A stretch of DNA of 64,000 nt, taken from positions 64,001-128,000 of the IMG/VR virus record IMGVR_UViG_3300007513_000007. One strand, 5' to 3'. Shown one piece after another: positions 1-64,000 of this stretch. Position 1 is the stretch's first letter; each line of letters opens with the position of its first letter. The notes beneath the pieces are model-generated. The model did not search any database. It saw only the letters and a list, made by a program, of their open reading frames with translations, and was not told the origin of the DNA. The stretch is from a virus. Both the position numbers and the translations under genes were made by a program.

Positions 1-742
1 TAGTTGCAGGCACGGAACCCACACTCCCCATCAATGGCCTTGCGGCTCTTGCCCGAAGCATCGAACAGGGCACGCAGTTCCTTCTTCAAGGTCACGATGG
101 AGGTGTTTACTCGTCCAGCCTGCTTGTCCAAAGTCTTTCCGATGTTGAGGCTCTTCGGGAACCCGCTTCCATACACCCAGGCTTCGAGTTTGATGTCCGT
201 GAATCCGACTTTCTCCAGTGCTGCGGCCAGCCTGTGGAAAGTCCGCGTCCCACTGAACGCTTTGATGACCCCACCTGATTCAAGTACCCGGTAGGCTTCC
301 TGCAACCATTGGAGGTGCCATGCTTCCATAGCTTCCAGGTGGTTCCCCATACCTCCCCCGGTCTGGTCATCTGGAAGACCCTCGTTCTCCGCGTTTCGGC
401 GCTTACCCATTGGTTTCCAATGGTCGTGGGGTTGGGGGCAGTGGCATTTCTTTGCACCGCGCAACCGGCCCCCGCACTCCGCACAAGTCGGATTGGTGGT
501 TCCGTGCTTGGAGGTGCTGGAGAAGCTGGGCCACTTGATATGCCGTTCACCGATTCCAGGACTGGTGAAGGTGCCGCCATGCTCGTAGGACTTACCGCTC
601 CCGATCTTGTCCCATTCTTTTCCCATGAACTCAAGGCCATTCAGCCGTAGGGAGGGTCACAAATGACGCTCCCTACGCTGCCCTCCTGGAGTTCGGCCAT
701 GCGGTTTACGCACTCGCCATGTTTCAGGACAATCTCACTCAT
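1..742 (-). CDS. N6/N4 DNA methyltransferase, catalytic (DPPY) half; frame broken after DPPYG; runs off window edge
   Basis: ATG at 742 overlaps the SET stop: MSEIVLKHGEC...VICDPPYG then TGA (643-641). A second frame from 638 reads GLEFMGKEWD...EAYRVLESGG...FSGTRTFHRLAAALEKVGF...WVYGSGFPKSLNIGKTLDK with no stop to position 1. Confidence 0.85.
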
Positions 743-1580
743 CCTCTTCCTCCCTTTGCTGCATCTCCTCTTGGAGTTGCATCCACTTCTGTGCAGACAG
801 AAGCAGTTCCTCGTCCGGTAGCGTGGACGGGTTCGCTGGGGCCTCCCCCATCGCCACGCATCCTGCCTCATGTTCGTCCATGATGGTTACCAGCTTGGCT
901 ATGGAGGAGGCATCTCGGAGAGGTCTCTCCAGCGGCTCTTCTTTCCGAGGCTCGAACCAAAGCTGGTCGCCATAGTTCATGAGAAACTCGTCACCTTTGT
1001 GGATGTCCCTCCAAGCAGTGAAATCCAGGAACCTGCGCTGTGTTTTGGGGCAAACGTAGGCGAGCGCAATCGTGTTCCAGTTCTCCTCGGAATGGTTGTA
1101 GAGCATCCCGTACCCCAGTGCGAGGCACTTTACCGGGTCCCTTCTCCAAGGAATGACCATATGCGCCATCAAGGTGAGCTTCGCCATAGACTGGGGGGAG
1201 TCCCTTTGATCTAATGGGCCGGGTGCATACGGTTCCGTGACCACCGACAGGATGGCCTTGTCGGACGTGTAGTTGGTCATGTCTACCGTGTTGTGGGCGA
1301 GTCCGTGCCGCACACTCCCCGCGTTAGTGCAGATGACAAAAACGGGACACCTCTCCACCAATGTCCCTGCCGGTATGTCTTCTCGGGCGTAGATCCCTAT
1401 CCCGGCAGTGCCCTGCCTCATCTCAATCAGGGGGCCGGGTGCTGGCGCTATGTCCGTATGCCCCCACAACGTGCCGCACTGCTTACACTTCCGATAGTTC
1501 TTCGAGCGCCATTGAAAACCGCATGATTGACAAGTAAAGGTGAGGTGTCGAAGGGTTTTCTCGCCCATCACTCCCCCCAC
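735..1580 (-). CDS. SET-domain protein (putative lysine methyltransferase) with N-terminal CxxC..CxxC zinc ribbon
   Basis: GIGIYAREDIPAG, LGYGMLYNHS, AWRDIHKGDEFLMNYG. Confidence 0.85.
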   Translation of the reverse strand: MGGVMGEKTLRHLTFTCQSCGFQWRSKNYRKCKQCGTLWGHTDIAPAPGPLIEMRQGTAGIGIYAREDIPAGTLVERCPVFVICTNAGSVRHGLAHNTVDMTNYTSDKAILSVVTEPYAPGPLDQRDSPQSMAKLTLMAHMVIPWRRDPVKCLALGYGMLYNHSEENWNTIALAYVCPKTQRRFLDFTAWRDIHKGDEFLMNYGDQLWFEPRKEEPLERPLRDASSIAKLVTIMDEHEAGCVAMGEAPANPSTLPDEELLLSAQKWMQLQEEMQQREEEDE

Positions 1581-3007
1581 CCGAAGAAATCATCAAGGCT
1601 CTGTTCTTCCTGCTCTACCTTGGGGGCTTCCGACTCGATTGACGCACGATTCCAGCCCTGGTTCTCTGCGTTCCAGTGCCTTACACGGGCATCCGCAATC
1701 TGGATGTACTCTTCTTCCCGCTCAATGCCGATCCCAGAGTGTCCGGTTTTTGTACAGGCGATCATGGTCGTGCCGGAACCAAGAAAAGGGTCCACCACAA
1801 GCCCCTCTTTAGGCACTGTCTCAAGGAGTCTTCGCATCACCTCTACGGGCTTCACCGTCGGATGGGAGTTGTGCCGCTTCTGAACCCCTCGGTTTCGAGG
1901 ATTGTCACCACCCGGATTGCCTTCCTTTCGTCCGTCGTCCCTTTGTGCTGCCTCGATAGAAGCGCACCCTGCTTCTCGTTCGGCTCTCGAAGGCTTGGCG
2001 ACGTAGTGTAGGCGGTCTTCTGGGCTGTCTGCGACAAGGATGCAGTCCCGTACTTCAAAGCCTGCATCCTCCCCGGCACAAGCACCCTTGAACCCCGTAT
2101 CTTCGGATGCCAGAAGCAAGTGCCCTCCTGGCTTCATGACCCGGAGGGCCTCCCCGATCCAATCCCCAACAGCATTGTCTGATTCAGTGAGGATGGCATG
2201 TACCGTGCCGTCTTCGTGCTTGGCCCAGTCGAAATCCGAGGGGTTGGCAATAACAAGGGTGTTGCAGTCATCCAGGTGGTCAGGGGAGACCATCGTCTGA
2301 AGGTATTCTCGGAGTTCTTTGGGGAGCATGAAGTTCTTTACCCGTCCTGAAGGTTGTTTGACCCTCTCCTGGGGGAACTGGTGAAAGAATCGGGCAGCAC
2401 CCCCGGCATCTGCAAACCCCCGTTCAGTTGTGTCCGTGACGGAGTTGGGGTTCCACACCATCGATCCACCCCCTGTCGGATAGATGGGGTTGCCGGTGGG
2501 CTTGCGTACCACCCCTTTAGTGACTCCGCTCTGTTCATCGAGGTCGGCCACAAGGCACCCATCGACACACTCCCAAGCGGGGATCGTTTCGTTTCCGTCC
2601 GGGTCTGTTGCAGGGGACTCCCACGCATCTGGTCGGACATCTTTGCTGCGGCGTGCGCCCCAACCGTGGCGGGGATCTGGCTTTCCCTTTGGGCCGTTGG
2701 GATACCCTTGATGACCCTTCACCTTACGCACGCCGAGGTGCTCGCATCCAGGTTGGTGCTGAAGCACCAAGTTCCCCGGCCAACGGCCAAGAACCTGTCC
2801 GTCCTTCTGGTGGGTGGCGGTTGACCCATAAGCCCCGAAGATACCGTTCCCTTTGGCTGCTTCAGCAGGCTTCGAGTGGGTACTGACCACTTCGCCGTGG
2901 GCTGCTACACGGCATCGGTCGATATTGAGGCCGCCTGTTCCATGATTCAGGGCACATGCAGCAACCGTAGACCCCAGAGGTTTACGGAGAAGGTGGACGG
3001 TTTTCAT
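1568..3007 (-). CDS. Permuted DNA methyltransferase-like protein (SAM-binding motif I present, DPPY absent)
   Basis: RKPL..TVA..HGTGGLNID, GRWPGN, GGAARFF, YVAKPSRAER, HPTVKPVEVMRRL, VVDPFLGSGTT. Confidence 0.85.
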   Translation of the reverse strand: MKTVHLLRKPLGSTVAACALNHGTGGLNIDRCRVAAHGEVVSTHSKPAEAAKGNGIFGAYGSTATHQKDGQVLGRWPGNLVLQHQPGCEHLGVRKVKGHQGYPNGPKGKPDPRHGWGARRSKDVRPDAWESPATDPDGNETIPAWECVDGCLVADLDEQSGVTKGVVRKPTGNPIYPTGGGSMVWNPNSVTDTTERGFADAGGAARFFHQFPQERVKQPSGRVKNFMLPKELREYLQTMVSPDHLDDCNTLVIANPSDFDWAKHEDGTVHAILTESDNAVGDWIGEALRVMKPGGHLLLASEDTGFKGACAGEDAGFEVRDCILVADSPEDRLHYVAKPSRAEREAGCASIEAAQRDDGRKEGNPGGDNPRNRGVQKRHNSHPTVKPVEVMRRLLETVPKEGLVVDPFLGSGTTMIACTKTGHSGIGIEREEEYIQIADARVRHWNAENQGWNRASIESEAPKVEQEEQSLDDFFGWGE

Positions 3008-3581
3008 TCACCCTCTCCGGGGAAAACCCAGGCGTTGCCGACCAGTGTTCTCGACACCGGGCTGCGTACATCCCCTTGGAACCAACCAGGACGCGCTCCG
3101 CTGATTCCACAAGGCGTTGTGTTCGAGTCGCATGGCTTCCGCACACACAACACACGGCTGTCACCTTGGTTGCTGAATCAGCCAGGGCCAGGATGGGCGA
3201 AACCGTCGCGAAAGGTTTGCCTTCGTAGTCTAAATCAAGCCCTGCGGCGATGACCCGGTGGCCCTCGCTCGCCAGTTGGTCGAGCGCGTACCCGATGTCA
3301 GGGGAGCGAGGAGTCTTTTCTATGAACTGGACCTCGTCAATCCCAATGACATCGAAGCAGTGCGCCGCCTCCACGATTTCTTCAACGGTGGTGACCGAGG
3401 TGGCAGGGAAGGTAGCGCCGAGATGCGTGGACAGGTTGCTCTCTGAATAACGGTTATCGAGCTTCGGCTTGAAGGCTCCTACGCGCAAGCCTGCGATCTG
3501 CGCCCGTGTCAATCGTCGGACCAACTCCTCCGTCTTTCCAGAGTACATGCACCCAACCACCACCTCCAAACTTCCAGCCAT
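2982..3581 (-). CDS. tdk: Thymidine kinase
   Basis: GCMYSGKTEEL, IGIDEVQF, AAGLDLDY, CCVCG...TQR...YAARCREH. Confidence 0.95.
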   Translation of the reverse strand: MAGSLEVVVGCMYSGKTEELVRRLTRAQIAGLRVGAFKPKLDNRYSESNLSTHLGATFPATSVTTVEEIVEAAHCFDVIGIDEVQFIEKTPRSPDIGYALDQLASEGHRVIAAGLDLDYEGKPFATVSPILALADSATKVTAVCCVCGSHATRTQRLVESAERVLVGSKGMYAARCREHWSATPGFSPERVNENRPPSP

Positions 3582-3589
3582 CTCGTCCC

Positions 3590-4033
3590 CTACGTCAAAG
3601 CAAACTCATTTCCGGTGACCACAACAACATGTCGCCGCTCCCTCCAAGCCATAGCGACACGCTGAAAAACCGCCCCGTCCAGAGGTGGCTCGTAACATTC
3701 CGGCGTCTTGCCACAAGGACGACACCTTACCGAGTCCCAGCCAATACAGGACTCACGAATCGCACAAGCACCATCGTCGGAGGTCACCCGCTGTGCTGAT
3801 TTGAGGGGAGGTCGTCCCAACTCCCTTGCCAGGGGCGTGGCGTACCCGTGCAGAGCGTGGGACAAGGATTCTCCCGTCACCGTCGTCACCCCTTGCGCCC
3901 AAGAGGTTCCCTGAAGGGGTTGGAGGTCTCCCCAAGGAGCGGCATCCGTAGGGAAAGCCACCAACAGCAGGATGCTTCCCTGTTCCTGGTCGGTCAGGTC
4001 GATTTCCCGCAGACGAAGCCTACTCGTCATCAA
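3590..4033 (-). CDS. Hypothetical protein (Cys-containing)
   Basis: Co-oriented, tightly packed ORF. Confidence 0.65.
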   Translation of the reverse strand: MMTSRLRLREIDLTDQEQGSILLLVAFPTDAAPWGDLQPLQGTSWAQGVTTVTGESLSHALHGYATPLARELGRPPLKSAQRVTSDDGACAIRESCIGWDSVRCRPCGKTPECYEPPLDGAVFQRVAMAWRERRHVVVVTGNEFALT

Positions 4034-4349
4034 AGACTACACTGAACGTCTGGGCAAACGTGGAAGTCGCACTCCAAGCCGATTCTTCAGATTCGGTAGC
4101 CGTAAGACTGTAGGTGTATTCCCCGCCCAACGTGTGAGGCACGAATGCTTCACCGCCCAGCCAGATGTTCGGGTCATCGCCCTCTGGTTCGGAAACGTCC
4201 TCGGGGTCTGGCATCTCGAACTCTTGAGGAGGCATTTCGATGGCCACCTTGGTTTCAGTCCCGGTGACGTAGACGACGGGCTTACCCGTTTCGGTTTCGA
4301 GGGTGATGACAGTCCCTTTTGGGAGGGTAAAGGCGGTGGGGATGTCCAT
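4020..4349 (-). CDS. Hypothetical acidic protein
   Basis: Co-oriented ORF with AGGA RBS; overlaps next start. Confidence 0.6.
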   Translation of the reverse strand: MDIPTAFTLPKGTVITLETETGKPVVYVTGTETKVAIEMPPQEFEMPDPEDVSEPEGDDPNIWLGGEAFVPHTLGGEYTYSLTATESEESAWSATSTFAQTFSVVFDDE

Positions 4350-4382
4350 GCGGCGAAGTCCTTCCGTGATGTCTACTTCACC

Positions 4383-5150
4383 CTACCCGCCCTCTTTGGT
4401 TTCCTTCCCCCCATGCACCACGCAACGAACTTTTCCTTTGAGGCGGCGACAATCATTCCCAATACCTCCGATATACAGGCCGGAATCTGGGTGGGCGCAC
4501 AGACCGGGCCATCCCATCCCGGATTCCTTTTCCCGAGTGCGCCGATGAGCCAAGGGGATGGGATGGGTAAGACCTCGAACATGCCACGCATACGTCCCAC
4601 TGTTAGCACAGCACTTTCCGTCGGCTTGCGCTGCGGCGTTGGCCTCCTCGGACTTCCAGTTCAGGTGGCCACAAGGAAGGTGGTGGGGAGGCTTCCAGTC
4701 CGCAGGTGGCTCGCTGGGAGGGGGAACGTCATCGTCCTCAACTACCCGTTGGAAGGGTCCCCTGGGTTCCTCGATGGCCTCGTCATCGAACTCCGGTTCG
4801 GGTTCCGGGTCAAGAGCCACCAGGACCGGGTAGGAGAGTGATTCGGAATCCACCTCCAACACCTTGTTGGTTACCCCAGCCTCCAACACCTCGGCCCACC
4901 GTTTCGCAGAGAGCCTCTTGAATCCGTGAGCCTTTGCGGCCACAGGTTTCCAGGCGTCAACGCTCTTGCGTCGGCCCGTGTGGGCACGGAGAGCGTCGGC
5001 TATTGCTTGGGCGGCGTCCAGAGGCGTGGCCTTGGCCTTCTCCTCAAAGATGCTGCCGAAAGCATCCATCCCGCTGTTGTCAGCACTTTCGCGCACTGCT
5101 CCAGCCAGACCGCCTACCCAGTCCTCGATTATGTCCTTGGCTTTGGGCAT
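4383..5150 (-). CDS. Hypothetical protein, C-terminal Cys/His-rich region
   Basis: Likely start MPKAKDIIED (TGATG overlap with upstream ORF). Confidence 0.65.
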   Translation of the reverse strand: MPKAKDIIEDWVGGLAGAVRESADNSGMDAFGSIFEEKAKATPLDAAQAIADALRAHTGRRKSVDAWKPVAAKAHGFKRLSAKRWAEVLEAGVTNKVLEVDSESLSYPVLVALDPEPEPEFDDEAIEEPRGPFQRVVEDDDVPPPSEPPADWKPPHHLPCGHLNWKSEEANAAAQADGKCCANSGTYAWHVRGLTHPIPLAHRRTREKESGMGWPGLCAHPDSGLYIGGIGNDCRRLKGKVRCVVHGGKETKEGG

Positions 5151-5326
5151 CAGAACTTTCCAATGGCGGCACGCTTGCCGTCGCGAAGGGCGTCTTCCTT
5201 TACGTTCTGGAGCAGTCGCCAAAGGGCTTCTTGCTCGCGTTCGGTCAGCTTGTCCAGCATCGGAAGCAGGACGTGACGTTCACACCGGGTGCGGTGGAAC
5301 AGGGCTGTGAGGTGGCGCTTGATCAT
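5150..5326 (-). CDS. Small hypothetical protein (58 aa, below ORF-track cutoff)
   Basis: MIKRHLTALFHR...AAIGKF; ATGA and TGATG overlaps with both neighbours. Confidence 0.6.
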   Translation of the reverse strand: MIKRHLTALFHRTRCERHVLLPMLDKLTEREQEALWRLLQNVKEDALRDGKRAAIGKF

Positions 5327-6732
5327 CCCACCCCCAGGTCTTCGATGGGAACGGCGGTGAGGGTCCGCAAGCCATCCTCGCCTCGGGTTTGACCGATGTA
5401 GAGGTCGCCCCAGCCGTAGGTGTGGCGCTGTTCAGCAGAGGGGAGGTTGATGTTGAAGCCACACCCCTTCTTGCGAATCTGCTGCTCCTCTTTCGCGTAG
5501 CTGCCCATTGTCTGGTGTGCCTTCCACGCTGCGAGGCTGTTCCTCTTGTGGTGCATGTCCAGAATCTGCACAACCCGATCTCGGGGAAATGCCCGCAACA
5601 GGTCGAGTGCGTAGTGCTTGATGGCTTCCTCGCCAGTGGTGAGGTCAACGCTGTGATACTGCATGAGTTGCGGTTGCGTGCGAACCGCAATCTCGATCTG
5701 GTCACCTGCTTGACGGGGGCCAACGCAAAGGACGAACGAGCAGAAGGGAGTACCTCCGGGGGTCTTCTTTCCCGCCTTGTGTTCGCCGCTATGGTAGGCG
5801 TAGACGTTGAGCAGGGTGCATTCTAAACCCGTACCGAAGAGGTACACGTTCATGATTTGTCGGGTGGTTTCGGCTCGGGTCATCGCCTTGCCGATGGCTG
5901 TCAGGTTCCCGTTTCGGTTGACGGGCTGAAAGACGCTCTTCACACCTCTACGGTGCGGGAAGACACGGCGTAGCCGCTTCTCGGCCAGAGCGATCATCTT
6001 CCGGGGGTCGAACTCGCCGTGCGTGAAGCAGGCGGCACTGACCTCCATACCGCACTTGCGGTACAGGTCTCGGGCCTTCTTGCGGGTGGCACGGGGCATG
6101 TTGGGGACCAAGAGTTCCCGATCCCGGATAGCGCACTCCCGACCCTTGAGCAGAGTCACCCCAAAGATGGCTGGATACGCAGAGGCTCCCAGCATGGCCT
6201 CCCCCAAGGTCACCATGTTCGGGATGTCAGTGGTCGGAGCCAAGCCGCCAATGCCGTTACAGAAGTCGAGGTGGCCGCTGTTGTAGAGCAGGCGGCTGCT
6301 TCCCTGGACCTGGAGAATGGTGGAGTGTTGGCGCTTCCGTACCTTGATGGCAGGCGCGTTGTTCGGGACCACCAAGCCCCCGGAGTTCAAGGGTTGGTTG
6401 CCCAAGAGCTTCCAATGCCGCTGGTTGCCCATGCCCCGGTTGATTTGGGCTTGTGCCACAACCTGGGCACAGTCGCCGTGGATGATGTGTGCGTTCTGGT
6501 ACAGGCTTTGGGTGTAGGTCGCTTCGCTCTCGGCGCAGTCGATACCCGTGACTCGGGTCAGGTCAAACCCCAACCCCTCAAGGGTAGCGAAGTCTCCCCC
6601 GTGCCCAGCAAGCACCAAGCTCCCCAAGTAGGACGAGCCAATGGCGTTCATCCAGTTGGACATGGAGATCCAGAGCCTCGCTCTGGCAATACGCTTACCG
6701 GGGGAATCTCCCTTGTAGGTGCCTTCTTCCAT
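5323..6732 (-). CDS. Hypothetical protein, possible divergent class I SAM-dependent methyltransferase fold at N-terminus
   Basis: LVLAGHGGD / VTGIDC / IIHGDC / GHLDFC spacing resembles motifs I-IV. Confidence 0.55.
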   Translation of the reverse strand: MEEGTYKGDSPGKRIARARLWISMSNWMNAIGSSYLGSLVLAGHGGDFATLEGLGFDLTRVTGIDCAESEATYTQSLYQNAHIIHGDCAQVVAQAQINRGMGNQRHWKLLGNQPLNSGGLVVPNNAPAIKVRKRQHSTILQVQGSSRLLYNSGHLDFCNGIGGLAPTTDIPNMVTLGEAMLGASAYPAIFGVTLLKGRECAIRDRELLVPNMPRATRKKARDLYRKCGMEVSAACFTHGEFDPRKMIALAEKRLRRVFPHRRGVKSVFQPVNRNGNLTAIGKAMTRAETTRQIMNVYLFGTGLECTLLNVYAYHSGEHKAGKKTPGGTPFCSFVLCVGPRQAGDQIEIAVRTQPQLMQYHSVDLTTGEEAIKHYALDLLRAFPRDRVVQILDMHHKRNSLAAWKAHQTMGSYAKEEQQIRKKGCGFNINLPSAEQRHTYGWGDLYIGQTRGEDGLRTLTAVPIEDLGVG

Positions 6733-6911
6733 TAGTGACCTTCCTGACAGAGCCGACGGGATGCTTGACGGAGCCGAGTTTCGATGGCCTTGCGGGCACG
6801 ACGAACCTTCCGCTTACGGGCACCGCCATGACCTCGGTGAAAGGTTCCCCCATCACCGTCCACGTCCTTGCGAGCCTTGCCGAAAAGTTTTGCTTTGCCG
6901 CGCTGTGCCAT
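6732..6911 (-). CDS. Small basic protein (59 aa)
   Basis: MAQRGKAKLF...RKRKVRRARKAIETRLRQASRRLCQEGH; GGAGG RBS; TAATG overlap. Confidence 0.65.
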   Translation of the reverse strand: MAQRGKAKLFGKARKDVDGDGGTFHRGHGGARKRKVRRARKAIETRLRQASRRLCQEGH

Positions 6912-6925
6912 AAAGCCTCCGAACC

Positions 6926-6957
6926 CTATACGGGTTCAACTTGAAGGGGGAACCCCC
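6926..6957 (-). promoter_or_regulatory. Class A promoter-like motif
   Basis: GGGGGTTCC-N16-CG-TATAG. Confidence 0.7.
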
Positions 6958-6958
6958 C

Positions 6959-7354
6959 CTAATCGCTAATCTCCAGCCTGTGAGCCTCGATTTTGAGCCA
7001 TTCGCCCGACCGCTCCCACACTTTGAAGAGTTGACTGGAGGGCTTCCCCTCCCAGTTGGACATGACAACAGAGCGAGGGGCGCTCGCCACGCTGTACTGC
7101 GCGTCCCAGAGTCCTTCCTTCCATTCAGACTTGAACTCGGTAAAGGAAAACGGAACGCCACAGTCTGTTGCACACTGCTTGGCCCGAGCCAAGGCATCCT
7201 TGAAGCTGGCCTTGTGTTCTGTGTTGTCGCGTTCGATAAGGGCCTGCGAAGCCGCAAGGGCGTCCTTCTCTGACACGAAGACACCCTGCACACTCCCGCC
7301 CTCGTGGGCTTCGCCTTGGGTGAGGATGAAAACGACGTTGAGCCATTCAGACAT
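6959..7354 (-). CDS. Hypothetical protein
   Basis: Likely start MSEWLNVV, downstream of class A motif. Confidence 0.6.
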   Translation of the reverse strand: MSEWLNVVFILTQGEAHEGGSVQGVFVSEKDALAASQALIERDNTEHKASFKDALARAKQCATDCGVPFSFTEFKSEWKEGLWDAQYSVASAPRSVVMSNWEGKPSSQLFKVWERSGEWLKIEAHRLEISD

Positions 7355-7395
7355 TGGGGCTAACTCCTGGCTGCAAGCAGCGCGGGTTGGAAGTC

Positions 7396-7427
7396 CTTTA
7401 CGGGAGTACAGGGGGCCAGGAACCCCC
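7396..7427 (-). promoter_or_regulatory. Class A promoter-like motif
   Basis: GGGGGTTCC-N16-CG-TAAAG. Confidence 0.7.
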
Positions 7428-7452
7428 CACCGGGCACGGGAGTCTTTGATCT

Positions 7453-8487
7453 TCATGCGGTCACCTGAATAAAGAGGCGCTTGCCCACCCTTACTACGGA
7501 ACCTCTGGCCGGAATGGCCTCTACATCCTGACACTTTTCGCCGTCAATCCTGACACCGCCGCCTTGAATAAGTTTGCGGGCCTTGGAGCGGCTCTCACCG
7601 CGTGCTTCAGCCACAAGGGCTACCAAGGGTCCCTGTGCAACCGAAGGGAGGTCAGAGGGCACCTCACGCCGCTGCACGGATGCCTCGAAGTGAGCCTGCG
7701 CCTTGTCAGCGGCAGCCTCGCCGTGAAGCTGGCGAACAATGTCCCACGCCAACAGCTTCTTGTGCTTCATGGGGTGTGCGGGAAACTCCGTGATGGATGT
7801 CAGTAGACCTGCCCATTCTTGAGCGACCTCATCGGAAACGGACATGACCTTTCCGAACATCTGCTCGGGGGCCTCGTCCAACCAGATGGCGTTGTCGAAG
7901 CTCTTGCTCATCTTGCGGCCATCGGTTCCCCGAATCACAGGGGTCATGATGCAGCTTTGAGGCGCTTGGCCTTCGGCTTCCTGAAGCTGGCGAGCGACCT
8001 GGAAGTTGAACAGTTGGTCGGTCCCGCCGATCTCGACCTCGGCCCGGACCTCTACAGAGTCCCACCCTTGAAGCAGGGGCACCAGGAACTCGTGAAGGGC
8101 GATGGCTTGACCGGCATCGTTACGCCGACGGAAGCCATCACGGGACAGCATGTTTGCCACAGTGATCTTGCTTGCAAGGCGGGTGAGGAAGAACGGGACA
8201 CTCATGGCGTCCACGAACTCATGGTTCCGATGAACCTGGAATCCGGGGAGCAGCACCTGCTCTACTTGCTTCAGTAGCGCCTCGGCGTTCTGCCGAACCT
8301 CGTTCTCCGAAAGGATGGGCCGTGTCTTGTCCTGCCCCGACGGGTCACCCAAAGCAGCCGTGATGGTGCCAAGGATGAGGTGCAGGTCGTGACCCTGCTC
8401 CTGCATTTCGCGGGCAACACGAAGGGGAACGAAGTGTCCCAGGTGCAGCCGATCCCTTGTGGGGTCGATGCCGAACTTCACTCGCAA
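7453..8487 (-). CDS. tyrS: Tyrosyl-tRNA synthetase with C-terminal S4 domain (start uncertain; ORF open to 8571)
   Basis: KFGIDPT..LHLGH, LLQGWD, EIGGTDQLFN, DGRKMSKS, SRSKARKLIQGGGVRIDG. Confidence 0.95.
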   Translation of the reverse strand: MRVKFGIDPTRDRLHLGHFVPLRVAREMQEQGHDLHLILGTITAALGDPSGQDKTRPILSENEVRQNAEALLKQVEQVLLPGFQVHRNHEFVDAMSVPFFLTRLASKITVANMLSRDGFRRRNDAGQAIALHEFLVPLLQGWDSVEVRAEVEIGGTDQLFNFQVARQLQEAEGQAPQSCIMTPVIRGTDGRKMSKSFDNAIWLDEAPEQMFGKVMSVSDEVAQEWAGLLTSITEFPAHPMKHKKLLAWDIVRQLHGEAAADKAQAHFEASVQRREVPSDLPSVAQGPLVALVAEARGESRSKARKLIQGGGVRIDGEKCQDVEAIPARGSVVRVGKRLFIQVTA

Positions 8488-8497
8488 GGGGTGTGAG

Positions 8498-8689
8498 CTA
8501 CGACTGATGCGCTCCGTCGCTGTCGGAGGGAAGATAAACCAACCCCCGAAGAGCGTCTTCTGCGCCCTCACGACAAGCCTCTTGACCCTCGCGGCGGGTG
8601 ATGCGCTCTTTTGCGCGATCCAGGGAAGCCCAAGTGGAGCGGCTCATAGCGCGTCCTCGGGGTCCGTCTTTTTTGGTGCGATGAGCCAT
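8498..8689 (-). CDS. Small basic hypothetical protein
   Basis: ORF directly downstream of class A motif. Confidence 0.55.
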   Translation of the reverse strand: MAHRTKKDGPRGRAMSRSTWASLDRAKERITRREGQEACREGAEDALRGLVYLPSDSDGAHQS

Positions 8690-8710
8690 GTCAGCCCTCC
8701 TTCTTGGACT

Positions 8711-8742
8711 CTTTACGGAGCCGCCACGTTCTCGGAACCCCC
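8711..8742 (-). promoter_or_regulatory. Class A promoter-like motif
   Basis: GGGGGTTCC-N16-CG-TAAAG. Confidence 0.7.
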
Positions 8743-8871
8743 TGCCTCATCAGGTTTATCCGACCACACTGAAGCAGCCAGCACGATGAAGATGACAAGA
8801 CCGATGGCTACCACCAACCCCACAACGCGCCAATCAGGACGGAGCAGGGTTTCTTTCGTCTGATACATCAT
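8713..8871 (-). CDS. Small single-pass membrane protein (52 aa)
   Basis: VVGLVVAIGLVIFIVLAASVW hydrophobic stretch. Confidence 0.55.
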   Translation of the reverse strand: MMYQTKETLLRPDWRVVGLVVAIGLVIFIVLAASVWSDKPDEAGGSENVAAP

Positions 8872-9022
8872 GGAGTCGGTCCTTTACAGATTGGAGTGCC
8901 TTTCGGATGAGCTTTTGAGGCGCATCGGGAAACTGCTTCTGGGTGGCCTTCCGTGTAGGGAGTTGCTCCTGTTCTTCGAGCCACCTTGTCACTTGTTCAT
9001 ATGTTTGTCGGGTTTGATACAA
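8834..9022 (-). CDS. Small helical hypothetical protein
   Basis: 62-aa ORF after intergenic gap with GGAGG. Confidence 0.5.
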   Translation of the reverse strand: MYQTRQTYEQVTRWLEEQEQLPTRKATQKQFPDAPQKLIRKALQSVKDRLHDVSDERNPAPS

Positions 9023-9081
9023 GACTTACCTCCAGAGCCACTCTACCGAAAAGGGGGTCTATAGAGAGACACTTCCCGGTA

Positions 9082-9113
9082 GTAGGTTCCCGAAAGTGTT
9101 TTTGTCCGTAAGG
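9082..9113 (+). promoter_or_regulatory. Class A promoter-like motif (variant)
   Basis: GTAGGTTCC-N16-CG-TAAGG. Confidence 0.6.
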
Positions 9114-9140
9114 GGTATGTCCTCGAACACCAGGAATCTG

Positions 9141-10748
9141 ATGAAGATTGGCATTATCTCAAAGAAGCCGCACGCAAAGAACCATGCCCAAGCTCTAAAG
9201 CGCGAGGGTCATGACGTAGTTTTGTTGGACGGTGACCCCAAAAGAATACCTTCCTCCATCGACTTGGTGATCTGCCGCACCGCTTCGTGTAGCCACGGTG
9301 CGAGTAACGTAGCTCTGGAGTGGCAACGCTCTGGAGGAGGTTTCCTGGTGATGGAGAACGGACTGTCCGGGGCTTTGAGAGCCATTCGGCAATACATCGA
9401 ACCCAAGAAGAGCAAGAAGAAGAAGGAAGAGGCCAAGGTCGCTGCTCCTGCTCCCACCCCTACTCCTGTGGAACCGGAGTCCGCACCTATGAAGAAGATC
9501 ACAGGCAGCGTTTTGGATGAGGCCGTCACTATGGTTGGCGAGGGCACTTCTCTCACCAAGGTTGCCAAGCATTTCAATGTTGCTCGCAGCACCCTCACCC
9601 GTGCTCTGATCGAAGCAGGAGGATGGCCCCAAACAAGCCAGCCTCTTTCGCCTGAACCGCAACCTCCCGCAGAAGCAGACGTACTGGAAGCAGGACCTCC
9701 CCCTTCAGAGTCCGAAGTCGAGGAGCTTATCGAGACATGGGCTGTGCTGGTTGTAGAAACCCGCATAAACGACAACTTCGAGCAACGCCTGGAAGTGATG
9801 AAGGGCTTGATGGAGGTCGAGGTCGAGGACTGGCGGCTTCGTAGTGCTTTGATGGCCGCAGCAGGCGAGGATGTCCCGCTGCTCCACGAACCGGAAGAAG
9901 ACCTCGAAACCGAGACGGTCACGCACACCGAACCTGAACCCGAACCTGAACCTGTTGAGGTCGAGGACCCCTCCACACCGGACTACGGTGACGACGAAGG
10001 TGCCTTCGTGTTGCCTCCGATCCCCGTACCTGAACCCCACTTCTTGAAGGCGTGTCCTGTAGACCGCATCCTCAACGATCTTCCTATTGCCCGCAGACTG
10101 GCCGCGTTGGTGTCTAATGAGGATAAGGAGAAGTTCCGAAAGGCGCTCCTGTCCCATGACCGGAACCCCAAGAACGCTGGGGCGTGGATACCTCGGGATT
10201 TGAAGAAGGCCGATGCACCTTTTGCTTCTGCCAAGGGCAAGCCCCTGGTCTTCGCGTTGCTGGTGTGGCTCTTGCTCGATCCCGAAGATGAACCTTCGGG
10301 CAGGGCCTTCCTCCACGCCTACAAGGAGTTGACCAAGAAGGGAACCGACAGTCGTTTCCCCAAGGCTGCTGCTTGGGCCTTGGGCCGCACTCTGGGGGAA
10401 GCCCTTCGTGGTAGGGGTGGTGGTAAGAAGCCGTCCTCTGATAGTCTTTCGGGAACTGAAAAGACCCACTTCCTCCAAGCCCTCGCAAAGAAGAAGGACA
10501 TGCTCGCTGAAAAGGATGCCACCATCCAGAGCCTCCAACAGGAACTCGAACAGGTTCGCGAAGAAGAGGACCGTCTGCGACATGAACTGGAGCTTGCTCT
10601 CCGTTCGCGTTCACAGCAGCCCCCTGCAATCGGAGCCAGCCCTGCTGCCCCTGTTCCGGCCCCTTCGACGGGCTTGACCTTGGACCTCACCGTGGATGAC
10701 TTGGTTCGCGCAGGCTTCCAGGTCCACGTCACGAAGCCCTGTGGGTAA
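9141..10748 (+). CDS. Multidomain protein: DUF2325-like N-terminus, HTH, acidic linkers, coiled coil
   Basis: DLVICRTASCSHG (DUF2325-like); SLTKVAKHFNVARSTLTRAL (HTH). Confidence 0.7.
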   Translation: MKIGIISKKPHAKNHAQALKREGHDVVLLDGDPKRIPSSIDLVICRTASCSHGASNVALEWQRSGGGFLVMENGLSGALRAIRQYIEPKKSKKKKEEAKVAAPAPTPTPVEPESAPMKKITGSVLDEAVTMVGEGTSLTKVAKHFNVARSTLTRALIEAGGWPQTSQPLSPEPQPPAEADVLEAGPPPSESEVEELIETWAVLVVETRINDNFEQRLEVMKGLMEVEVEDWRLRSALMAAAGEDVPLLHEPEEDLETETVTHTEPEPEPEPVEVEDPSTPDYGDDEGAFVLPPIPVPEPHFLKACPVDRILNDLPIARRLAALVSNEDKEKFRKALLSHDRNPKNAGAWIPRDLKKADAPFASAKGKPLVFALLVWLLLDPEDEPSGRAFLHAYKELTKKGTDSRFPKAAAWALGRTLGEALRGRGGGKKPSSDSLSGTEKTHFLQALAKKKDMLAEKDATIQSLQQELEQVREEEDRLRHELELALRSRSQQPPAIGASPAAPVPAPSTGLTLDLTVDDLVRAGFQVHVTKPCG

Positions 10749-10771
10749 GGTCTGACGGTAGGAGGTGCTCA

Positions 10772-11185
10772 ATGGCACAAGGTCGCGTAAAGAGGGTCGC
10801 TAACATCGACCGGAAGTTCGGTGCTGACTCCGAATACCTGTTCCTCAAGGTGCAGGCTCACGGTCGAGGGGAACCCGGCGAAGAATACTGGCTGGTCACC
10901 GACGAAGAGGCCGAGAAGTTCAGCCACCGCGCTACGGAGAACCCTGAAGACATCCCTGACAGCCACTTGGGGATTTTCATGCGCGTAGCGAACGCCACCC
11001 CCAAGCCCGCAGCCAACGACTGGTACGTTTCGGTCAAGGTGAAAATAGCCAACGCGGACAGAGTCCGGGAAGAGGTTTGGTTCCTTACCGAGTTCGACCT
11101 GGAGCGGGTTCGAGGCCGTGTTGAAAAGAACGCAGAAGACATCGAGGCCAACCGTGAAGGGTGGCTTGCCGACCTGTTTGATTGA
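10772..11185 (+). CDS. Hypothetical protein with internal duplication
   Basis: GGAGG RBS; EEYWLVTDEEAEKFSHRATENPED / EEVWFLTEFDLERVRGRVEKNAED. Confidence 0.7.
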   Translation: MAQGRVKRVANIDRKFGADSEYLFLKVQAHGRGEPGEEYWLVTDEEAEKFSHRATENPEDIPDSHLGIFMRVANATPKPAANDWYVSVKVKIANADRVREEVWFLTEFDLERVRGRVEKNAEDIEANREGWLADLFD

Positions 11186-11442
11186 TGTTTCGAGCAGTTG
11201 CTTTCTTGAGTGTGTGTCTCTTGAGCGGGTGTTTTGCGCTCATGCACGAAGTTGACGCCATGAACGCCGTCAACCTTTACCGAAACCAGGGGGTTACCCC
11301 TGCGTGTGGCTTCTTCCACGAAGGGATGCAGTTCCCTGACGGGTCTGTGGTGGATCAGGTGGACCAGAACGTAGTTGTAGTGATCATCCCCGACCCCAGA
11401 TCAGCCGAGGGAGAGGATGACCACGCTATCCCTTGCCGGTAG
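11182..11442 (+). CDS. Putative lipoprotein
   Basis: Signal peptide with LLSGC lipobox. Confidence 0.6.
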   Translation: MMFRAVAFLSVCLLSGCFALMHEVDAMNAVNLYRNQGVTPACGFFHEGMQFPDGSVVDQVDQNVVVVIIPDPRSAEGEDDHAIPCR

Positions 11443-11465
11443 CTTGCTGATACGAGAGGGTAGCC

Positions 11466-12110
11466 ATGAAGCATGACGCCGCCAGGGTTGCCCTTCGCCA
11501 CAGCCTGAAGGCCACGGCCATCGGCCCCTATGAGGATTCCATCATCGACGGCCTCAAGGTCACGCAGGTGGAGACAGACAACCGCCGCTCAAATGCCTCG
11601 ATTCGGGGGAACCGCCTCCTGGTGAAGTGGGGGCAGGACAGCCGGATGTTCAACAAGGCTACCCAGCTTGCGAAGTGGGTCCGTTGGGCTAACCGCAAGC
11701 TGGGCCAGAAGAAGGAACGAGTCCAGCAGAAGAAGGAGTGGACGCGCACGAAAGTGGACGGCTACTCCGTCTACGACCTGGAAGGCAAGGAACAGGTCGC
11801 CGCCATGATGGCGAAGATCCAACGTGACGTAAAACCCTTGCTTCGGGAGTTTGGCCTCCGTTTCCAGACCATCAAAGAGTCTGTGGCCGAGGGGTCGCTG
11901 GGATTCAACCGTGGTGCGGGCCGTATCATCGCCCTCAATGTTCGTCAGAAGCGGAACCCCATGAAGCTCCGCAAGTACAGCGCGATCATGCGGACCATGA
12001 TCCATGAGCTTGCCCACATTCGGCATATGAACCACGGGCCGAACTTCAAGATGTTCGAGCAAGAGCTTCTGGGCGTTGCCCGTAAGACGGGCGTGTACTC
12101 ACCGGGCTGA
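11466..12110 (+). CDS. WLM/SprT/YgjP-like zinc metalloprotease
   Basis: TMIHELAHIRHMNHGPNF (HExxH..H); GFNRGAG..IALNVR. Confidence 0.85.
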   Translation: MKHDAARVALRHSLKATAIGPYEDSIIDGLKVTQVETDNRRSNASIRGNRLLVKWGQDSRMFNKATQLAKWVRWANRKLGQKKERVQQKKEWTRTKVDGYSVYDLEGKEQVAAMMAKIQRDVKPLLREFGLRFQTIKESVAEGSLGFNRGAGRIIALNVRQKRNPMKLRKYSAIMRTMIHELAHIRHMNHGPNFKMFEQELLGVARKTGVYSPG

Positions 12111-12305
12111 GTTTGCGACGATCCCCGCACACTCCTGGTACACCGCTTCGCTCATATCCTCCCCCATGCAGTCCATGACTGCGTGCAGGAACTCGTCTCT
12201 GGGCTGAACCCAGAAGAAGTACCAAAGAACGGCCAGCCCAAGGATGAACACGACCGGAAGAATAACGTCAGGGTTCAGGTTCTGCTTCAACTTCAGCATT
12301 TGCAT
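12099..12305 (-). CDS. Small membrane protein
   Basis: TM segment; GGAGG RBS; class A motif upstream. Confidence 0.65.
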   Translation of the reverse strand: MQMLKLKQNLNPDVILPVVFILGLAVLWYFFWVQPRDEFLHAVMDCMGEDMSEAVYQECAGIVANSAR

Positions 12306-12323
12306 GTCAACACCTCCTGGTCA

Positions 12324-12355
12324 CTATACGACCCAGGAGGTGGCTTGGAACCCCC
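12324..12355 (-). promoter_or_regulatory. Class A promoter-like motif
   Basis: GGGGGTTCC-N16-CG-TATAG. Confidence 0.7.
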
Positions 12356-12356
12356 T

Positions 12357-12740
12357 CTACGCTGATGCGATAAGGGCCTTGATCATCAGACTGCCGATTT
12401 GGGCAAAGACATGACTCGCTCTCGCAGCCATGTCGCGAGCCTTGGTCTTGCGGTCTGCTTCAGCGTTCTGGAGCAGTGCAACTGCATCGCTGGCTACGCG
12501 AGGGTTGGCCCAATCAATCGAGGGAGCTTCGCCGTCCAACAGGTCCTTGATAGCGCCTTGCGCCATGTCCAGGCCCGCAGGTCCATGCTGCTCTACCGCA
12601 TCAGCGATGAGAGCCAACACCACCTTGTTGGTCGGATCTCCTGCCTCTGAAGACAAGTCGTCCAGTTCGGATGCGAGCTTGTCGATTGCCACCTGTCCCG
12701 CCACGGGGACCAAGGAAGAAAGTGCGTCTTGCCAGTTCAT
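12357..12740 (-). CDS. Hypothetical helical protein
   Basis: Coupled to upstream lipoprotein; amphipathic C-terminus. Confidence 0.65.
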   Translation of the reverse strand: MNWQDALSSLVPVAGQVAIDKLASELDDLSSEAGDPTNKVVLALIADAVEQHGPAGLDMAQGAIKDLLDGEAPSIDWANPRVASDAVALLQNAEADRKTKARDMAARASHVFAQIGSLMIKALIASA

Positions 12741-12743
12741 CGT

Positions 12744-13205
12744 CTACTCCTCGGTTGCTTCGGGCGCGGGTGCTGCTTCAGCTTCCGGCTCGGTTGTTTC
12801 TGCGGCCTCTTCTTCTGCATCGATCCGCTCCTCGTCGGAGGGCACAGCCTCCTCACCAGGGGGCGGCACAAGAGGACAAGACGACGCGGGAATCTCGGGA
12901 GGGGTTTCCGACGGGCGCTCCTCAATCTGGCTGGCATTGTAGAGGGACATCTGCTTGTGCCACTCTGCCCGATACTCCACGGTCAGCAGCCAATCAGCAG
13001 CCTTCGTGCATTCCGGCTCATTGAAGGTTCCTTCATCACTGCACGCACAGTGCTCCCCGACGAAGGCCCGCAACAATCCTGCCTGCTGGGTTGCCCATTG
13101 GTTGTACTGCTCCAGTTCTGCCCGGTATACCTCTGCACTTCGTAGCACAGTTGGCTTTGGGCACCCCATCAGAGCGACCATAAACAGTGGCCAGATGTAT
13201 CGCAT
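12744..13205 (-). CDS. Putative lipoprotein
   Basis: MRYIWPLFMVALMG-C lipobox; Cys-rich core. Confidence 0.7.
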   Translation of the reverse strand: MRYIWPLFMVALMGCPKPTVLRSAEVYRAELEQYNQWATQQAGLLRAFVGEHCACSDEGTFNEPECTKAADWLLTVEYRAEWHKQMSLYNASQIEERPSETPPEIPASSCPLVPPPGEEAVPSDEERIDAEEEAAETTEPEAEAAPAPEATEE

Positions 13206-13286
13206 TTCCTACTCCCTTCGGATCGCCCGTGATGGACGTTGGTGGATAATACCCCCCGCCGAAAGGCTCCTAACCGAGAAAAATCG

Positions 13287-13318
13287 GGGGGTTCCCGATA
13301 TTGTCCCTCTGCGTAGTA
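13287..13318 (+). promoter_or_regulatory. Class A promoter-like motif
   Basis: GGGGGTTCC-N16-CG-TAGTA. Confidence 0.65.
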
Positions 13319-13324
13319 GAAAGC

Positions 13325-13636
13325 ATGGAACTACTCCCTTACCAAGTTACGTCTGTGCTTCTCAACGCAAAGAGGATGACAGGCATTCCGTATGAAGTTG
13401 ATGGCTCTCTGGAGCATCGTGAGTTTGTCTGTGTTGGGTTGAGCGATGAGGAACCGGGGGATGAGATCACAAAGATCCTGGTGTCTCCCCATTCCCCTTG
13501 GGAAACCGCCCTGTTCACTGTGACGTTGCTTCATATCCTCGGGAATCCGTGGCTCAATGCTTTGGACCACGTCCCCATTGTCGGATGGTTCACAAGGTTC
13601 TTCGTCAGTCGGCGGGTAGCATCCCAACTGCTTTAG
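13325..13636 (+). CDS. Hypothetical protein
   Basis: MELLPYQV start 6 nt after class A motif. Confidence 0.55.
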   Translation: MELLPYQVTSVLLNAKRMTGIPYEVDGSLEHREFVCVGLSDEEPGDEITKILVSPHSPWETALFTVTLLHILGNPWLNALDHVPIVGWFTRFFVSRRVASQLL

Positions 13637-13666
13637 GGGTTCCCGTGAACAGTCCCGACCGTAAAG
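13635..13666 (+). promoter_or_regulatory. Class A promoter-like motif
   Basis: AGGGGTTCC-N16-CG-TAAAG. Confidence 0.7.
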
Positions 13667-13686
13667 GAGGCAAGGAGTTGAAGAAA

Positions 13687-13872
13687 GTGCTTCATTTCAT
13701 TGCTTACATAGCCGTTGCTTGTTTCCTCGTCGCTTGGTTGCGAAATGGAGGAAGTGTTCAAGGGATGGAGATCGCCCCCGTCGTGGACAGCAGCATCAAA
13801 GGTCTTCTCGTCGGGTTTTCCATCGTAGCCATCATCTTGGTCGTTGCGTTCTTCAACGACCCTCCGTTGTAG
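13687..13872 (+). CDS. Small two-TM membrane protein
   Basis: Two hydrophobic stretches; AAGGAG RBS. Confidence 0.6.
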   Translation: MLHFIAYIAVACFLVAWLRNGGSVQGMEIAPVVDSSIKGLLVGFSIVAIILVVAFFNDPPL

Positions 13873-13880
13873 GCGTTCAG

Positions 13881-14105
13881 GTGGAGCTTGTGCTTGAACA
13901 AGAAGAGATGGAGGAACTCTTGCGCGAGGCGCTCGAAGCACGGGGTATAGATATACCTACAAGTGCGCGGTTTCACTTTCGTCAGAACCATAAGAAGCGC
14001 ACACAACGAGGTGTCTTCAAGGTGGAGCCGGGGAAATGGGATCGTCGTGTTGTAGATGCGGGAACGTGTGGGGAGGCTCCTGGAAACCGGGGGACCAACT
14101 CGTAA
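13881..14105 (+). CDS. Hypothetical protein
   Basis: VELVLEQEEMEELLREALEARG... Confidence 0.5.
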   Translation: MELVLEQEEMEELLREALEARGIDIPTSARFHFRQNHKKRTQRGVFKVEPGKWDRRVVDAGTCGEAPGNRGTNS

Positions 14106-14257
14106 ACGCCAGGGTTGGGGTGTGTAAACAGTGCCCCAAGTTCTCGGAAGAGAAGGCCCGAGGCTCCAAGAAGAAATCCCGGTGTTCCGCTTGTTCGTGT
14201 GACCCCGTCGTCCTCGCCGCAAAGAGCGACGGGTCATGCCCTTTGCGGAAATGGTGA
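14036..14257 (+). CDS. Small Cys-rich (zinc-binding) protein
   Basis: CxxC motifs (CKQC, CSAC) and terminal CPLRKW. Confidence 0.55.
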   Translation: MGSSCCRCGNVWGGSWKPGDQLVNARVGVCKQCPKFSEEKARGSKKKSRCSACSCDPVVLAAKSDGSCPLRKW

Positions 14258-14322
14258 ATGGCCCCCCTACCTGCCTATCCGGGGGTCCGGGAAGGGGGCG
14301 GCAAGCAGAGGGGCCGGGGAGA

Positions 14323-14400
14323 TGGCTGGGGCGGTTGGACTCGAACCAACAATCTCCGGGGTAACAACCCGGCGTCCTTGCCTATTAGGACCTCACCCCA
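14323..14400 (-). tRNA. tRNA-Asn (GTT)
   Basis: TGGGGTG/CGCCCCA acceptor, GTCC/GGAC D-stem, CCGGG-TTGTTAC-CCCGG anticodon arm, GTTGG-TTCGAGT-CCAAC T-arm, encoded GCCA end. Confidence 0.95.
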
Positions 14401-14490
14401 AGATCGCCCCACGGCACCCAGACAGGATTGCCCGACAGGAACGCGGGAAAAGGTGCCGCAGGACGAAAGTGTTGGATATGGACGAAGGGC

Positions 14491-15336
14491 TTATAGGCTG
14501 CCTTGGATTCGATAGGCTGCTGCCACCTGTGTGGCGCACGCCAACCGTACCGGACCAAACTGTGCCTCGTACCAGTCGAGGTGGCCATCGGGATCCGCTT
14601 TATCCAGGTGGCTCGGAACACGCCGCAAGAATGCGAATACGACCGCGTAAATAACTTCGGTGATTGGAAGGGTTCCGAGGATCGCCCATTCGGGGTCCCC
14701 AGTAGCCCAGATGAACACTGCTGGAAGCAGCGTGTGCTCCACAATCTCGGCCAAAGCAAACACAACCCCCAGCTTCCACCCGTGCTTTTTCACCATAGAA
14801 ATCATAGCTTTGAGGGTGTGGACCGGGCTGATAGCTTTCCAGGCGCTCGCCATCACCTTGACGACAACTTCTTCAGTTACGCGGCCTCGGAACTCTTTGA
14901 TGGCGTCCCGGACAACCTTGGCCTTGACCCCACTTGGCAGAGTTCTCCCGTCCCAGTCGTCGCCCTGCTCGAACCCCCACCGATACCCTTCGAGGAAATC
15001 CTCTGTCTCACGGCTGTACTTGGCCTCGTCGGGGTAGTGCCCTCGAACGGCCTCAAACCTTCCTGCTTGGGCACCCTCCAGGAACTCGTCCACGTCGGCA
15101 TCCACTTCAACCTCTCCCAGTTTCTTTACGAAGATGGGGGCTAAATCACGGATGATGTTGTCTACGGCGTCGTCAACAGGGCCTTGGACGAACTCGCGGT
15201 GATGGTCGTAGATGACTTTGAAGGGTTGGGCAATCCATTTCACCCATTCCCGCAACGCCGCTTCTCGCGCCATCTCGGCTTCGAGGTAGCGTTGGGCTAC
15301 CCGCTGGGCACTGGCTTGCTTCTTCAACATCGACAT
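14491..15336 (-). CDS. Hypothetical protein with hydrophobic C-terminal segments; RVAxxY motif at both ends
   Basis: KQASAQRVAQRY near N-terminus; ATQVAAAY at C-terminus; class B motif upstream. Confidence 0.75.
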   Translation of the reverse strand: MSMLKKQASAQRVAQRYLEAEMAREAALREWVKWIAQPFKVIYDHHREFVQGPVDDAVDNIIRDLAPIFVKKLGEVEVDADVDEFLEGAQAGRFEAVRGHYPDEAKYSRETEDFLEGYRWGFEQGDDWDGRTLPSGVKAKVVRDAIKEFRGRVTEEVVVKVMASAWKAISPVHTLKAMISMVKKHGWKLGVVFALAEIVEHTLLPAVFIWATGDPEWAILGTLPITEVIYAVVFAFLRRVPSHLDKADPDGHLDWYEAQFGPVRLACATQVAAAYRIQGSL

Positions 15337-15345
15337 TCGCTCCAG

Positions 15346-15361
15346 ATAGACATTTCACCGG
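15346..15361 (-). promoter_or_regulatory. Class B (late-like) motif
   Basis: CCGGT-GAAATGT-CTAT. Confidence 0.6.
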
Positions 15362-15412
15362 ACTCGACTAAATACGTCGAAAATCGGGTGCTGGGGCAGG
15401 AATCAAAGAAAG

Positions 15413-15444
15413 GGGGGTGCTTTTATTGCGCCAGCGTTGTAGAG
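15413..15444 (+). promoter_or_regulatory. Class A promoter-like motif (divergent variant)
   Basis: GGGGGTGCT-N18-TAGAG upstream of sigma gene. Confidence 0.4.
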
Positions 15445-15551
15445 CATAAGCGGTGGTCGTAAGGTGAGGACCCCCTAAAGGGTCCCCACTATACGAAACC
15501 TACCGCTTATTTTGACAACTAAAACCGCTGACGCAGAGGGAAAGGCCGACG

Positions 15552-16472
15552 ATGAACCAGACGACAGGAACTTATTTCGCCAGGAGAGAACACGGAAACC
15601 ACAAGGTCCTTGGGACCCCTCAAGGATTTGAGGTCTTTTGGCCCTCCGGTTCGGTGAAGTACCCCTCTGCTCGTCAAACCATCATCGCTCTTGTCAACGG
15701 GACCCCGGCCCCGGCCCCCCATGCAAGAGACCCCAAGCTCACCTTTGACCGCTACTTCAAGCGTGGCCGCTTCGCCTCCTCCTCGTCCTACCTGAAGACG
15801 GACGCTCTCGACATGTTCAGGCTGGTCCAAGAGGTTCCCCTCACCGTTGACCGTCCTGCCAAAGTCAAAGCAGCCCCTCCGATCACAGTGGTTGCCCCTA
15901 CGTTGGGCATTGACTTGGATGCCCGAGGCCACGAAGTCCGCAAGCTCTTCTTTGCTGGATTTCTTCGGCGTGTGCTTCGCCTTGGCTACGACCCGGAAGA
16001 GATGCTTCAGGAGATTTACAAAGGCATCCTCATCAGGAACCGGGGCAAGTGCCCTTTTGATGTCGCCAAGAGCAGCTTTGGCCACTACGTCCATATGGTT
16101 GCCGGTTGCATCATCTCCAACTACCACCGCAAGCAATCCCGCAGGAACCACTACGAACTCTTTGGGGTGACGGGGGTGGACGGCGATCTCCTGGACGTGT
16201 CGGAAGCTGACATCGCCATCGCAGACGACCGCACTGATGACTATGCGGCTGGAAGGATCGCTCGCCATTCGATCCTCTCTACTGTTGGACAACGTGCTCG
16301 CGACGTGGGCCATGACCCCAAACTCTCCATCCGGTGCGCCGAGTTGGCTATGGAGGGCTTTCAGAAGTCCGAGATCGCTGCCCGCGTTGGCGAAAGCCCC
16401 TCCCTGGTGGGTAAGACCCTTCGTATTGTGCGTAAGGCAGCGAGGGATTGGGATGCAGAGCAGCAGTTCTAA
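15552..16472 (+). CDS. ECF-like RNA polymerase sigma factor with N-terminal extension
   Basis: Region 2-like DPEEMLQEIY...FDVAKSSFGHYVHMVAGCIISNYHRK; region 4 HTH EGFQKSEIAARVGESPSLVGKTL. Confidence 0.75.
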   Translation: MNQTTGTYFARREHGNHKVLGTPQGFEVFWPSGSVKYPSARQTIIALVNGTPAPAPHARDPKLTFDRYFKRGRFASSSSYLKTDALDMFRLVQEVPLTVDRPAKVKAAPPITVVAPTLGIDLDARGHEVRKLFFAGFLRRVLRLGYDPEEMLQEIYKGILIRNRGKCPFDVAKSSFGHYVHMVAGCIISNYHRKQSRRNHYELFGVTGVDGDLLDVSEADIAIADDRTDDYAAGRIARHSILSTVGQRARDVGHDPKLSIRCAELAMEGFQKSEIAARVGESPSLVGKTLRIVRKAARDWDAEQQF

Positions 16473-16803
16473 CGAGTATTGGGTCTACGTCATCCAATCA
16501 CTGGAGAGGAGGGTCGGGAAACGTGGCCGCCCTCTTCCTGGATTTCACTACGTTGGGTGTACCACTGACGTAAAGCGCAGGCTTCGCCAACACAACGGGG
16601 AAATCAAAGGGGGAGGCAAGTACACCTCCAAGCACCGCCCTTGGGTTCTACGGGCGGTGTACGGCCCTTATGAGGGTCGTTCCAATGCCATGAAAGCCGA
16701 GTACGCTTTGAAGCGGGGCAAGCGCGGTACGGCACGAACCAAGTGGGCCAAGTCGGATTCCAAGTGGTGCCGTGGCCTGGGACCGGATGACCCGAGGGTT
16801 TAG
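16453..16803 (+). CDS. GIY-YIG endonuclease, SLX1-like
   Basis: YWVYVIQS...HYVGCTTDVKRRLRQHNGEIKGGGKYT..HRPW...AMKAE. Confidence 0.9.
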   Translation: MQSSSSNEYWVYVIQSLERRVGKRGRPLPGFHYVGCTTDVKRRLRQHNGEIKGGGKYTSKHRPWVLRAVYGPYEGRSNAMKAEYALKRGKRGTARTKWAKSDSKWCRGLGPDDPRV

Positions 16804-16952
16804 GCTTGTCTTGCTTCAGCTTTTGCTCGCGTGACTGTCCGGTAAACGCCGCGCCACGAGCCGTTCTGATCCCATAAGTGGAAGCCGTTTAGCGACAACC
16901 CGTCCCGGATCTTCCAGGTTCCAAGCCAGATGAGGGGTGAGGGGTAGCGCAT
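16800..16952 (-). CDS. Small hypothetical protein (50 aa)
   Basis: Fills gap between OmpA-like stop and nuclease stop. Confidence 0.4.
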   Translation of the reverse strand: MRYPSPLIWLGTWKIRDGLSLNGFHLWDQNGSWRGVYRTVTRAKAEARQA

Positions 16953-16953
16953 G

Positions 16954-17264
16954 TTAGTTCTCCATCTCAACGATGATTATGTCTATCCAATCGGACCCTG
17001 TGGTTCCTTGGGCCTCGACGGTGATCCGTTCGCTTTCCACCCCACTCTCGATAAGGTAGTCAACGACCGTTTGTTCCAGGGCTGCGACTCGCTGCTGGGC
17101 CTCCTCTTCATCCCACTTGTCCTTCGTGTGGATCTCGACCTTGATTTGAAGAATGTCTGGGCGAGGTCATTGAAGCCTTGGGTGAGTTCGTTGCTGCTGG
17201 GATCAGGCACGGCTTCCAGAGCCTCGGTGTTGTCTTCTTCGGGGGCTGGCGATTCTTCTGGCAT
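16954..17264 (-). pseudogene. OmpA-C-like domain protein with a frame break near 17160
   Basis: GGAGG+ATG 17264 gives MPEES...GFNDLAQTF. A startless second frame 17160-16954 gives PDILQIKVEIHT...QRVAALEQTVVDYLIESGVESERITVEAQG. Confidence 0.55.
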
Positions 17265-17462
17265 GGGGTCCTCCAGTGGGTTGTCCGGTAAAAGCGAGGG
17301 TAAACCTTGGTTTTCATGGGGTGCTGATTCAGCAACTACTGATTCAGCAACATCGCGGAGGGGGTCTTCTGGAAGACCCTTTCCGGTATATCCACACAGG
17401 TCCGACTCCCCGACCTCTACGCGATCTCGCATTGGGGGGCCGCACACACCACGGAGCCAGCC

Positions 17463-18029
17463 ATGAACAGAGCAGACCGACGACGGATGAACCGCAAAGA
17501 GAAGCGCGGGAACCATGTCCACATTCTCACCACACGCCCCGGAAAGTTCCTCATGTTCGGAGGGTTCGGGTCGTTCGGAGAAACAGCGGTCATTCTCGCC
17601 TACACCAAGAGGGATGATGCCGCCTTGTCGGCAAACACTTTCAAGTATGCGATGCACATGCCGCACATTGGAGTACAGCCCATCCCTGCACTCGACTTCC
17701 TCGGAGGGGTTCTGGAAGGCTTGCCCAAGCAAGGGGTCGGGGTGTTGCTTCTGAACAACTTTGCGGTTCCCTTGACCAAGAGCGGAGCCTTGCTTCTGTG
17801 CCAAGGGCTTGGGTGGGATGGTGTCGTGTCTCTCCCCGGAGATGAGTGGTCACGCCTTGTGGAAGACGGGTCGTGGAAGTTGAGGGCGCTTTACTGCGTA
17901 CTGGAACAACTCGGCATGGACTTGGGTGGTGTAGACCCCGACAGGCTGAACGAGCAGGAACAGGCACAGCGTCTTCACCTGTTGTGGCAGCAGGTAGGTG
18001 GGGGCAAGACGGGTTGGGGGGAGGCGTAG
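17463..18029 (+). CDS. Hypothetical protein
   Basis: MNRADRRRMNRKEKR start; GGAG RBS. Confidence 0.65.
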   Translation: MNRADRRRMNRKEKRGNHVHILTTRPGKFLMFGGFGSFGETAVILAYTKRDDAALSANTFKYAMHMPHIGVQPIPALDFLGGVLEGLPKQGVGVLLLNNFAVPLTKSGALLLCQGLGWDGVVSLPGDEWSRLVEDGSWKLRALYCVLEQLGMDLGGVDPDRLNEQEQAQRLHLLWQQVGGGKTGWGEA

Positions 18030-18187
18030 GTATCGCTTTCCAGAGAGGGGTGAGGGTCGGTTCAGCTTCCACATGTTCAGCGTCAGTTCCGCTGCCATCG
18101 GCATCTGCTACGGACGGTTCCCCCTCCGGGTCTTCATCCACAACCGAGGCAGGAGCAGCCCCCTCTGATCGGCTTGAAAGGAGTCCA

Positions 18188-19408
18188 CTACCTGTACCTC
18201 TTGAGCTTCTCGTACACGTTGTTGGCATAGCCTCTGGGCTTGCTCAACTGGTACATCGTCTTCAGGTTCAAGTCGTAGAGGGGTTGCTGCTTCGGTGGGA
18301 TCTCCTCGAAGGAATCCCACATTTCCTTGAGGTGGATGGTCGCGTTGACTGCGTTGCCCACTGCCCGATCTGCTTCAAAAGCAGCCGTCTGGAAATCCTG
18401 GAGGCTGTACACGCGCTTGGCGTACCGTCCCTTGAGGCGTTCCAGTTCCGCTTGTGCGTCCCGCTGCGAGAGCCGCCACTTGGTAGTGAGGCTGTGCAGG
18501 ATCTTTCGGTCGGGCATCCCCTTTTGGAGCATCCGCTGTAGCGCCTTTTCGTACTGGCGCTTGTCCTTGCCTACCCCAATGTCTTCCCATGCGTCTGGAG
18601 GCCGTGCTCCAGGACGAGTTCCTGGATCATGACGGTGCTTGGCACCACCTGGGCGACGGTGCATGGGAGGCGCTTGTCTACGCTTGGCCGTCTTGACTTG
18701 GTACGCAGCAGCTACCCGTTCGGCTGAAGCGACACGGGGCACAGGGCCGTCAAAGAGACCTATGTCCTTTGTAAAGAAGACCAGGAAAGGCCCTTGCTCC
18801 TCTGCATACCGAGCAACCTCCCGTACAGGAATATCGTCGTCCGGGTCCAGGTTCATCTGCTTCCAGTAGATGGAGGCAAAACTCTCGGCCTCATCAAGCA
18901 GGTCATCAGCATCCCAGCTTTGCCACTTCCGGTGGTTCCGCATAGCGTGCCTCTTCCACTCCCGGCCAAGGTCCTCGTCCATCCTACGGGCCGCCCGCTT
19001 GTCACGCTTGCGCTTCTGGCGGTTTCGGGTGTCCGACATCCACTCGTCGTTCAGCTTGCGGGTGAGGCCGCATCTCTTGAGGGCCTCCAGAGAATCTTCC
19101 ATCTCATTGGAGCGAAGCACCCGAATCAGTTGTCCCAGTAGTTCCGGGGCGTTCTCCTTGTTGAAGGCTTGCTTCTCGACATGAGAGGCCGTGCTTCGAC
19201 GGAGCATCTCCTGTTGGCGCTCATGTTGTGGGTTGTCTTCACCGCGTGGCACTGCTGCTCCCTTGGGGCTTCCGTAGTCAGGCTGCATCGAGAGAGAACC
19301 TCGGGAAACAAAGTACCAGTCCGGGTATTTTTCCGGGTTTGGCTCCTCGGTATCCGCAGCCCAGCGCCGCATCTGATCGTGGATTATTTCTCGGGGGGTA
19401 CGCGCCAT
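18188..19408 (-). CDS. Multidomain hypothetical protein with RVAxxY motif (candidate virion-internal)
   Basis: Start MARTPREII; RVASAERVAAAYQVKTA; class B motif upstream. Confidence 0.75.
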   Translation of the reverse strand: MARTPREIIHDQMRRWAADTEEPNPEKYPDWYFVSRGSLSMQPDYGSPKGAAVPRGEDNPQHERQQEMLRRSTASHVEKQAFNKENAPELLGQLIRVLRSNEMEDSLEALKRCGLTRKLNDEWMSDTRNRQKRKRDKRAARRMDEDLGREWKRHAMRNHRKWQSWDADDLLDEAESFASIYWKQMNLDPDDDIPVREVARYAEEQGPFLVFFTKDIGLFDGPVPRVASAERVAAAYQVKTAKRRQAPPMHRRPGGAKHRHDPGTRPGARPPDAWEDIGVGKDKRQYEKALQRMLQKGMPDRKILHSLTTKWRLSQRDAQAELERLKGRYAKRVYSLQDFQTAAFEADRAVGNAVNATIHLKEMWDSFEEIPPKQQPLYDLNLKTMYQLSKPRGYANNVYEKLKRYR

Positions 19409-19431
19409 GTTCTCTCCGCACCTCGAATCGA

Positions 19432-19447
19432 ATAGGCACCTTATCGG
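19432..19447 (-). promoter_or_regulatory. Class B (late-like) motif
   Basis: CCGAT-AAGGTGC-CTAT. Confidence 0.55.
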
Positions 19448-19469
19448 TATTGTGGGCCAAGGAGGGCCT

Positions 19470-19655
19470 ATGCCTCTTTTTGAGTACAAGTGCGAGAAAT
19501 GCGAGAAACGCTTCGAGCGGCTGGTAAAGCACGACGAACGCGACAATCCACAAGACTGTCCTGCGTGCAAAGCCAAGGACTGTAAGAAGATGATCTCCCA
19601 GACATCCTTCTCTTTGAAAGGTGGAGGGTGGGCATCCGACGGGTACAGCAGTTAG
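19470..19655 (+). CDS. FmdB-family zinc-ribbon protein
   Basis: MPLFEYKCEKC..RFE...CPAC...ISQTSFSLKGGGW. Confidence 0.9.
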   Translation: MPLFEYKCEKCEKRFERLVKHDERDNPQDCPACKAKDCKKMISQTSFSLKGGGWASDGYSS

Positions 19656-19685
19656 AGCCGCGCCACACCACCTACTGGAGAAAAC

Positions 19686-20777
19686 ATGTTCGTAGAGTAC
19701 ATCTGGGTTGACGGGGCTTCCCCAACCCAAACCATCAGGTCAAAGACCAAGGTGCTACCCGATCTGCTCCCGGATCAAGCCGTGGAACTCCCCGATTGGA
19801 GCTTTGACGGTAGCTCCACCGAACAGGCCACGGGGGACTCCTCCGACTGCGTGCTGAAGCCTGTTTGTGTGATTCCAGACCCGGTTCGCGGGGCTGGAAA
19901 CTACTTGGCGATGTGCGAGGTGTTTACAGCGGCAGGCCACCCCCACCCCACCAACACCCGCGCCAAGGTCCGTGAGTTCTTGGCTGCACGCGATGGTTAT
20001 GCTGACGCTTGGTTTGGGTTGGAACAGGAACACACCCTTTTTGAAGGCTCCCGTCCATTGGGCTTCGGCGGTGAACGGCGCTTCCCGGCCCCCCAAGGCC
20101 CTTACTATTGTGGCGTGGGTGCTGACGAGGTGTATGGCCGCGAGCTTGTTGAGGACCATCTCCAGGCTTGCTACGACGCCGGAATCAAGATCAGCGGCAT
20201 CAACGCGGAAGTGATGCCAGGGCAGTGGGAGTTCCAGATTGGACCTTGCACCGCCCTTGAAGTCGGGGACCACCTCTGGCTTGCCCGCTGGCTTCTCTAC
20301 CGCCTCGGTGAAGAGTACGGCATCAATGCCACTCTCGACCCGAAGCCCGTTCCCGGTGACTGGAACGGTGCGGGAATGCACACCAACTTCTCTACGAAGG
20401 CGATGCGCGAGCCAGGAGGCATGGAGCATATCAAGGCATGGTGTAAAGCCGCTGGAAACCCCGCACGAATCAACGCCCACCTTGCTGCCTACGGTGATGG
20501 CATCGAGATGCGACTGACAGGCAAGCACGAGACCTGCTCTTATCGGGACTTCAAGTACGGTGTCAGTGACCGCACGGCCTCAATCCGCATCCCCCTTGCC
20601 ACCGCACAGGATGGCTGTGGCTACCTCGAAGATCGACGCCCTAATGCCAATGCCTGCCCTTATGCAGTAGTGTTTGAGTGTCTGGAGACGGCAGTGCTGG
20701 CTTCAGAGAAGACAACCCATTTCGACTTCACAGACCCGTCCATTCCCGGTAACTCGCCCCACTACGCACCTGAATAA
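19686..20777 (+). CDS. glnII: Glutamine synthetase, type II
   Basis: EYIWVDG, RSKT, WSFDGSST, QGPYYCGVGAD, NAEVMPGQWEFQIGP, DWNGAGMHTNFST, RLTGKHET, GYLEDRRP. Confidence 0.97.
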   Translation: MFVEYIWVDGASPTQTIRSKTKVLPDLLPDQAVELPDWSFDGSSTEQATGDSSDCVLKPVCVIPDPVRGAGNYLAMCEVFTAAGHPHPTNTRAKVREFLAARDGYADAWFGLEQEHTLFEGSRPLGFGGERRFPAPQGPYYCGVGADEVYGRELVEDHLQACYDAGIKISGINAEVMPGQWEFQIGPCTALEVGDHLWLARWLLYRLGEEYGINATLDPKPVPGDWNGAGMHTNFSTKAMREPGGMEHIKAWCKAAGNPARINAHLAAYGDGIEMRLTGKHETCSYRDFKYGVSDRTASIRIPLATAQDGCGYLEDRRPNANACPYAVVFECLETAVLASEKTTHFDFTDPSIPGNSPHYAPE

Positions 20778-20779
20778 CG

Positions 20780-20966
20780 AAGCCCCCTCCCTTGTGCCGT
20801 CCAGATCAACGGGGTTTTAGGAGAGGGGGCTTTGCAGCACCTGCAATCCCGTTCGGCCTCGTGTTGCCTACTGGGGACCGTCCCACTGTGTCGCGTGAGC
20901 CGCCTTCTTACACGAAGCCTGAATCCGGTCTTGAAGAAGGTAAGTCACCGGGCACTCGCGTGGGCT
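20780..20966 (-). ncRNA. Candidate structured small RNA
   Basis: Class A motif points into an interval with no ORF over ~26 codons; nested stems CCCAC/GTGGG, CGCGAGTGCC/GGCTCACGCG, CCTTCTT/AAGAAGG. Confidence 0.3.
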
Positions 20967-20972
20967 TATTCC

Positions 20973-21004
20973 CTCTACGGTCGAAGTAGGAAAGGGGAAC
21001 CCCC
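20973..21004 (-). promoter_or_regulatory. Class A promoter-like motif
   Basis: GGGGGTTCC-N16-CG-TAGAG. Confidence 0.7.
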
Positions 21005-21100
21005 CAATCTGGGAAAAGAACCCTTCCACAACTCAACGGGGTTGCCTATCCCCTGGCTACCGACTCGAACGGCGCTGTGGAAGGGTAAATGAAAGCGGGT

Positions 21101-21122
21101 GGCCCGATAAGGGGGGCCTTTT
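21101..21122 (+). terminator. Possible intrinsic terminator
   Basis: GGCCC-loop-GGGCC followed by TTTT. Confidence 0.35.
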
Positions 21123-21162
21123 CGGTTCGCCTACGAGGCGACTCCCCGAGGAGTGCAACCTG

Positions 21163-21264
21163 ATGAAACTGGATCTCTCCGTAGACGAGTGGTACATCCA
21201 GATGGAGAAGATCCTGGCTCACCGAGAGCAAGACCACATAGGAGCAGAACATCATGCTGTATGA
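21163..21264 (+). CDS. Small ORF (33 aa)
   Basis: GAGGAG RBS; overlaps next start. Confidence 0.4.
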   Translation: MKLDLSVDEWYIQMEKILAHREQDHIGAEHHAV

Positions 21265-21763
21265 AGTGAATGGAACCGAGTACGCTGTGGACATCGTGAC
21301 AACCCCCGAGGGCGAGATCACCAAGGTGTCTTTATTGGACGCGGACTGCGACGGGATAGCTCTGATGCCCACAGAGGCGGTGTTGGAGGCATGGGAGGCA
21401 GACTCTCTGCGAGCCTTGGTGCAGGCGCTTGTGGAAGCGATGCTGGCGAAGCGTGTGCCCCCGTCGCTTCCCGAAGGGTGGTCATGGGATGGCAACCCCT
21501 ATGACGATGAGGGCGACGAGGTGGAGGCGGTTGCCCTTCGTCCGTGGGTGGCGGTGTGGCCTGACAACATGCTGTGGGCTTCTCTCGACGGCAGGTTTGG
21601 CCACGGAAATATGGGCGTAGCAGATGGTCAGGTCGAGGTTGTCGAGGGGGATGACCCAGCGACCATTCGTCGGGCGATTGAGGTTGTGGAAGCATGGGCT
21701 TCGGAAGTGGAACGAGCAGCCCGAATCAGTAATGGAGGGGGTCTATCTGACCCCAGGAGTTGA
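21254..21763 (+). CDS. Hypothetical acidic protein
   Basis: GGAG RBS; plausible composition. Confidence 0.6.
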   Translation: MLYEVNGTEYAVDIVTTPEGEITKVSLLDADCDGIALMPTEAVLEAWEADSLRALVQALVEAMLAKRVPPSLPEGWSWDGNPYDDEGDEVEAVALRPWVAVWPDNMLWASLDGRFGHGNMGVADGQVEVVEGDDPATIRRAIEVVEAWASEVERAARISNGGGLSDPRS

Positions 21764-21778
21764 GCCAGGAGTTGAGCC
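21752..21778. repeat. 12-bp tandem repeat x2
   Basis: CCAGGAGTTGAG CCAGGAGTTGAG CC. Confidence 0.85.
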
Positions 21779-21918
21779 ATGAGTCAGCAAGACATTTTCA
21801 CTTTGTTTGGGGGGCCAACCCCTGTGTCTTCTCGCATTCACAGTCGCGCTCCCCTTGGTTGGAAGCCACCCCAGTCCACTTTCGCAGGCAGGCCGCGTCT
21901 CCGATAAGGGGGAGTAAC

Positions 21919-21963
21919 CCTCTCCCGTTTGGTGGGAGATTGCCTCTCCCGTTTGGTGGGAGA
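21919..21963. repeat. 21-bp direct repeat x2 (period 24), each a TCTCCC/GGGAGA hairpin
   Basis: CCTCTCCCGTTTGGTGGGAGA at 21919-21939 and 21943-21963. Confidence 0.9.
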
Positions 21964-21993
21964 ACCCCGAAAGGTTTTTCACCTCTCGTAGCT

Positions 21994-22025
21994 CTATACG
22001 GCAGACGTGTTGAACCGGAACCCCA
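21994..22025 (-). promoter_or_regulatory. Class A promoter-like motif
   Basis: TGGGGTTCC-N16-CG-TATAG. Confidence 0.7.
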
Positions 22026-22180
22026 CCCTGTTTTCTACAACAGGGTCCTCAAAGCATGATTCGACAGGCCGAAAAAGTAAGACTTCTTCCGGTTTTTCTG
22101 ATGGTCGTGAAGGTGTCCTCGAAAACCCGCGTAGAACCTGGGTTTTCAAGAGTGCCTTTTTTGCCCAAAACCTGATCTTT

Positions 22181-22345
22181 TCAAAAGGCCCTCTTCAAAG
22201 GGTCAGCCTTTGTTGCAGGGGGCTTCTGCTTTGAGGGTTTCGGCGGCTCCCTGCGTGGCGGCCAGAACGGGGCATCGACCCGCAGTGGCGGGTCCCACTT
22301 CCCTTGGAACCAAGGGTGGTTTGGGATGAAGTCGAAGTTGGACAC
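22181..22345 (-). CDS. Small Pro/Trp-rich ORF (54 aa)
   Basis: VSNFDFIPNHPWFQGKW...; follows upstream stop by 4 nt. Confidence 0.45.
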   Translation of the reverse strand: MSNFDFIPNHPWFQGKWDPPLRVDAPFWPPRREPPKPSKQKPPATKADPLKRAF

Positions 22346-22349
22346 TTCG

Positions 22350-22973
22350 CTACTTCTTGGCTCTCGCTATTCTCGCAGCGGTTTCTCGGGCCTGCTCCTT
22401 CGCCGTGGCCTTCGCCGCCTGCTTCTTGGTGTCTGCTTTGTTTGCTTCTTCAAAGGCACGGACCTGCTTCAGCCGTTGAAGGGTGGCCGCATCCATGTTC
22501 CGGGTATTTCCCTTTAGGGTCATCTCCCCGGTGTCACGGTCTTGCCAGCGTGAGGTGAATCCGGTCGCGCTTGGGATGATGGCCTTGACGATCTTCGGGT
22601 CCATATGACGAACCGCGATGTCCCATGCCAAATCCAGGAACATCCCGGCGCATACCTCGATGGGCTTATGGTTGTAGAGGGTGGGTTGCCGTTCGCTGTA
22701 CAACAACAGGCCCGAATCCGTTCGGAGTTCAAGGTCGAAGTAGTGTACGGGCTGTGGAACCTCGGGCTTGCTGAACTCCATCCGAAAATGAAGCCCGATA
22801 CGCAAGTCTCCGATGATGACTCGGGGGTTGTTCACAATGCCCCAGTCCACAACATGAACCCGGAGCCTGCCCGCCTCCACGAGACGAGAGACAGCCTCCC
22901 TTTCAATGTCAGACATGGGAGTGTAGGTGCTGCCCGCGCCTTTGCCCCCAAACGGGTTCCCGTTGATCGCCAT
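22350..22973 (-). CDS. Hypothetical protein
   Basis: Start MAINGNPFGG, TGATG overlap. Confidence 0.7.
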   Translation of the reverse strand: MAINGNPFGGKGAGSTYTPMSDIEREAVSRLVEAGRLRVHVVDWGIVNNPRVIIGDLRIGLHFRMEFSKPEVPQPVHYFDLELRTDSGLLLYSERQPTLYNHKPIEVCAGMFLDLAWDIAVRHMDPKIVKAIIPSATGFTSRWQDRDTGEMTLKGNTRNMDAATLQRLKQVRAFEEANKADTKKQAAKATAKEQARETAARIARAKK

Positions 22974-23392
22974 CAAACCTCCATCGTGACGTGGCAAGCA
23001 CGGGCCTGCCCATCTTTGGCACCAGGATAGAACGATACCCGCGACCCGCGAACAGGCAGCCAGCTACCTTCCATCTCGCTTCGGTGAAGGAAGTAGACGT
23101 TGCCCCCTGCCGAGATGAAGCCCCACCCCTTCCCCGGATCAAACGAGGACACCTCCCCCTCCAGGCGTGAAGGACGCTCCTGCCTCTGAACAACCAGGGC
23201 CTTTGGACGCCTCTTCCCTTCAACGACAGTCACAAGGACGCGCTCCCCTATGATGGGGGGCGGTCCTTGTGGCTGTAGCCTGTGGAACACGTCGGCGTGG
23301 AAGTAGACCTCTTTACCAGCGGGAGGCGCACAAAACCCATACTCCCGCGTCCGGGTGTACATGCACACCACCATCGGCTGAAGCTCTGACAT
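22973..23392 (-). CDS. Tandem cold-shock-domain protein
   Basis: EYGFC..EVYFH and KGWGFI..VYFLHRS (RNP1/RNP2 twice). Confidence 0.85.
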   Translation of the reverse strand: MSELQPMVVCMYTRTREYGFCAPPAGKEVYFHADVFHRLQPQGPPPIIGERVLVTVVEGKRRPKALVVQRQERPSRLEGEVSSFDPGKGWGFISAGGNVYFLHRSEMEGSWLPVRGSRVSFYPGAKDGQARACHVTMEV

Positions 23393-23409
23393 CCGTGCTC
23401 ACCTGTGGC

Positions 23410-23670
23410 TTACGCAGCTTCGATAGCCGCCAAGATTTCAGCCTTGGTGTTCCCGCTGGTCATGCCCAGGGCGAGACGATCTGCTTCGGCCAGAAGCTCT
23501 GCCTTGGTATTGGACATGCTGAAGGAAGCGGCTTCCGGCTCGGGTGCCGCTTCCGGCTCCGGTGCTGGGGCTGGGGCTTCCTCGGCTCCAGTTGGGTTGT
23601 TGTGGCGCATCGGATGGCCGCTCCTACGAAGGGGGCGACCCATTGCAGCAAGGGGGATTCCTCTACCCAT
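23410..23670 (-). CDS. Small protein with C-terminal HeH/Rho_N-like helical motif
   Basis: NTKAELLAEADRLAL..TSGNTKAEILAAIEA. Confidence 0.7.
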   Translation of the reverse strand: MGRGIPLAAMGRPLRRSGHPMRHNNPTGAEEAPAPAPEPEAAPEPEAASFSMSNTKAELLAEADRLALGMTSGNTKAEILAAIEAA

Positions 23671-23673
23671 GAT

Positions 23674-24009
23674 TTACTCCTGAATGGTGTTGGGGGGAGA
23701 ATCCCCCTTGTTGGCAGCTATGAGAGCGAGACGAATATAGCGGTCAAGCCACGCCTGCCCTCCAATGAAACCAGCCTCTACGAAGCCAGCGATAAGAACA
23801 CAAGTAAAGAGCAGCCAGTACATCCAGGTGTCAACCTCGATTGCCCGCTCCGGGTGGGTCTGTGTGTAGATGATTCCTCCCAGCCCTATCAGCAGGATCA
23901 GCTTCCAGGTGGCTTCTGCTACCAAGTACGCGACGAACTTCTTGGACTTGAGAGGGCTTTTCTCCTGGGTGCAGGGGGCAGTTATCTCTTGTTTCTTGCG
24001 GGGCGGCAC
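23674..24009 (-). CDS. Two-TM membrane protein, holin candidate
   Basis: LKSKKFVAY followed by two TM helices; in class B operon. Confidence 0.55.
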   Translation of the reverse strand: MPPRKKQEITAPCTQEKSPLKSKKFVAYLVAEATWKLILLIGLGGIIYTQTHPERAIEVDTWMYWLLFTCVLIAGFVEAGFIGGQAWLDRYIRLALIAANKGDSPPNTIQE

Positions 24010-24383
24010 TACAAACCCCCCGGCAACTTTCGGATCGCCTTCTCAAGACGTGTCCGCACCCCTGCCGTAACCTCGGCGTGCTGGATAGCATCGGCAAACT
24101 CCTGGTCGCTAACGAGCAGTGACGTTTGCCTGGGATTCTGGGCTATCAGGGTGGAAAGGCGGTCTTGCGCCTCCCAACTCAAGGTATGGAATAGACGGTT
24201 GAAGTCGTTCCGGGCCTGCTTCGAGGTACGGAGGGCGTTCGCGATGAAGTAGTCTTCGAGGATCGCGGGGTTATCGGCGTTCTTTTGGGTGACCGTCCTG
24301 CCGTCAGGCATCTCCACAAGAGTAGACGCGGCCCCTTCCAGGGCGCACTTATTGCCGTAAGTCCAGAATCCAAAGTTGGACAC
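24009..24383 (-). CDS. Hypothetical protein
   Basis: GGAGG RBS + GTG; class B motif upstream. Confidence 0.65.
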   Translation of the reverse strand: MSNFGFWTYGNKCALEGAASTLVEMPDGRTVTQKNADNPAILEDYFIANALRTSKQARNDFNRLFHTLSWEAQDRLSTLIAQNPRQTSLLVSDQEFADAIQHAEVTAGVRTRLEKAIRKLPGGL

Positions 24384-24407
24384 GTTATCCTCCGTTTGGC
24401 AGCCCTT

Positions 24408-24423
24408 ATAGGGGGCCTACCGC
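24408..24423 (-). promoter_or_regulatory. Class B (late-like) motif
   Basis: GCGGT-AGGCCCC-CTAT. Confidence 0.55.
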
Positions 24424-24430
24424 AGAAGGA

Positions 24431-24961
24431 TCAGCGGGAGGGCAGCTTTATGTTGGAGATGGAGACCACCGATTCGGTCACTTCATCCCGCAGCCTGGAA
24501 GGAGGAACCCCCTCTTCTGTGGGGCCTTCTATATGGTCGTTGAGCCTCTTGATGATCTCGTGCTTCTTGCGGCCCAGGTCAGAAATGTCCACCCCCGCAA
24601 CAGCAGCCTGCTCTCTCAACGAATCCAAAGAGGGGAGCGTTTTGGGCTTGGTTGGGGTGGCGGCCTCTTCTTCGTAGTCGATACGCAGGACCACGCTCCC
24701 CTCCGACGACACCTGCAAAGAGGGAAAGCCCCTTCGCTTCTGGTCCTTCATCAAGGTCTGGGCCAGCAGCTTGGCTACTGCACTATCCGCAAGGAACGCA
24801 TTTGCCTCGGCCATAGCCGCTACGGCCTCTCGAAGACGCTCCCCGATAGTGGTGGTGACCTCCCCCTCCGACCCCACGACCGGGAAGTTCAAGACTTCCT
24901 GGGCAAGTGAAGGGTCGATGGGAAGCTCGATGGGCTTCAGTTTCCTGGTCACGGAAGGCAC
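24431..24961 (-). CDS. Hypothetical protein with HeH-like motif
   Basis: SLDSLREQAAVAGVDISDLGRKKHEIIKRL. Confidence 0.65.
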   Translation of the reverse strand: MPSVTRKLKPIELPIDPSLAQEVLNFPVVGSEGEVTTTIGERLREAVAAMAEANAFLADSAVAKLLAQTLMKDQKRRGFPSLQVSSEGSVVLRIDYEEEAATPTKPKTLPSLDSLREQAAVAGVDISDLGRKKHEIIKRLNDHIEGPTEEGVPPSRLRDEVTESVVSISNIKLPSR

Positions 24962-25013
24962 CTCCAGGTAAGAGATACCCGCCAGAGAGAAACTTTGACC
25001 CCCCTCCCCCTAA

Positions 25014-25223
25014 CTATCGGCCAATCTTTACCTTCAGGGGGTCGAAACCAGCCCTCATTAGAGCTTCTTCTAACCTTTCACTCTGGCCAGGGTCCTTCTT
25101 TTTCACCCGGCGTGCGTACAACCATAACAGGTCCGACGCTTTTTCGTCCTTCAGAGAGATAGCCCAGAATCCAGCAGGGCACCAATCATGGCTCTGTAAG
25201 GCTTCCGGCTCGGGTTTGGTCAT
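25014..25223 (-). CDS. Small hypothetical protein
   Basis: ATGA overlap with upstream gene. Confidence 0.6.
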   Translation of the reverse strand: MTKPEPEALQSHDWCPAGFWAISLKDEKASDLLWLYARRVKKKDPGQSERLEEALMRAGFDPLKVKIGR

Positions 25224-26140
25224 TCCGTGTCCTCTTCCTCACTACCCGGAAGCGTGGAGCCTTCTCCCCCCTCTGGTTCGACCCAACGGGGTTCATGGTC
25301 CCCTTCATCCGTCACCTGCTCTGGGAGCATCGCGTACCTTTCGGCCACCCTCTTCGCGGTGTGGTAGTGCTTGCGATCCTCGATGATCTGCTTGTGCTTC
25401 CGCTTTGCTTCACCAATGGTTTTGGCAAGGATCGCCTTCCCTCGGTCATCAACCCCCACAAAGAAAAGCAGTCTGCCACGGCGATCCTGGATGCCGTCCC
25501 CCAAGCCGATGATGGGCCGGTCGTGGGGGCGTGCTTCACCGAAGAACACGTCCACTGGAATCAGGCCCTGACGCTTGAGCATGGCGGCTGACCCCATCTG
25601 CATGGGCGGCCCTTTTCGGGCAGCCACACGAACAGCGGCAGAAGCCTCTACGAGTCCCTTACGCAAAACACGGGCGGCTTGCCCGATCTCATGCTCCGGG
25701 CGACCATCTTGATAGGCTGTCCACAGTTCCCGTACCTGTGCCGGAAGCGGTGAGAGCAACCCCAACATCTCCCCTTCTGTGTCGAGGCGCACTGCTTCTT
25801 CAAGCAGTGCCTCCGTGGTGAGCAGATGTTTACGGATGCAGTCAGGACAGTGCTTCTGGACATGACCCAGATGGTCCTCCAGCAAGAGCAGTTCCTTGGC
25901 GGCTTCCCGCAGGTTGTAGAGGGGGTCCATCAAAGGAAGCAGTGCTGCGTACCGGGCAGCGACACGTTGGGCTGATTTGAACTTGTCTGGATTCATGCTC
26001 TTGTAGATTCCCATGATGTAGGCGTAGTTCTCGGCCTTCCCCTGCTCTTTCGCACGGGCCTTGGCCTTCTGCCACTTCTTCTCATCGGCTGGGGTCTTGA
26101 CGACGTTGGTAGGCATCAGTTGAGAATCCTCAAGAGGCAA
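25220..26140 (-). CDS. Multidomain hypothetical protein with two RVAxRY motifs (candidate virion-internal)
   Basis: KSAQRVAARY and HTAKRVAERY bracket internal domains. Confidence 0.75.
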   Translation of the reverse strand: MPLEDSQLMPTNVVKTPADEKKWQKAKARAKEQGKAENYAYIMGIYKSMNPDKFKSAQRVAARYAALLPLMDPLYNLREAAKELLLLEDHLGHVQKHCPDCIRKHLLTTEALLEEAVRLDTEGEMLGLLSPLPAQVRELWTAYQDGRPEHEIGQAARVLRKGLVEASAAVRVAARKGPPMQMGSAAMLKRQGLIPVDVFFGEARPHDRPIIGLGDGIQDRRGRLLFFVGVDDRGKAILAKTIGEAKRKHKQIIEDRKHYHTAKRVAERYAMLPEQVTDEGDHEPRWVEPEGGEGSTLPGSEEEDTE

Positions 26141-26871
26141 GCCAGATCGTCTACGGTGAAAGAGTCTGATTGCCCACCGGATACGGTCATGCTCATCTTC
26201 AAGGTCAGCCTGTCGTTGACAGCGAACGTCAGAGGGGTCTGGAACTCCACAGACCCTCCGATGTCCCCGCTTGACACGTTGTTGAGGGTGATTCGATAGT
26301 TAGCGCCTTGGTCCACCCCGTTCTTCCACAGAGAAAGGATGAAGCTGTTCTGGCCGCCACTCTCGGTGGAATCAAACTGGGTGCTCATGTGGGTGACCAG
26401 TCCTGCGACAGGCATCCTCCACCCCTGTGCATTCGTTGATCCGTTGACTGTGGAGAGTTCAAAGTCCGTCTGCGGGGCATCCTTCGCGTTGTTCTTACCG
26501 AACCCAAGGAAAGATGGAAGGTTCCCCTCCAAGGCAAGGTGTCCGCTCATGGCCGGGATGGTGACAGTCTCATTCTGGGATGGGTCTTCCCACTCAAGCC
26601 GTGTGCCAAAATCTCCAGTGCCGTGGAGGTTGATCCGGGTCCCAAGGCATATCTCGCGCCAGGATTTATCCCCGTTCCCCAGGTCCACCGTGTTGTCTAC
26701 ATCCGGGATCAAGCTGGAGGTGAACTCTGCGTTGATTTCAATGGCGTCCGTATCCGCATCCCCGATGATCATTGAACCATCGGTCACCATTTCATCAGTG
26801 GTGCTTGCAAGGGATTGAAGCCCTTGTCGAAGCCCCATGAGCTTTACCGTCGCCATAGCCTCTCCTGCCAA
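26116..26871 (-). CDS. Putative virion structural/fibre-like protein
   Basis: SSLIPDVDNTVDLGNGDKSWREI fibre-type motif; beta-rich C-terminus. Confidence 0.65.
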   Translation of the reverse strand: MAGEAMATVKLMGLRQGLQSLASTTDEMVTDGSMIIGDADTDAIEINAEFTSSLIPDVDNTVDLGNGDKSWREICLGTRINLHGTGDFGTRLEWEDPSQNETVTIPAMSGHLALEGNLPSFLGFGKNNAKDAPQTDFELSTVNGSTNAQGWRMPVAGLVTHMSTQFDSTESGGQNSFILSLWKNGVDQGANYRITLNNVSSGDIGGSVEFQTPLTFAVNDRLTLKMSMTVSGGQSDSFTVDDLACLLRILN

Positions 26872-26881
26872 GGCGCGAGAG

Positions 26882-26897
26882 ATAGAGGCAATACCGT
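26882..26897 (-). promoter_or_regulatory. Class B (late-like) motif
   Basis: ACGGT-ATTGCCT-CTAT. Confidence 0.6.
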
Positions 26898-26898
26898 A

Positions 26899-27399
26899 TT
26901 AGTTGGACCCGACGTGCCCCGAGAGGTTGTGGAAGGTGCCTCCGAACTCCCCGTCAACTGACTGGCGCTCCCCGACTGACCCATCAGCGTGGATTTCGTG
27001 CAAGAGGATCTGATTCAAGTCGGGGCCATCCACAGACAACAGGATGTTCTCTGTCTTGTCGGGGTAGTCTTCGAGCGAGTACCCGGCAGTAACCCAAGCC
27101 CCTGCCGCCACGGCCTCTTCCCTGGTCGGAATAGACATCCACGCTTCACAGAGGTGAACGACGTATCGTGCGCCCACCTTTTCACTTTCCACACGCAGTC
27201 TGTGGGCTATCCCTTCACGGTCGTCGCCCCAAGAAGGCTGGGGGTTTACCTGATACACAATGGGCGCTTCTCCGTCAGGGAAGGTCACCAGGAAGAATAC
27301 GGGGGGAATCTCATCGCCACCTTCGCGGAAGGCAACTGCCTGATCCAGAATCCCGCCCACCAGCACACCCGTCCACTTCTTCATGTCTTCATTGTTCAT
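26899..27399 (-). CDS. Hypothetical protein
   Basis: Likely start MNNEDMKKW. Confidence 0.7.
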   Translation of the reverse strand: MNNEDMKKWTGVLVGGILDQAVAFREGGDEIPPVFFLVTFPDGEAPIVYQVNPQPSWGDDREGIAHRLRVESEKVGARYVVHLCEAWMSIPTREEAVAAGAWVTAGYSLEDYPDKTENILLSVDGPDLNQILLHEIHADGSVGERQSVDGEFGGTFHNLSGHVGSN

Positions 27400-27430
27400 G
27401 GCTTCTCCGTCATCACCCCTACCCTTTTTG

Positions 27431-27447
27431 ATAGGCAGGGAACCCCC
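27431..27447 (-). promoter_or_regulatory. Overlapping class B and class A -35-like motif
   Basis: GGGGT-TCCCTGC-CTAT embedded in GGGGGTTCC. Confidence 0.45.
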
Positions 27448-27455
27448 GCCTATTA

Positions 27456-28226
27456 TCACAGGCGGGGGCGGGCCACGGGACGACCGGGAACACTCACGAA
27501 AGACCGTTCCCCTTCGGCGTCTACGACCAATGCAGTCAAGGAGCCGCCGAACACGGCACCTGTGTCCACACCAGTAGCGTGGGGGAACTGCGCCGGTCCA
27601 TCCATGAAAGGTTCATGGCCGAACACAACATGGCCGAAACGCCCATCGTGAACCTCGGCCCAGAACGGGTCAGCTTCGGTTTCGTCACCCAACCGCACGA
27701 ACTTGCCAGTCTCGGCATTGACGTGTCGAACCCGTGCAGTCTTTTCCATAGCCCTGCGAGCCTTCCCCGACATGGAAGCAACTTCTTCCACTGATTCAGG
27801 GAAGGTCACCATGTCACCGGGGACGCCTGCATGGACCACCAAGACTCCGTGCTCGGGAACCCGATGGAAGGGAACTGCGCTGTCCAAGAAGGCAACGTCT
27901 TCTTCGGTCAAGTCGTTCGTTATAGAAGCCAACTCGGGCTGCCGTTCAGCTTGGCCAGCAGCGACCTCGGGCCGCACTGTCAAGTTCCGACGGAACCGGC
28001 GATGCTTGTCTTCGTGGTTGCCCTCTACCACAACAACCTTGTGGGTCTGGGACAACTCACGCACGAACCTAACCACGCCAACGCTGTCCGGTCCCTTGTC
28101 TACCAAATCACCAACGAAGATGATCTGGTCTTCAGGGCCAGGGTTCACGCGCTCGATCAACTCGACCAGTTCCGGCAACATGCCGTGAACGTCGCCTACA
28201 AAGATATGTCGTGGTTGGTGGTGCAT
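27456..28226 (-). CDS. PPP-family metallophosphoesterase (Ser/Thr phosphatase / ApaH-like)
   Basis: GDVHG, GDLVDKGPDS, GNHE, VHAG, VFGHEP, VDTGAVFGGSLTAL. Confidence 0.92.
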   Translation of the reverse strand: MHHQPRHIFVGDVHGMLPELVELIERVNPGPEDQIIFVGDLVDKGPDSVGVVRFVRELSQTHKVVVVEGNHEDKHRRFRRNLTVRPEVAAGQAERQPELASITNDLTEEDVAFLDSAVPFHRVPEHGVLVVHAGVPGDMVTFPESVEEVASMSGKARRAMEKTARVRHVNAETGKFVRLGDETEADPFWAEVHDGRFGHVVFGHEPFMDGPAQFPHATGVDTGAVFGGSLTALVVDAEGERSFVSVPGRPVARPRL

Positions 28227-28242
28227 AGCCTCTCCGTGCCCT

Positions 28243-28274
28243 CTTTACGGAGCACGGGAGGCTATGGAACCCCC
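28243..28274 (-). promoter_or_regulatory. Class A promoter-like motif inside inverted repeat
   Basis: GGGGGTTCC-N16-CG-TAAAG. Confidence 0.7.
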
Positions 28275-28523
28275 CTACCCGATCTTTGCGTTCATCTTGA
28301 ACATGCGGGTCGCTCCCGGAGGAGGCGCACAACACATGTTGGGCTTGACGTTGCCGCCGTTCTGGAAGGCACCCGCACCAGCCGAGTAGGCCGAAGAGGT
28401 GGTCCCGTCCCGCATCCCAGGGCTACGTCCGACGTTACCGCCGATGCGCTTGCCGAAAGCAGGTCGAATACGAAGATTGGGGGGAGAAGGCTGGTAGGCA
28501 CCAGCAGTAGATCGAACAGCCAT
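28275..28523 (-). CDS. Small Gly/Ala-rich hypothetical protein
   Basis: AAGGAG RBS before ATG. Confidence 0.55.
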   Translation of the reverse strand: MAVRSTAGAYQPSPPNLRIRPAFGKRIGGNVGRSPGMRDGTTSSAYSAGAGAFQNGGNVKPNMCCAPPPGATRMFKMNAKIG

Positions 28524-28584
28524 GACGAGACTCCTTGTCGGGGGAAAGCGGTACTATTTACAAAGCCGTATAGGGAAGGCATTG

Positions 28585-28616
28585 GAGGGTTCCCTACCTT
28601 CTCGAATCCCGTAGAG
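28585..28616 (+). promoter_or_regulatory. Class A promoter-like motif
   Basis: GAGGGTTCC-N16-CG-TAGAG. Confidence 0.65.
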
Positions 28617-28621
28617 ACTAT

Positions 28622-29251
28622 ATGATGCGAAAACCGTTGTCCGAAAAGCCCTTGTGTTTCCTGGATACTGAAACCACGGGCCTTGATTCCAGCATTCACG
28701 AGGTGATCGAGATCGCCATTGTGAAGGAGTACCCGGACGGGCGTAGAGAGCACTACCAAACCTTGATCCGTCCCGAGAACATCGAGGTCGCGGCTCCCAA
28801 GGCCCTTGAGCTAAACGGCTACGCCGCCAACCCCTCTCGGTGGGAGCATATGGAGACGATGGCGACCGTGGGGCCGCTCATCCTCAACGTGTTGGAGGGG
28901 AGCATCGTAGTGGGGCACAACATCAGCTTCGACCTCGACATGCTCGAAGCCAATATGAAACGTGCGGGCCTCAAGCCTCGCCTGCCCTACCACAAGATCG
29001 ATACAGTGACGCTTGCCTATGAGCATCTGGTCCCGTGTGGCCTGGAATCACTCTCAATGGACAAGATCAGGAAGTTCCTGGACTGGTCTATGGAAGGTGC
29101 CCACACTGCCATGAAGGATGCCAAAGACGCACGCCGCCTGTACCGGCTTTGCAGCCGGTCGGGCAAAGGCGCACGCTTTCTTATCCGATGGGGTCACCGT
29201 ACCCGAACCTACCGCGCTACCAAGAAAGCTATGCGGAGAGTGCGTCGATAA
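28622..29251 (+). CDS. DEDDh 3'-5' exonuclease (DnaQ-like)
   Basis: FLDTETTGLD, VGHNISFDL, IDT, AHTAMKDA. Confidence 0.92.
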   Translation: MMRKPLSEKPLCFLDTETTGLDSSIHEVIEIAIVKEYPDGRREHYQTLIRPENIEVAAPKALELNGYAANPSRWEHMETMATVGPLILNVLEGSIVVGHNISFDLDMLEANMKRAGLKPRLPYHKIDTVTLAYEHLVPCGLESLSMDKIRKFLDWSMEGAHTAMKDAKDARRLYRLCSRSGKGARFLIRWGHRTRTYRATKKAMRRVRR

Positions 29252-29513
29252 GGTCGGCCTTCTTCATACTGGAGTACCCGGAAAGCCCTCGCTCCTTGGC
29301 GATGCTCTTGAGTTCAGCCACCTTCATGGACTTGAAGTCAATAGAGACTGGAGGGTTCACCACGTCCACTGGCTCCGGGACAACCGGGGCCTTGTCAGGT
29401 CCAGGGACGGGCAGCCCCATCTTCCGAAAGGCAGTGCCCACAGAGTCGGGCCTGTGGGTGCGGTGGCCCGCTTCATACATCTTCACGATCTTGTCGGCAG
29501 TTCTTCTATTCAT
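29229..29513 (-). CDS. Rho_N-like domain protein
   Basis: MKVAELKSIAKERGLSGYSSMKKADLIDAL. Confidence 0.85.
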   Translation of the reverse strand: MNRRTADKIVKMYEAGHRTHRPDSVGTAFRKMGLPVPGPDKAPVVPEPVDVVNPPVSIDFKSMKVAELKSIAKERGLSGYSSMKKADLIDALSA

Positions 29514-29800
29514 GGTAGGTCATCCTCTTCTTTGATCAGTTCTTCCAGCCCAAAACGGCGGGCTATGTCATTGGCAAGAGCACGGGTGTGCTTGACGAGT
29601 AACACTACCTCGTAGTGGGTGCGTGGGTTGTCCAACTCTCCCCCATCGCCTCCTCTGCGAAGGTCCTCCAGGTCCCGAACCACCGCATTGAAGCCGAATA
29701 CCCGGTTCCCCCACACGGCCTCCAAGAAGGCAATAGGCGGGGATTCAAGGTCCATCTTGAGCCTATGTTTGTCGAGATCGACAACTTTTTCATCAGACAT
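29510..29800 (-). CDS. Hypothetical protein
   Basis: Translationally coupled on both sides. Confidence 0.65.
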   Translation of the reverse strand: MSDEKVVDLDKHRLKMDLESPPIAFLEAVWGNRVFGFNAVVRDLEDLRRGGDGGELDNPRTHYEVVLLVKHTRALANDIARRFGLEELIKEEDDLP

Positions 29801-31083
29801 CAGTCACCTACGACGTAGATGCGTGACTTTACCTGCCGCTCTTCCCCTTTGTTCCGTTTGTAGGGCCTAATCCACTTCCTCTTCCTTTCAAACTCCTGTT
29901 GAAGATCGTTGTAGGCGAGGGTGGCTTCGCTTGCTTCTTGCTGTGCTGCACGCGCATCTTGGAGGACTGCGGGAATGTCCTTGGACCCGGCCTCAAGCGC
30001 AGATGCCTTCTCCATGAGGGAGAAAGCCTTCTCCGTGCTTTTGTCGGCAGTGCTCCGGGCTACGGCCATCTTTGCTTGGATGGTGCGCCTCTTGGGCCTC
30101 CAGTGGCCCCGTACCCAATGCTCTGCGGCTTTCCTGCGTCCGGTCGAGGGCTGGGGCTTGCTGTCCCCGTCGGAGGCTTGTCCCATCGCAGCACCGACCC
30201 ACACAATCCGATCTTCGGGGAGATCCTCCAACTTCTTACGCAGCTTCCTGCCACGACTCTTGTTGGGGTTCTTCATACGCTTCAACGCTGCACGCGCTTC
30301 CTTGCGTTCCTCCCGCTTTTTCTTCGCGTCCGGGTCTTCGGAAACATCCGGCTCATCCGTGTCGAGGTACACCAACGTGTTGATGGCGATACGAAGGATG
30401 GACACCATGCTGTTCACCAGCTTCGTGCGGTTGGCTCCCTTGGGCATTTCTGTGCCGAGTTCCAGGCGAAGTCCAAGGGGGAGAAGGTCGTTAGAGGTCT
30501 CGTCCCTCTTTTCATCTTCCAGCATCATGAACAGGTATTGCTCCAGATCCATCTGCATCTGACGCATTTCGTTCAGGTCAATCGTCATCCAGAAAGAGGC
30601 ATCATCGCCGGGGCTGTCCGACCTCTCGTTCTCTACCCCCCACAGGTAGACCGTGATGAGGTCACGTTCTTCGTCATACAACCCTACTTCTGGTGTAGGT
30701 CGAACCAGGAACACTCCAGCGCACTGATGCCACTGGGTACGGGGGCCTCCCCACAGTTCGTGGTCACACCCTGGCAGTGCAATAAACACACAGGGGAAGG
30801 GGAGCTTGAGGTCGTCAGCCGTCACCTCTTCCAAAGAGGTCTTCTCCAACGCCTTACGCATGGCACCGGGAACTACAAAGGTGTTGGAACCCGTCCACTT
30901 GTAGTAGGCCAAGGAAAGTGTCAGCACCCAAAGCGCCCGGTGAAACCCAACACCTGGGATATGGAACAGTCCTTTGGCCTGCTCTGCGGCCTCATCCCGG
31001 ACTTCTGGAGGCAGCGACACCAAAGCATCCAGAATGTTCTGGTGAATCGGATCTCGCGGCATTTCTTGCGGCAGCAATCTCAT
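29800..31083 (-). CDS. Hypothetical phage protein with HWVRGHWR...KWIRPY motif
   Basis: Start MRLLPQEMP after class A motif. Confidence 0.7.
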   Translation of the reverse strand: MRLLPQEMPRDPIHQNILDALVSLPPEVRDEAAEQAKGLFHIPGVGFHRALWVLTLSLAYYKWTGSNTFVVPGAMRKALEKTSLEEVTADDLKLPFPCVFIALPGCDHELWGGPRTQWHQCAGVFLVRPTPEVGLYDEERDLITVYLWGVENERSDSPGDDASFWMTIDLNEMRQMQMDLEQYLFMMLEDEKRDETSNDLLPLGLRLELGTEMPKGANRTKLVNSMVSILRIAINTLVYLDTDEPDVSEDPDAKKKREERKEARAALKRMKNPNKSRGRKLRKKLEDLPEDRIVWVGAAMGQASDGDSKPQPSTGRRKAAEHWVRGHWRPKRRTIQAKMAVARSTADKSTEKAFSLMEKASALEAGSKDIPAVLQDARAAQQEASEATLAYNDLQQEFERKRKWIRPYKRNKGEERQVKSRIYVVGD

Positions 31084-31089
31084 ATGGCT

Positions 31090-31121
31090 CTCTACGTTGC
31101 CAAGGGTGTCTCGGAACCCCC
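31090..31121 (-). promoter_or_regulatory. Class A promoter-like motif
   Basis: GGGGGTTCC-N16-CG-TAGAG. Confidence 0.7.
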
Positions 31122-31136
31122 CGGTGAGGTTTCTAT
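31121..31136 (+). promoter_or_regulatory. Class B (late-like) motif
   Basis: CCGGT-GAGGTTT-CTAT. Confidence 0.6.
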
Positions 31137-31151
31137 GGGCACCGGAAGACG

Positions 31152-31436
31152 ATGGAAACCTTACGCAAAGCACGTTCCTTGGGACGATTCTTCCTCATCT
31201 GGTACAGCGAACAGTTCGCCGTTCCTTTTTGGATCGTGGGTCACGTCCATCTCCATTTTGAGGACTATCACGCGCTACTGGAAACAGGAGCGTCAGTGGT
31301 GATGAACCTAATGGTGGCTGTCGGCTTCTTTATCGCTTGGAAGGATTATGACCGGGAGCGAGAAGTCTTCACGGAAGAAGCAAAGGAGATCGAGAAGGCT
31401 CCTCGACGCAAGGACTTGGAATCAACTGGCCTTTGA
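31152..31436 (+). CDS. Small two-TM membrane protein, holin candidate
   Basis: Two hydrophobic segments, charged C-tail; class B motif upstream. Confidence 0.55.
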   Translation: METLRKARSLGRFFLIWYSEQFAVPFWIVGHVHLHFEDYHALLETGASVVMNLMVAVGFFIAWKDYDREREVFTEEAKEIEKAPRRKDLESTGL

Positions 31437-31859
31437 GATTCTATCTTTCACAGGGCACGCTTCCCAATCACTTGCGGCCTTCTCGCTTTCGAGGAAGGCA
31501 GTCCGTGACTCCGAAGGCCAGTTCACATAGCCGCAAGGTTCCCCTTCTTCGATGAGAGGGTCGAACCAAGCGCAGTTGGGACAAGCCCCTGAAGGCCAGC
31601 ACTTACCCCCCCGCTGTACTCCCAACAGCGCCATCCTCTCGGCTTTCTGCTCGTCCGTCTGCTTGTGTAGAAGCCTTACTGTGGCTTTGCAGTTTCTCCG
31701 GTCTGCGATGTCCTCAATCACTGCGGCTTGCTGGGCGGTCAACACAAGATGGAACACTGACAAAGCACCGTCATGGTCTACTCGGGGATTCCCCGGAACC
31801 CCCAAACCAAAGGGGTCACCCCCTTGAAGCTGCACTGTCCAAATCTCATGGGCCATCAT
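31422..31859 (-). CDS. Hypothetical Cys-rich protein
   Basis: CWPSGACPNCAWF...CG...C. Confidence 0.65.
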   Translation of the reverse strand: MMAHEIWTVQLQGGDPFGLGVPGNPRVDHDGALSVFHLVLTAQQAAVIEDIADRRNCKATVRLLHKQTDEQKAERMALLGVQRGGKCWPSGACPNCAWFDPLIEEGEPCGYVNWPSESRTAFLESEKAASDWEACPVKDRISKAS

Positions 31860-32168
31860 CTAAACTGCCTTGGCGGCATCCTTCCACTGGGTGAGCTTCT
31901 CCCACTGGGGAGCATGGTCCCGATCTCCCCACCCGCACAAGGCAAGGGAGAAACCCTTACTGGTAGGGGTGGAGTTGACCGAGGTGACCGTCACCTTCTT
32001 CCCGTCAGGCGTGATCCAGGTGTTCCCTCCGCAAGCTGACCCTTGCGGGACCGATACGCTCGCATACTTGAGGGCCTCCCCGAGTCGCGTCTCCGGGACC
32101 ACGACCACCAGATGATCAACGTGTCCAGATTCGCGCAAGGTTCTTCCCATACAATGGCCGATGCTCAT
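31860..32168 (-). CDS. Hypothetical protein
   Basis: Likely start MSIGHC overlapping upstream stop. Confidence 0.6.
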   Translation of the reverse strand: MSIGHCMGRTLRESGHVDHLVVVVPETRLGEALKYASVSVPQGSACGGNTWITPDGKKVTVTSVNSTPTSKGFSLALCGWGDRDHAPQWEKLTQWKDAAKAV

Positions 32169-33232
32169 GCTTCCTCCTCGGGGAGCAGAAGTGCGCCCCA
32201 TCCGTACTGGCGGTCAGCGATGGCGTTGATAGCCCTGACTTCCAGAATGTAAGCCTTGTTCTTGTCGAGACGCAGGAGTTCCCCGTTCTCGCCACCAATC
32301 AAGTCCAGGGTGAGTGTTTCCGCTGCGGCGGTTGCGGGCGAAAAGGAATCACTCACCTCGTCACACCCGTACACCTCAACCGTCCATACGGCCTTGAGTG
32401 CTTTCTCCGCATCCTTTACATCGCCCTTGCCCACCTTGTAGCCCGCTTTCTTGAACTGTTGTGTCATCAGTTCCTCGACCACGGGCCGCAAAGACCTGCG
32501 CCCTTGGGTGGTAGCGATGGCGAGATACGCAGCCTTCTGGCGTTCTTCTTGGGTCAAGGCTGCAAGTGCGACAGGTGAAGGCTTTGCCACCTCTCTCAAG
32601 GTTGGAAGGGTTCCAGCCTCATACCCCTTCACACCAAGAGGAGGGGCTGGGAGGGCGTCCTTCGCGGTCTGGACAAGGGCCTGAACCTCTGGGTCGTCCT
32701 CCCCCCTGGACTCCAGCAAAGCCTTCACCGTTGTCTGCTGCCGGTCATAAAGCTGCTGGTACTCTTTCCGGGCGCTGCGAAGCTCTTGGGCAACCTCGTC
32801 GGATGCTTGTTGGAGCATGACACCCAAGGCGATGGGATCAGGCGAGATTGTGTGTACCGGGACTGCTGGGGTGCCTCCTTCGGGGAGAGGGCCTACACGG
32901 TACTCTGGGGCATCCCCGTCGATGCTGCACCGCTCCTTGATAGCGGCTTCCATGAGGGGGTTCACAATGGTACTGCCATTGTCATGCTCAAGGGTGGTAG
33001 GGGCAGCAGGACCTCCAACTTGGACAAGGGACCCCAGGGACTCTGCCTTGTCGGGGTTCTTTGCCAGCAGACCTGCAATCAGCACGGCTGCTTCCATCGG
33101 GGTGTGTTCGCCCCTCTTGGCAGCTTCCATAATCTCCGCTGCTCCGGGCAGCCCCATCACCAACTCGTTGGCTTGGTTCAGCAGCTTCATCGAGTCACTC
33201 ATCCTCTCCTCCCTTCTGATGAGTACCCCCAC
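32165..33232 (-). CDS. Hypothetical protein
   Basis: Long ORF, GGAGG RBS near MSDSMKLL. Confidence 0.7.
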   Translation of the reverse strand: MGVLIRREERMSDSMKLLNQANELVMGLPGAAEIMEAAKRGEHTPMEAAVLIAGLLAKNPDKAESLGSLVQVGGPAAPTTLEHDNGSTIVNPLMEAAIKERCSIDGDAPEYRVGPLPEGGTPAVPVHTISPDPIALGVMLQQASDEVAQELRSARKEYQQLYDRQQTTVKALLESRGEDDPEVQALVQTAKDALPAPPLGVKGYEAGTLPTLREVAKPSPVALAALTQEERQKAAYLAIATTQGRRSLRPVVEELMTQQFKKAGYKVGKGDVKDAEKALKAVWTVEVYGCDEVSDSFSPATAAAETLTLDLIGGENGELLRLDKNKAYILEVRAINAIADRQYGWGALLLPEEEA

Positions 33233-34298
33233 CCATCGTTATTCGACCCCCCGGCTCGATTTTTCGCTCGCGGGGATTCCTCACCACAGGGGTAGGGGCA
33301 GCCCAATCATCAACGGACGACGGTGCTGTAGGGCCTCCCACCATAAGACCCTCGGAAGGGATGGTGGTGTTTCTGGCCCTGCCCATAAATCCTGCGGGGG
33401 CTTCCCGTGTAGGAGGCTTCGGAGCCTTTTCCCGAATGGGGGCAGCCGGTTGTTCTTGAGGGGCGTTGTTCAAGCGTTGTTGAATGTCGATGACATGCTT
33501 GCAAAGTGTTCGCTTGAACACAAAAGCGGGACAAGAACACGACCACGACCCGTCATCAAAGCAACGCACATCATAGATGTCCCCAGAGTCACCTCGAACC
33601 CTCCAAAAACCAGTTTCAAGCTGGGTTTCATCCTGAGTCGGTTCGTTATCGCTATCTGATTCGGGCTGCTCGTGCTGCTCGTGTTCTGATTCAGGCTCAT
33701 GCTGCTCTGGTTCCGGTTCTGGAGGAGGCTGGAGCTTCAGACGCAGACCTTCGGCGGCTCGCAGCACAGTCTTGCGATCCTCTTTCGTACCGCCCATTTC
33801 GAGAGGGGACAGCAAGAAGTCGATTTCTTCAATCGTCGTCGCATCCCGCAGTCTCCGTACCGCCTGCTTCGCATTGAGTTCCTTTAGCGGATGGTTCTTG
33901 GGGGGTTCAGGTTCAGGTTCAGGCTCTGGTTCAGGCTTGATTGGAACCGCCATCCCCACCATTTCGGCGGCGGCCTTGCCGATTTCCTCCTCCGTAGGGA
34001 TGCTCCAATCCCCTTTCTGGGCACTCACTTCAAGGGCAAGCGCACTCTGAACCATGTCTTGAAAGTCAACTTCACGGATCGCATCGAACCTTGAATCGGA
34101 TTCCGATGCAAACCTCGGATTTTCCAGGAGCACGTCCTTCTGGGTCAACATCCGCTTGGTCCAGAGGGTTTGGGACTGGACAGAGTTCACACACCCAGGA
34201 TTGAGGCAGCTACCACAGAACAGCTTCTTGAACGCAGCGGGGGATTCTTTCCGATGATCTCCGCTGTAACACTCGTCCCATAGATCACGGGAGTTCAT
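33195..34298 (-). CDS. SWIM zinc-finger protein with N-terminal Cys cluster
   Basis: WSCSCPAFVFKRTLCKHV; CGSCLNPGC. Confidence 0.8.
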   Translation of the reverse strand: MNSRDLWDECYSGDHRKESPAAFKKLFCGSCLNPGCVNSVQSQTLWTKRMLTQKDVLLENPRFASESDSRFDAIREVDFQDMVQSALALEVSAQKGDWSIPTEEEIGKAAAEMVGMAVPIKPEPEPEPEPEPPKNHPLKELNAKQAVRRLRDATTIEEIDFLLSPLEMGGTKEDRKTVLRAAEGLRLKLQPPPEPEPEQHEPESEHEQHEQPESDSDNEPTQDETQLETGFWRVRGDSGDIYDVRCFDDGSWSCSCPAFVFKRTLCKHVIDIQQRLNNAPQEQPAAPIREKAPKPPTREAPAGFMGRARNTTIPSEGLMVGGPTAPSSVDDWAAPTPVVRNPRERKIEPGGRITMGGGTHQKGGEDE

Positions 34299-34606
34299 CG
34301 GCGCTTCCCGAAACGACCGCGACTCAACATGTTGGTTGGAGGCTGTACGGTATCTACAGCCCTCTCCAGCTTCGGGCCGTGGCCTTCAGGTAGCGCGAAC
34401 TTACAACTGGGGCACTTGTCCTGACTCATCTTCATCAGGCCACAGACGCGCTTCCATGTCTTGACGTGTTCGTAGCGATGTTCAGAAACATGAGGTCGTA
34501 CCGCCTCCGGGTCCGGGCCGTACCCAAACACTTCTTTGGGAGGCCAGATTTTTCCGTTCTGGCAAAACGTGCCGTCCTCCAGCGTTCCCATCTTGTCACG
34601 AGGCAT
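34295..34606 (-). CDS. Small Cys-containing protein
   Basis: Likely start MPRDKMG; CGLM..DKCPSC. Confidence 0.6.
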   Translation of the reverse strand: MPRDKMGTLEDGTFCQNGKIWPPKEVFGYGPDPEAVRPHVSEHRYEHVKTWKRVCGLMKMSQDKCPSCKFALPEGHGPKLERAVDTVQPPTNMLSRGRFGKRR

Positions 34607-34925
34607 CTTTTCCCTCCAAAGCCATCCTGTACTCTCCCCGCTTCTCCCGAAGCGAGCCAAGACGACCCTGCAAGGTAGAGTACAGCGCGTCATCACCGTA
34701 CCCAAGAAGCTCCAACACCCCCTCCAATGTAGCGATCTCGGCATCCGTTCTGGACAGCTTCAGTGCCACCTTGGCTCTGCTTCTGATTTCCAAGGGGATG
34801 ACACCCAACCGCTCGGCTTCGACAGACCATGCCAGAATCTCTGCCATAGCCTCTGAAAGAACGCTCAAATCCGCTTCAAGTTGGCGAACCTGGGATTCCA
34901 GCTTGGCGATGTTGTCAGACATCAC
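34596..34925 (-). CDS. Coiled-coil hypothetical protein
   Basis: Coupled to polymerase stop. Confidence 0.65.
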   Translation of the reverse strand: MMSDNIAKLESQVRQLEADLSVLSEAMAEILAWSVEAERLGVIPLEIRSRAKVALKLSRTDAEIATLEGVLELLGYGDDALYSTLQGRLGSLREKRGEYRMALEGKDAS

Positions 34926-37666
34926 AAACCCTCGTGTCGAGCAACGATCTGGAACTCGATAAAAGACACCCGCACCTCTTCGTTTAGAAGATCAATACCG
35001 CCATCAGTCTCGATTCGGAGAGTGTCGGTCCCCCTCCCCGCACAGGAATCAATGACACGAGCAAGCCTTTCAGCGGTCGTGAGTGTCAGCTTATGGGAGG
35101 GCACACGGTAGACGTGGACCTCCCCGCCCCCGTTCTCGGAAATATCTTGGGGGAGTGTCTTCCCTTTTCCGTTCACCACTTCGGGTTTTGGATCACTTTG
35201 CACAGCCGTTGGTTGGGGGGCAGGTGCCTCGCCATCAACCGGAGTGCCTCCTTTTTCCAGGTAGGTGGCGTACTTGGTAGGGAAAACCGACACCAACCGA
35301 GGTGTCCAGTTGCCTCCTCCCTGGTTGTTCTCCATTTCAGTGAGGTTGTTAGGAACAGTCCAGTTGCCGCCAAACTCAATGTCTACCTTGAGTGGGATCA
35401 GCCACGGGAGGTTGCAAGAGGTCTTGTTGACCATGACGTCTTCGATGAGGATCACCGCCTCTTCCGCGACAGCCTCCTCGATCTCAAAGACCAACTCATC
35501 ATGGATGGTGACGGTCATGAGGACCTTCTTCAGCCACCCCCGCTTCTTGATTTCCCGGTAAAGGAGCGCCATCGCCAACTTCATGATGTCGGCACTGGTC
35601 CCCTGCACGGGGCCGTTCACACTGTTCCGCTCTGCTTTGGCACGGAAGCCGCCCATCTCATGGTCGATGTCAGGGAGGGGGTACTTCCTTCCAAATGCAG
35701 TGGTGACGTACTTCTGCTTCTTGGCGGTCTTGTGCTGGAGCCTCCACCACTGCCGAAGGCCGGTGTAGGTCTTGTCGAACTGCCTCTTGATTCGGTGGCC
35801 CTCTTCCTTGTCCACTCCGACTGCACGCTGGGCCGCCATCCCACCGCCGCCGTAGCACATGGCGAAGTTGAGGGCCTTTGCGTTCTGCCGCTTCTGCTTG
35901 AAACCGCTCCCAGAGCGGCTGTCATCACCGTAGATGGAGAGGGCCGTCAGTGTGTGGAGGTCACCAATCTTATCGGAACCGCAGTCAGGACAGAAGGGAG
36001 GCGGCCTCTGGCCTTTCTCAAACTTTCGGTCGCAGGAGGAGCAGCGGAAGAACTCCGTGATCCATTTCGGCTCGCCAGAGATGTTCGTGACAATCCGAAG
36101 CTCCACACCCGAGTAGTCGATGGCGAAAAGGATGCGGCCCGGTCGAGCAGTCAAGCATTCTCGCATCCGAAGCAGGCATGAAGGCTTGGACTTGTCATAG
36201 GTGGCTGGGATGCTGTGAAGGTTCCACCGCACCTGCCCGTTGAAACTCTTCTTGTTTGGGGCGGGGGTGCTGAATCGCCCCGTATCCACTTTGTGGGCGT
36301 TGAATCCAACCCAGATGCACCCGTCTGGAGCGCGTTGGGTGCTGGTGTCGAGCCACACAGGGAACAGGTTGGAGGACAATCCCTTGGCTACTTCCCGGAA
36401 CCTCTTGACCTTGGCCATGAAAGGAAACTGGTCACCTGCGTTGTCAATCACCCTTTCAAGCTCGTCCTTGGAGGTCTTCACCTGCCCGCTCTTTTCCGTA
36501 GGGCGCAAGCCTTGAACCTTCAACTCCCGCATCATCAAGCCGAGGTTGGCCGGGATTGTCACGTCATAGATTGCTGGGAAAGTGACTGATTCCTGGAGTT
36601 TAGGATTGGTGAGCGAAGGTACTGACTTGGAGATGGGAGGAGGGGTTTCAAAAGGTACTTGGGTAGCCCGCTCTCGCACCTCCATGTAGTTGGGTCGGAT
36701 AGTGGTGGGGTCGAAAGCGGTTTCCGAACCGTCCCCTTCCAACATGACCCGAAACCAGCCTGGGCGAATATCGCGCCCGAGAAGCTCCGACCCATCCCGA
36801 TACACTTCCTTCAAGCACTCCATCCATTCGGCTTGACCGATTCGGATAAGCTCCTCGATCTTGTCTCGGTCAACATGGATACGGCACCGCTCCATCCACC
36901 GGGTAGCGGTCACACACCCCTTCTCCAAGGCATAGATGGTGGACTGGCTGCGCTGGTGGTCGTCTTTGTTCACCACCGTTGGGTGCAGAATATGGAAGAG
37001 CCGCAGAGTGCAGATGGCATCGGCAGCGGCGTACCACACCGTCGGTTCCCATTCGGGGTCCAATGTAGAGAAGTCCAGGAACCCCTTGCGGCGCTTTTCA
37101 ACAGGGAAAAGCTCCTTCAACTCGATCATCTCCATGCCGAGTTCGTTTTTGGAGAGGGCCTTCAGCCCTTTGTTCCTCTCTCTGGTGTTCCGAAGGTAAG
37201 CGAGGATGAACGTGTCCTCCCACTTCTTCGGGTTGTCCCATTCCCCGATAGGTCCGTAGTCATCGTGCTGAAGGAACTCTTGGTCAAACTTGCCGTTGTG
37301 GAAGACCGCTACCGCATCTGATTCGACCAACCTCTTCACGGCCTCTGCAACCAACCGGGGAGGGACGTTGGCTTCAGTCTCCTTGTGTCTGACGGGGATG
37401 TAGTAGCCCGTGTCAGGGTTGGGAGAGATGCAGTACCCCACGATCTTATCGTTCGTGTAGGGGGAGCCGTCGTCACTGTAAAAGACCCGTGCATCCAGGC
37501 CAGTGGTTTCCAGGTCCAGGCCGTACACTCCTGCTTCGATGCACTCCTCTACGATCCGATCAAGGTCGGCAGTCGTGGCAAGAGACATAGTGACAGAATC
37601 CATCCACGGCTTCTTCTCCACCACGGGTTTTTCCATCTCTTGAAGCTGATCAAAGAAGTCCGACAC
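34922..37666 (-). CDS. polA: Family A DNA polymerase with 3'-5' exonuclease domain
   Basis: DLETTG, FHNGKFD, YAAADA; motif A IDYSGVELR; motif B RQNAKALNFAMCYG; motif C TIHDELVFE; GGAGG+GTG start. Confidence 0.96.
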   Translation of the reverse strand: MSDFFDQLQEMEKPVVEKKPWMDSVTMSLATTADLDRIVEECIEAGVYGLDLETTGLDARVFYSDDGSPYTNDKIVGYCISPNPDTGYYIPVRHKETEANVPPRLVAEAVKRLVESDAVAVFHNGKFDQEFLQHDDYGPIGEWDNPKKWEDTFILAYLRNTRERNKGLKALSKNELGMEMIELKELFPVEKRRKGFLDFSTLDPEWEPTVWYAAADAICTLRLFHILHPTVVNKDDHQRSQSTIYALEKGCVTATRWMERCRIHVDRDKIEELIRIGQAEWMECLKEVYRDGSELLGRDIRPGWFRVMLEGDGSETAFDPTTIRPNYMEVRERATQVPFETPPPISKSVPSLTNPKLQESVTFPAIYDVTIPANLGLMMRELKVQGLRPTEKSGQVKTSKDELERVIDNAGDQFPFMAKVKRFREVAKGLSSNLFPVWLDTSTQRAPDGCIWVGFNAHKVDTGRFSTPAPNKKSFNGQVRWNLHSIPATYDKSKPSCLLRMRECLTARPGRILFAIDYSGVELRIVTNISGEPKWITEFFRCSSCDRKFEKGQRPPPFCPDCGSDKIGDLHTLTALSIYGDDSRSGSGFKQKRQNAKALNFAMCYGGGGMAAQRAVGVDKEEGHRIKRQFDKTYTGLRQWWRLQHKTAKKQKYVTTAFGRKYPLPDIDHEMGGFRAKAERNSVNGPVQGTSADIMKLAMALLYREIKKRGWLKKVLMTVTIHDELVFEIEEAVAEEAVILIEDVMVNKTSCNLPWLIPLKVDIEFGGNWTVPNNLTEMENNQGGGNWTPRLVSVFPTKYATYLEKGGTPVDGEAPAPQPTAVQSDPKPEVVNGKGKTLPQDISENGGGEVHVYRVPSHKLTLTTAERLARVIDSCAGRGTDTLRIETDGGIDLLNEEVRVSFIEFQIVARHEGL

Positions 37667-37694
37667 TTTCCCTCCGCAGGATAGCAATACCCAT

Positions 37695-38288
37695 TCACTT
37701 GGCCTGTCCGACCCCCAGCACCTCTTTTGCAGACCGCAAAATCTTCAGGAACAAGACATCAGCTTGCCGGTCGTCTATTGACTCCTTCTGGTGCAGGTAA
37801 GCAACCTTGTCGAAGGCTTCCCAGAGAGCCGCTGATTTCTCCATTGTCAGCGACTTTTCTCGGGTCAACTCCAGGACAAACCGCTCCACTCTTCGCCGGG
37901 TCTCCTCAACATCAGGGCCGCTGTGGAGGGCACCCTCCACTTTCTTGGACAAGGATTCCCATGAATCCCCTGCTTCCCACGGGAGTGCAGGCAGGCCGTA
38001 CCGTGCTTCAAGCATCTTCAAGGCGTCACCGAATCCGACACCCTCTTTCTCTCGAACCAGGGTGATGGCGTCCCGTGTTTGCCCGCAGGCAAAGCAATAG
38101 AAGCTCGCTGAATCAGGGTAGACCCGTGCGGAAGGCTTGGTGTCGTGACCATCCCCGTGAAGATCACAAGAGAACTGCTGCTCCCTGTCCCCACCTTCGG
38201 GGAAAACCGCGTACCCGTAGTCAGCCAGCACTTGGACTATGGGGATTTCTTCTCTGATTCGGTCGGCTCTGCGCCTGCCCCTACTCAT
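37695..38288 (-). CDS. Stand-alone CHC2 (primase-type) zinc-finger protein, no TOPRIM
   Basis: FSCDLHGDGHDTKPSARVY...FYCFACG...DAITLVREKEGVGFGDALKML. Confidence 0.85.
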   Translation of the reverse strand: MSRGRRRADRIREEIPIVQVLADYGYAVFPEGGDREQQFSCDLHGDGHDTKPSARVYPDSASFYCFACGQTRDAITLVREKEGVGFGDALKMLEARYGLPALPWEAGDSWESLSKKVEGALHSGPDVEETRRRVERFVLELTREKSLTMEKSAALWEAFDKVAYLHQKESIDDRQADVLFLKILRSAKEVLGVGQAK

Positions 38289-38943
38289 CCTCCCCACCCA
38301 CCTGCTTGAAGTACCGGGAAGCCCCTCCCGTGTCGGGGGGCCTGTAAACATGCGCTCCACCATCGTCGTCAGAACGATAGCTGTACCCGCTTCTTTTCGG
38401 TTGGTGTGTGACTCCCCACGAAGGACACTCCCCTGATTGGGCGTCCAGGGCTTTTACCGGACAACCCGGCTCGCAGATCCAGTTGGCTACGGATTCGTTT
38501 CCCTCAATATCCCCGTAAGCGGCTCCTGCAACCTCAGTGCTACCGCGCCAACCCGCCGAATATATGTCTTTCCCCTTCCCTTCCAGACCGCATTCTTTCT
38601 TGCCGCCTGTAGCTCCCCGCTTGTCTCCTTTGACCTTGCGCGTGCCCTCACACCGACACCCTGGAAGGTGCTGGAGGATGAGGTTTCCAGGCCACCTTCC
38701 CGTAGGCTGCTCGTAGTCAGCGAAGCCTCGGCGCATCGCCTGGGAGTCGCCCTTACGTTGAGAGGTCCACAAGTCGTAGCCCCCACCGCGAGGCGCGGGG
38801 TTCTTGGCGTAGGCCCCGCCGTCGAGGCTGTCCTGGGTGGAGATCCTGGAGGCGTCGATGTTCAGGCCCCCACACCCATGCTTCAGGGTGTTGGAGGCGA
38901 CGGTCCCGGACAGGGGTTTACGCAGAACGTGGACAACCTTCAC
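38281..38943 (-). CDS. Free-standing methyltransferase insertion module (paralog of N-terminus of 1568-3007)
   Basis: MKVVHVLRKPLSGTVA..HGCGGLNID..GRWPGNLILQHLPGC..CEPGCPV..LDAQSG..GGASRYFKQ. Confidence 0.8.
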   Translation of the reverse strand: MKVVHVLRKPLSGTVASNTLKHGCGGLNIDASRISTQDSLDGGAYAKNPAPRGGGYDLWTSQRKGDSQAMRRGFADYEQPTGRWPGNLILQHLPGCRCEGTRKVKGDKRGATGGKKECGLEGKGKDIYSAGWRGSTEVAGAAYGDIEGNESVANWICEPGCPVKALDAQSGECPSWGVTHQPKRSGYSYRSDDDGGAHVYRPPDTGGASRYFKQVGGEDE

Positions 38944-38944
38944 C

Positions 38945-40537
38945 TCAACCCCCAGTGATCTGTTCTACAAGGGCTTGCTCATCAACCTTCCCGTCAATGG
39001 CGTCCCCAGCTTTCCGCGCTGCTTCAGGAGTCACGTCATGAGTGGTCACAAGCCTCCTGCAATCCCACACGATCCCAGAATAGAAGTCAGCGAAAGGTTC
39101 GTCGTCCCGTGACTTCAGGCATTGGAGCTTCAACAGCCCCTTCCCAGCGAGTTCTGTGTCAATCCAGCCTGCGGTTACGATGTCAGAGGACCGTTCCGCT
39201 TCGTTGGCATAGGACAGGTGGGTGAGGTTGTAGGCACCGCCATTCTTTTCTGCGTTCTTGTAGCCTTCACGGTTGATCTGGAACAGGGACACCACAGCAA
39301 TCCCAGCGCCCCGGTTGAAGGACATAGCCAAACGCTTCAGATCACGAATCACCTCATTGAGATTCTCTGTGGTCGAGCGGTGCCTGTGCCTGGGGGACAT
39401 CAGGCCCGCGTGATCCGCAATAATCATCGAGACTTGAGGATCTTTTGAGTGGATGAGTTCAGACTTCGACTTCAAATCAGTAACAGTGAAGTCTGACTTG
39501 TCGGGGTCAGCCACCTCAATATGGATGGAGCCGTAGTTGTTGGCGCGGTCATTGAAGTCTGGAACAACATGCTCCATCAGGAACTTTCGCTCTGGACGGT
39601 TGGGGTCCTTGCAGCCGTCAACCAGACCTTCCCGCTCTTCCTCGGACATCTTCTCCAGCACGTCGGGAGCGAGGGTGTCCAACTCCCCATCCCGGATCCG
39701 TTGGTAGGAGACGCACCTTCCAATCCCCAACTCCTTTCGTACCTCATGGAACTTGTCATGGGCCGAGTGAAGTGCGTACAGGATGCGGCGAACTTGTTGG
39801 TAGGGCATCTCCAGGGAGAAGAAAATGGAAGAGTGTCGGTAGTGGACGGCTTGGTTGTAGACCCAGTTGAGAGCGAGGGTGCTCTTGAGTCCCCCAGTGA
39901 AAGCAGCGTGAGTCCAGAGTTCTCCTCGTTTGGCCCCTTTCAAGGCTACATCCATCTGCTCCAAGCCTGTGAACTGCCCGATACCAGCGAGAGGGTCTGA
40001 TTCAACCCTCTCGTACTCCTTGACGAAGGAATCCCCGTCGGCAGTGACCTCGCCCGAAAGGCGCACCCCGGTCGCAGGCATCACAACCTCATGGCCTCGG
40101 TCCAGGATGTACCGGATGGCACTGGCAGGACCACGGAGCAGCCGTTCCTCACGGCCTTCTTTGATAGTGATTCCCGTGTCTACAATCCGTGCTGCTTCGC
40201 GCAGAACCTCTGAAACGATTCGTACCCTGCGATCCTCTGCCCGAGCCTCCAGAATGCGGAGGAAGTCGCCTTGTGTGCGTGAGGGGACGACCGACAAGGC
40301 ATCGAGCCGGTCCACCACCTCGACTTCGCGCACACTGGTGAAGTGGTTTCGTAGGGTAGTCGCGTCAGGAACGTGGTGGTACTGGTCCCGAAAATCCAGG
40401 ACGTAGCTCCAGAGGGCGTTGTCTTCAGGGTTGTCGAACCCAAGCCCTGAATCACGGAGAGCCTGCATATTCCGCAGGAACAACTCCTTATCGTCGGTTG
40501 CCTCCGCGATGAACGTGGAGCGAAGCAGTGTCTTCAC
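38945..40537 (-). CDS. dnaB: DnaB-like replicative helicase
   Basis: RGELWTHAAFTGGLKST, FFSLEMP, IIADHAGLM, QINREG, ERSSDIV, LKSRD. Confidence 0.9.
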   Translation of the reverse strand: MKTLLRSTFIAEATDDKELFLRNMQALRDSGLGFDNPEDNALWSYVLDFRDQYHHVPDATTLRNHFTSVREVEVVDRLDALSVVPSRTQGDFLRILEARAEDRRVRIVSEVLREAARIVDTGITIKEGREERLLRGPASAIRYILDRGHEVVMPATGVRLSGEVTADGDSFVKEYERVESDPLAGIGQFTGLEQMDVALKGAKRGELWTHAAFTGGLKSTLALNWVYNQAVHYRHSSIFFSLEMPYQQVRRILYALHSAHDKFHEVRKELGIGRCVSYQRIRDGELDTLAPDVLEKMSEEEREGLVDGCKDPNRPERKFLMEHVVPDFNDRANNYGSIHIEVADPDKSDFTVTDLKSKSELIHSKDPQVSMIIADHAGLMSPRHRHRSTTENLNEVIRDLKRLAMSFNRGAGIAVVSLFQINREGYKNAEKNGGAYNLTHLSYANEAERSSDIVTAGWIDTELAGKGLLKLQCLKSRDDEPFADFYSGIVWDCRRLVTTHDVTPEAARKAGDAIDGKVDEQALVEQITGG

Positions 40538-41295
40538 TTCTTACCTCCACGATTAGTCTTGCGGTTACCTGCTCCCATCGGTGGAGGTGCTACATGACCC
40601 GTCGCTGATTGGGTTGTGGTGGTATTGGAAGTCTTATTGGAGGTCTTATTGGCGGCCCTCTTTCCCGAGGCCAACACTTCTTGGTCCCACCCCTCCAAAG
40701 TACCGGCCACCGCATCCGACCAAAAAAGGTGGCCTGCTTTCAGATGGTGGTTCGGCTCATCCCAGATCCAGGTGGGCTTTCCAGCGTGGTGTCGAAGGTT
40801 GATGGCTTCAGCCAAAACCTCGGGGGAAGCCTCGTTGCGGGCCACCTTGACGCCCATTCGTATGATGAGCAGACCGGGAGGCATCACAAGGTCCGGGATG
40901 GAGAGGTAGGAGGTGGACACCATGTAGGCGTCAGGATCAATGATGTCCATTCCCTTGAGAGCTACGGAACCCAACCATGCGGTCACAATCTCTGCGTCGG
41001 ACGTGACCTTGAACCCCCAAGTGGGGGGCATCCGAACCGCAACGTGTCGCATATGACGTTTGAAGGTCCGACTGTCGGCCCTCACCCTCAAGTTCTTCTT
41101 TTCGTACCCCAACAAGGGTGATTCGGGGATGATGGCCGCTTTCGACAGACCTTTCATCCCACGCTCCACGTTGGAGAGAATATCGCTGTGCAAGACGCAG
41201 ACGCACCTGCGGTAAGAGGGTGGGTGGGGAGGCTTGGATTCAGCCCGTACAGTCCCGGTGCCCTCGCAGTGGGGGCAGTCCTCTCTCGCACTCAT
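40534..41295 (-). CDS. DnaC/IstB-like helicase-loader homologue, Walker motifs degenerate
   Basis: CPHCEGTG...RRCVC; LLIIRMG...EVLAEAINLRHHAGKPTWI. Confidence 0.6.
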   Translation of the reverse strand: MSAREDCPHCEGTGTVRAESKPPHPPSYRRCVCVLHSDILSNVERGMKGLSKAAIIPESPLLGYEKKNLRVRADSRTFKRHMRHVAVRMPPTWGFKVTSDAEIVTAWLGSVALKGMDIIDPDAYMVSTSYLSIPDLVMPPGLLIIRMGVKVARNEASPEVLAEAINLRHHAGKPTWIWDEPNHHLKAGHLFWSDAVAGTLEGWDQEVLASGKRAANKTSNKTSNTTTTQSATGHVAPPPMGAGNRKTNRGGKK

Positions 41296-42875
41296 CCCTG
41301 TCTCCCGATAGCGTCCATAACCAATGCGTCGTAAAGGTCTTTCACGTCAGACCCTACCGAGTAGACCTTTCCAGTACCCTTTTCGCCCCTCAACCTTTCC
41401 CCAAGAACCGCCTCGATCAACCCCATCTTCTTGCGGAGGACCGCCTGCACCCGTTCATCCACTGTGTCGTTACAGATGAGGTGGAAGGCGTACACCCGGT
41501 CATGGTCGGAACCGATACGGATCATCCGGCCCAACACCTGGAGGTAGTCTCCAGCACTCCACGGAGTGTCGAAGAACACGAGAGCCTTGGCCGCCTGAAG
41601 GTTGATCGCATCGCCCCCAGCCATCGTGATGAAGATGACATTGGTATCCGAGTTGGGGTCTTGGAAGGCTTCCATCGCCGCCTTTCGCTCGTCCCCGTCT
41701 TCTTCCCCGGTCACCCGGACACACTTGGCACCGGCTTTTTCCAGAATGGGGATGGCGACGTCCACCATCTTCTTGAAGCGGGTGAAGACAATGACCTTCT
41801 CCCCTGCCAGTTCCCCTTCCTCCGACACCAGTGATTCCAGCGCGTCCATCTTCTCGGATGAGTAGCCCTCGAACCCGATGAGGTCAGGGTGGTTCACGAT
41901 CTCCTGGCAGTAGATGAGAGCCGTGAGTTGTGTTGTCTCCCGGTCCTCCCCATCCCCATGCTCCAACAACCCATCCAGAGCTTCTTTGTACTTCTCTCGT
42001 TGGAACTTGGACATGCCGACATAAACATCCCTGGTTGTCAGGACCGGAAGCTCATGGGCAACCTGATGCTTGGGCCTTCCAAGGTAGTAGGGGTCAATCG
42101 CATCTCGGAAGCGGTGAACGTCTTGGTCCCGGTAGCCCACAATCACAGGGATTTGCCGACCGCGTGCCACCGTCTGCATCCGCAAGATGCAGTAGTTCTG
42201 CATGAAGGCGTTCTTGGACATTCGGAACAGGTCTGGAACCACCACACGGTAGATCCCGTACCCCTCCATAAGAGAGTTCTTGATGAGGGTGGCCGTCAAA
42301 GCCCATACCCGTTCTGCCTGCCCACTCAGGTACTGGCAAATCTTATGGACCCGTGTGGAGGCGTTTTTGTAGACCGTGGCCTCGTCGGTGACGAGGACAT
42401 ACCCCTCCCAATGCTGGATGCGGGCAAAGTCGTTACACGCGCTGCTGTACCCCTGAATGAGCACAGAAGGCCCTGTGGAAGCCTCCCAGTCGCTTTGAAT
42501 CTTGACCCGCTTGGCGGGACTGCCCTGGGCCACAAAGACAGCGACATGCTGGGTAAAACGCTCGAACTCCGACTCCCATTGAGGAACGGAAGACTTCTTG
42601 GTGAGGATGAGAACCTTTTGGTCCGGGTTTTTCTCCCACAGATGGCACAAGGCAGCAATCGTCTCAACGGTCTTGCCAAGACCTGTATCGTCACCCACCA
42701 CGAAGCGTTTCATAGCCAGTAGGTGGACTACCATTTGGGTCTGGTAGGAGCGCAACTCGAAAGGCACTACGCTCCCATCACGCTTGGTGATGGTGGAGGC
42801 CATATGAGAAGGTGCGGGGAGTTTCAGATCATCCTTTTCACGGATCTTCTTCAACTTCGCGTGAACGCTTTGCAT
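41292..42875 (-). CDS. SNF2-family helicase/ATPase
   Basis: GDDTGLGKT, DEATVYKN, LTATLIKN, KVIVFTRF, GGDAINLQAA..VFFDTPWS...QVLGRMIRIG. Confidence 0.93.
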   Translation of the reverse strand: MQSVHAKLKKIREKDDLKLPAPSHMASTITKRDGSVVPFELRSYQTQMVVHLLAMKRFVVGDDTGLGKTVETIAALCHLWEKNPDQKVLILTKKSSVPQWESEFERFTQHVAVFVAQGSPAKRVKIQSDWEASTGPSVLIQGYSSACNDFARIQHWEGYVLVTDEATVYKNASTRVHKICQYLSGQAERVWALTATLIKNSLMEGYGIYRVVVPDLFRMSKNAFMQNYCILRMQTVARGRQIPVIVGYRDQDVHRFRDAIDPYYLGRPKHQVAHELPVLTTRDVYVGMSKFQREKYKEALDGLLEHGDGEDRETTQLTALIYCQEIVNHPDLIGFEGYSSEKMDALESLVSEEGELAGEKVIVFTRFKKMVDVAIPILEKAGAKCVRVTGEEDGDERKAAMEAFQDPNSDTNVIFITMAGGDAINLQAAKALVFFDTPWSAGDYLQVLGRMIRIGSDHDRVYAFHLICNDTVDERVQAVLRKKMGLIEAVLGERLRGEKGTGKVYSVGSDVKDLYDALVMDAIGRQG

Positions 42876-42929
42876 CGAGGGGCCTCCATCTACAAGGGAA
42901 TACCCTCAAATGCCCCTCTGGCACCCCCC

Positions 42930-43559
42930 CTATGCAGTCAACAAAGCCTTCATCGCCTGGGGCCTGTCCACGGGCAGGCGGTTGTAGTCCAAGCCCCGGA
43001 TGAAATCAGCCTCAAAAAGCTCCTCCGCGTCCTCCTTGCTGCACTCCTCACCGTAGAGACAGGAGCAGGCTTTCTGGACTGCGGGGACGGCCTGCGCCTC
43101 CAGGCGAGCAAACACCCGAAGCAGAGGCTTTTGGAACTCTCTTGCGGAAGCCTTGGCCAGTTCCTTGAACACCTTGCCCATCGCCTTGGGGTCTTCCGGC
43201 ATCAGGAATCCTCGGGTCCCTCCCTGCTGCCTGTCTCTGACCCGGACCTTTTTTCCAGCCATGTAAAACAACTCTGTCAGGAGACGTAGCTGCTTCCGTT
43301 CTTGGGGGGACAGTCCTGACGGCCACACTGATTCACGGGCAAACAGGTTGGCGATGACGTAGTTAGGGGCAACCCGGTACTCGTGTCCCAGTCGCATGAT
43401 GAGAGGCCACACCTGCGACCCGAAAGGCTTCATGGCAGCGTTTAGCTTCTTGGACACGTCCTTGACGATGTTGAATATCTCATCGCCCTCCGCATACATA
43501 CATGCTTGGTTCGGATCGTTGGTGTTTAGGGGTGGGGTGGCAACTCGATGCTGCATCAC
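42930..43559 (-). CDS. Hypothetical protein
   Basis: ATGA-coupled to upstream gene. Confidence 0.65.
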   Translation of the reverse strand: MMQHRVATPPLNTNDPNQACMYAEGDEIFNIVKDVSKKLNAAMKPFGSQVWPLIMRLGHEYRVAPNYVIANLFARESVWPSGLSPQERKQLRLLTELFYMAGKKVRVRDRQQGGTRGFLMPEDPKAMGKVFKELAKASAREFQKPLLRVFARLEAQAVPAVQKACSCLYGEECSKEDAEELFEADFIRGLDYNRLPVDRPQAMKALLTA

Positions 43560-44362
43560 GGCTCCTCAATCATAAGGATGACCTTTCCAGGCCCATCACA
43601 AGACAAGGTGTAGCCCGTCTTGGTTCGCATGGATCGGACTGCACCTGAAGTGAAGGCTTGAGATCCTCCAGGAAGGATGACATGGCCCACCTTCGCGGAT
43701 TTAGGGGAAGGTTTGGGTGCTTTCATCTTGGCGACTGCTTTGGCGATGTCTGCTGAAAGCATCCCGCCCAACCCCAGAGCACGCAAAGCGGAGAGGGTGC
43801 GCTCCCCAAGCTCCCCGTCCACAGGACCGCAGTTGATACCCAGACGGTGGAGGTGCGCTTGGATCAGGCGTTCCGTAGGTTGTCCCCCCTCCCACTTGCC
43901 CACAACTACTTGGGCCGCAGCACACGCTGAAGGCCATGCCCACTCGCCTCTTCCTTCCCCGTGTAGGGAATCTATGACATGGTTCCAAGGACCGAGGAAG
44001 TGGAAAACATGGTCATGCACACCAGGGACCGGGTATCGCTGCCAAGGCGTGAACCCCAACGGCACTGCCAACCCCCACAGGATTGCAAGCTCCAACTCCT
44101 TTCGAGTTCCTGCATCCCCGTCGAAGTCCGTCAGTGACACCTTCAACCCGACCTCTCGGCCAGCCATCCTCATCGAAAGGTGTGGGGGAAGCTCGGTAGG
44201 ACCAACCTCTCCTTGCCAGTTCGCTTCTTGGGCCGGGGTTCCTGAATAGTGGACCTTCACCCCGCCGTGCTCAACAGCCGCCTTCTCCAGCTTCTGCATC
44301 GCCTTCTCTACGTCAGGCGTCACCAGAGTTGAACGGAATGGAACCAGCTTGTCGTGCTTCAC
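43556..44362 (-). CDS. Peptidoglycan-binding-domain protein with degenerate M15-peptidase-like N-terminus
   Basis: IQAHLHRLG..GPVDGELGERTLSALR (PG_binding_1); AMQKLEKAAVEHG..SG..SMRMAG..LGF..HVFH. Confidence 0.65.
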   Translation of the reverse strand: MKHDKLVPFRSTLVTPDVEKAMQKLEKAAVEHGGVKVHYSGTPAQEANWQGEVGPTELPPHLSMRMAGREVGLKVSLTDFDGDAGTRKELELAILWGLAVPLGFTPWQRYPVPGVHDHVFHFLGPWNHVIDSLHGEGRGEWAWPSACAAAQVVVGKWEGGQPTERLIQAHLHRLGINCGPVDGELGERTLSALRALGLGGMLSADIAKAVAKMKAPKPSPKSAKVGHVILPGGSQAFTSGAVRSMRTKTGYTLSCDGPGKVILMIEEP

Positions 44363-44387
44363 GGGGGCCTCCAGCTATACGGTCGTC

Positions 44388-44403
44388 ATAGAGGCTTTAC
44401 CCA
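44388..44403 (-). promoter_or_regulatory. Class B (late-like) motif
   Basis: TGGGT-AAAGCCT-CTAT. Confidence 0.55.
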
Positions 44404-44409
44404 TATCAG

Positions 44410-44441
44410 GGGGGTTCCCACTCTCCCCCCTCCCCGTAAAG
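44410..44441 (+). promoter_or_regulatory. Class A promoter-like motif
   Basis: GGGGGTTCC-N16-CG-TAAAG. Confidence 0.7.
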
Positions 44442-44461
44442 AGGAGGAAGGAGACAGTAAA

Positions 44462-44974
44462 ATGCCTACACCGACAACCATTGGACAAGCTACACGGGCC
44501 TACCATGCGGGACAGCCTTTCCTCATCCGTCTGGAGTACCGAGGATCTAACCACAAGAACGAGTGTGGATACTCTTCCAAGTGGTGGACCCTGGAGTATG
44601 ACCCGAAGCGAGGGTCGATACACGAGGTCTACTGCAACTGGGGCGCTACCGGAACAACTGGACGAGCAAACCCGGTCGTGTACGACTTCGAGAAGGCGTC
44701 AAAGAAGTTTGACGAGAAGATGTACAAGAAGGGCTACACCTACTGCTCCTCTACTAATGGCGGTGCCTACAACCTCAAGAGCGCGGCTCCTGTGAAGGAG
44801 AAGCTGGCTTCCATGCCTTTCCCCTTCAACGCCATTCACTCCATCCATTCGCAGGGGGATGGTTATGTCGCGATGGACGAGAACGGTGCCCTTCTGATGT
44901 CTCTGCTGCCAAACGTGGCGCAAGAGCTTATCGGTATGAGCGAAGACCTCCGTACTCGCAGCCCTTGGGCTTGA
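44462..44974 (+). CDS. WGR-domain protein
   Basis: RLEY..SSKWWTL..VYCNWGATGTTG...ASKKFDEKMYKKGY. Confidence 0.75.
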   Translation: MPTPTTIGQATRAYHAGQPFLIRLEYRGSNHKNECGYSSKWWTLEYDPKRGSIHEVYCNWGATGTTGRANPVVYDFEKASKKFDEKMYKKGYTYCSSTNGGAYNLKSAAPVKEKLASMPFPFNAIHSIHSQGDGYVAMDENGALLMSLLPNVAQELIGMSEDLRTRSPWA

Positions 44975-44978
44975 GAGC

Positions 44979-47900
44979 CTACGGGCAGGGATCGTCGCTG
45001 GCAGGATCAATGTTCGGGTAGGGGGCAAGTTCAATGTTCGCGTCTTCAGCACCCTTGGTGTGACCGCTTACCATCGGATACCCCTCCAGCCGATAACGAT
45101 CCGCAGCCGAGTAGCCCTTACCGTACCCGGTGGGGCTAATCTGCCCAGCCAAGAGATAGTCTGTGCCTTCCTCAAGAGGCCCGCGTCCGTAGATTGCTGT
45201 GGTAGCAACCACCATCTGAACCTCATCCCCATAAGAGGTAGTCTCATTAGTGGAGAAGGCTGTTTCCTTGTAGTTCCGAACCAGGAAGGCACGACCAACC
45301 AAAGCAGCACCCTTCAGGACAGGGGCATCTTCCGTGCTCCACCCTCCAAAACTCCACTCCACCGGCCCTCCGGGGAGCTTGTCGAGGTTGTATAGGGAGC
45401 CGCCGCCCCGGTACAAACGGAACTGCCTGACGCCCGCTGGAGCGTCATAAGAGTAGGCGAGGTACTGCTCAACGGCCCCGTCCACCATTCCAATAGAAGC
45501 GCCAGCTTCGCCCAGCAGTCTCCGATACTCCCCCTCTTGTCCGAGAGGTGACGTCACCGTGGGTGCGAAGTCAGAGACCGTTGCTTTGCTGTCGAAAGGC
45601 ATCCCGACACGCAACGGGTCTTCCCCAACAAAGTCCGAGTCTTGGACCAGGATTCCAAGAGGCAGTCGTTCTGTCATTCCCGCTACGTTCACAGGTGTAG
45701 GACTACCGATGCTCGCCGCGCCGTTCATCGGGATGTCCGGTGCCCATAGAGTGAGCCGGTTCAGGTTCGTCAAGTTGTTGGGAACCGAGCCGAAACCACC
45801 TATTCCACCTCTCCAGCCCAGTATTCCGGGAGACGGCAGCCACTTATCAATCCGGCCACCGAGGACGGCGTGTTGCGAACCACCTGCGGTCCTGTCGGTG
45901 TTCAACTCCACCACAATATCCTGGCCCGCCGAACCCCCATCAAGGGACGTAAGCCATACTTTGTTGTCCCCCGTGTAAGTGGGCATCACCCGCAAGCCTC
46001 TAATCAGACGTTGGTTCTGGCTTCCACTGATCATCAGCGTATACAGGGCGAGTGCGGAGGCAGTGGCATCTGCACCAACAGTCAGGACGGCGCTTCCCCA
46101 TTCATAGGTGACTGCCACCTCACCCCTTCGGATGGTGATCGTCTCGTTACCGTCGGCAGTTGAAAGCAAGCTGTTGGTGACGACGCTGTAGCCTACCCCA
46201 CCCTGGTTCGCCCAAGAGGGTTGTCCTTCAGTGAAGGCGCGTGCAGCAACCTGATACTGGGGTGCCGTGGCCGATGCCGGGATCCGGCCTCCCGAATCAT
46301 TCAGGTAGCCGACATCCGTGATGGTTCCCGGAAAAACAGAACCCCCGATTTTTCCGGTTCCCAGCGTAGTGTAAAAGTCACACGCGGCAAGGATTTCCAG
46401 AGAGCGTGGGTTGGGCTTCTCGGGGATCTGGGTGTACCCGTGGGCATTGTCATACTGTTGAATAGCTGCGTGGATTTCGTAGGCATTAGCCACCGAAACC
46501 TGCCCGTACCGGGTCGAGTAGTCAGTAAGTCCAGGACTCCGAACAGAGAGGCCCTTGGTCATGTAGGGGTCGCCCTGGTACACAGACCTTCGATACGCGA
46601 TGTAGGTCTGTGTGTCGTTTGGAGCGGCTGCGGGGATCACCATCTCACAGTCAGTCAAGTTCCCAAGCGCCGTGGGGTCGTTTCCTTCACCGTTGTGGAT
46701 ACGCACAGCAACATAGTTGTTGTCGTCAATGAACCCGGTGCCGAACCCAAAGCAGGTGAACTGAACAAGGAAGTCGAAATCATCCCAGTCTTCACCGTCC
46801 GTGTAGTGGGCAGACCGGCGAATATCGATCACGTCTTCTGGGATCATGTAGGTATGAGAGCCAGAATCACCGGTAACATCTTCACCGCCGCTGCGGTTGA
46901 TGTAGAGGGTCTGCTTGTCTGCACCTGTCCGAAGCAGGTTGGGGATATGGCCTGTCACTGGGGTTACCCGGTCAGCCTCCCATGCCCCAATACCATCCCA
47001 GTCCCGCATGTCGTAAACGCCGTAAACACGGGCGATGCCGAGGTATGGGGGAAGCTCAACACCCCGGAGTCCTCGGGGAGTGTCCGTCGAGATGACGTTT
47101 ACATCCTCTCGGCAGCGACCCTGGTAGCAAGTGCCAGCGCCACCGGAGATGGCTCCGTACTGGCCGTACTCCAAGCCTGTAGTAGCCGGATCTCCAGTCT
47201 GACAGTACATGAATCCAACGCCTGCGACCCCGCCGTTGTCCGTGCCACCGATGACATTGAATACCTGGGAGGAGTCAGAGGTGTTGTCGTGGAAGAGGTG
47301 GTTCACACCTTCCAAAAAGGAACCCGTCCCGGCACCGCTTGTGTCTTGGTAGAAGGGGATGTCCTGACGACCAAAGCGAGGCATGTACTGCGGAGGCAAG
47401 GAATATCCCCAAGTACGGGACCCCTGAAAGAGACCTGCGCCGTCAATGCTTGATCCCGCCCCTGGCCCGAGGGCGTAGGTTGCCGGGTACAAGGCCGTGC
47501 TTGCGCTCAAATCATAGAGGGGGAGGGTCATGCCCTTGTGCTGGAAGGGACGGAAAAGAACCGTCTTCGACCCAGGATCAACGAATAGCTCTGATTCACG
47601 GGACTCTTGTGAGAGGTGGATCCTTCCACCGCCGTAAGATTCCGCGTAGGGGGCGCTCATGCCCTTGCTGTCCAACCGATTCCAGGTCTGGAGCAACTCG
47701 GTCGGGTAGTAGGATTCCGCTACCGAAACGACGCCCGCCTCCGAATAGAACACAGGGTCAATCGAGGTGGGTGCCTGCCGAAGCAGGCTGGATCCAGGCT
47801 GGATCACGGCAAAGGCATCAATGCCCTCGTTTGCAACCCGCGCTGTGCCACCCCGACCGGGGGAGTAGGAAAGCGTGAGGCTAACGAGGAAATCCCCACT

Positions 47901-50456
47901 GATGGGCTGGGCAATGGGGTTGGCCCCCAGATTTGACGAGTTCCAGGGGTTCGCTTGGCCTGCGAAATCCCCGTCAATATCAGTGAATACAATGCAAGCC
48001 GCAGCCTGCCCTGTAACCGCGCCTGTACCGTCCTCCGCGCTTGTCATCCAAGAGCGTGCTTCAGCGGACACGTTGTTTTCCGCAATCATGGCTGGGGGAA
48101 AGGTCCCTTCCACCTTCGCCACCACCATCCGATCACTGGCCGACGCCAAGAAGGGAGTGTATGCCGCAGTCTGGCCCGCCCCGAGCACTCGCCAGCACCC
48201 GTTGTTAGATGCGTTGGAGCACCCGGTCACCACCAAAAATACCTCGGTACTTATTCCCGAACGGTCTTGCCCGTTATTGGTCAGCAACCCAAAGAGGGTG
48301 TTCTTGCCGTGGTAGAGAGGATGGGTGAGGAGGGCGGGGTCGTTACGGAAAGCCCCCGCAGTGTTCTTGGAGTACCAGTCTCCAGCGAGATCGAAATCCA
48401 GTCCGGTAAAGACGATTTCATCGTAGCCTCCGACAGAGGTGCCTGGGGACAAGTCAGCCGTCGTTACCTGAAGCTCCAGGTCAAGGAGTCCCCCCAAGAA
48501 AATAAAAGGGTACTGGAAATCAGTGATGGACAGAGGGTACTGCGGCCCAGGCTTCAGTGTGGCACTCTCCCCCGGAGTAGGGGTGGCCGTCGCCTGCTGG
48601 TCCAGGTACTGCACCGTCACAGGGGCCTGCAACCCTTCCTTGCCCCTCATTGAAGGCGGTCGGCCCTGAAGCAACGCCATCTCCCTGGGGTTCACGAACC
48701 GCACAGCCCGTTCTGTTCCTGCACGCATCGAACCCCGCGCACCACTGGTGCCGTCGTTGCCTCCGATAAACAAGAAGATGGAGTCGCCGTTGCTGATGCC
48801 AGCGGCATCGGTTTGTTGCCCAGAAGCCGAGAAATCAGCGGCAACGTCCCACGCATGAGAGCTTGCCCAAGAGGTAACGGGGGCAGCGCCGCCCTGGTCC
48901 GCAAGGAGAAGCGTCACGTCTGCCTGCATAACTGCTGCGTCCGAGAAGCCGGTCCTGATACCATCAGGCCCGTCCAGAGCAACGGTCTGTGCTGGAACCG
49001 TGGAGGAGCCATCGTTCCAAAGGGTGTCCACCTCAACGACCACGGTGCCTTCGTCATCATTGACTGCACCCTGCTTCCAGGTCGAATGAAGCTCACCCTG
49101 AAGCAGCTTGCTCAAGTTGTGGGCGAGAAGCTGGTCGTAGTCCCATTCCGAAGGGGTAACGCCTCGGCGCATGTCCAGGATGTCGGCATTGATGATCTGA
49201 TCCGAGAAAAGACCATCGGGGCGGGAGTTGAAGAAGGTAAGAGGAGTGCCAGCCAGATGAACGGTGTCCTGCGTTCCCCAGCGACCCCGGCCTTGGTCAG
49301 TCGTTCCCGAAGACCCGTTGTTGATTGTCATGGTGCCGGTTGCTACATCCATCGTCGTGACATGGACGATTTCATCGCCAAGTTTCACGAAGACATGGTC
49401 CCAGGAGAGGTCGGAGTTGTCCCACCCCGAACCGGCCAGCCCTGTAAGAGCCACTGATCCAGTAACCCCAGCGGCGAGGCTGTCTGTAAGGGAGACCTGG
49501 GTAAAGGTCTTCTCTGCTTCAGCAGCCTCCGTCAGCGAAACCGAGAAGGGGTTCCGGTTGAGAGCACCGTTCTGGTTTGCGGCAGTAGACCCATTGAGGG
49601 CAGCCACGAAGTTATCGCTGTTCCTGCGGAATACCGAACAGATGGGGATGGCATAGCTGTACCCATCTACTGTTTTGAGGTCATTGGTCGGGTCGCCGTT
49701 CCCTGCACGCCACAGTCCAGGATCCCCAAGCGCATCACGCATGTTGGTCCAACCCAGCCCCGTCACGGGAGTGGTTGCTGCGCCCTGCGCGAGCACGTTG
49801 GTGTCATCAAGACCGTCAGGCCAAGTAGCAAGATCAATGCTTTGTCCTGCACCGTCACCGCTACCGAAAACCCTGATTCGGTACTGAACCTGGAGCCTTT
49901 CAGTAGTCTCGAACCCAATCGTCGGATCTTCGATGTCATCGGGTTCGTTGGTTCCACCGAACATGGTGTTCCCGTACTTCCAGATGAAGGCTGCGCTGGG
50001 CTTGTTCTCTGTCGAGGGGTTGGGGGCCACCTGGGCCAACCACACCTCAAGAAAAACGAAGTCGATGCGGGTATCGGAGGCCGGGGGCGGCCACAAGTTG
50101 AGCTTGTTGCTGGGGTGAGCATCCGTATTGGAAGTCCCGGTAACGGGGATGACCCATCCGTTCACGTTCGCCCAGAGGATCGGGGACGTTTCGCTGGGTG
50201 CTTCGTTGCCAAACAACAGCCAGTTCGACCAATCAGGGTCAGTGACGTAGTCAGCAGACGCCCTCACAGGGTCCAAAAGCCACCCGGAGTGCATCTTTGC
50301 CCGGTTCTCGGTGGCGGCTCTTTCCCAGTCCACCTGGGCCATCAAGTTGAGTTCTGAATCAAGGGGCGGCTTGCTCGCCTGCCACACAACCACCTGAAAC
50401 TGACGATTAGACGCCGAGAGCGTGCGGCTTACGCCATTTCCGAAGTCCTGTGCCAT
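44979..50456 (-). CDS. Giant virion structural protein (baseplate/tail, 1825 aa)
   Basis: VVWQASKPPLDSELN N-terminus; G/T/D/S-rich; paralog of 58464-61853. Confidence 0.75.
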   Translation of the reverse strand: MAQDFGNGVSRTLSASNRQFQVVVWQASKPPLDSELNLMAQVDWERAATENRAKMHSGWLLDPVRASADYVTDPDWSNWLLFGNEAPSETSPILWANVNGWVIPVTGTSNTDAHPSNKLNLWPPPASDTRIDFVFLEVWLAQVAPNPSTENKPSAAFIWKYGNTMFGGTNEPDDIEDPTIGFETTERLQVQYRIRVFGSGDGAGQSIDLATWPDGLDDTNVLAQGAATTPVTGLGWTNMRDALGDPGLWRAGNGDPTNDLKTVDGYSYAIPICSVFRRNSDNFVAALNGSTAANQNGALNRNPFSVSLTEAAEAEKTFTQVSLTDSLAAGVTGSVALTGLAGSGWDNSDLSWDHVFVKLGDEIVHVTTMDVATGTMTINNGSSGTTDQGRGRWGTQDTVHLAGTPLTFFNSRPDGLFSDQIINADILDMRRGVTPSEWDYDQLLAHNLSKLLQGELHSTWKQGAVNDDEGTVVVEVDTLWNDGSSTVPAQTVALDGPDGIRTGFSDAAVMQADVTLLLADQGGAAPVTSWASSHAWDVAADFSASGQQTDAAGISNGDSIFLFIGGNDGTSGARGSMRAGTERAVRFVNPREMALLQGRPPSMRGKEGLQAPVTVQYLDQQATATPTPGESATLKPGPQYPLSITDFQYPFIFLGGLLDLELQVTTADLSPGTSVGGYDEIVFTGLDFDLAGDWYSKNTAGAFRNDPALLTHPLYHGKNTLFGLLTNNGQDRSGISTEVFLVVTGCSNASNNGCWRVLGAGQTAAYTPFLASASDRMVVAKVEGTFPPAMIAENNVSAEARSWMTSAEDGTGAVTGQAAACIVFTDIDGDFAGQANPWNSSNLGANPIAQPISGDFLVSLTLSYSPGRGGTARVANEGIDAFAVIQPGSSLLRQAPTSIDPVFYSEAGVVSVAESYYPTELLQTWNRLDSKGMSAPYAESYGGGRIHLSQESRESELFVDPGSKTVLFRPFQHKGMTLPLYDLSASTALYPATYALGPGAGSSIDGAGLFQGSRTWGYSLPPQYMPRFGRQDIPFYQDTSGAGTGSFLEGVNHLFHDNTSDSSQVFNVIGGTDNGGVAGVGFMYCQTGDPATTGLEYGQYGAISGGAGTCYQGRCREDVNVISTDTPRGLRGVELPPYLGIARVYGVYDMRDWDGIGAWEADRVTPVTGHIPNLLRTGADKQTLYINRSGGEDVTGDSGSHTYMIPEDVIDIRRSAHYTDGEDWDDFDFLVQFTCFGFGTGFIDDNNYVAVRIHNGEGNDPTALGNLTDCEMVIPAAAPNDTQTYIAYRRSVYQGDPYMTKGLSVRSPGLTDYSTRYGQVSVANAYEIHAAIQQYDNAHGYTQIPEKPNPRSLEILAACDFYTTLGTGKIGGSVFPGTITDVGYLNDSGGRIPASATAPQYQVAARAFTEGQPSWANQGGVGYSVVTNSLLSTADGNETITIRRGEVAVTYEWGSAVLTVGADATASALALYTLMISGSQNQRLIRGLRVMPTYTGDNKVWLTSLDGGSAGQDIVVELNTDRTAGGSQHAVLGGRIDKWLPSPGILGWRGGIGGFGSVPNNLTNLNRLTLWAPDIPMNGAASIGSPTPVNVAGMTERLPLGILVQDSDFVGEDPLRVGMPFDSKATVSDFAPTVTSPLGQEGEYRRLLGEAGASIGMVDGAVEQYLAYSYDAPAGVRQFRLYRGGGSLYNLDKLPGGPVEWSFGGWSTEDAPVLKGAALVGRAFLVRNYKETAFSTNETTSYGDEVQMVVATTAIYGRGPLEEGTDYLLAGQISPTGYGKGYSAADRYRLEGYPMVSGHTKGAEDANIELAPYPNIDPASDDPCP

Positions 50457-50518
50457 GTTCGTACATTCTCCGATGAAAGCAAGGTGGGGTCACGCCCTAC
50501 CCTACCCCCGCGAACGAT

Positions 50519-50534
50519 ATAGAAAGGCGACCGG
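50519..50534 (-). promoter_or_regulatory. Class B (late-like) motif
   Basis: CCGGT-CGCCTTT-CTAT. Confidence 0.6.
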
Positions 50535-50537
50535 GCA

Positions 50538-50711
50538 TCACTGATTAGATAGCGCCCGAAGTTTTACCTTGGCCTTGGCCTTGGCTTTTTCTGAAGCAGA
50601 GGGGTTGCGAAGGATGGCGCTGAAGTATTTTTGCCTTCCCGCCGCCCACTTGGATGACTGCTCCCGGTTCAAATCCTTGGCCCTGATGATATGTCGAGGT
50701 TCGTCACTCAT
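50538..50711 (-). CDS. Small basic protein (57 aa)
   Basis: MSDEPRHIIRAKDL...KAKAKAKVKLRALSNQ. Confidence 0.55.
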   Translation of the reverse strand: MSDEPRHIIRAKDLNREQSSKWAAGRQKYFSAILRNPSASEKAKAKAKVKLRALSNQ

Positions 50712-50714
50712 GGC

Positions 50715-51506
50715 TTACCCGCTTACCCAGGAATCCACGAAGAGGACGCAGAACCCTAAAAGGACATACTCATTTCTGGGGTGGTTGTTGAGAAAGCACA
50801 CCCGAAGGTTTGCTCCCAGGTTTACAAGATCCGTAGGCTCCAAGTATCCGGCCTGATACCAAGTAGCCCCGTCATCGTTACTCAAATAGGCATCCACCAA
50901 GGCTTCAGCAGGAGTAACGTGTCGAAGAAACCGATAACCGGGCTGATTCCCAAGGTTGACGGTGGAGGATCCGTAGCCTCGGGCTACATCCTCCTGTCGC
51001 GCAACTTCAGCTACCGCGTACCACACCATTCCCTCATCAGTTCCTGCGGGGTCGGTTGTCACGGCTGAAATGTCGATGGTGTCTGTGACGAGAAGCCCCT
51101 TACGGCCTCCAGCAGCACTGTTCCTCTTGAGGAGGGTCACACACCCAGGTGCGTTCCCGCTGGGCGCTCCTACGCCTCTCCCCACCATGCAACGAGGGCC
51201 TGATGCCCCAGCCACAGCCGGAACGGGAGCGCCTGGAGCCAAGTCCAAGGCTACGATGTCAGCCGCTTCAATCAAGAAGTTGTAGTGGATGAACTCATAC
51301 ATCGGATACCGAACCAGCAACTCTTGTGCAGAAAGCCCAGAAAGACCGGCCCCTTGCGGGAGGATCTGGGAGCTTTCAGTGATGCTGACGGCGGCACCGT
51401 CTGGAATAGGAAACGGATAATGGCCGCTCATGTTCGTGTACTCCCCTTGGGGAGTAGCACTCGCTCTCACGATCCGATTGGTCGCCAAATCTACAATAGC
51501 CCTCAT
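50715..51506 (-). CDS. Putative virion structural protein
   Basis: In tail operon, ATGA-coupled. Confidence 0.65.
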   Translation of the reverse strand: MRAIVDLATNRIVRASATPQGEYTNMSGHYPFPIPDGAAVSITESSQILPQGAGLSGLSAQELLVRYPMYEFIHYNFLIEAADIVALDLAPGAPVPAVAGASGPRCMVGRGVGAPSGNAPGCVTLLKRNSAAGGRKGLLVTDTIDISAVTTDPAGTDEGMVWYAVAEVARQEDVARGYGSSTVNLGNQPGYRFLRHVTPAEALVDAYLSNDDGATWYQAGYLEPTDLVNLGANLRVCFLNNHPRNEYVLLGFCVLFVDSWVSG

Positions 51507-52471
51507 TGGTTACCCTTCTTGATGAAGACCTTGGGCGACAACTCTTTCGTGCGGAGAGGAGCCTTCAAGTCGGTTGCAATAGTCTTGGTTGCGACAGCGG
51601 TTACCACCCCTTTCGAGTTGAAGGTAAGCCCCTCTACCGTTGTGGGGACAGCTTGTTCCTCCTTGGCCGCCTTGCGGATCTTGTCGGTCGCCGCCTTACG
51701 GTTGTACTTTCCGTTGTTGATGTAGGTGAGGTGGCCGTAAAGCTCGGGCAACGGGATGTTCTGTGCATGGCCGTCTGCTGTGTAAAGCAAGACGTCCATC
51801 TTGGCCTCGTCTGCCGCGCTCGGGTTCTTCAACTGATCCGGGGTGATGAAAGCCCTGGCACCAGAACCCGCCAACCCTCTGTAAGAGGCTGTGAGATTCG
51901 TATAGTTGCTCGCAAGGCGTCCAAGATGCTGGGGAAGCAACGCATCAATGCGGTTTTTGTTGCCCACAATGCAGAACCCAAAAGGGCACTTGAGAAAGAC
52001 GAGTTCCATCAAGAGCTTGTCTTCTCTCTCGTCGCTATCCCATAGAGCATGGCGGCACGAAACCACAAAGTCCCAGTTTTCCTCGGTTCCCTTGAGGAAC
52101 TCCCAGGTGTTGCCGACCTGAAACACGGGGGAGTTGTTGAACCCCATGCCCCCGGCAAGTGCTTGGGCGCTCTGCACCTGGGGAATGGCAATGTCGATGC
52201 CGCAGTAGGTGATGTCTGGACGAACAGCCGCGATTCGCGAGGCCAGCAACCCTGACCCGCACCCAAGCTCCAAAACCCTGGTAGCTCCCGCAGGAATCTG
52301 GGCGGCGATCTCATCGAAGACCGTCGTGATTTCCCCTTCGGACCACCACCCTGAATCAGTTTTCGGCATCCAACCGTTGCGGACCATGTAGTTGGCAGGC
52401 TCTTTGAGGGCAGCCGAGGAAGACGCCGCAAGGGCGTCCACGATTCTTACGCGGCGTGAAAGTTCAGACAT
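51503..52471 (-). CDS. Class I SAM-dependent methyltransferase
   Basis: RVLELGCGSG, YCGIDIA, FQVGN, WDFVVS. Confidence 0.85.
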   Translation of the reverse strand: MSELSRRVRIVDALAASSSAALKEPANYMVRNGWMPKTDSGWWSEGEITTVFDEIAAQIPAGATRVLELGCGSGLLASRIAAVRPDITYCGIDIAIPQVQSAQALAGGMGFNNSPVFQVGNTWEFLKGTEENWDFVVSCRHALWDSDEREDKLLMELVFLKCPFGFCIVGNKNRIDALLPQHLGRLASNYTNLTASYRGLAGSGARAFITPDQLKNPSAADEAKMDVLLYTADGHAQNIPLPELYGHLTYINNGKYNRKAATDKIRKAAKEEQAVPTTVEGLTFNSKGVVTAVATKTIATDLKAPLRTKELSPKVFIKKGNQ

Positions 52472-52489
52472 GGGAAACCTCTACTTGCA

Positions 52490-55400
52490 TCATCCGTTCA
52501 CGTTACCGATGTTCTTGTTGGTGGCATGGCTCCAAGTCAAACCACCATCGAAGTTGTCAGTGGAGGCTGCCATGTCGGTATTGAGGTTGCTGTTGATGAC
52601 AGACGCCGTGAAGTTGGTGTTGAACATGTCTGTCACAACCGCACGGGTTGCCTGATAGTTGACGCAGGAGTTCCCTGTGATGTTCCAGAACTTGAGTTCC
52701 CCTGGCTCCAGAGAAGAAGCAAGCACCAAGCCGTTCCGACCTGCATCCTTGCTCTGGTTGCGAAGACTATTATCAGCGATGGTAAACACGTTCATCGCAG
52801 TGGGGCCGAACATCCCCTCAATGACAAGATCCCCGACGGCACTGATGTCACCACTTCCCGTAGTGGCCGTATTCCCAGCCGTGCTCTCGATACTGTTGCC
52901 GATGAACTGAAACTCTCGTACCGCCGTAGTAGCAAGGCCGGGGCCGACAGCGATGCCCCACTGACCATGACCTCGAACACGGTTATTGTTGAAGCCCCAC
53001 TGAGTCACCTGACCAAGACACACCGCATAAATGCCGACTGTTCCTTGGGCGGTGTCAGGCAGCGGGTTGAGGAAAAGGATCTGGTTACGGCTCACGTCCC
53101 AGAAGTTGCATAGGAAGTTGTCACCACCCCCTCCTGTAACCAAGTCCACCCCCGTGAAATCATTAGTGGGTTCGTGGGTGATCTGGTTGTCACAGACGGA
53201 GAAGTTCCTGAAAATCTGATTCCCGGCCTCCCAGGCAATACCCTTCACCCCTCGATACTGTACGTTGTGAATGGCGTTTCCATCCACCTTCAACCCCACC
53301 CAGTCCACCATGTAGTCCTGAAGAAAGCCTCGGTTCCCCAACCGGATGCCATGCTCGGTGTCGATGATGGAGTTCGTGCAGACGCTTACATTGGTGAAGT
53401 AAGCACCCCCGCTGCTGTTGTCGTGCTGGATATGGACGCCGCCAATGCTTTGGTTTTCAACGGTGTTTCCTTGGATAAGGTTCCCGTCTACCTTGCAGCC
53501 TTCCAACACGTTGAGGGCGTCTGCAACGAAGTTGATCTGACCGTTATCGCTGATACTCACCTTCACAGTAGCATTGGTGCTGATGTTGTTGTCGCAGAGC
53601 GATGCGTTGTACATCGCTCCATACGCATCAACGCGGATTCCTTCATAGGTGTTCTGTCTGACGCTGTTGCCGTCAATGTTGACCAGCGTGCTGGTATCCG
53701 GTGTGAGCAGCCGGATACCGTAACCGAGAGACTGACCCTCCACCTTGTTGATCTGATTCCCCACAACACTGATCTGCGAGATTTGGGACCATGCGTCCAA
53801 GTTCAACACAATCCCAGGCGCGTCGAAGTCGTTACCTCCAACCTGAACCAAGTTGTTGGCGACCCGGACATTCTTGAGAAGGTCCAGTGTCCCGCTTGAC
53901 CCGCTGATCTTGAGTCCACTACAGCTACCGGACCCTCTCGTCCCGCACCGGAGAATGGTGTTTTCAGAGATGTTCCACCCCTGGTCCTTTCCGGCAGTGC
54001 CGCCCTCGGACCCAACCCACAACTCGATACCGGCCTGCCCAGCACCCGTGATGGTGTTGCCTGTCATGTTCAGGTTCTTCCAGGAGTTGCCCTGGGTATG
54101 CTTGAGGTAAATCCCAACAGGGAAGTATTGGGCTGCGGCATCCCCCTCACCCAGTTCCGTTAGGGTGTTGTCGGAAATCGTTACGCCGTTCCCTCCAATA
54201 TCCAAGTAAATCCCGTGACACCCCCTCACCAACTCGTTCCCACGAATGTTGTTGTTAGAGATAGAAGCCCCTTGAAGGCTCGTCAGGTACTGGCCGCCGC
54301 TGGTCGTGCCGATAATCGTGATTGCCAGGAAGGGGTTGACGTTGAACAAGCTGCCTGGGTTGACGTCCCCGACACTGCTGATGATGTTGCCGTCCACTTT
54401 GAGGTTCTTCACAACCTGGACGTTCCCGGTCACACCGTTAGTGAAGTTGCAGTAGATGGCGTGTACGTCATTGATGGGGCGAATCTCGTTGTTCGAGATT
54501 GAAACCCCATCGACATCACCCGCGACACCGTTGAAGTCCACGTCAAAGCTGATTTCGCCGTTCTGGCAGTCGTTGTTTTCAATGACAATGTCTTCGATGT
54601 CGATGCCGCCGCTCGCAGCCGCCTTATGCTCAATCTCAATCTCAATCGCGTGGCCGTTGTCGTCGGTGACGTTGTAGGTCGAGATGAGGCGGTTCCGACA
54701 GATCGACCAGTTAGAGATCGGGTTTGTGTTGGTTTCGTGCCGAAGGCTGAAGGTTCCACCGTCACCCACGCCGCCCCCGCCAGGGGAAGCCGACCTGCCT
54801 CCGAAAGCAGTGTTGTCCTCGATGGTGAGCCTATCGACTGCCACCCCTCGCGTCGTGGCTTGGATCGGCCAGAAGCCTGACGGAATATACGGGAGGTTCC
54901 CGCCTCGAAACATCCAAAGGCGGTTGTTTACGATAGAAATGTCTTGGGCGTCGAGAGCGATCCAAGTAGCTGGGGTAGCGCCGAGGTTTTGCTGGGTCCA
55001 GTAGATGCCCCAAGTGTTCGTCGCAATATCGTTGCCCGCGATAGCGATGTTCTGCATTTTGCTTTCGGGGTACGTCAGGAGGATGCCGGTGTGCAGCCAC
55101 AACGGTTGTGAGAGGTCTCCGTTGTCCCCACCGATTCGGTTGTCCTTGATCTGCACGCCTGTCAGAATGGGTCGATCCGACCCGGCAACAGCCGCCTGAA
55201 GATGGACCCCCACGCCTCCCTGGTTTGCCAGGGCACCCGTAACTTCCGGGATGATGTTGTTGCAGATCGACACTTCTCGCATGGTTGTGTCACCCGTGGG
55301 GTGCATCCAAATCCCGTGGTTGTAAGCCTTGTCGAGAATGTTCCCGTCAATCTTGACGCCTCGAACATTTGCTTCTTCAGCCACTGCCACGCAGATTCCT

Positions 55401-58400
55401 GCCGTATCGGCAACCCCAGTAGTTTCTGCCATGCGGTTTACGGTGTTCCCGCTGATGCTCAAAAGCTGCATACTGAGGGCGTCAACTCCGAGGTAGTCCG
55501 TGGATTCTGCGAAAATGCCGAAACCTTCCACCGTGTTGATCTGGTTGCCGGTAACGACGGTGTCTCGGAGCGCGGCCATGTTCGTGGCCGAGTTCGTGGT
55601 CCACGCCCGGAGGTAGATGCCGGTGCTGGCAATCCCACTATGGGCATAAGACATAAGGTGGCTGATGGTGTTGTTTGCCACCCGCACTTCTTGAAGGTTG
55701 TGATTATAGGTGTCGTCCGAGTTTATACATAGGACTTCAATACCCCTGATTCGGCACACGTCACCGGGCACAGCGACCGTCACGGGGTCGTTATCAATGA
55801 TGTTGTCGGAGATGTTGTACCCCCGCCACTCATAGGTCGATGCTCCAGCCCCGGCCCCGGCCTGGGTGATAAGGACCCTGATGCCTACGCTGACACCGGC
55901 AGCCTTCGAGTACATCTTGTTGATCTGGTTGCCTGTGATGTTCAACTGCTGCGAGTTGAGGGCGCAGACCCCGATTGTGCCCTCATCGCTCCCCGTTATC
56001 CCAACCACACCGCTCAAGGACCGTTGAATACCCATCTCACGAATACTGTTGTTCGACACCACCACCTGCTTGGCGTTGAGGATGCCGATGCCCATAGACG
56101 CTTGATCAGTAAGCGGGACGGTGAAGGCAGGTGTCCAGATGGCACCGCCGCAACATTCGATGGTGTTGCCGGTGATGACATAGTTCTCTGGGGATCCATT
56201 GGAGGAGAAGGGCGATGACCCTTCCACCAGGATGCCGTGAGCACAGGAACTGATGTTGTTCCCGGCGATATTCACTTGCTGGGCTACCAGGGAACCACCA
56301 AGGGACTTTCCACAGAGGATTCCTACTGCGGGACTCTCTCCGGGGGCCGCACTGCTGATGAACCCGTTGATGGTGTTGTCGCGGATTCCAACCTGAAGGT
56401 AGTAGCCTCCAACACGGATAGCGGCGTTCATCATGCCCAGGAGTTGGTTTTCATTGATGTCGAATATCCCGGAGCGGTTGTCGCTCCCTGTCTCGACAAG
56501 CACGCCGTATGCCCCGCCTGTGTTACCCGCGAGGGCGAGCGCACCACCCATATGGAAACTGTTCCGAGAGACCTTCAGGCGAGTGTATTCGCCGTAAAGG
56601 ATGACACCGCCCATAGCCGGAACGCCCGTGGCAAGATTCCCGGCGTTGTCGGTGATAGCCACGTCTTTCGCGGCAAGGCTCCCTGTGTGCATCACAAGGA
56701 ATCCAGGGCACTCCTCAATGGTGTTCCCGGATACCACCAGCCCTTCAACACTGCTCCCGAAGTAAATGCCGCCCCCCGAACCTGCCGTCAGAGGAGCGTG
56801 GACAGTCGTATTGGACCAGTTGGAGAAGCTGTTGCCGGTGATATTCACACTCGAAGCAGCGTGCGACCCCGCGAAGGGAACGTAGGCAATAGCCCAGCCG
56901 TCTGCGGGTGAGGCGTGTGCCGTGTCCAGTGTGCCGTGTCGCTGGATGACGTTGCCCGAGATGAAATGCTCCCGCAAGGGAGCCGAGTTCAAGGAGGTGT
57001 CAAAGAGGACTCCTGAACCGGCAGTCGAGTCCGAAATAATGACGTTGTTATTGATATGAACCCTGTCGGATGCGGAAGTTCCTGCCGGGTTCCAGAAACG
57101 GATCCCGTAGTCACCGTTTTCATTGATGTCGATGTGGTTGTCTTGGATCCAGACTTCTTCACAAGCACCAAGGTCGAAGCCTCGGCTTGCCTTGATGTTG
57201 TTGTTCTCGAACCAAAGGTCGGCAGCGACACCGACCCCCGGCGAGAACTGGACACCAGTGGATGCTGCGGCTGTCGGCAGGGCCACCACGGTACAGCCTC
57301 GAACCCGTCCACTGTTTACATCTTGTCCCGCGATCCCGGTGGTGAGGTAGTTGGAAAAAACGCAATCCTCAATCAGAAGGTTGGGGTAGCCGCCGCCGCT
57401 GGAAAGCAGGTTTACGGGAGTCCCCCACCCGTCCGCGCCGTCGGCGGTAAAGCGGACCCGAGAAATCTTGATGTTCTCTTGCTTTGTGGTCGAGTTGCTG
57501 AAGATGGCAGAGTTGTTCGCAGCGTTTGAGGAAAGGATCTCCAGATCCTTGAACTCGACGTTGTCCTGATCCGTGATGTCGAACAACACAGTCGAGGAGG
57601 ATCCCGGCGCATGTCGAATGACGGCCTCTCCGTCCCCCTCGAAGACAACATGGTGGCGAGGGACCGTGAGGGTGTTGTAGATGACGTGGCGACCTCGAAT
57701 GAGGATCCGGGTCTTTGTCTCCTGATCCGCGAGGCCGTTGTTGTGATAATACTCCATCCAGAACAGGGCAGCGTCGAGAGTAACGAAGCACGATTCGGAC
57801 CAGCTTTGGACGTTCTCCCCTTCCCTGCTGGAATACGCCAGCTTCCGGTCCAGGTCAGCCACGAAGAACCGGGCATCCTGGTAGGTATCAACAGTCGCTC
57901 CGGTTGTTGATACCTTGGCAAGCATGACGTGCTCAACACCGCCCGCATCAATAGGGGGTGGTGGAGCCAGCTTCGACACCATCTGCTCGTAAGTCGCGCT
58001 CGAACTGTCACAATCAACGTAGATGTAGCTGATCTGGTTAGCAGGAAGGGTGATGGTCGCGCCGCCCAACTCGATGACGTGGGCGTTGATAAGAACTGTG
58101 GTGGGATCAACCAGCGTGAGAGTGAGATTCGGTCCAGGAAGAGTAGGGTTGTAGGGGGTGCCGCCAGCCAGGGCGAGTTCTTGGAAGAACCCTCCAGCCA
58201 CCATTCCGTTCATGCGGCCTGCACCAGCACCAGCACAGATTTCCTGTAGAGCGCCCTCAACCTCGTCGGAGGTGTAGCAGTGGCCTGCGTCGTCAATACC
58301 GATGGTCACAGCCATATGGGCACGGCTGGGGTCCACGACGTGAACGCGAAGCGGGTCTACATCCCGTTCCGGGTAACGAAGAGAGTTGTCCTCGACGGTC

Positions 58401-58459
58401 CCCTCGGGAGCCAGACCAGCGCCAACGCCGATAGTACCTGGGTCTACTCTACGGGGCAT
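52490..58459 (-). CDS. Giant tail fibre/spike with right-handed parallel beta-helix repeats (1989 aa)
   Basis: Dozens of [IV]x[IV]xxNxI repeats (ISGNVI, ITGNSF, IAGNNI, ISDNII...) from ~aa 260 to the end. Confidence 0.85.
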   Translation of the reverse strand: MPRRVDPGTIGVGAGLAPEGTVEDNSLRYPERDVDPLRVHVVDPSRAHMAVTIGIDDAGHCYTSDEVEGALQEICAGAGAGRMNGMVAGGFFQELALAGGTPYNPTLPGPNLTLTLVDPTTVLINAHVIELGGATITLPANQISYIYVDCDSSSATYEQMVSKLAPPPPIDAGGVEHVMLAKVSTTGATVDTYQDARFFVADLDRKLAYSSREGENVQSWSESCFVTLDAALFWMEYYHNNGLADQETKTRILIRGRHVIYNTLTVPRHHVVFEGDGEAVIRHAPGSSSTVLFDITDQDNVEFKDLEILSSNAANNSAIFSNSTTKQENIKISRVRFTADGADGWGTPVNLLSSGGGYPNLLIEDCVFSNYLTTGIAGQDVNSGRVRGCTVVALPTAAASTGVQFSPGVGVAADLWFENNNIKASRGFDLGACEEVWIQDNHIDINENGDYGIRFWNPAGTSASDRVHINNNVIISDSTAGSGVLFDTSLNSAPLREHFISGNVIQRHGTLDTAHASPADGWAIAYVPFAGSHAASSVNITGNSFSNWSNTTVHAPLTAGSGGGIYFGSSVEGLVVSGNTIEECPGFLVMHTGSLAAKDVAITDNAGNLATGVPAMGGVILYGEYTRLKVSRNSFHMGGALALAGNTGGAYGVLVETGSDNRSGIFDINENQLLGMMNAAIRVGGYYLQVGIRDNTINGFISSAAPGESPAVGILCGKSLGGSLVAQQVNIAGNNISSCAHGILVEGSSPFSSNGSPENYVITGNTIECCGGAIWTPAFTVPLTDQASMGIGILNAKQVVVSNNSIREMGIQRSLSGVVGITGSDEGTIGVCALNSQQLNITGNQINKMYSKAAGVSVGIRVLITQAGAGAGASTYEWRGYNISDNIIDNDPVTVAVPGDVCRIRGIEVLCINSDDTYNHNLQEVRVANNTISHLMSYAHSGIASTGIYLRAWTTNSATNMAALRDTVVTGNQINTVEGFGIFAESTDYLGVDALSMQLLSISGNTVNRMAETTGVADTAGICVAVAEEANVRGVKIDGNILDKAYNHGIWMHPTGDTTMREVSICNNIIPEVTGALANQGGVGVHLQAAVAGSDRPILTGVQIKDNRIGGDNGDLSQPLWLHTGILLTYPESKMQNIAIAGNDIATNTWGIYWTQQNLGATPATWIALDAQDISIVNNRLWMFRGGNLPYIPSGFWPIQATTRGVAVDRLTIEDNTAFGGRSASPGGGGVGDGGTFSLRHETNTNPISNWSICRNRLISTYNVTDDNGHAIEIEIEHKAAASGGIDIEDIVIENNDCQNGEISFDVDFNGVAGDVDGVSISNNEIRPINDVHAIYCNFTNGVTGNVQVVKNLKVDGNIISSVGDVNPGSLFNVNPFLAITIIGTTSGGQYLTSLQGASISNNNIRGNELVRGCHGIYLDIGGNGVTISDNTLTELGEGDAAAQYFPVGIYLKHTQGNSWKNLNMTGNTITGAGQAGIELWVGSEGGTAGKDQGWNISENTILRCGTRGSGSCSGLKISGSSGTLDLLKNVRVANNLVQVGGNDFDAPGIVLNLDAWSQISQISVVGNQINKVEGQSLGYGIRLLTPDTSTLVNIDGNSVRQNTYEGIRVDAYGAMYNASLCDNNISTNATVKVSISDNGQINFVADALNVLEGCKVDGNLIQGNTVENQSIGGVHIQHDNSSGGAYFTNVSVCTNSIIDTEHGIRLGNRGFLQDYMVDWVGLKVDGNAIHNVQYRGVKGIAWEAGNQIFRNFSVCDNQITHEPTNDFTGVDLVTGGGGDNFLCNFWDVSRNQILFLNPLPDTAQGTVGIYAVCLGQVTQWGFNNNRVRGHGQWGIAVGPGLATTAVREFQFIGNSIESTAGNTATTGSGDISAVGDLVIEGMFGPTAMNVFTIADNSLRNQSKDAGRNGLVLASSLEPGELKFWNITGNSCVNYQATRAVVTDMFNTNFTASVINSNLNTDMAASTDNFDGGLTWSHATNKNIGNVNG

Positions 58460-58463
58460 CTCT

Positions 58464-61400
58464 TTACTCCGAGGCCAAAATGGTCATGCCCTGTGTGCGG
58501 TAAACGCCAACACAGGTGCGGTTGTCTGTTTCGGTGAAACGAATGGTGTTGTTCTCATCAAGCACGGCGTATCGAGTAACAACCAAGAGAAGGACTTCGT
58601 TCTCCCTCCACATGGTGGCTCCTGGAACGCCGTCCAAACCACTCTTCACCCGTGCCAGGAAGGGGAAGCTCACTTTGTGGGTAGAAACCCCGGACAAAGG
58701 CTGGGTCATCGCCGTTGGACGGTAAGAGCCGGTATCCGACACCTTGTAGTGGGACCGGAACTCGGTATCCATGTCAGGCATCCTGAAAGTGAACTCCTGC
58801 GTTCCGTCAACGGCCACCATTTGATGCAGGTTCAAAAGGCCCACGTCGGCATCGAAGTCCATCACTGAAATATCGGCAGTTGCCTGAAGCACCCATTCAC
58901 CGGGGAAGTCCGCTGCGGGGGTGTCGTTGTTTACCGGAATCTGATCCGAGGGGTTCAGGTAAGGGAATGGAACATCCACGGAACCCACTGAAACGGTGTT
59001 GGTCCAAAGGTCACGGGACATCACCAAAGGTTCAACCGTGATGTCTTCAGGGAGGCTTGTGAGGCCCGCCTTACTGCCTGCCGTCTGTTCGGCCATTGTT
59101 CGGTAGTACACGGCAAGCTGGTATCCGTAAGCGGCACCAGAGTTGGGAAGGGGGTCTTGGGGGAACCAGCTAACTTGGCAGAGCGTGGAACCGGCATTGG
59201 TGAACGGAACCGAAGGAGCAGGTCCCGTGGTGTCCAACACGACCCTGCGTAGCGAGGAACCATAAGTAGTGTTGCCGTTGTCCGGGTTGCAAGGGGTCCC
59301 TGCGATCAAATCACTGACGGTTACCTCCGTGTTCTTTGACCCGTACATGCGCCGAGGAACGTAGACTGTAGCGGGGTCAGCAGACACCAAGACATCTGTG
59401 TAGGCGCTCGCTGCTGCTCCGTTATTGCAAGCATATTCCCAGTTCACTTCGCGGTGAGAGGGACGGAACAACGGAGGCAGTTGTTCCTGCCAGTCTGGAG
59501 GCCGTTCCGTGACGGGTCCGGTCTCGATGGCGGGTCCGTATTCGTAGACGCCAACCGAGGTAGGTGCGTCTGGAATCACGGAATCATCGTTGATGTCCAA
59601 CCACGGGGTGTCTGAAGTTCCAACCCCCACAGGATACGCCACCTCAAGCTCTACAAAGATACGTCGAGGACTCCCGTCATCAGTAGCCGAGCCAAGGTTT
59701 GCTACCATCTGTACATGGGCCGGGTCCCGTGCCGGGTTCCCCCCGCCATCAGCAGAAGTAGGGTTGGGGTCCAGGGTGATCTGGATGTAGTCCGTCCCAA
59801 GACCCGTGACCGTCTTGATCTGGACCTCCTGGCTTGTGGCTGCGCTCGATAGTCCGTCATCGTGCCTAATGGTCTTGATTCCGGTGATCATCGTCCCGGA
59901 GGGGAAGAAGTTGGAGACATGGCCTCCTGTACCGCCGTGGTAAGTGGCGGTGGCTTCATCCCAGGTCCCATCCCCAGTGGCGTTCAGGTCACCCAAGTCA
60001 ATATGGATGACATCGTTCTCGCCCCAGCCATTGGGCTGGCTTACTGCGTCTGCTTTGACCACAAAGTGGCCCGGTTGGGTGATCGTCGTGAACGTGGGAG
60101 ATACCGGAATCACGCGGTATTCAACCACCGGCTGGTCCGCGAATCTTCGACGGACATGGTCGAAGTTGGCGATGAAGTTTCCTCGGTTCGTGTCGCCTGA
60201 TTCAGTGGGATGGCCTCCCTCTGCGTCGGAACGACCAACCTCGTTGCAGACCATGTATTTCCAGCTAACGTCGCCGGAACCCCCGCCCATCGCGCCTGAC
60301 TTGTCGCCTGAATCAATCGCCCAAGTGCCCAAGCTGTTGTCGAGGAGCCGGTTCATCTGGCGCTCAAGTTCAGCTTTGAGGTCCAGGCCAGCCGGGTAGG
60401 TGTTCTTCCTCAAATCAAGGAAGTCGGTGTAGACAATGACATCATGAAAGAAGCCATCGGGACGATCTGACTCGTCAGCTTCGATGGTTCCAATCACAGG
60501 GTTTACAAAGACTGGGTGGGTGTACGGTAGAGCGCCGTTGGTGTTGTCCAGAGGATCAAACCCGACCATCCCGAGGGCTGCGCCGTCGTAGGCGTCGTTT
60601 CGCCTGAACACGAATCCAATAGGGATGGCGTATACATAGCCGTCCACAGTGCCCAGATCAGCCGCAGCGGTGCTGCTTCCGTCACCTGCTACCCAAAGGC
60701 CAGGGTCGCGGATGTCGTAGGCCACCGCGCTGCTGTTATCGATCACCGAAGTCATGTCGGCTTTCACGAACGGGTAGAGGGCTACACCTGCTGCTTGTGT
60801 CCCTTGAGCGAGCACGTTGGGGTTAGAGAAACCGTCCTGCTGCGTCTTGAAGTTGATAGCATCCGACACCCCGGAAGCCCTGATGCGGTACTGCCACTGA
60901 ACCCTCGCGGCGGTTTCTGTCCCGATAGTAGGGTCAGCAATCCGGTCAGCGAGGTTCGTGGATACAGGAGATTGGACGTTTCCGTGTCGATACAGGCTGG
61001 CCTGTGTGGGCTTGTTGGGGGTGTCCGCACCTCCCGCAAAAGTGGTCGGGCCTGCAAAGCCGTTTACGGTCATGCAACCGGCATTTGTGAGGACGAGGCT
61101 CAGGGTGACAGCATTTCCGGCTGCTCCTGCCAAAGCATCCACCACTCGAAGGTCTACCTCTGCGGGATTAGAAACATCGACCTGTGCCGTGCAAGTACCC
61201 GCAAAGCCGTTTACCGGGTCCAGGATGGCGTCTCGCATGTTGGCGGCGGCGTCGTTGGCGTTGGCACCCAGATTGAACTCATTGAGTCCTGGAGCGCCTG
61301 CTGTTGCCGTAAGGGCCAAACCGTTGATGACCACCTGATCACCGGCAACCATGTCGGCCCAGGTCACAACCTCAACGGTCGCAGAGGCACGAGGGGAATG

Positions 61401-61853
61401 GGAGACAAGGCATCGCCAGACCTCAAGGAATACAAAATCGGTGCGCTTGATGCTGGGGCCTGTGCCGTCGTAGACGGTGGCCGCGCTCAAATCAATGCGG
61501 TTTTGGTCAGGAAGTGCAGTGTTTGCGTACTCCACCACAATGGGAGCACCGGCTACCAGAGCCGTTCTCTTGCCCATCCAAAGCGAGTTCGCGTGGAAGT
61601 TAGGGTTGGAGGTGGGAAGGAATCCCATGCCTTCCTGGAAGGTAGGCGCGACTGGCCCCCGCAACCACCCAGACGGGACAGTGCGCTGTTGTACCAAAGA
61701 CCGCAGTTGGCGGCCCACTTCTTGGGATAGGTTCAGTTCAGCATCGAGGACAGGCTTACCAGATTGGTAGACCGCCTCATCCCACGAATGCTCCCCAGGA
61801 GGGAGGTATCGTGAAACTGAAGTACCTGTGAAGTATTTATCTCTAATGGCCAT
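58464..61853 (-). CDS. Virion structural protein (baseplate/tail, 1129 aa)
   Basis: VYQSGKPVLDAELN; DFVFLEVW; DPTIG.ET..R.Q.QYRIR; DGY.YAIP...FRRN shared with 44979-50456. Confidence 0.75.
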   Translation of the reverse strand: MAIRDKYFTGTSVSRYLPPGEHSWDEAVYQSGKPVLDAELNLSQEVGRQLRSLVQQRTVPSGWLRGPVAPTFQEGMGFLPTSNPNFHANSLWMGKRTALVAGAPIVVEYANTALPDQNRIDLSAATVYDGTGPSIKRTDFVFLEVWRCLVSHSPRASATVEVVTWADMVAGDQVVINGLALTATAGAPGLNEFNLGANANDAAANMRDAILDPVNGFAGTCTAQVDVSNPAEVDLRVVDALAGAAGNAVTLSLVLTNAGCMTVNGFAGPTTFAGGADTPNKPTQASLYRHGNVQSPVSTNLADRIADPTIGTETAARVQWQYRIRASGVSDAINFKTQQDGFSNPNVLAQGTQAAGVALYPFVKADMTSVIDNSSAVAYDIRDPGLWVAGDGSSTAAADLGTVDGYVYAIPIGFVFRRNDAYDGAALGMVGFDPLDNTNGALPYTHPVFVNPVIGTIEADESDRPDGFFHDVIVYTDFLDLRKNTYPAGLDLKAELERQMNRLLDNSLGTWAIDSGDKSGAMGGGSGDVSWKYMVCNEVGRSDAEGGHPTESGDTNRGNFIANFDHVRRRFADQPVVEYRVIPVSPTFTTITQPGHFVVKADAVSQPNGWGENDVIHIDLGDLNATGDGTWDEATATYHGGTGGHVSNFFPSGTMITGIKTIRHDDGLSSAATSQEVQIKTVTGLGTDYIQITLDPNPTSADGGGNPARDPAHVQMVANLGSATDDGSPRRIFVELEVAYPVGVGTSDTPWLDINDDSVIPDAPTSVGVYEYGPAIETGPVTERPPDWQEQLPPLFRPSHREVNWEYACNNGAAASAYTDVLVSADPATVYVPRRMYGSKNTEVTVSDLIAGTPCNPDNGNTTYGSSLRRVVLDTTGPAPSVPFTNAGSTLCQVSWFPQDPLPNSGAAYGYQLAVYYRTMAEQTAGSKAGLTSLPEDITVEPLVMSRDLWTNTVSVGSVDVPFPYLNPSDQIPVNNDTPAADFPGEWVLQATADISVMDFDADVGLLNLHQMVAVDGTQEFTFRMPDMDTEFRSHYKVSDTGSYRPTAMTQPLSGVSTHKVSFPFLARVKSGLDGVPGATMWRENEVLLLVVTRYAVLDENNTIRFTETDNRTCVGVYRTQGMTILASE

Positions 61854-61904
61854 CCGGGTTTCCCGCTCCGACGAGGGAGTACCTTACCTACGGCATCGAG
61901 GCAT

Positions 61905-61920
61905 ATAGCCGGGACACCGA
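61905..61920 (-). promoter_or_regulatory. Class B (late-like) motif
   Basis: TCGGT-GTCCCGG-CTAT. Confidence 0.55.
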
Positions 61921-61933
61921 AACGTATTCCTAA

Positions 61934-62119
61934 TCATTTTCGCACCGCCGACCCCGGCGAGATGCGTGTGTAAGAGGCACTTCTTCGCGTGCCTCGGCTT
62001 CCTGGCGCTGCTTTCGCAGCAAAAGTCTTTGGCAAACTCTTCGAGGATGTCGGCTTTTTCATGGTCGCATGACCAGCCGGTTTCTTCGAGGCTGTTTTCT
62101 TGCGGCACCCGCATCCCAT
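61934..62119 (-). CDS. Small basic protein (MGCGCRKK...)
   Basis: GGAGG RBS 7 nt before ATG; class B motif upstream. Confidence 0.55.
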   Translation of the reverse strand: MGCGCRKKTASKKPAGHATMKKPTSSKSLPKTFAAKAAPGSRGTRRSASYTRISPGSAVRK

Positions 62120-62145
62120 AGAGCCACCTCCGCTTCACAGTCTCG

Positions 62146-62161
62146 ATAGGCATGGAACCGA
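62146..62161 (-). promoter_or_regulatory. Class B (late-like) motif
   Basis: TCGGT-TCCATGC-CTAT. Confidence 0.6.
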
Positions 62162-62166
62162 AGATG

Positions 62167-62198
62167 GGGGGTTCCCAGGTTGAGGAGTTATCGTAGAA
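62167..62198 (+). promoter_or_regulatory. Class A promoter-like motif followed by 14-bp palindrome
   Basis: GGGGGTTCC-N16-CG-TAGAA then CACCTGTACAGGTG (62199-62212). Confidence 0.7.
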
Positions 62199-62230
62199 CA
62201 CCTGTACAGGTGAAGGCGAAAGAGGTGCCC

Positions 62231-63130
62231 ATGACTGCCCCAAAACTGACAGAAGAAGAGGCTCGCGCTGAACTCCTGCGCCCCGCAACGGGGAAGTGTG
62301 TGGTGGTAGTAAAGGGCCGCAAAGTCCCCAGAGACACAACGGGAATAGTTTTTTGGGAGGGGGAAGGAGGTCTACACAACCAAGGTGCTCGCATCGGATT
62401 CAAAGACGCAGCGGGAACTGCCCACTGGACCGCAGCCCACAACGTGGTGGTGGTGGTTCCAGGGTTCGACCCGACCATCGCCTCCAATGACAAGCCCCCT
62501 GCGGGCCACACCTGGAACGAGCTTCTGCAAGCGCACACGCCTGAAGTGCCCTCCAAGGGTCAGCAGGTACGCATCAAAGAAACCTCCGAAGAGGGCGAAG
62601 TTTTTTGGGTGAAGGGTCATCGGCTTGGAGTCCGTGTGGGTTCAGGAAAAGACGATGTTCGTTGGGCTGACGCTTCCGAGGTGGAGGTTGTAAAGGATAA
62701 GCTCCAGATTCTTCAGGACTTCGCTAACGGCATCGGCACTCCCCCTCCCTTGGGCCAAGGGGTGTCTCCTCTGCCGCCCACCGTGGTGCCTGTGATCCCG
62801 CACCAGCCGCAACCCCCTTCTCCCCGCCCTACAGGACCGTCCAACTGGAATGGCGGGTTCGGTGTACCAGAGGTGGAGCCTCCAGAGGGCTGGCCTGCTC
62901 TCCCTTCCCCTTATTCCGAGATCCGTGAAGTACGGGTGTCTATCCGGGAAGACTCGGAAGGTATTTATGAGGGGGTGTATGAGGCATACGACGCCAATGG
63001 AGATTTTCTCCTCCTCATCACGGATGAGATCGCCTCCCTGCTGCAACGTCGGTACTACGTCGCTTGCTACAAAGTAGGCGGGGGAGGGCTGCTCCAGGAG
63101 TACACCACGTCCGTTGCTTCAGGTCGTTAG
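62231..63130 (+). CDS. Tandem SH3/KOW-like repeat protein
   Basis: VVVKGRKVP..TTGIVFW..RIGFKD..HW and VRIKETSEEGEVFW..RLGVR..RW. Confidence 0.65.
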   Translation: MTAPKLTEEEARAELLRPATGKCVVVVKGRKVPRDTTGIVFWEGEGGLHNQGARIGFKDAAGTAHWTAAHNVVVVVPGFDPTIASNDKPPAGHTWNELLQAHTPEVPSKGQQVRIKETSEEGEVFWVKGHRLGVRVGSGKDDVRWADASEVEVVKDKLQILQDFANGIGTPPPLGQGVSPLPPTVVPVIPHQPQPPSPRPTGPSNWNGGFGVPEVEPPEGWPALPSPYSEIREVRVSIREDSEGIYEGVYEAYDANGDFLLLITDEIASLLQRRYYVACYKVGGGGLLQEYTTSVASGR

Positions 63131-63765
63131 AACGTGATTCGCCAAGTGATGGTGAGCCGTGCCGTGCTGGGCTTGGAGATAACCCCAAAGGTCAGGTAGT
63201 TGATCAACACGTCGTAGTCACGCAAGTCCCGTGACAGTTCCCGTGCCGGGTAAATGTCCGGGTTGGGGTAAGTGACCAGGGGATTGTCCGAACGGGTAGA
63301 CATGATCCCCATTTCATTCAAAGGCCCTACCGCCTCTGCCTCATCGTAGGTGCAGGTGAAGTCCACAACATTGGTGGGGATTTCGGAAGCGCCGCCGTCA
63401 GCGTTCCTGAATGTAGTCGAACTCCACGCCTTCCTCTGAATCTCTGCGTTGAGGGAACGCTGATCTGGGCTTGGGGCGTCCGGGGAAAGCAATGACCCCA
63501 AAGCCCCCGTCCCAACAGCCAGCATATTCGCGCCGTTGTTAGGCTCTGAAGGGTCCTTGAAGTAGCGTGCGGCTTGGATTCCAGCGTCTGCCGTGATGAC
63601 GTTGTTGTAGTGCTCGTCGTGGAGAACTTCCCCGGTAACGGAGTCCACCATCTTGACGAAGACTTCCCCTTTGGGGAGGGTCATCGCAGCAGCATGTTCG
63701 ATGGAGAATCCCATGTTTACCCGACCTCGTGGAGATTGAAACCTGTCTTTCATCATTGAACTCAT
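63127..63765 (-). CDS. Tail-collar/baseplate-type structural protein
   Basis: YNNVIT...LAVGTG...SLNAEIQRK...DFTCTY...EAVGPLNEMGI...SK....LTITWRITF. Confidence 0.75.
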   Translation of the reverse strand: MSSMMKDRFQSPRGRVNMGFSIEHAAAMTLPKGEVFVKMVDSVTGEVLHDEHYNNVITADAGIQAARYFKDPSEPNNGANMLAVGTGALGSLLSPDAPSPDQRSLNAEIQRKAWSSTTFRNADGGASEIPTNVVDFTCTYDEAEAVGPLNEMGIMSTRSDNPLVTYPNPDIYPARELSRDLRDYDVLINYLTFGVISKPSTARLTITWRITF

Positions 63766-63834
63766 GCTGTCCTGCCTCCGTGTCCTCCACTCTACCGAAG
63801 GCCAGCGAGTACATGGTGTCGAACGTCTGGAGCC

Positions 63835-63850
63835 ATAGCCAAACCATCGA
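63835..63850 (-). promoter_or_regulatory. Class B (late-like) motif
   Basis: TCGAT-GGTTTGG-CTAT. Confidence 0.5.
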
Positions 63851-63869
63851 AACAGGAAACTTGAGAAAA

Positions 63870-63901
63870 GGGGGTTCCCGTTGGACACCTCTCCCGTAAG
63901 G
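63870..63901 (+). promoter_or_regulatory. Class A promoter-like motif pointing out of window
   Basis: GGGGGTTCC-N16-CG-TAAGG. Confidence 0.7.
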
Positions 63902-64000
63902 AGTTCATCGAGGGGAAGGCCGCTCAAACCAACAGGCCCTCTCCTCCCCCTCCAACTATGAGGACCAACTCGATGGATTGTATTTAGGGGCTTTTGTCGC

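Follow-up and report, generated by a model that had tools for sequence, protein, structure and literature searches.

The stretch of DNA analysed here (64,000 nucleotides; the window) comprises bases 64001-128000 of a 180.6-kb IMG/VR virus contig (57.6% GC), which is a fragment of a marine jumbo phage. At the beginning of the window the minus strand carries a DNA methylase gene that is interrupted at its catalytic DPPY motif. The first part of this gene is a mini-ORF of 33 codons, ORF1 (644-742, minus strand), which runs from ATG 742 to GGC 644 and reads M-S-E-I-V-L-K-H-G-E-C at its beginning and C-D-P-P-Y-G at its end. The start of ORF1 overlaps the end of a SET-domain gene and has a Shine-Dalgarno (SD)-like GGAGG sequence 6 nt upstream. 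ORF1 supplies the methylase with its N-terminal strand and with catalytic motif IV (DPPY), and is homologous to the N-termini of intact relatives.

On the minus strand the order of the junction is TAC (649-647, the end of DPPY), GGC (646-644, Gly33), TGA (643-641), AT (640-639) and GGC (638-636), followed by CTT GAG TTC ATG GGA AAA GAA TGG GAC (ATG at 626-624), which encodes LEFMGKEWD. This is exactly the sequence given in the preliminary description. Between the stop and the second GGC there is no other GG, and this codon belongs to the downstream frame. That frame, ORF2 (1-635, minus strand), begins L-E-F-M-G-K-E-W-D and was correctly described as having no stop before position 1; indeed, it is open past the edge of the window for a further 351 nt (L001:1149-2138) and ends ...ALKPSWEPVLVGTKP... 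(...VGTKP...). Counted from the second Gly codon the downstream frame has 329 codons (328 after it). A different ORF of 177 codons (107-640, minus strand) starts at the ATG directly 3' of the TGA, in the frame of ORF1; at the same place relatives have ATG, CTG or TTG, and it is probably a chance ORF arising from the GC richness.

ORF2 is 49% identical to residues 39-341 of a single-chain methylase, P0032 (552 aa). It corresponds to the catalytic N-half of a beta-class N6/N4 methylase without motif I, and its Pfam match (PF01555) scores 23.9 bits against a cut-off of 26.7. The motif IV pattern (D/N/S)PP(Y/F/W) is found as DPPY at 658-647, in ORF1. The SAM-binding motif I (FxGxG) is not in the chain of the interrupted gene and is instead carried by a separate gene of 479 aa (1568-3007, minus strand; PF01555, E 5e-20), which contains GTGGLNID, HPTVKP and DPFLGSGTT, the SAM-binding motif I, and has no DPPY. 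The 479-aa protein aligns to P0032 residues 335-393 and 439-537, and these alignments indicate that the enzyme has been split into two genes in permuted order. The SET-domain gene (1580-735, minus strand) lies between them, in translational overlap at either end. No methylase-type DPPY other than that of the interrupted gene is present on the contig, and the two chains may be active together as a two-chain enzyme. The preliminary description had overlooked that only the catalytic half is encoded.

Several further features of these methylase loci were observed. The 479-aa gene (3007-1568) consists of a TRD-like and SAM-binding half together with a degenerate copy of the N-half, in which IANPSDFDW stands in place of DPPY. 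A second methylase paralog adjoins 32 of 57 interrupted loci and 28 of 98 intact loci. The intact relative P0002 (L087:3001-4449) has an intein inserted in YG|SGFPKS, the methylase paralog upstream in L082 (L082:935-2875) contains a Hint plus LAGLIDADG intein, and an intein interrupts the thymidine kinase gene on the P0022 contig.

In about 100 intact relatives the spacing from TAY to ATG is exactly 12 nt, reading DPPY-GLEF-MGKEWD, which means that the window carries 8 extra nucleotides. Comparison with these intact genes shows that a skip between the two GGC codons restores the family consensus exactly, in agreement with the methylase pattern proposed for the skip product. The sequencing data over 630-660, a check that had been recommended, contain the 8 nt: contigs of four marine runs span this region with zero indels. 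Among the four runs is a variant strain with 16 substitutions at 492-600, of which 10 fall on third positions of the downstream frame. Because no indel is seen in any of the four runs the 8-nt insert is real DNA, and both an assembly error and a 1-nt deletion, which had been raised as alternatives, are refuted.

Database proteins that begin MGK(E/K/S)WD or have out-of-frame N-termini (P0003, P0009, P0017, P0022) were traced to their DNA, and this protein-led search was followed by two pattern scans of DNA. Interrupted genes of this kind were found at about 100 phage loci, with 60 distinct interrupted junctions; most of the junctions were found by a pattern that forced GLEF downstream, and the collection carries this ascertainment bias. 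In the prevailing layout DPPY is followed by a single Gly codon, a stop, a spacer and a further Gly codon, after which comes (L/Y/I)-x-F-MGK. The insert totals 5-24 nt, occurs in all three frames and is found with TGA, TAG and TAA (23, 12 and 4, respectively, among 39 distinct junctions). GGC-TGA-(A/C/T)T-GGC is the commonest junction type in the comparison with related phages that had been called for, the first spacer base being A, C or T among relatives of the window type; the closest relative of the window, L090, reads GGT-TGA-AT-GGC.

The stop lies directly 3' of the single codon after DPPY in 52 of the 53 class-I junctions. Moreover, the first dinucleotide after the stop that matches the first codon is in the downstream frame in 51 of 53 distinct junctions, and the same rule held in all five junctions from a pattern with no specified second Gly codon. 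The spacers after the stop contain only 3 G in 186 nt (1.6%), compared with 32% G in the adjacent coding sequence (p 1.6e-26), so almost nothing there could capture a Gly anticodon before the second codon is reached. From that codon to the conserved Met, G-h-x-F is kept with synonymous changes, also in loci found without forcing, and the F codon before the ATG is conserved in all interrupted loci. L202 has the same layout with GAG...GAG, and the intact form of its subfamily has Glu at this position. The wobble bases of the two codons differ in about one-third of junctions (GGA to GGC, GGT to GGA, for example), and re-pairing there would rest on two of three bases.

A second class of junction has the stop directly after Tyr and 0-2 further bases before the Gly codon (3-5 nt in all), with no matched codon pair and no helix of the kind described below (L086, L132, L147, L165, L180, L199, L201, L221 and L120). 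Expression of these genes may involve a +1 shift or readthrough, or the genes may be genuinely defective. In addition, long gaps of 14 nt (L096, L097, L111, L117, L130, L139, L141, L153, L202), 12 nt (L085, L100) and 16 nt (L115) were observed, which have no upstream helix and nearly all of which have TAYC a few bases before the second Gly codon. The TAYC may represent either a degenerate TAY-GG copied from the first codon or a separate signal.

Immediately 5' of the junction the mRNA can form a 13-bp helix (647-676, minus strand; 5' arm 676-664, loop 663-660, 3' arm 659-647), which had been missed in the preliminary description. The helix covers the codons for V-G-S-V-I-C-D-P-P-Y; its last base is the last base of TAC, and the first GGC follows directly 3'. 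The minimum free energy is -17.7 kcal/mol, compared with a mean of -7.8 for synonymous recodings (z -3.3; 1 in 300 as stable), and in relatives the z-score against synonymous recodings reaches -4.7. In the register of the helix, 12-13 of 13 pairs can form in the short-gap class, compared with 3-10 (mode 7) in 103 intact genes. Over 23 distinct sequences, 93% of cells are paired, against 41-58% after sliding of the partners. Covariation without any unpaired cell is seen at two stem positions (AU14/GC5/GU2/CG1/UA1 and GC10/AU9/GU4), and none of 500 shuffles equalled the covariation score. The excess of G.U (18) over A.C (3) in the helix points to the sense RNA. In a phylogenetically separate clade (L174, L216, L186 and L148) the helix has another sequence and ends at the same 3' position; the Tyr wobble base takes part in one exchange there, of A-U to G-C. 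The genes that carry the helix have gaps of 5, 6, 7, 8 and 10 nt.

Folding of the 76-nt junction region as a whole gave a z-score of -5.2. Most relatives have a short extension of the helix that would pair the first Gly codon, with no covariation; C677 can pair with one G of this codon in 23 of 23 relatives. By contrast to the helix, the 4-bp GGCU/GGCC hairpin that had been suggested as a signal can form in the window and weakens to G.U pairs in relatives, and is not conserved. Structure 3' of the junction did not exceed chance (mean z -0.5), neither an intrinsic terminator nor a promoter was predicted at the helix, and a search of Rfam found no known RNA family at the junction at E values up to 1. 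The window's own fold has in addition an outer helix, GAACUC with GAGUUC (689-694 with 627-632) and AGG with CCU (685-687 with 634-636), that encloses the SD-like element, the helix, the gap and the second Gly codon; L082 has no 5' partner for it. At L098:480-700 (minus strand) the SD-like element, the helix and an 8-nt gap are all intact in front of a downstream ORF of only 25 codons, in which MGKKWD is joined directly to GWGTALKPSWEPVVVGRKP; this locus is an internal-deletion derivative that retains the device. A scan of prokaryote genomes for the helix followed by Gly and a stop gave no matches.

The SD-like element AGGAGG (682-687, minus strand) lies 5 nt 5' of the helix, and had likewise escaped notice. 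A GGAGG or AGGAG pentamer 6 or 9 nt 5' of the helix position is present in 23 of 23 helix-class sequences, compared with 6 of 103 intact genes and none of 37 other interrupted genes. This distribution suggests that the element may have a role at the junction.

Comparison of the window's gene with other interrupted genes gave dN/dS values of 0.05-0.26 at dS of at least 1.3 (median over pairs, 0.20). With dS saturated, such ratios indicate that the interrupted gene is not a pseudogene, as had been considered. The mini-ORF is also constrained among interrupted genes (pN 0.23, pS 0.55) and has a start codon in every locus, and the downstream frames are open for 150-617 codons. As judged from these values, both ORFs have been under purifying selection over deep divergence. 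A quick maximum-likelihood tree search, the only type of tree search used, grouped 36 interrupted and 4 intact genes in a clade with 99% SH-aLRT support, the window falling in a 9-row subclade made up exclusively of short-gap genes. Over 2.4 kb that run right across the junction, L082 (8-nt gap) and L087 (intact) share 92% identity, which indicates that gaps are occasionally gained or lost.

The features of the junction match those of T4 gene 60, and on this ground the window is read as a programmed 8-nt hop. The preliminary description had proposed a ribosomal stop-hop from GGC to GGC, and after the comparative tests this is the best-supported explanation: we consider it probable that programmed translational bypassing, in the form of a short stop-hop, joins the 33-codon ORF to the 328-codon ORF to give a methylase catalytic half of about 361 aa. 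The gap is flanked by a codon pair for the same peptidyl-tRNA (GGC/GGC), which would serve as take-off (644-646) and landing (636-638) codons; the stop (641-643) would occupy the A site while the take-off GGC is in the P site; and the covarying 13-bp helix, specific to interrupted genes, would supply a cis-acting mRNA structure. The further suggestion of a low-efficiency switch that throttles methylase output is not supported. The stop, the AT spacer (639-640) and the landing codon together make up the 8 nt.

In the proposed mechanism ribosomes would initiate on ATG 742 and unwind the helix (676-647). When peptidyl-tRNA-Gly arrives on GGC 646-644 with UGA in the A site, termination would be slow. 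The mRNA behind the ribosome would begin to re-pair, the tRNA would leave its GGC, and the mRNA would slide by 8 nt through the G-free spacer until the anticodon re-pairs with the first GG that it meets, GGC 638-636. Decoding would then resume from CTT 635-633 to give ...CDPPYG-LEFMGKEWD.... The helix may thus stimulate bypass, as a forward driver or as a backstop as in gene 60. After a slide of 8 nt only the apical part of the helix can re-form outside the ribosome, so its role is not self-evident. The contig encodes no tRNA-Gly; its sole tRNA gene over 180 kb is a tRNA-Asn (GTT) at 14323-14400 of the window. That ribosomes really hop here is what the conserved geometry suggests. The wobble mismatches in part of the family, and the minority class with the stop after Tyr, which does not fit the hop, make this picture incomplete.

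The same arrangement could be read as termination followed by reinitiation. Either the terminating ribosome or a new one, held by the SD-like element, which the folded helix brings close, would restart at a CTG overlapping the stop or at ATG 626, and a 33-aa peptide and a protein of 325-329 aa would assemble non-covalently. An SD-like element and a helix just before the junction do resemble an initiation region, and in some initiation regions a hairpin shortens the distance from SD to start. A downstream-frame start overlaps the stop in the window (CTG) and in L090 (TTG), and a further split is conceivable in an enzyme that is already in two genes. However, only 3 of 22 helix-class and 8 of 29 other junctions offer a canonical downstream-frame start ahead of the landing codon, and in 19 of 51 class-I junctions even a near-cognate start is absent. 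The range of gap lengths among the helix genes (5, 6, 7, 8 and 10 nt) means that there is no fixed start position in the frame, the G-h-x-F codons before the Met are kept with synonymous changes, and the G-free spacers and the duplicated Gly codon would be left unexplained. We regard reinitiation as unlikely, while ranking it first among the competing explanations.

Slightly less likely again is that the insert is an untranslated scar at the DNA level, which for example destroys the target of a homing endonuclease. The protein would then start at ATG 626 and be a non-catalytic subunit without DPPY, and ORF1 would be a leftover or have a separate role. Gene callers do begin the protein at MGKEWD (P0001, P0003, P0009), a probable Vsr-like nuclease gene adjoins relatives with long gaps, and the mini-ORF and gap have been swapped as a module between L082 and L085 (see below). 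Against this, the mini-ORF stays open with pN below pS through deep divergence, the F codon before the ATG is conserved in every interrupted locus, and the interrupted gene holds the contig's only methylase-type DPPY; moreover, no purpose would be left for the helix, the SD-like element, the adjacent stop or the G-free spacer.

Loss of the 8 nt from the RNA, through polymerase realignment driven by a nascent hairpin or through cutting and rejoining, would leave a continuous mature mRNA. A strong hairpin does lie just upstream, and the repeated GGC could conceivably let the 3' end of the RNA realign. However, such a process would need no in-frame stop directly after the take-off codon, yet 52 of 53 junctions have one, and the wobble mismatches suit a P-site tRNA better than the 3' end of an RNA:DNA hybrid. 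We also know of no precedent for the removal of 5-24 nt from a phage mRNA, and consider this explanation improbable. Finally, a dead gene or a sequence artefact, although the usual meaning of a frame-breaking 8-nt insert, is scarcely credible here in view of the agreement of four runs, dN/dS of 0.05-0.26 with saturated dS and the occurrence of the device in about 100 loci.

Other recoding events were rejected. A -1 frameshift on the Pro codons would give DPP-L..., with loss of the catalytic Tyr, and could not serve in-frame or +1 gaps. For programmed -1 or +1 frameshifting in general, the window has no X-XXY-YYZ site and relatives need shifts of 5-24 nt in all three frames. If TGA were reassigned or read through, the 8-nt gap would still change the frame, and translation table 11 leaves long ORFs open (up to 1989 aa). 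The occurrence of gaps in all three frames means that neither single-base frameshifting nor stop reassignment can serve the family.

To our knowledge, bypassing in bacteria and phages is known essentially from one cassette, that of T4 gene 60. Take-off in gene 60 occurs from a Gly codon while a stop occupies the A site, the landing codon is a matching Gly codon, and the upstream mRNA re-folds on leaving the ribosome and blocks backward sliding (PMC7026636; preprint 10.1101/2024.12.09.627546). In the gene 60/MobA cassette the gap shields the site from a nuclease (bioRxiv 10.1101/2022.08.31.505936). The present family has in common with T4 gene 60/MobA the Gly take-off codon, the immediate stop, the matching Gly landing codon and upstream mRNA pairing, as well as an SD-like element, a phage host gene and an exchanged module that ends at the landing codon. 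A free-standing homing endonuclease occurs in relatives of both systems, and is of VSR type in some gene 60-like cassettes. The differences are equally clear. The gap is 8 nt here (5-24 nt in the family) and 50 nt in gene 60, and the host genes, a DNA methylase and a topoisomerase subunit, are unrelated. Unlike in gene 60, the helix here abuts the take-off codon and lies inside conserved coding sequence, and the SD-like element is 5' of the helix rather than 6 nt before the landing site. A nascent-peptide signal is a feature of gene 60; in the present family, which is known from sequence alone, the conservation of the mini-ORF peptide is explained by its role in the enzyme. The window junction would thus work like gene 60 while standing outside its MobA cassette family (NTE, CTE).

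Short hops over a stop between matched codons were also obtained by Weiss et al. (1987) in E. coli, as reported in PMC5009743, where they are synthetic, engineered and low-level; here, by contrast, there is a natural, conserved family with putative dedicated stimulators. According to the same source, no natural in-frame stop-hopping is known, and shorter natural counterparts of gene 60 have long been expected and not found (PMC5009743). In Streptomyces phage Hau3, the terminase gene is a candidate short bypass with sequence support only (PMC5009743, PMC10732093). Like the present family, it is a phage gene with a short gap in its coding sequence and with matched codons, and an SD sequence 5' of the gap has been proposed to play a part, but its take-off codon is a rare UUA rather than a stop-flanked Gly codon, no covarying helix has been described for it and there are far fewer cases. 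The byps of Magnusiomyces capitatus mitochondria are 27-55 nt long and occupy many sites in many genes (PMC5009743). There, the A site of the mitochondrial ribosome holds an unused codon and not a stop, whereas here a single site in one gene family is affected. No account of a gap at the DPPY site turned up in full-text literature searches. The prfB (RF2) gene, which is decoded with a +1 frameshift by a single-nucleotide slip on CUU-U, resembles the window in having an in-frame stop in the A site and an upstream SD-like stimulator; the shifts here, in contrast, are of 5-24 nt with no slippery sequence.

The origin of the gaps may be connected with a nuclease. L124 has about 900 extra nucleotides just upstream of the mini-ORF, which encode on the opposite strand a 279-aa protein with zinc ribbons. 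This protein gave weak matches to Vsr (E 0.002), REase_MTES_1575 (E 5e-4), NUMOD3 and a PDB 'mobile intron protein', all below curated cut-offs. Sequence searches of PDB and NCBIfam with it gave nothing significant, and a single-sequence AlphaFold model had a pLDDT of 48, too low for use. We take it to be a probable Vsr-like homing endonuclease, not one of HNH type. At 9 of 20 long-gap, 0 of 18 helix-class and 2 of 118 intact loci a homologue is situated about 125 nt upstream of the junction. In L100 the opening ∼ 17 codons of the 12-nt-class mini-ORF (MSKGDSVRRAVQTLRLR) are present in two copies, at L100:1946-2000 and L100:2881-2935, on either side of the nuclease-like gene (279 aa, L100:2030-2869), which looks like an insertion duplication or a homology arm. 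A plus-strand ORF of 312 aa beside the 12-nt-class genes was discarded as a wrong-frame artefact, and crude ORF clustering revealed no HNH family enriched beside interrupted genes. Over 4 kb L082 and L085 share 98.9% identity, with no difference at all once the landing codon is reached, yet their mini-ORFs and gaps are not the same.

Because longer-gap relatives carry the probable Vsr-like nuclease gene, the gaps are likely to have arisen as inserts that disrupt a homing-endonuclease target site, and the window's own gap may descend from such a nuclease-linked insert. No Vsr-like nuclease gene was found beside the window's gene or on its contig, nor did Pfam identify a nuclease among the window's neighbours. 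The lineage of the window has a streamlined short gap with putative cis stimulators and no nuclease gene.

Overall, we are evenly divided on the wider proposition that these genes form a natural short-hop family, the first outside the gene 60 cassette, with one form that has 12-16-nt gaps and a Vsr-like homing endonuclease and a nuclease-free form that has 5-10-nt gaps and stimulators of its own (the SD-like element, the helix abutting the take-off codon and the G-free spacer). Gene callers systematically misannotate such methylases as N-terminally truncated and lacking the catalytic motif. The family provides dozens of natural variants in gap length, frame, stop and codon pair, with a covarying helix, and these form a ready mutational series for codon release and re-landing by ribosomes. 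If the proposition is true, it would define a minimal and portable bypass cassette of about 60 nt. The nuclease link in relatives bears on how immunity inserts evolve in highly conserved coding DNA, and the family, again if the proposition is true, would show an insert that conferred immunity to a selfish element turning into a streamlined recoding device.

Follow-up and report, generated by a model that had tools for sequence, protein, structure and literature searches.

A phage DNA methyltransferase probably divided among separate genes for catalysis, cofactor binding and DNA reading

Introduction

Can phage genes that each carry part of a DNA methyltransferase together encode one enzyme, and what does a part contribute that stands alone among replication genes? 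Both questions are raised by the window studied here, a stretch of 64,000 nucleotides from a huge uncultivated phage whose record is ~40% complete by CheckV. Three of its genes (gene 1, gene 2, and a seg2-only gene; these and all features below lie on the minus strand) carry the motifs of single-chain phage beta-class N6/N4 methyltransferases (PF01555; PHROG 67, 498), such as the annotated DNA methylases of mycobacteriophages Carlyle (gp58) and LittleE (gp151). The single-chain enzymes have the order seg1-seg2-seg3, whereas here the segments are separate genes, a seg1 paralogue without DPPY precedes seg3, and seg2 also occurs free. The original prediction had described the three ORFs as shuffled methylase modules, which their positions and motifs bear out. 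We found no paper on such a split phage DNA methylase in the literature. Sequence comparison suggests that one DNA methyltransferase is probably made here from separate genes, which supply the catalytic half, the cofactor-binding half, and modules that read DNA, the last also standing alone. No PF01555 gene besides gene 1 and gene 2 was found in the record, at its ~40% completeness; the missing part may hold further modules or a complete methylase.

Results

Gene 1 starts at 742, continues to 348 nt past the window start, and encodes the DPPY half only. Part A (644..742) comprises 33 codons, from MSEIV... to SVICDPPYG (motif IV), with GGC (646-644) as its final codon. Part B (1..638, with the 348 nt beyond; 331 codons in total) begins LEFMGKEWD..., continues through a Cys-rich insert to WVYGSGFPKS, and ends ...ALKPSWEPVLVGTKPP; PF01555 scores 23.9 bits on it, below the cut-off. 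In the whole record the gene ends ...GWGTALKPSWEPVLVGTKPP..., just before the point at which seg2 starts in single-chain enzymes. FxGxG is absent from gene 1 read to this end, so the sequence outside the window does not yield the self-sufficient enzyme that the original prediction had allowed for.

Directly after DPPYG, gene 1 is interrupted by a TGA and a frame change that had previously been missed. The gap (639..643) is 5 nt (TGA AT) between GGC 646-644 and GGC 638-636, and skipping it gives DPPYG-LEFMGKEWD, the junction of uninterrupted relatives (L063 and 67 other genes). Two homologues are broken at the same site, one in L002 (GGA TAA AT GGC) and one in L015 (GGT TAG plus 8 nt, then GGA); all three interrupted genes are still open, with the two homologues only 40-45% identical to gene 1, which argues that they are under selection. 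RNAalifold on these three sequences predicted a 13-bp hairpin (646..677) that stops at the take-off codon and has the PPYG codons as its 3' arm; it includes only a single compensatory pair and is weak evidence. Gene 1 is presumably read through its gap, by bypass or perhaps by a -1 frameshift or stop-restart; otherwise, its main product would lack motif IV. The arrangement resembles the translational bypass of T4 gene 60 (PMC5462505, PMC7026636), which has mobile relatives (bioRxiv 10.1101/2022.08.31.505936), in having a Gly take-off codon with a stop immediately behind it and a matching Gly codon directly ahead of the point where the frame resumes. Unlike the 50-nt gap of T4 gene 60, that of gene 1 measures 5 nt (11 nt in L015); gene 1 also has no known nascent-peptide signal, and a nuclease gene was looked for beside it and not found.

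Gene 2 (1568..3007, 479 aa) joins seg2, mid, and seg3 in a single chain; there is a 26-nt overlap between its start (ATG) and the end of the thymidine kinase gene. Its seg2 domain (2366..3007, aa 1-214) has the N-terminal strand plus RKP and extends from RKPLGSTVA through GLNID, GRWPGN, and HQPGC...CVDGC to GGAARFF; it is 35.6% identical to the window's free seg2 and 49% identical to the free-standing 216-aa protein P0060, so the same seg2 type occurs both fused and free. Mid (1988..2365, aa 215-340) is a seg1 paralogue with HAILTESD in place of motif IV, the degeneracy that the original prediction had noted. A DPPY-type motif, (D/N/S)PP(Y/F), was found at this position in none of nine locus homologues and in mid in none of the 120 closest of 1,931 database matches to mid+seg3, which forms a family of its own. 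To judge from its sequence, mid is a pseudo-catalytic half. Seg3 (1568..1987, aa 341-479) contains HPTVKP, motif I (DPFLGSGTT), and GIEREEEY, matches M.BceJIV, CcrM, and M1.HpyAVI in sequence, and closes with an acidic-aromatic C-terminal tail (SLDDFFGWGE) that is kept in homologues. The PF01555 match to gene 2 (72.7 bits) covers only aa 282-438 and profile positions 34-219; starting at position 34, it lacks the DPPY end. The two genes are thus complementary in content, gene 1 having DPPY without FxGxG and gene 2 having FLGSG with TESD at motif IV, and these comparisons support the earlier proposal of a DPPY subunit and an AdoMet-binding subunit that complement each other in trans, as they would have to.

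In the AF2 model of gene 2 (pLDDT 78.7, pTM 0.74), seg3 superposes on the C-terminal half of the beta-class enzymes RsrI, CcrM, and BceJIV (rmsd 1.5-2.3 A over 76-91 residues), and mid (model residues 210-333) superposes separately on Rossmann methyltransferases. No solved beta-class enzyme superposes on mid and seg3 of this model simultaneously, consistent with a seg3 that is free to take a partner. The N-terminal strand of seg2 (residues 2-8) has a pLDDT of ~95 when fused in gene 2 vs. <50 when modelled free, and it is the only part of seg2 that resembles a docking element. A poor model (pLDDT 60.9), without a match among solved folds, was obtained for free seg2; its confident parts are only the hairpins bearing the putative ligands (beta-hairpins aa 89-105 and 149-170, pLDDT 76-90).

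The free seg2 gene (38281..38943, 220 aa) lies, as predicted, between two replication genes. Its GTG start is 1 nt past the TGA of the dnaB-like helicase gene directly upstream (38945..40537, PF03796), and its TAG overlaps by 8 nt the likely start (ATG 38288) of the CHC2 zinc-finger, primase-type gene directly downstream (37695..38288, PF01807), a start taken at M26 of the longest ORF, with homologues aligning from residue 26-27. Free seg2 matched no Pfam family, and PHROG 3008 matches its positions 2-82 only. The matches of 253 mycobacteriophage records cover the first 90-110 residues of seg2; at least 80% of free seg2 is covered by only one phage record, an uncultured one of 485 kb, and no cultured phage of the collection had a full-length free seg2. 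Both seg2 copies in the window have the motifs HxPGC and CxxGC (HLPGC and CEPGC in free seg2, HQPGC and CVDGC in gene 2), earlier proposed as a metal site; among 124 free-standing homologues, H92, C96, and C157 never vary and C161 is conserved in at least 90%, and the putative zinc site would span 38461..38670, with the H92 and C161 codons at its ends.

Across these 124 proteins, mean pairwise identity is ~73% in the scaffold, 27% in hypervariable region V1 (38503..38643, aa 101-147), and 23% in V2 (38335..38430, aa 172-203). Each region falls into 51 types; the window's V2 type occurs alongside five other V1 types, and in 37 sets, two V1 and two V2 types are found in every one of the four possible pairings. 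Single chains can carry seg2 in tandem (seg1-seg2x4-seg3, seg2x3-mid-seg3), and copies within one array share 26-65% identity. A conserved scaffold, two hypervariable recombining regions, and tandem copies are the signature of a target-recognition module, although an arms race at an interface between proteins could instead have produced the hypervariability. Of the earlier view of seg2 as an autonomous adaptor or oligomerisation domain, autonomy stands and the adaptor or oligomerisation role does not. Near-length homologues of free seg2 number 715 and matching cluster representatives 6,379 (E <= 0.001), more than chance would give; seg2 is alone in 88 of 138 new cluster representatives. For 34 of the 37 free seg2 ORFs flanked on both sides by 3 kb or more, another methylase module lies within 3 kb; these counts are not independent, several ORFs coming from one locus. 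These data support an autonomous module, not the sporadic decaying fragments considered earlier.

The split between gene 1 and seg2 falls at domain borders, with overlap. Single-chain ORFs (73 in the fetched loci) have the junction ...GWGTALKPAHEPIVVARKPLxGTVA..., and the same ...ALKPAxEPIVVARKPLxGTVA...GLNID junction is seen here; gene 1 ends with the junction strand, and seg2 genes start with their own copy of it. The overlap recurs in 24 of 31 seg1-only and 75 of 92 seg2-only ORFs, and the seg1-only ORFs all retain DPPY and stop after the RKP strand. Kits consist of one mid+seg3 with one to seven free seg2 and one to six seg1 (6+6+1 in L006; seven consecutive seg2 genes in L093).

Discussion

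We consider it reasonably probable that the three genes encode a multi-subunit beta-class DNA amino-methyltransferase with the target-recognition module as a swappable subunit. Gene 1 would be the catalytic half (motifs IV-VIII), and the other half, which binds AdoMet (motifs X, I, and II), would come from the C-terminal part of gene 2. The DPPY-less mid would be a conserved pseudo-catalytic partner, and the strand-plus-RKP element ahead of seg2 would dock to the catalytic or pseudo-catalytic half. We infer that these parts assemble in trans, that seg2 reads DNA through two variable regions on a zinc-held scaffold, and that the modified base is probably N6-methyladenine, because motif IV is DPPY. 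With one fused and one free seg2, the phage probably methylates two kinds of site or reads two half-sites. Swapping seg2 would probably let it adopt new target specificities, and an enzyme made early with the replication genes would likely serve to shield phage DNA broadly against host restriction.

The set of one seg1, two seg2, and one mid+seg3 recurs in the window, L072, L127, L003, and L036, as a single holoenzyme that imitates beta-class homodimers would predict. In it, an active unit (gene 1, free seg2, and gene 2 seg3) and a dead unit (gene 2 seg2 and mid) would read two strands or half-sites of one target. Beta-class enzymes do act as dimers, active/eroded pairs are known (METTL3-METTL14, MTA1-MTA9; PMC7544214), and mid is conserved without DPPY. 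We nevertheless regard this arrangement as unlikely, since module numbers per mid+seg3 vary so widely and chains with three or four seg2 suit alternative specificities better than a fixed 2:1:1. It is likewise improbable that methylation has been lost, leaving gene 1 dead, gene 2 a catalytically dead AdoMet- and DNA-binding protein, and free seg2 repurposed, e.g., as a regulator that binds specific DNA sequences or as a decoy for the restriction or defence proteins of the host. The stop and frame change in gene 1, TESD in gene 2, and the distance of free seg2 from the other parts would agree with loss, as would the three of 37 well-flanked free seg2 ORFs with no module nearby, one of which adjoins an HTH gene in a complete 436-kb relative. 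However, the interrupted gene has been kept open and conserved in three diverged phages, each of which breaks it at the same position with a different stop codon, seg1-only genes elsewhere have intact DPPY, and free seg2 is almost always beside seg1 and seg3 genes.

The original proposal, that free seg2 tethers methylation to the replisome (here taken as coupling of the methylase with DnaB or primase and methylation of new DNA at the fork), would suit the tight coupling to dnaB and CHC2 and the DnaB, CHC2, or PolA homologues within 3 kb of 14 of the 37 well-flanked ORFs, but it is very unlikely: nine related loci hold a full kit between dnaB and CHC2 (with seg1 and mid+seg3 genes there in L006, L072, L082, L107, L127, and L154), which marks a clade-wide insertion spot and a linkage of the cluster rather than of seg2, the unrelated phages L001, L003, L007, and L036 keep seg2 beside methylase modules with no relatives of the clade's replication genes detected nearby, and two hypervariable, reshuffled regions are unexpected in an adaptor to conserved replisome proteins.

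The swappable-subunit enzyme that we favor has partial parallels. According to the account in PMC7544214 (of Trautner 1996 and Walter 1992), C5 methyltransferases of the Bacillus phage SPR and phi3T type combine several target-recognising modules with one catalytic core. Relatives here with two to four tandem seg2 per chain are similar, but the enzyme is an amino-methyltransferase (DPPY), the modules are unrelated in sequence, and they are also separate genes in arrays. Type I methylases place specificity on a separate HsdS subunit (EcoKI M2S1; PMC3510504) with variable TRDs (PMC5399793), and share with seg2 two recombining variable regions, a conserved frame, and tightly coupled genes. Seg2 has no sequence relation to HsdS (no Pfam match), the Type I catalytic domain is unsplit whereas it is split here, and no restriction subunit is present here. 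METTL3-METTL14 and the ciliate MTA1c (MTA1, MTA9, p1, and p2) are active/eroded beta-class heterodimers (PMC7544214, PMC9174199, PMC9852454), likewise with a partner of eroded motif IV kept by selection and a need for separate nucleic-acid-binding subunits. Every subunit there is a complete fold and the active one itself binds AdoMet, whereas here separate chains carry motif IV and motif I, and the AdoMet-binding half is joined to the eroded half in one of them. Precedents for two-gene enzymes that reassemble and work are the naturally heterodimeric M.EcoHK31I and laboratory-split methyltransferases (PMC2836561), and fragmented phage NrdA, which reassembles in trans (PMC3045599); M.EcoHK31I is a C5 enzyme whose small subunit has motif IX only, without free recognition modules or arrays.

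A SET-domain gene (735..1580, 281 aa, N-terminal Cys4 ribbon; PF00856, E 3e-08) lies between gene 2 and gene 1; it is context and no methylase module, and is missing between their counterparts in L002. The window's free seg2 is ~35 kb from the rest of its kit, which adjoins the thymidine kinase gene, a separation unlike that of most free seg2 copies.

A probable methyltransferase divided among separate genes

The window covers bases 64,001–128,000 of a single virus record (180,576 bp, 57.6% GC, ~40% complete by CheckV), and its first 8 kb returned no match to cultured phages by megablast. On the minus strand, the thymidine kinase operon runs thymidine kinase, gene 2 (3007..1568), a SET-domain gene (1580..735), and gene 1 (742 onward, past the window start). 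A replication block on the same strand, ~35 kb off, runs SNF2 helicase, a 253-aa gene, dnaB (40537..38945), free seg2 (38943..38281), a CHC2 zinc-finger gene, and a family A DNA polymerase. Gene 1 carries seg1, the DPPY half. Gene 2 (479 aa) consists of seg2 (the RKP...GGAxRFF module, aa 1–214), mid (a DPPY-less segment resembling seg1, aa 215–340), and seg3 (the AdoMet-binding half, aa 341–479). Free seg2 starts 1 nt past the dnaB stop, and at its own stop it overlaps CHC2, as counted from the probable start of that gene, by 8 nt.

The catalytic motifs are distributed accordingly. Motif IV is DPPY in gene 1 (codons 656–647) and TESD in gene 2, where HAILTESD occupies the site expected to hold DPPY; free seg2 has no motif IV. 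Motif I (FxGxG) and the motif X helix are found in gene 2 only (HPTVKP...DPFLGSGTT, aligning to M.BceJIV and CcrM), FxGxG being absent from free seg2 and from gene 1 read to its end in the whole record, and motifs IV and I never occur together in one ORF of the ~40%-complete record. The Pfam profile PF01555 matches gene 2 at aa 282–438 only, starting at profile position 34 and leaving the DPPY end of the profile unmatched; against a gathering cut-off of 26.7 bits, gene 2 scores above (72.7) and gene 1 below (23.9). In the same record seg1 and seg3 each occur once and seg2 twice, and searches for further PF01555 or for Dam-type PF02086 genes found none.

Gene 1 might have proved self-sufficient beyond the window, as the original prediction allowed. 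Read past the window start, it continues for another 348 nt; it also bears WVYGSGFPKS, closes on ...GWGTALKPSWEPVLVGTKPP and a short tail at the seg1/seg2 border, and lacks FxGxG. In single-chain relatives the same terminal strand continues directly into seg2 (...ALKPAHEPIVVARKPLxGTVA...GLNID), so gene 1 is not self-sufficient. Gene 1 further contains a Cys-rich insert (CAECGG...CHCPQP, aa ~60–130; window 250–460, minus) between FMGKEWD and the RVLxxGG strand; this insert is present in some relatives' seg1 copies and missing from others, and the catalytic halves have therefore diversified too. The SET-domain gene (window 735–1580, minus) encodes 281 aa with an N-terminal Cys4 ribbon and lies between the two methylase genes, overlapping each. 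Because no homologue of its protein was found in any fetched locus, the gene for this second AdoMet-dependent enzyme seems to have been inserted into the operon recently.

The modules form separate families

A search with free seg2 gave 715 homologues close to it in length (mostly 200–225 aa; query coverage 97–100%, identity 40–66%), none with a Pfam domain. An exhaustive seg2 search gave 6,379 cluster representatives, and module HMMs found seg2 alone in 88 of the 138 new top ones. The window's free seg2 itself matched no Pfam family at E ≤ 0.01, including Methylase_S (HsdS-type). The His/Cys motifs are kept in both window copies, and among 124 free-standing homologues the putative zinc site shows no change at H92, C96, or C157 and at least 90% conservation at C161. 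For mid+seg3 we found 1,931 homologues; about two thirds of the best 120 are stand-alone proteins of 250–280 aa, and the remainder carry one or two fused seg2, as gene 2 does. The pattern (D/N/S)PP(Y/F) occurs at motif IV in 0 of these best 120 of 1,931, the site being SVHGxxxE-like, and on this family-wide absence we reject mid+seg3 as a complete small methylase. An acidic-aromatic C-terminal tail is conserved in mid+seg3 proteins (SLDDFFGWGE, DFDDFFGLDE, SIFDIFD; window 1568–1600, minus), and resembles a short peptide for docking to some other protein.

In related loci, seg1-only ORFs keep DPPY and all stop just past the ...EPxxxxRKP strand, and seg2-only ORFs open with their own copy of this junction strand (M-x-V-I-H-V-L-R-K-P). 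The strand thus ends one kind of ORF and starts the other, so that the fissions overlap and both neighbors keep it. The single-chain form is common: it is the annotated DNA methylase in 253 mycobacteriophage records, where the match extends over the first 90–110 seg2 residues only. At least 80% of seg2 is covered by only one phage-collection record, from an uncultured 485-kb phage.

Variable regions and the probable target-recognition role of seg2

Variation among the 124 free seg2 proteins is concentrated in two regions, with mean identity of 73% in the scaffold, 27% in V1 (aa 101–147), and 23% in V2 (aa 172–203). At a 45% identity threshold, V1 and V2 each fall into 51 types in these 124 proteins. 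No multi-member V1 type is limited to a single V2 type, and in 37 sets of two V1 and two V2 types all four pairings occur, so the regions recombine; the V2 type of the window's free seg2 is seen next to five further V1 types. Identity between copies in one array is 26–65%. The seg2 of gene 2 is 49% identical to one free-standing protein and 26–33% identical to the other 21 seg2 in a 23-sequence alignment (A1), so one seg2 type occurs both fused and free. Single chains with two to four seg2, between seg1 and seg3 or ahead of mid+seg3, also occur (e.g., proteins of 992 and 899 aa), and the ~40%-complete record has two seg2 against one seg1 and one seg3.

Judged from these sequence patterns, seg2 is most likely a target-recognition module. 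The original prediction had it as an autonomous adaptor or oligomerization domain: the large free family bears out its autonomy, whereas the shuffled V1/V2 regions and tandem copies favor target recognition over an adaptor. A conserved frame with two shuffled variable regions recalls the Type I specificity subunits, by analogy only, since seg2 has no Pfam match. The tandem seg2 chains in relatives mirror the multispecific C5 enzymes of Bacillus phages (references in PMC7544214). Unlike multispecific phage methyltransferases, the window system lacks cytosine-C5 chemistry, its motifs being those of an amino-methyltransferase (DPPY, FxGxG, beta order).

Free seg2 travels in methylase kits

We surveyed 80 IMG/VR and 80 metagenome loci, annotated by HMMs for seg1, seg2, mid, and seg3, and obtained 88 complete free seg2 ORFs in 39 nonduplicate loci. 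Another methylase module lies within 3 kb in 34 of the 37 ORFs with at least 3 kb of flank on both sides; the neighbors include another free seg2 (31), a seg3-bearing gene (26), and a seg1-bearing gene (20), counts that are not independent because several ORFs come from one locus. As judged by comparison, free seg2 is not the sporadic decaying fragment that the original prediction had considered. The simplest kit reads seg1, seg2, mid+seg3 (locus L007), and two others read seg2, seg1, seg2, mid+seg3 (L003, L036). Larger kits combine one mid+seg3 with seven free seg2 and two seg1 (L001) or with six each of seg1 and seg2 (L006), and L093 has an array of seven consecutive seg2 genes. Adjacent module genes abut or overlap by one base in different frames, which makes them separate genes. 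Recoded stops joining them into one ORF can be dismissed, given the different frames, the 1-nt overlaps or gaps, and the use of TGA, TAG, and TAA to end ordinary genes here.

Several relatives carry intein-like inserts exactly at conserved motifs (L001:8406–10238, L072:5439–7994, L015:11571–13421, L015:3563–6481), which begin with Cys and finish with His-Asn before Thr or Ser. They sit at HP|TVKP of mid+seg3 and WxYG|SGFPKS of seg1, with others in DnaB and PolA. A lone free seg2 (L081:7583–8251) in a complete 436-kb relative (G003) lies ~135 kb from its own methylase cluster; its 3′ end is overlapped by an HTH_3 gene, and no module is close by.

DnaB, CHC2, or PolA homologues were found within 3 kb of 14 of the 37 well-flanked free seg2 ORFs. 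Within the clade of the window phage, six loci (L006, L072, L082, L107, L127, L154), of which L082 is a complete 436-kb genome, share the gene order SNF2, 253-aa gene, dnaB, methylase modules, CHC2, PolA, and three more (L091, L093, L116) show it in part. The window's set of modules, one seg1, one seg2-mid-seg3, and one free seg2, is found again in L072 and L127. In the window, most of the kit is beside the thymidine kinase gene and one seg2 is left between dnaB and CHC2. The replication genes are thus linked to the whole kit, not to seg2. It had been suggested that seg2 tethers methylation to the replisome, an idea that finds no support here: relatives hold the entire kit between dnaB and CHC2, an arrangement that does not speak for a physical tether. 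The synteny of this interval speaks for an insertion spot common to these loci, and probably for early expression shared with the replication genes. The 253-aa protein (window 40534–41295, minus), which all relatives in the clade encode between the SNF2 helicase and dnaB genes, has an N-terminal CxxC...G motif and no match in Pfam or PHROG; it may be a helicase loader or accessory factor.

Predicted structures

In the AF2 model of gene 2 (pLDDT 78.7, pTM 0.74), seg3 (334–462) superposes on the C-terminal half of RsrI, CcrM, M.BceJIV, and M1.HpyAVI (rmsd 1.5–2.3 Å over 74–91 residues), and mid (~210–333), taken by itself, superposes on Rossmann methyltransferases, TrmI and PrmA among them. Of the solved beta-class enzymes, none fits mid and seg3 of the model together, and Foldseek alignments of 230–265 columns have an rmsd of ~20 Å; from the model, we infer that seg3 is left open for a partner.

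The N-terminal strand of seg2 has a pLDDT of ~95 in the fused gene 2 model and <50 in free seg2 modeled alone, consistent with a docking strand in need of a partner sheet. The free seg2 model is confident only in the two hairpins bearing the His/Cys ligands. It gave no match at Z ≥ 2 against 48,161 chains, a comparison that is uninformative on fold novelty with so poor a model (pLDDT 60.9), and sequence searches of the PDB with free seg2 and its profile returned chance matches only (E > 0.6).

A proposed combinatorial methylase

Starting from the anatomy, conservation, modularity, shuffling, and synteny observed here, we infer assembly, zinc binding, DNA reading, and a modified base along the following lines. 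Gene 1, decoded across a stop-containing gap, would supply motifs IV–VIII, and seg3 of gene 2 would supply motifs X, I, and II, the two joining in a single Rossmann sheet that sets DPPY opposite the AdoMet site. Seg2 would use its N-terminal strand for docking and V1 and V2, carried on a frame held by zinc, for reading DNA, with one seg2 in cis and one in trans in the window phage. Beta-class enzymes usually work as dimers. Mid, a conserved dead half, may stabilize seg3 or mimic the second protomer of such a dimer; the nearest parallels for a dead half are METTL3–METTL14 and MTA1c (PMC7544214, PMC9174199).

For huge phages as a group, we tentatively propose, as a reading somewhat short of probable, a combinatorial methylase with one shared AdoMet-binding subunit, one or more DPPY subunits, and a library of free zinc-scaffolded recognition subunits with two recombining variable regions, in arrays of up to seven or more genes. 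It would be a Type II-like enzyme with Type I subunit logic, in which new protective specificities arise by gaining or shuffling a 0.6-kb gene. Precedents include M.EcoHK31I as a split methylase (PMC2836561), phage enzymes reassembled from split parts (PMC3045599), and the separate specificity subunit of Type I systems (PMC3510504), and our literature search for a split beta-class amino-methyltransferase or free recognition-module arrays found no description. If the pieces assemble as proposed, this would be a natural Type II-style amino-methyltransferase with a separate, exchangeable DNA-reading protein, and it would explain how huge phages of broad or shifting hosts keep pace with diverse restriction systems. 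It would also change the annotation of such fragments, as free seg2 genes now have no Pfam domain and are labeled hypothetical, and would offer a ready-made split scaffold for programmable-target methylases. A conserved scaffold with two shuffled regions makes for a putative specificity code that can be tested by pairing V1/V2 types with methylated motifs.

A stop-containing gap in gene 1

Gene 1 is broken directly after DPPYG (...TAC GGC TGA AT GGC CTT GAG TTC ATG...; gap site at window 639–646, minus). Omitting the five nucleotides TGAAT gives DPPYG-LEFMGKEWD, which is the junction of an uninterrupted relative (L063). The same codon is broken with a different stop in L002 (GGA TAA AT GGC; L002:9364–9380), and with a different stop and gap in L015 (GGT TAG + 8 nt, then GGA; L015:11544–11565), these and the window being the only 3 of 71 such genes in the fetched loci with an interrupted junction. 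The three interrupted proteins are only 40–45% identical and all remain open for hundreds of codons, so the gap is old and tolerated. A sequencing error or pseudogene is rejected, as three diverged phages are broken at the same site by TGA, TAA, and TAG with open downstream frames.

The gap might be decoded by a ribosome hopping the short distance from one Gly codon to the other, by a –1 frameshift, or by termination and restart; the frameshift reading would add LNG, and restart at the Met of FMGK would lose DPPY. As in the T4 gene 60-type bypass, a take-off codon is followed by a stop and then by a matching landing codon that restores the frame. The link of that bypass to a homing-endonuclease gene, in contrast, was not found at the window's gap, the ORFs flanking the gene 1/gene 2 operon containing no HNH or other nuclease families. 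A 13-bp hairpin ending at the take-off codon is weakly predicted at the gap (three sequences, one compensatory pair). The gap after DPPYG adds a candidate for short-range ribosome bypass within the methylase gene set.
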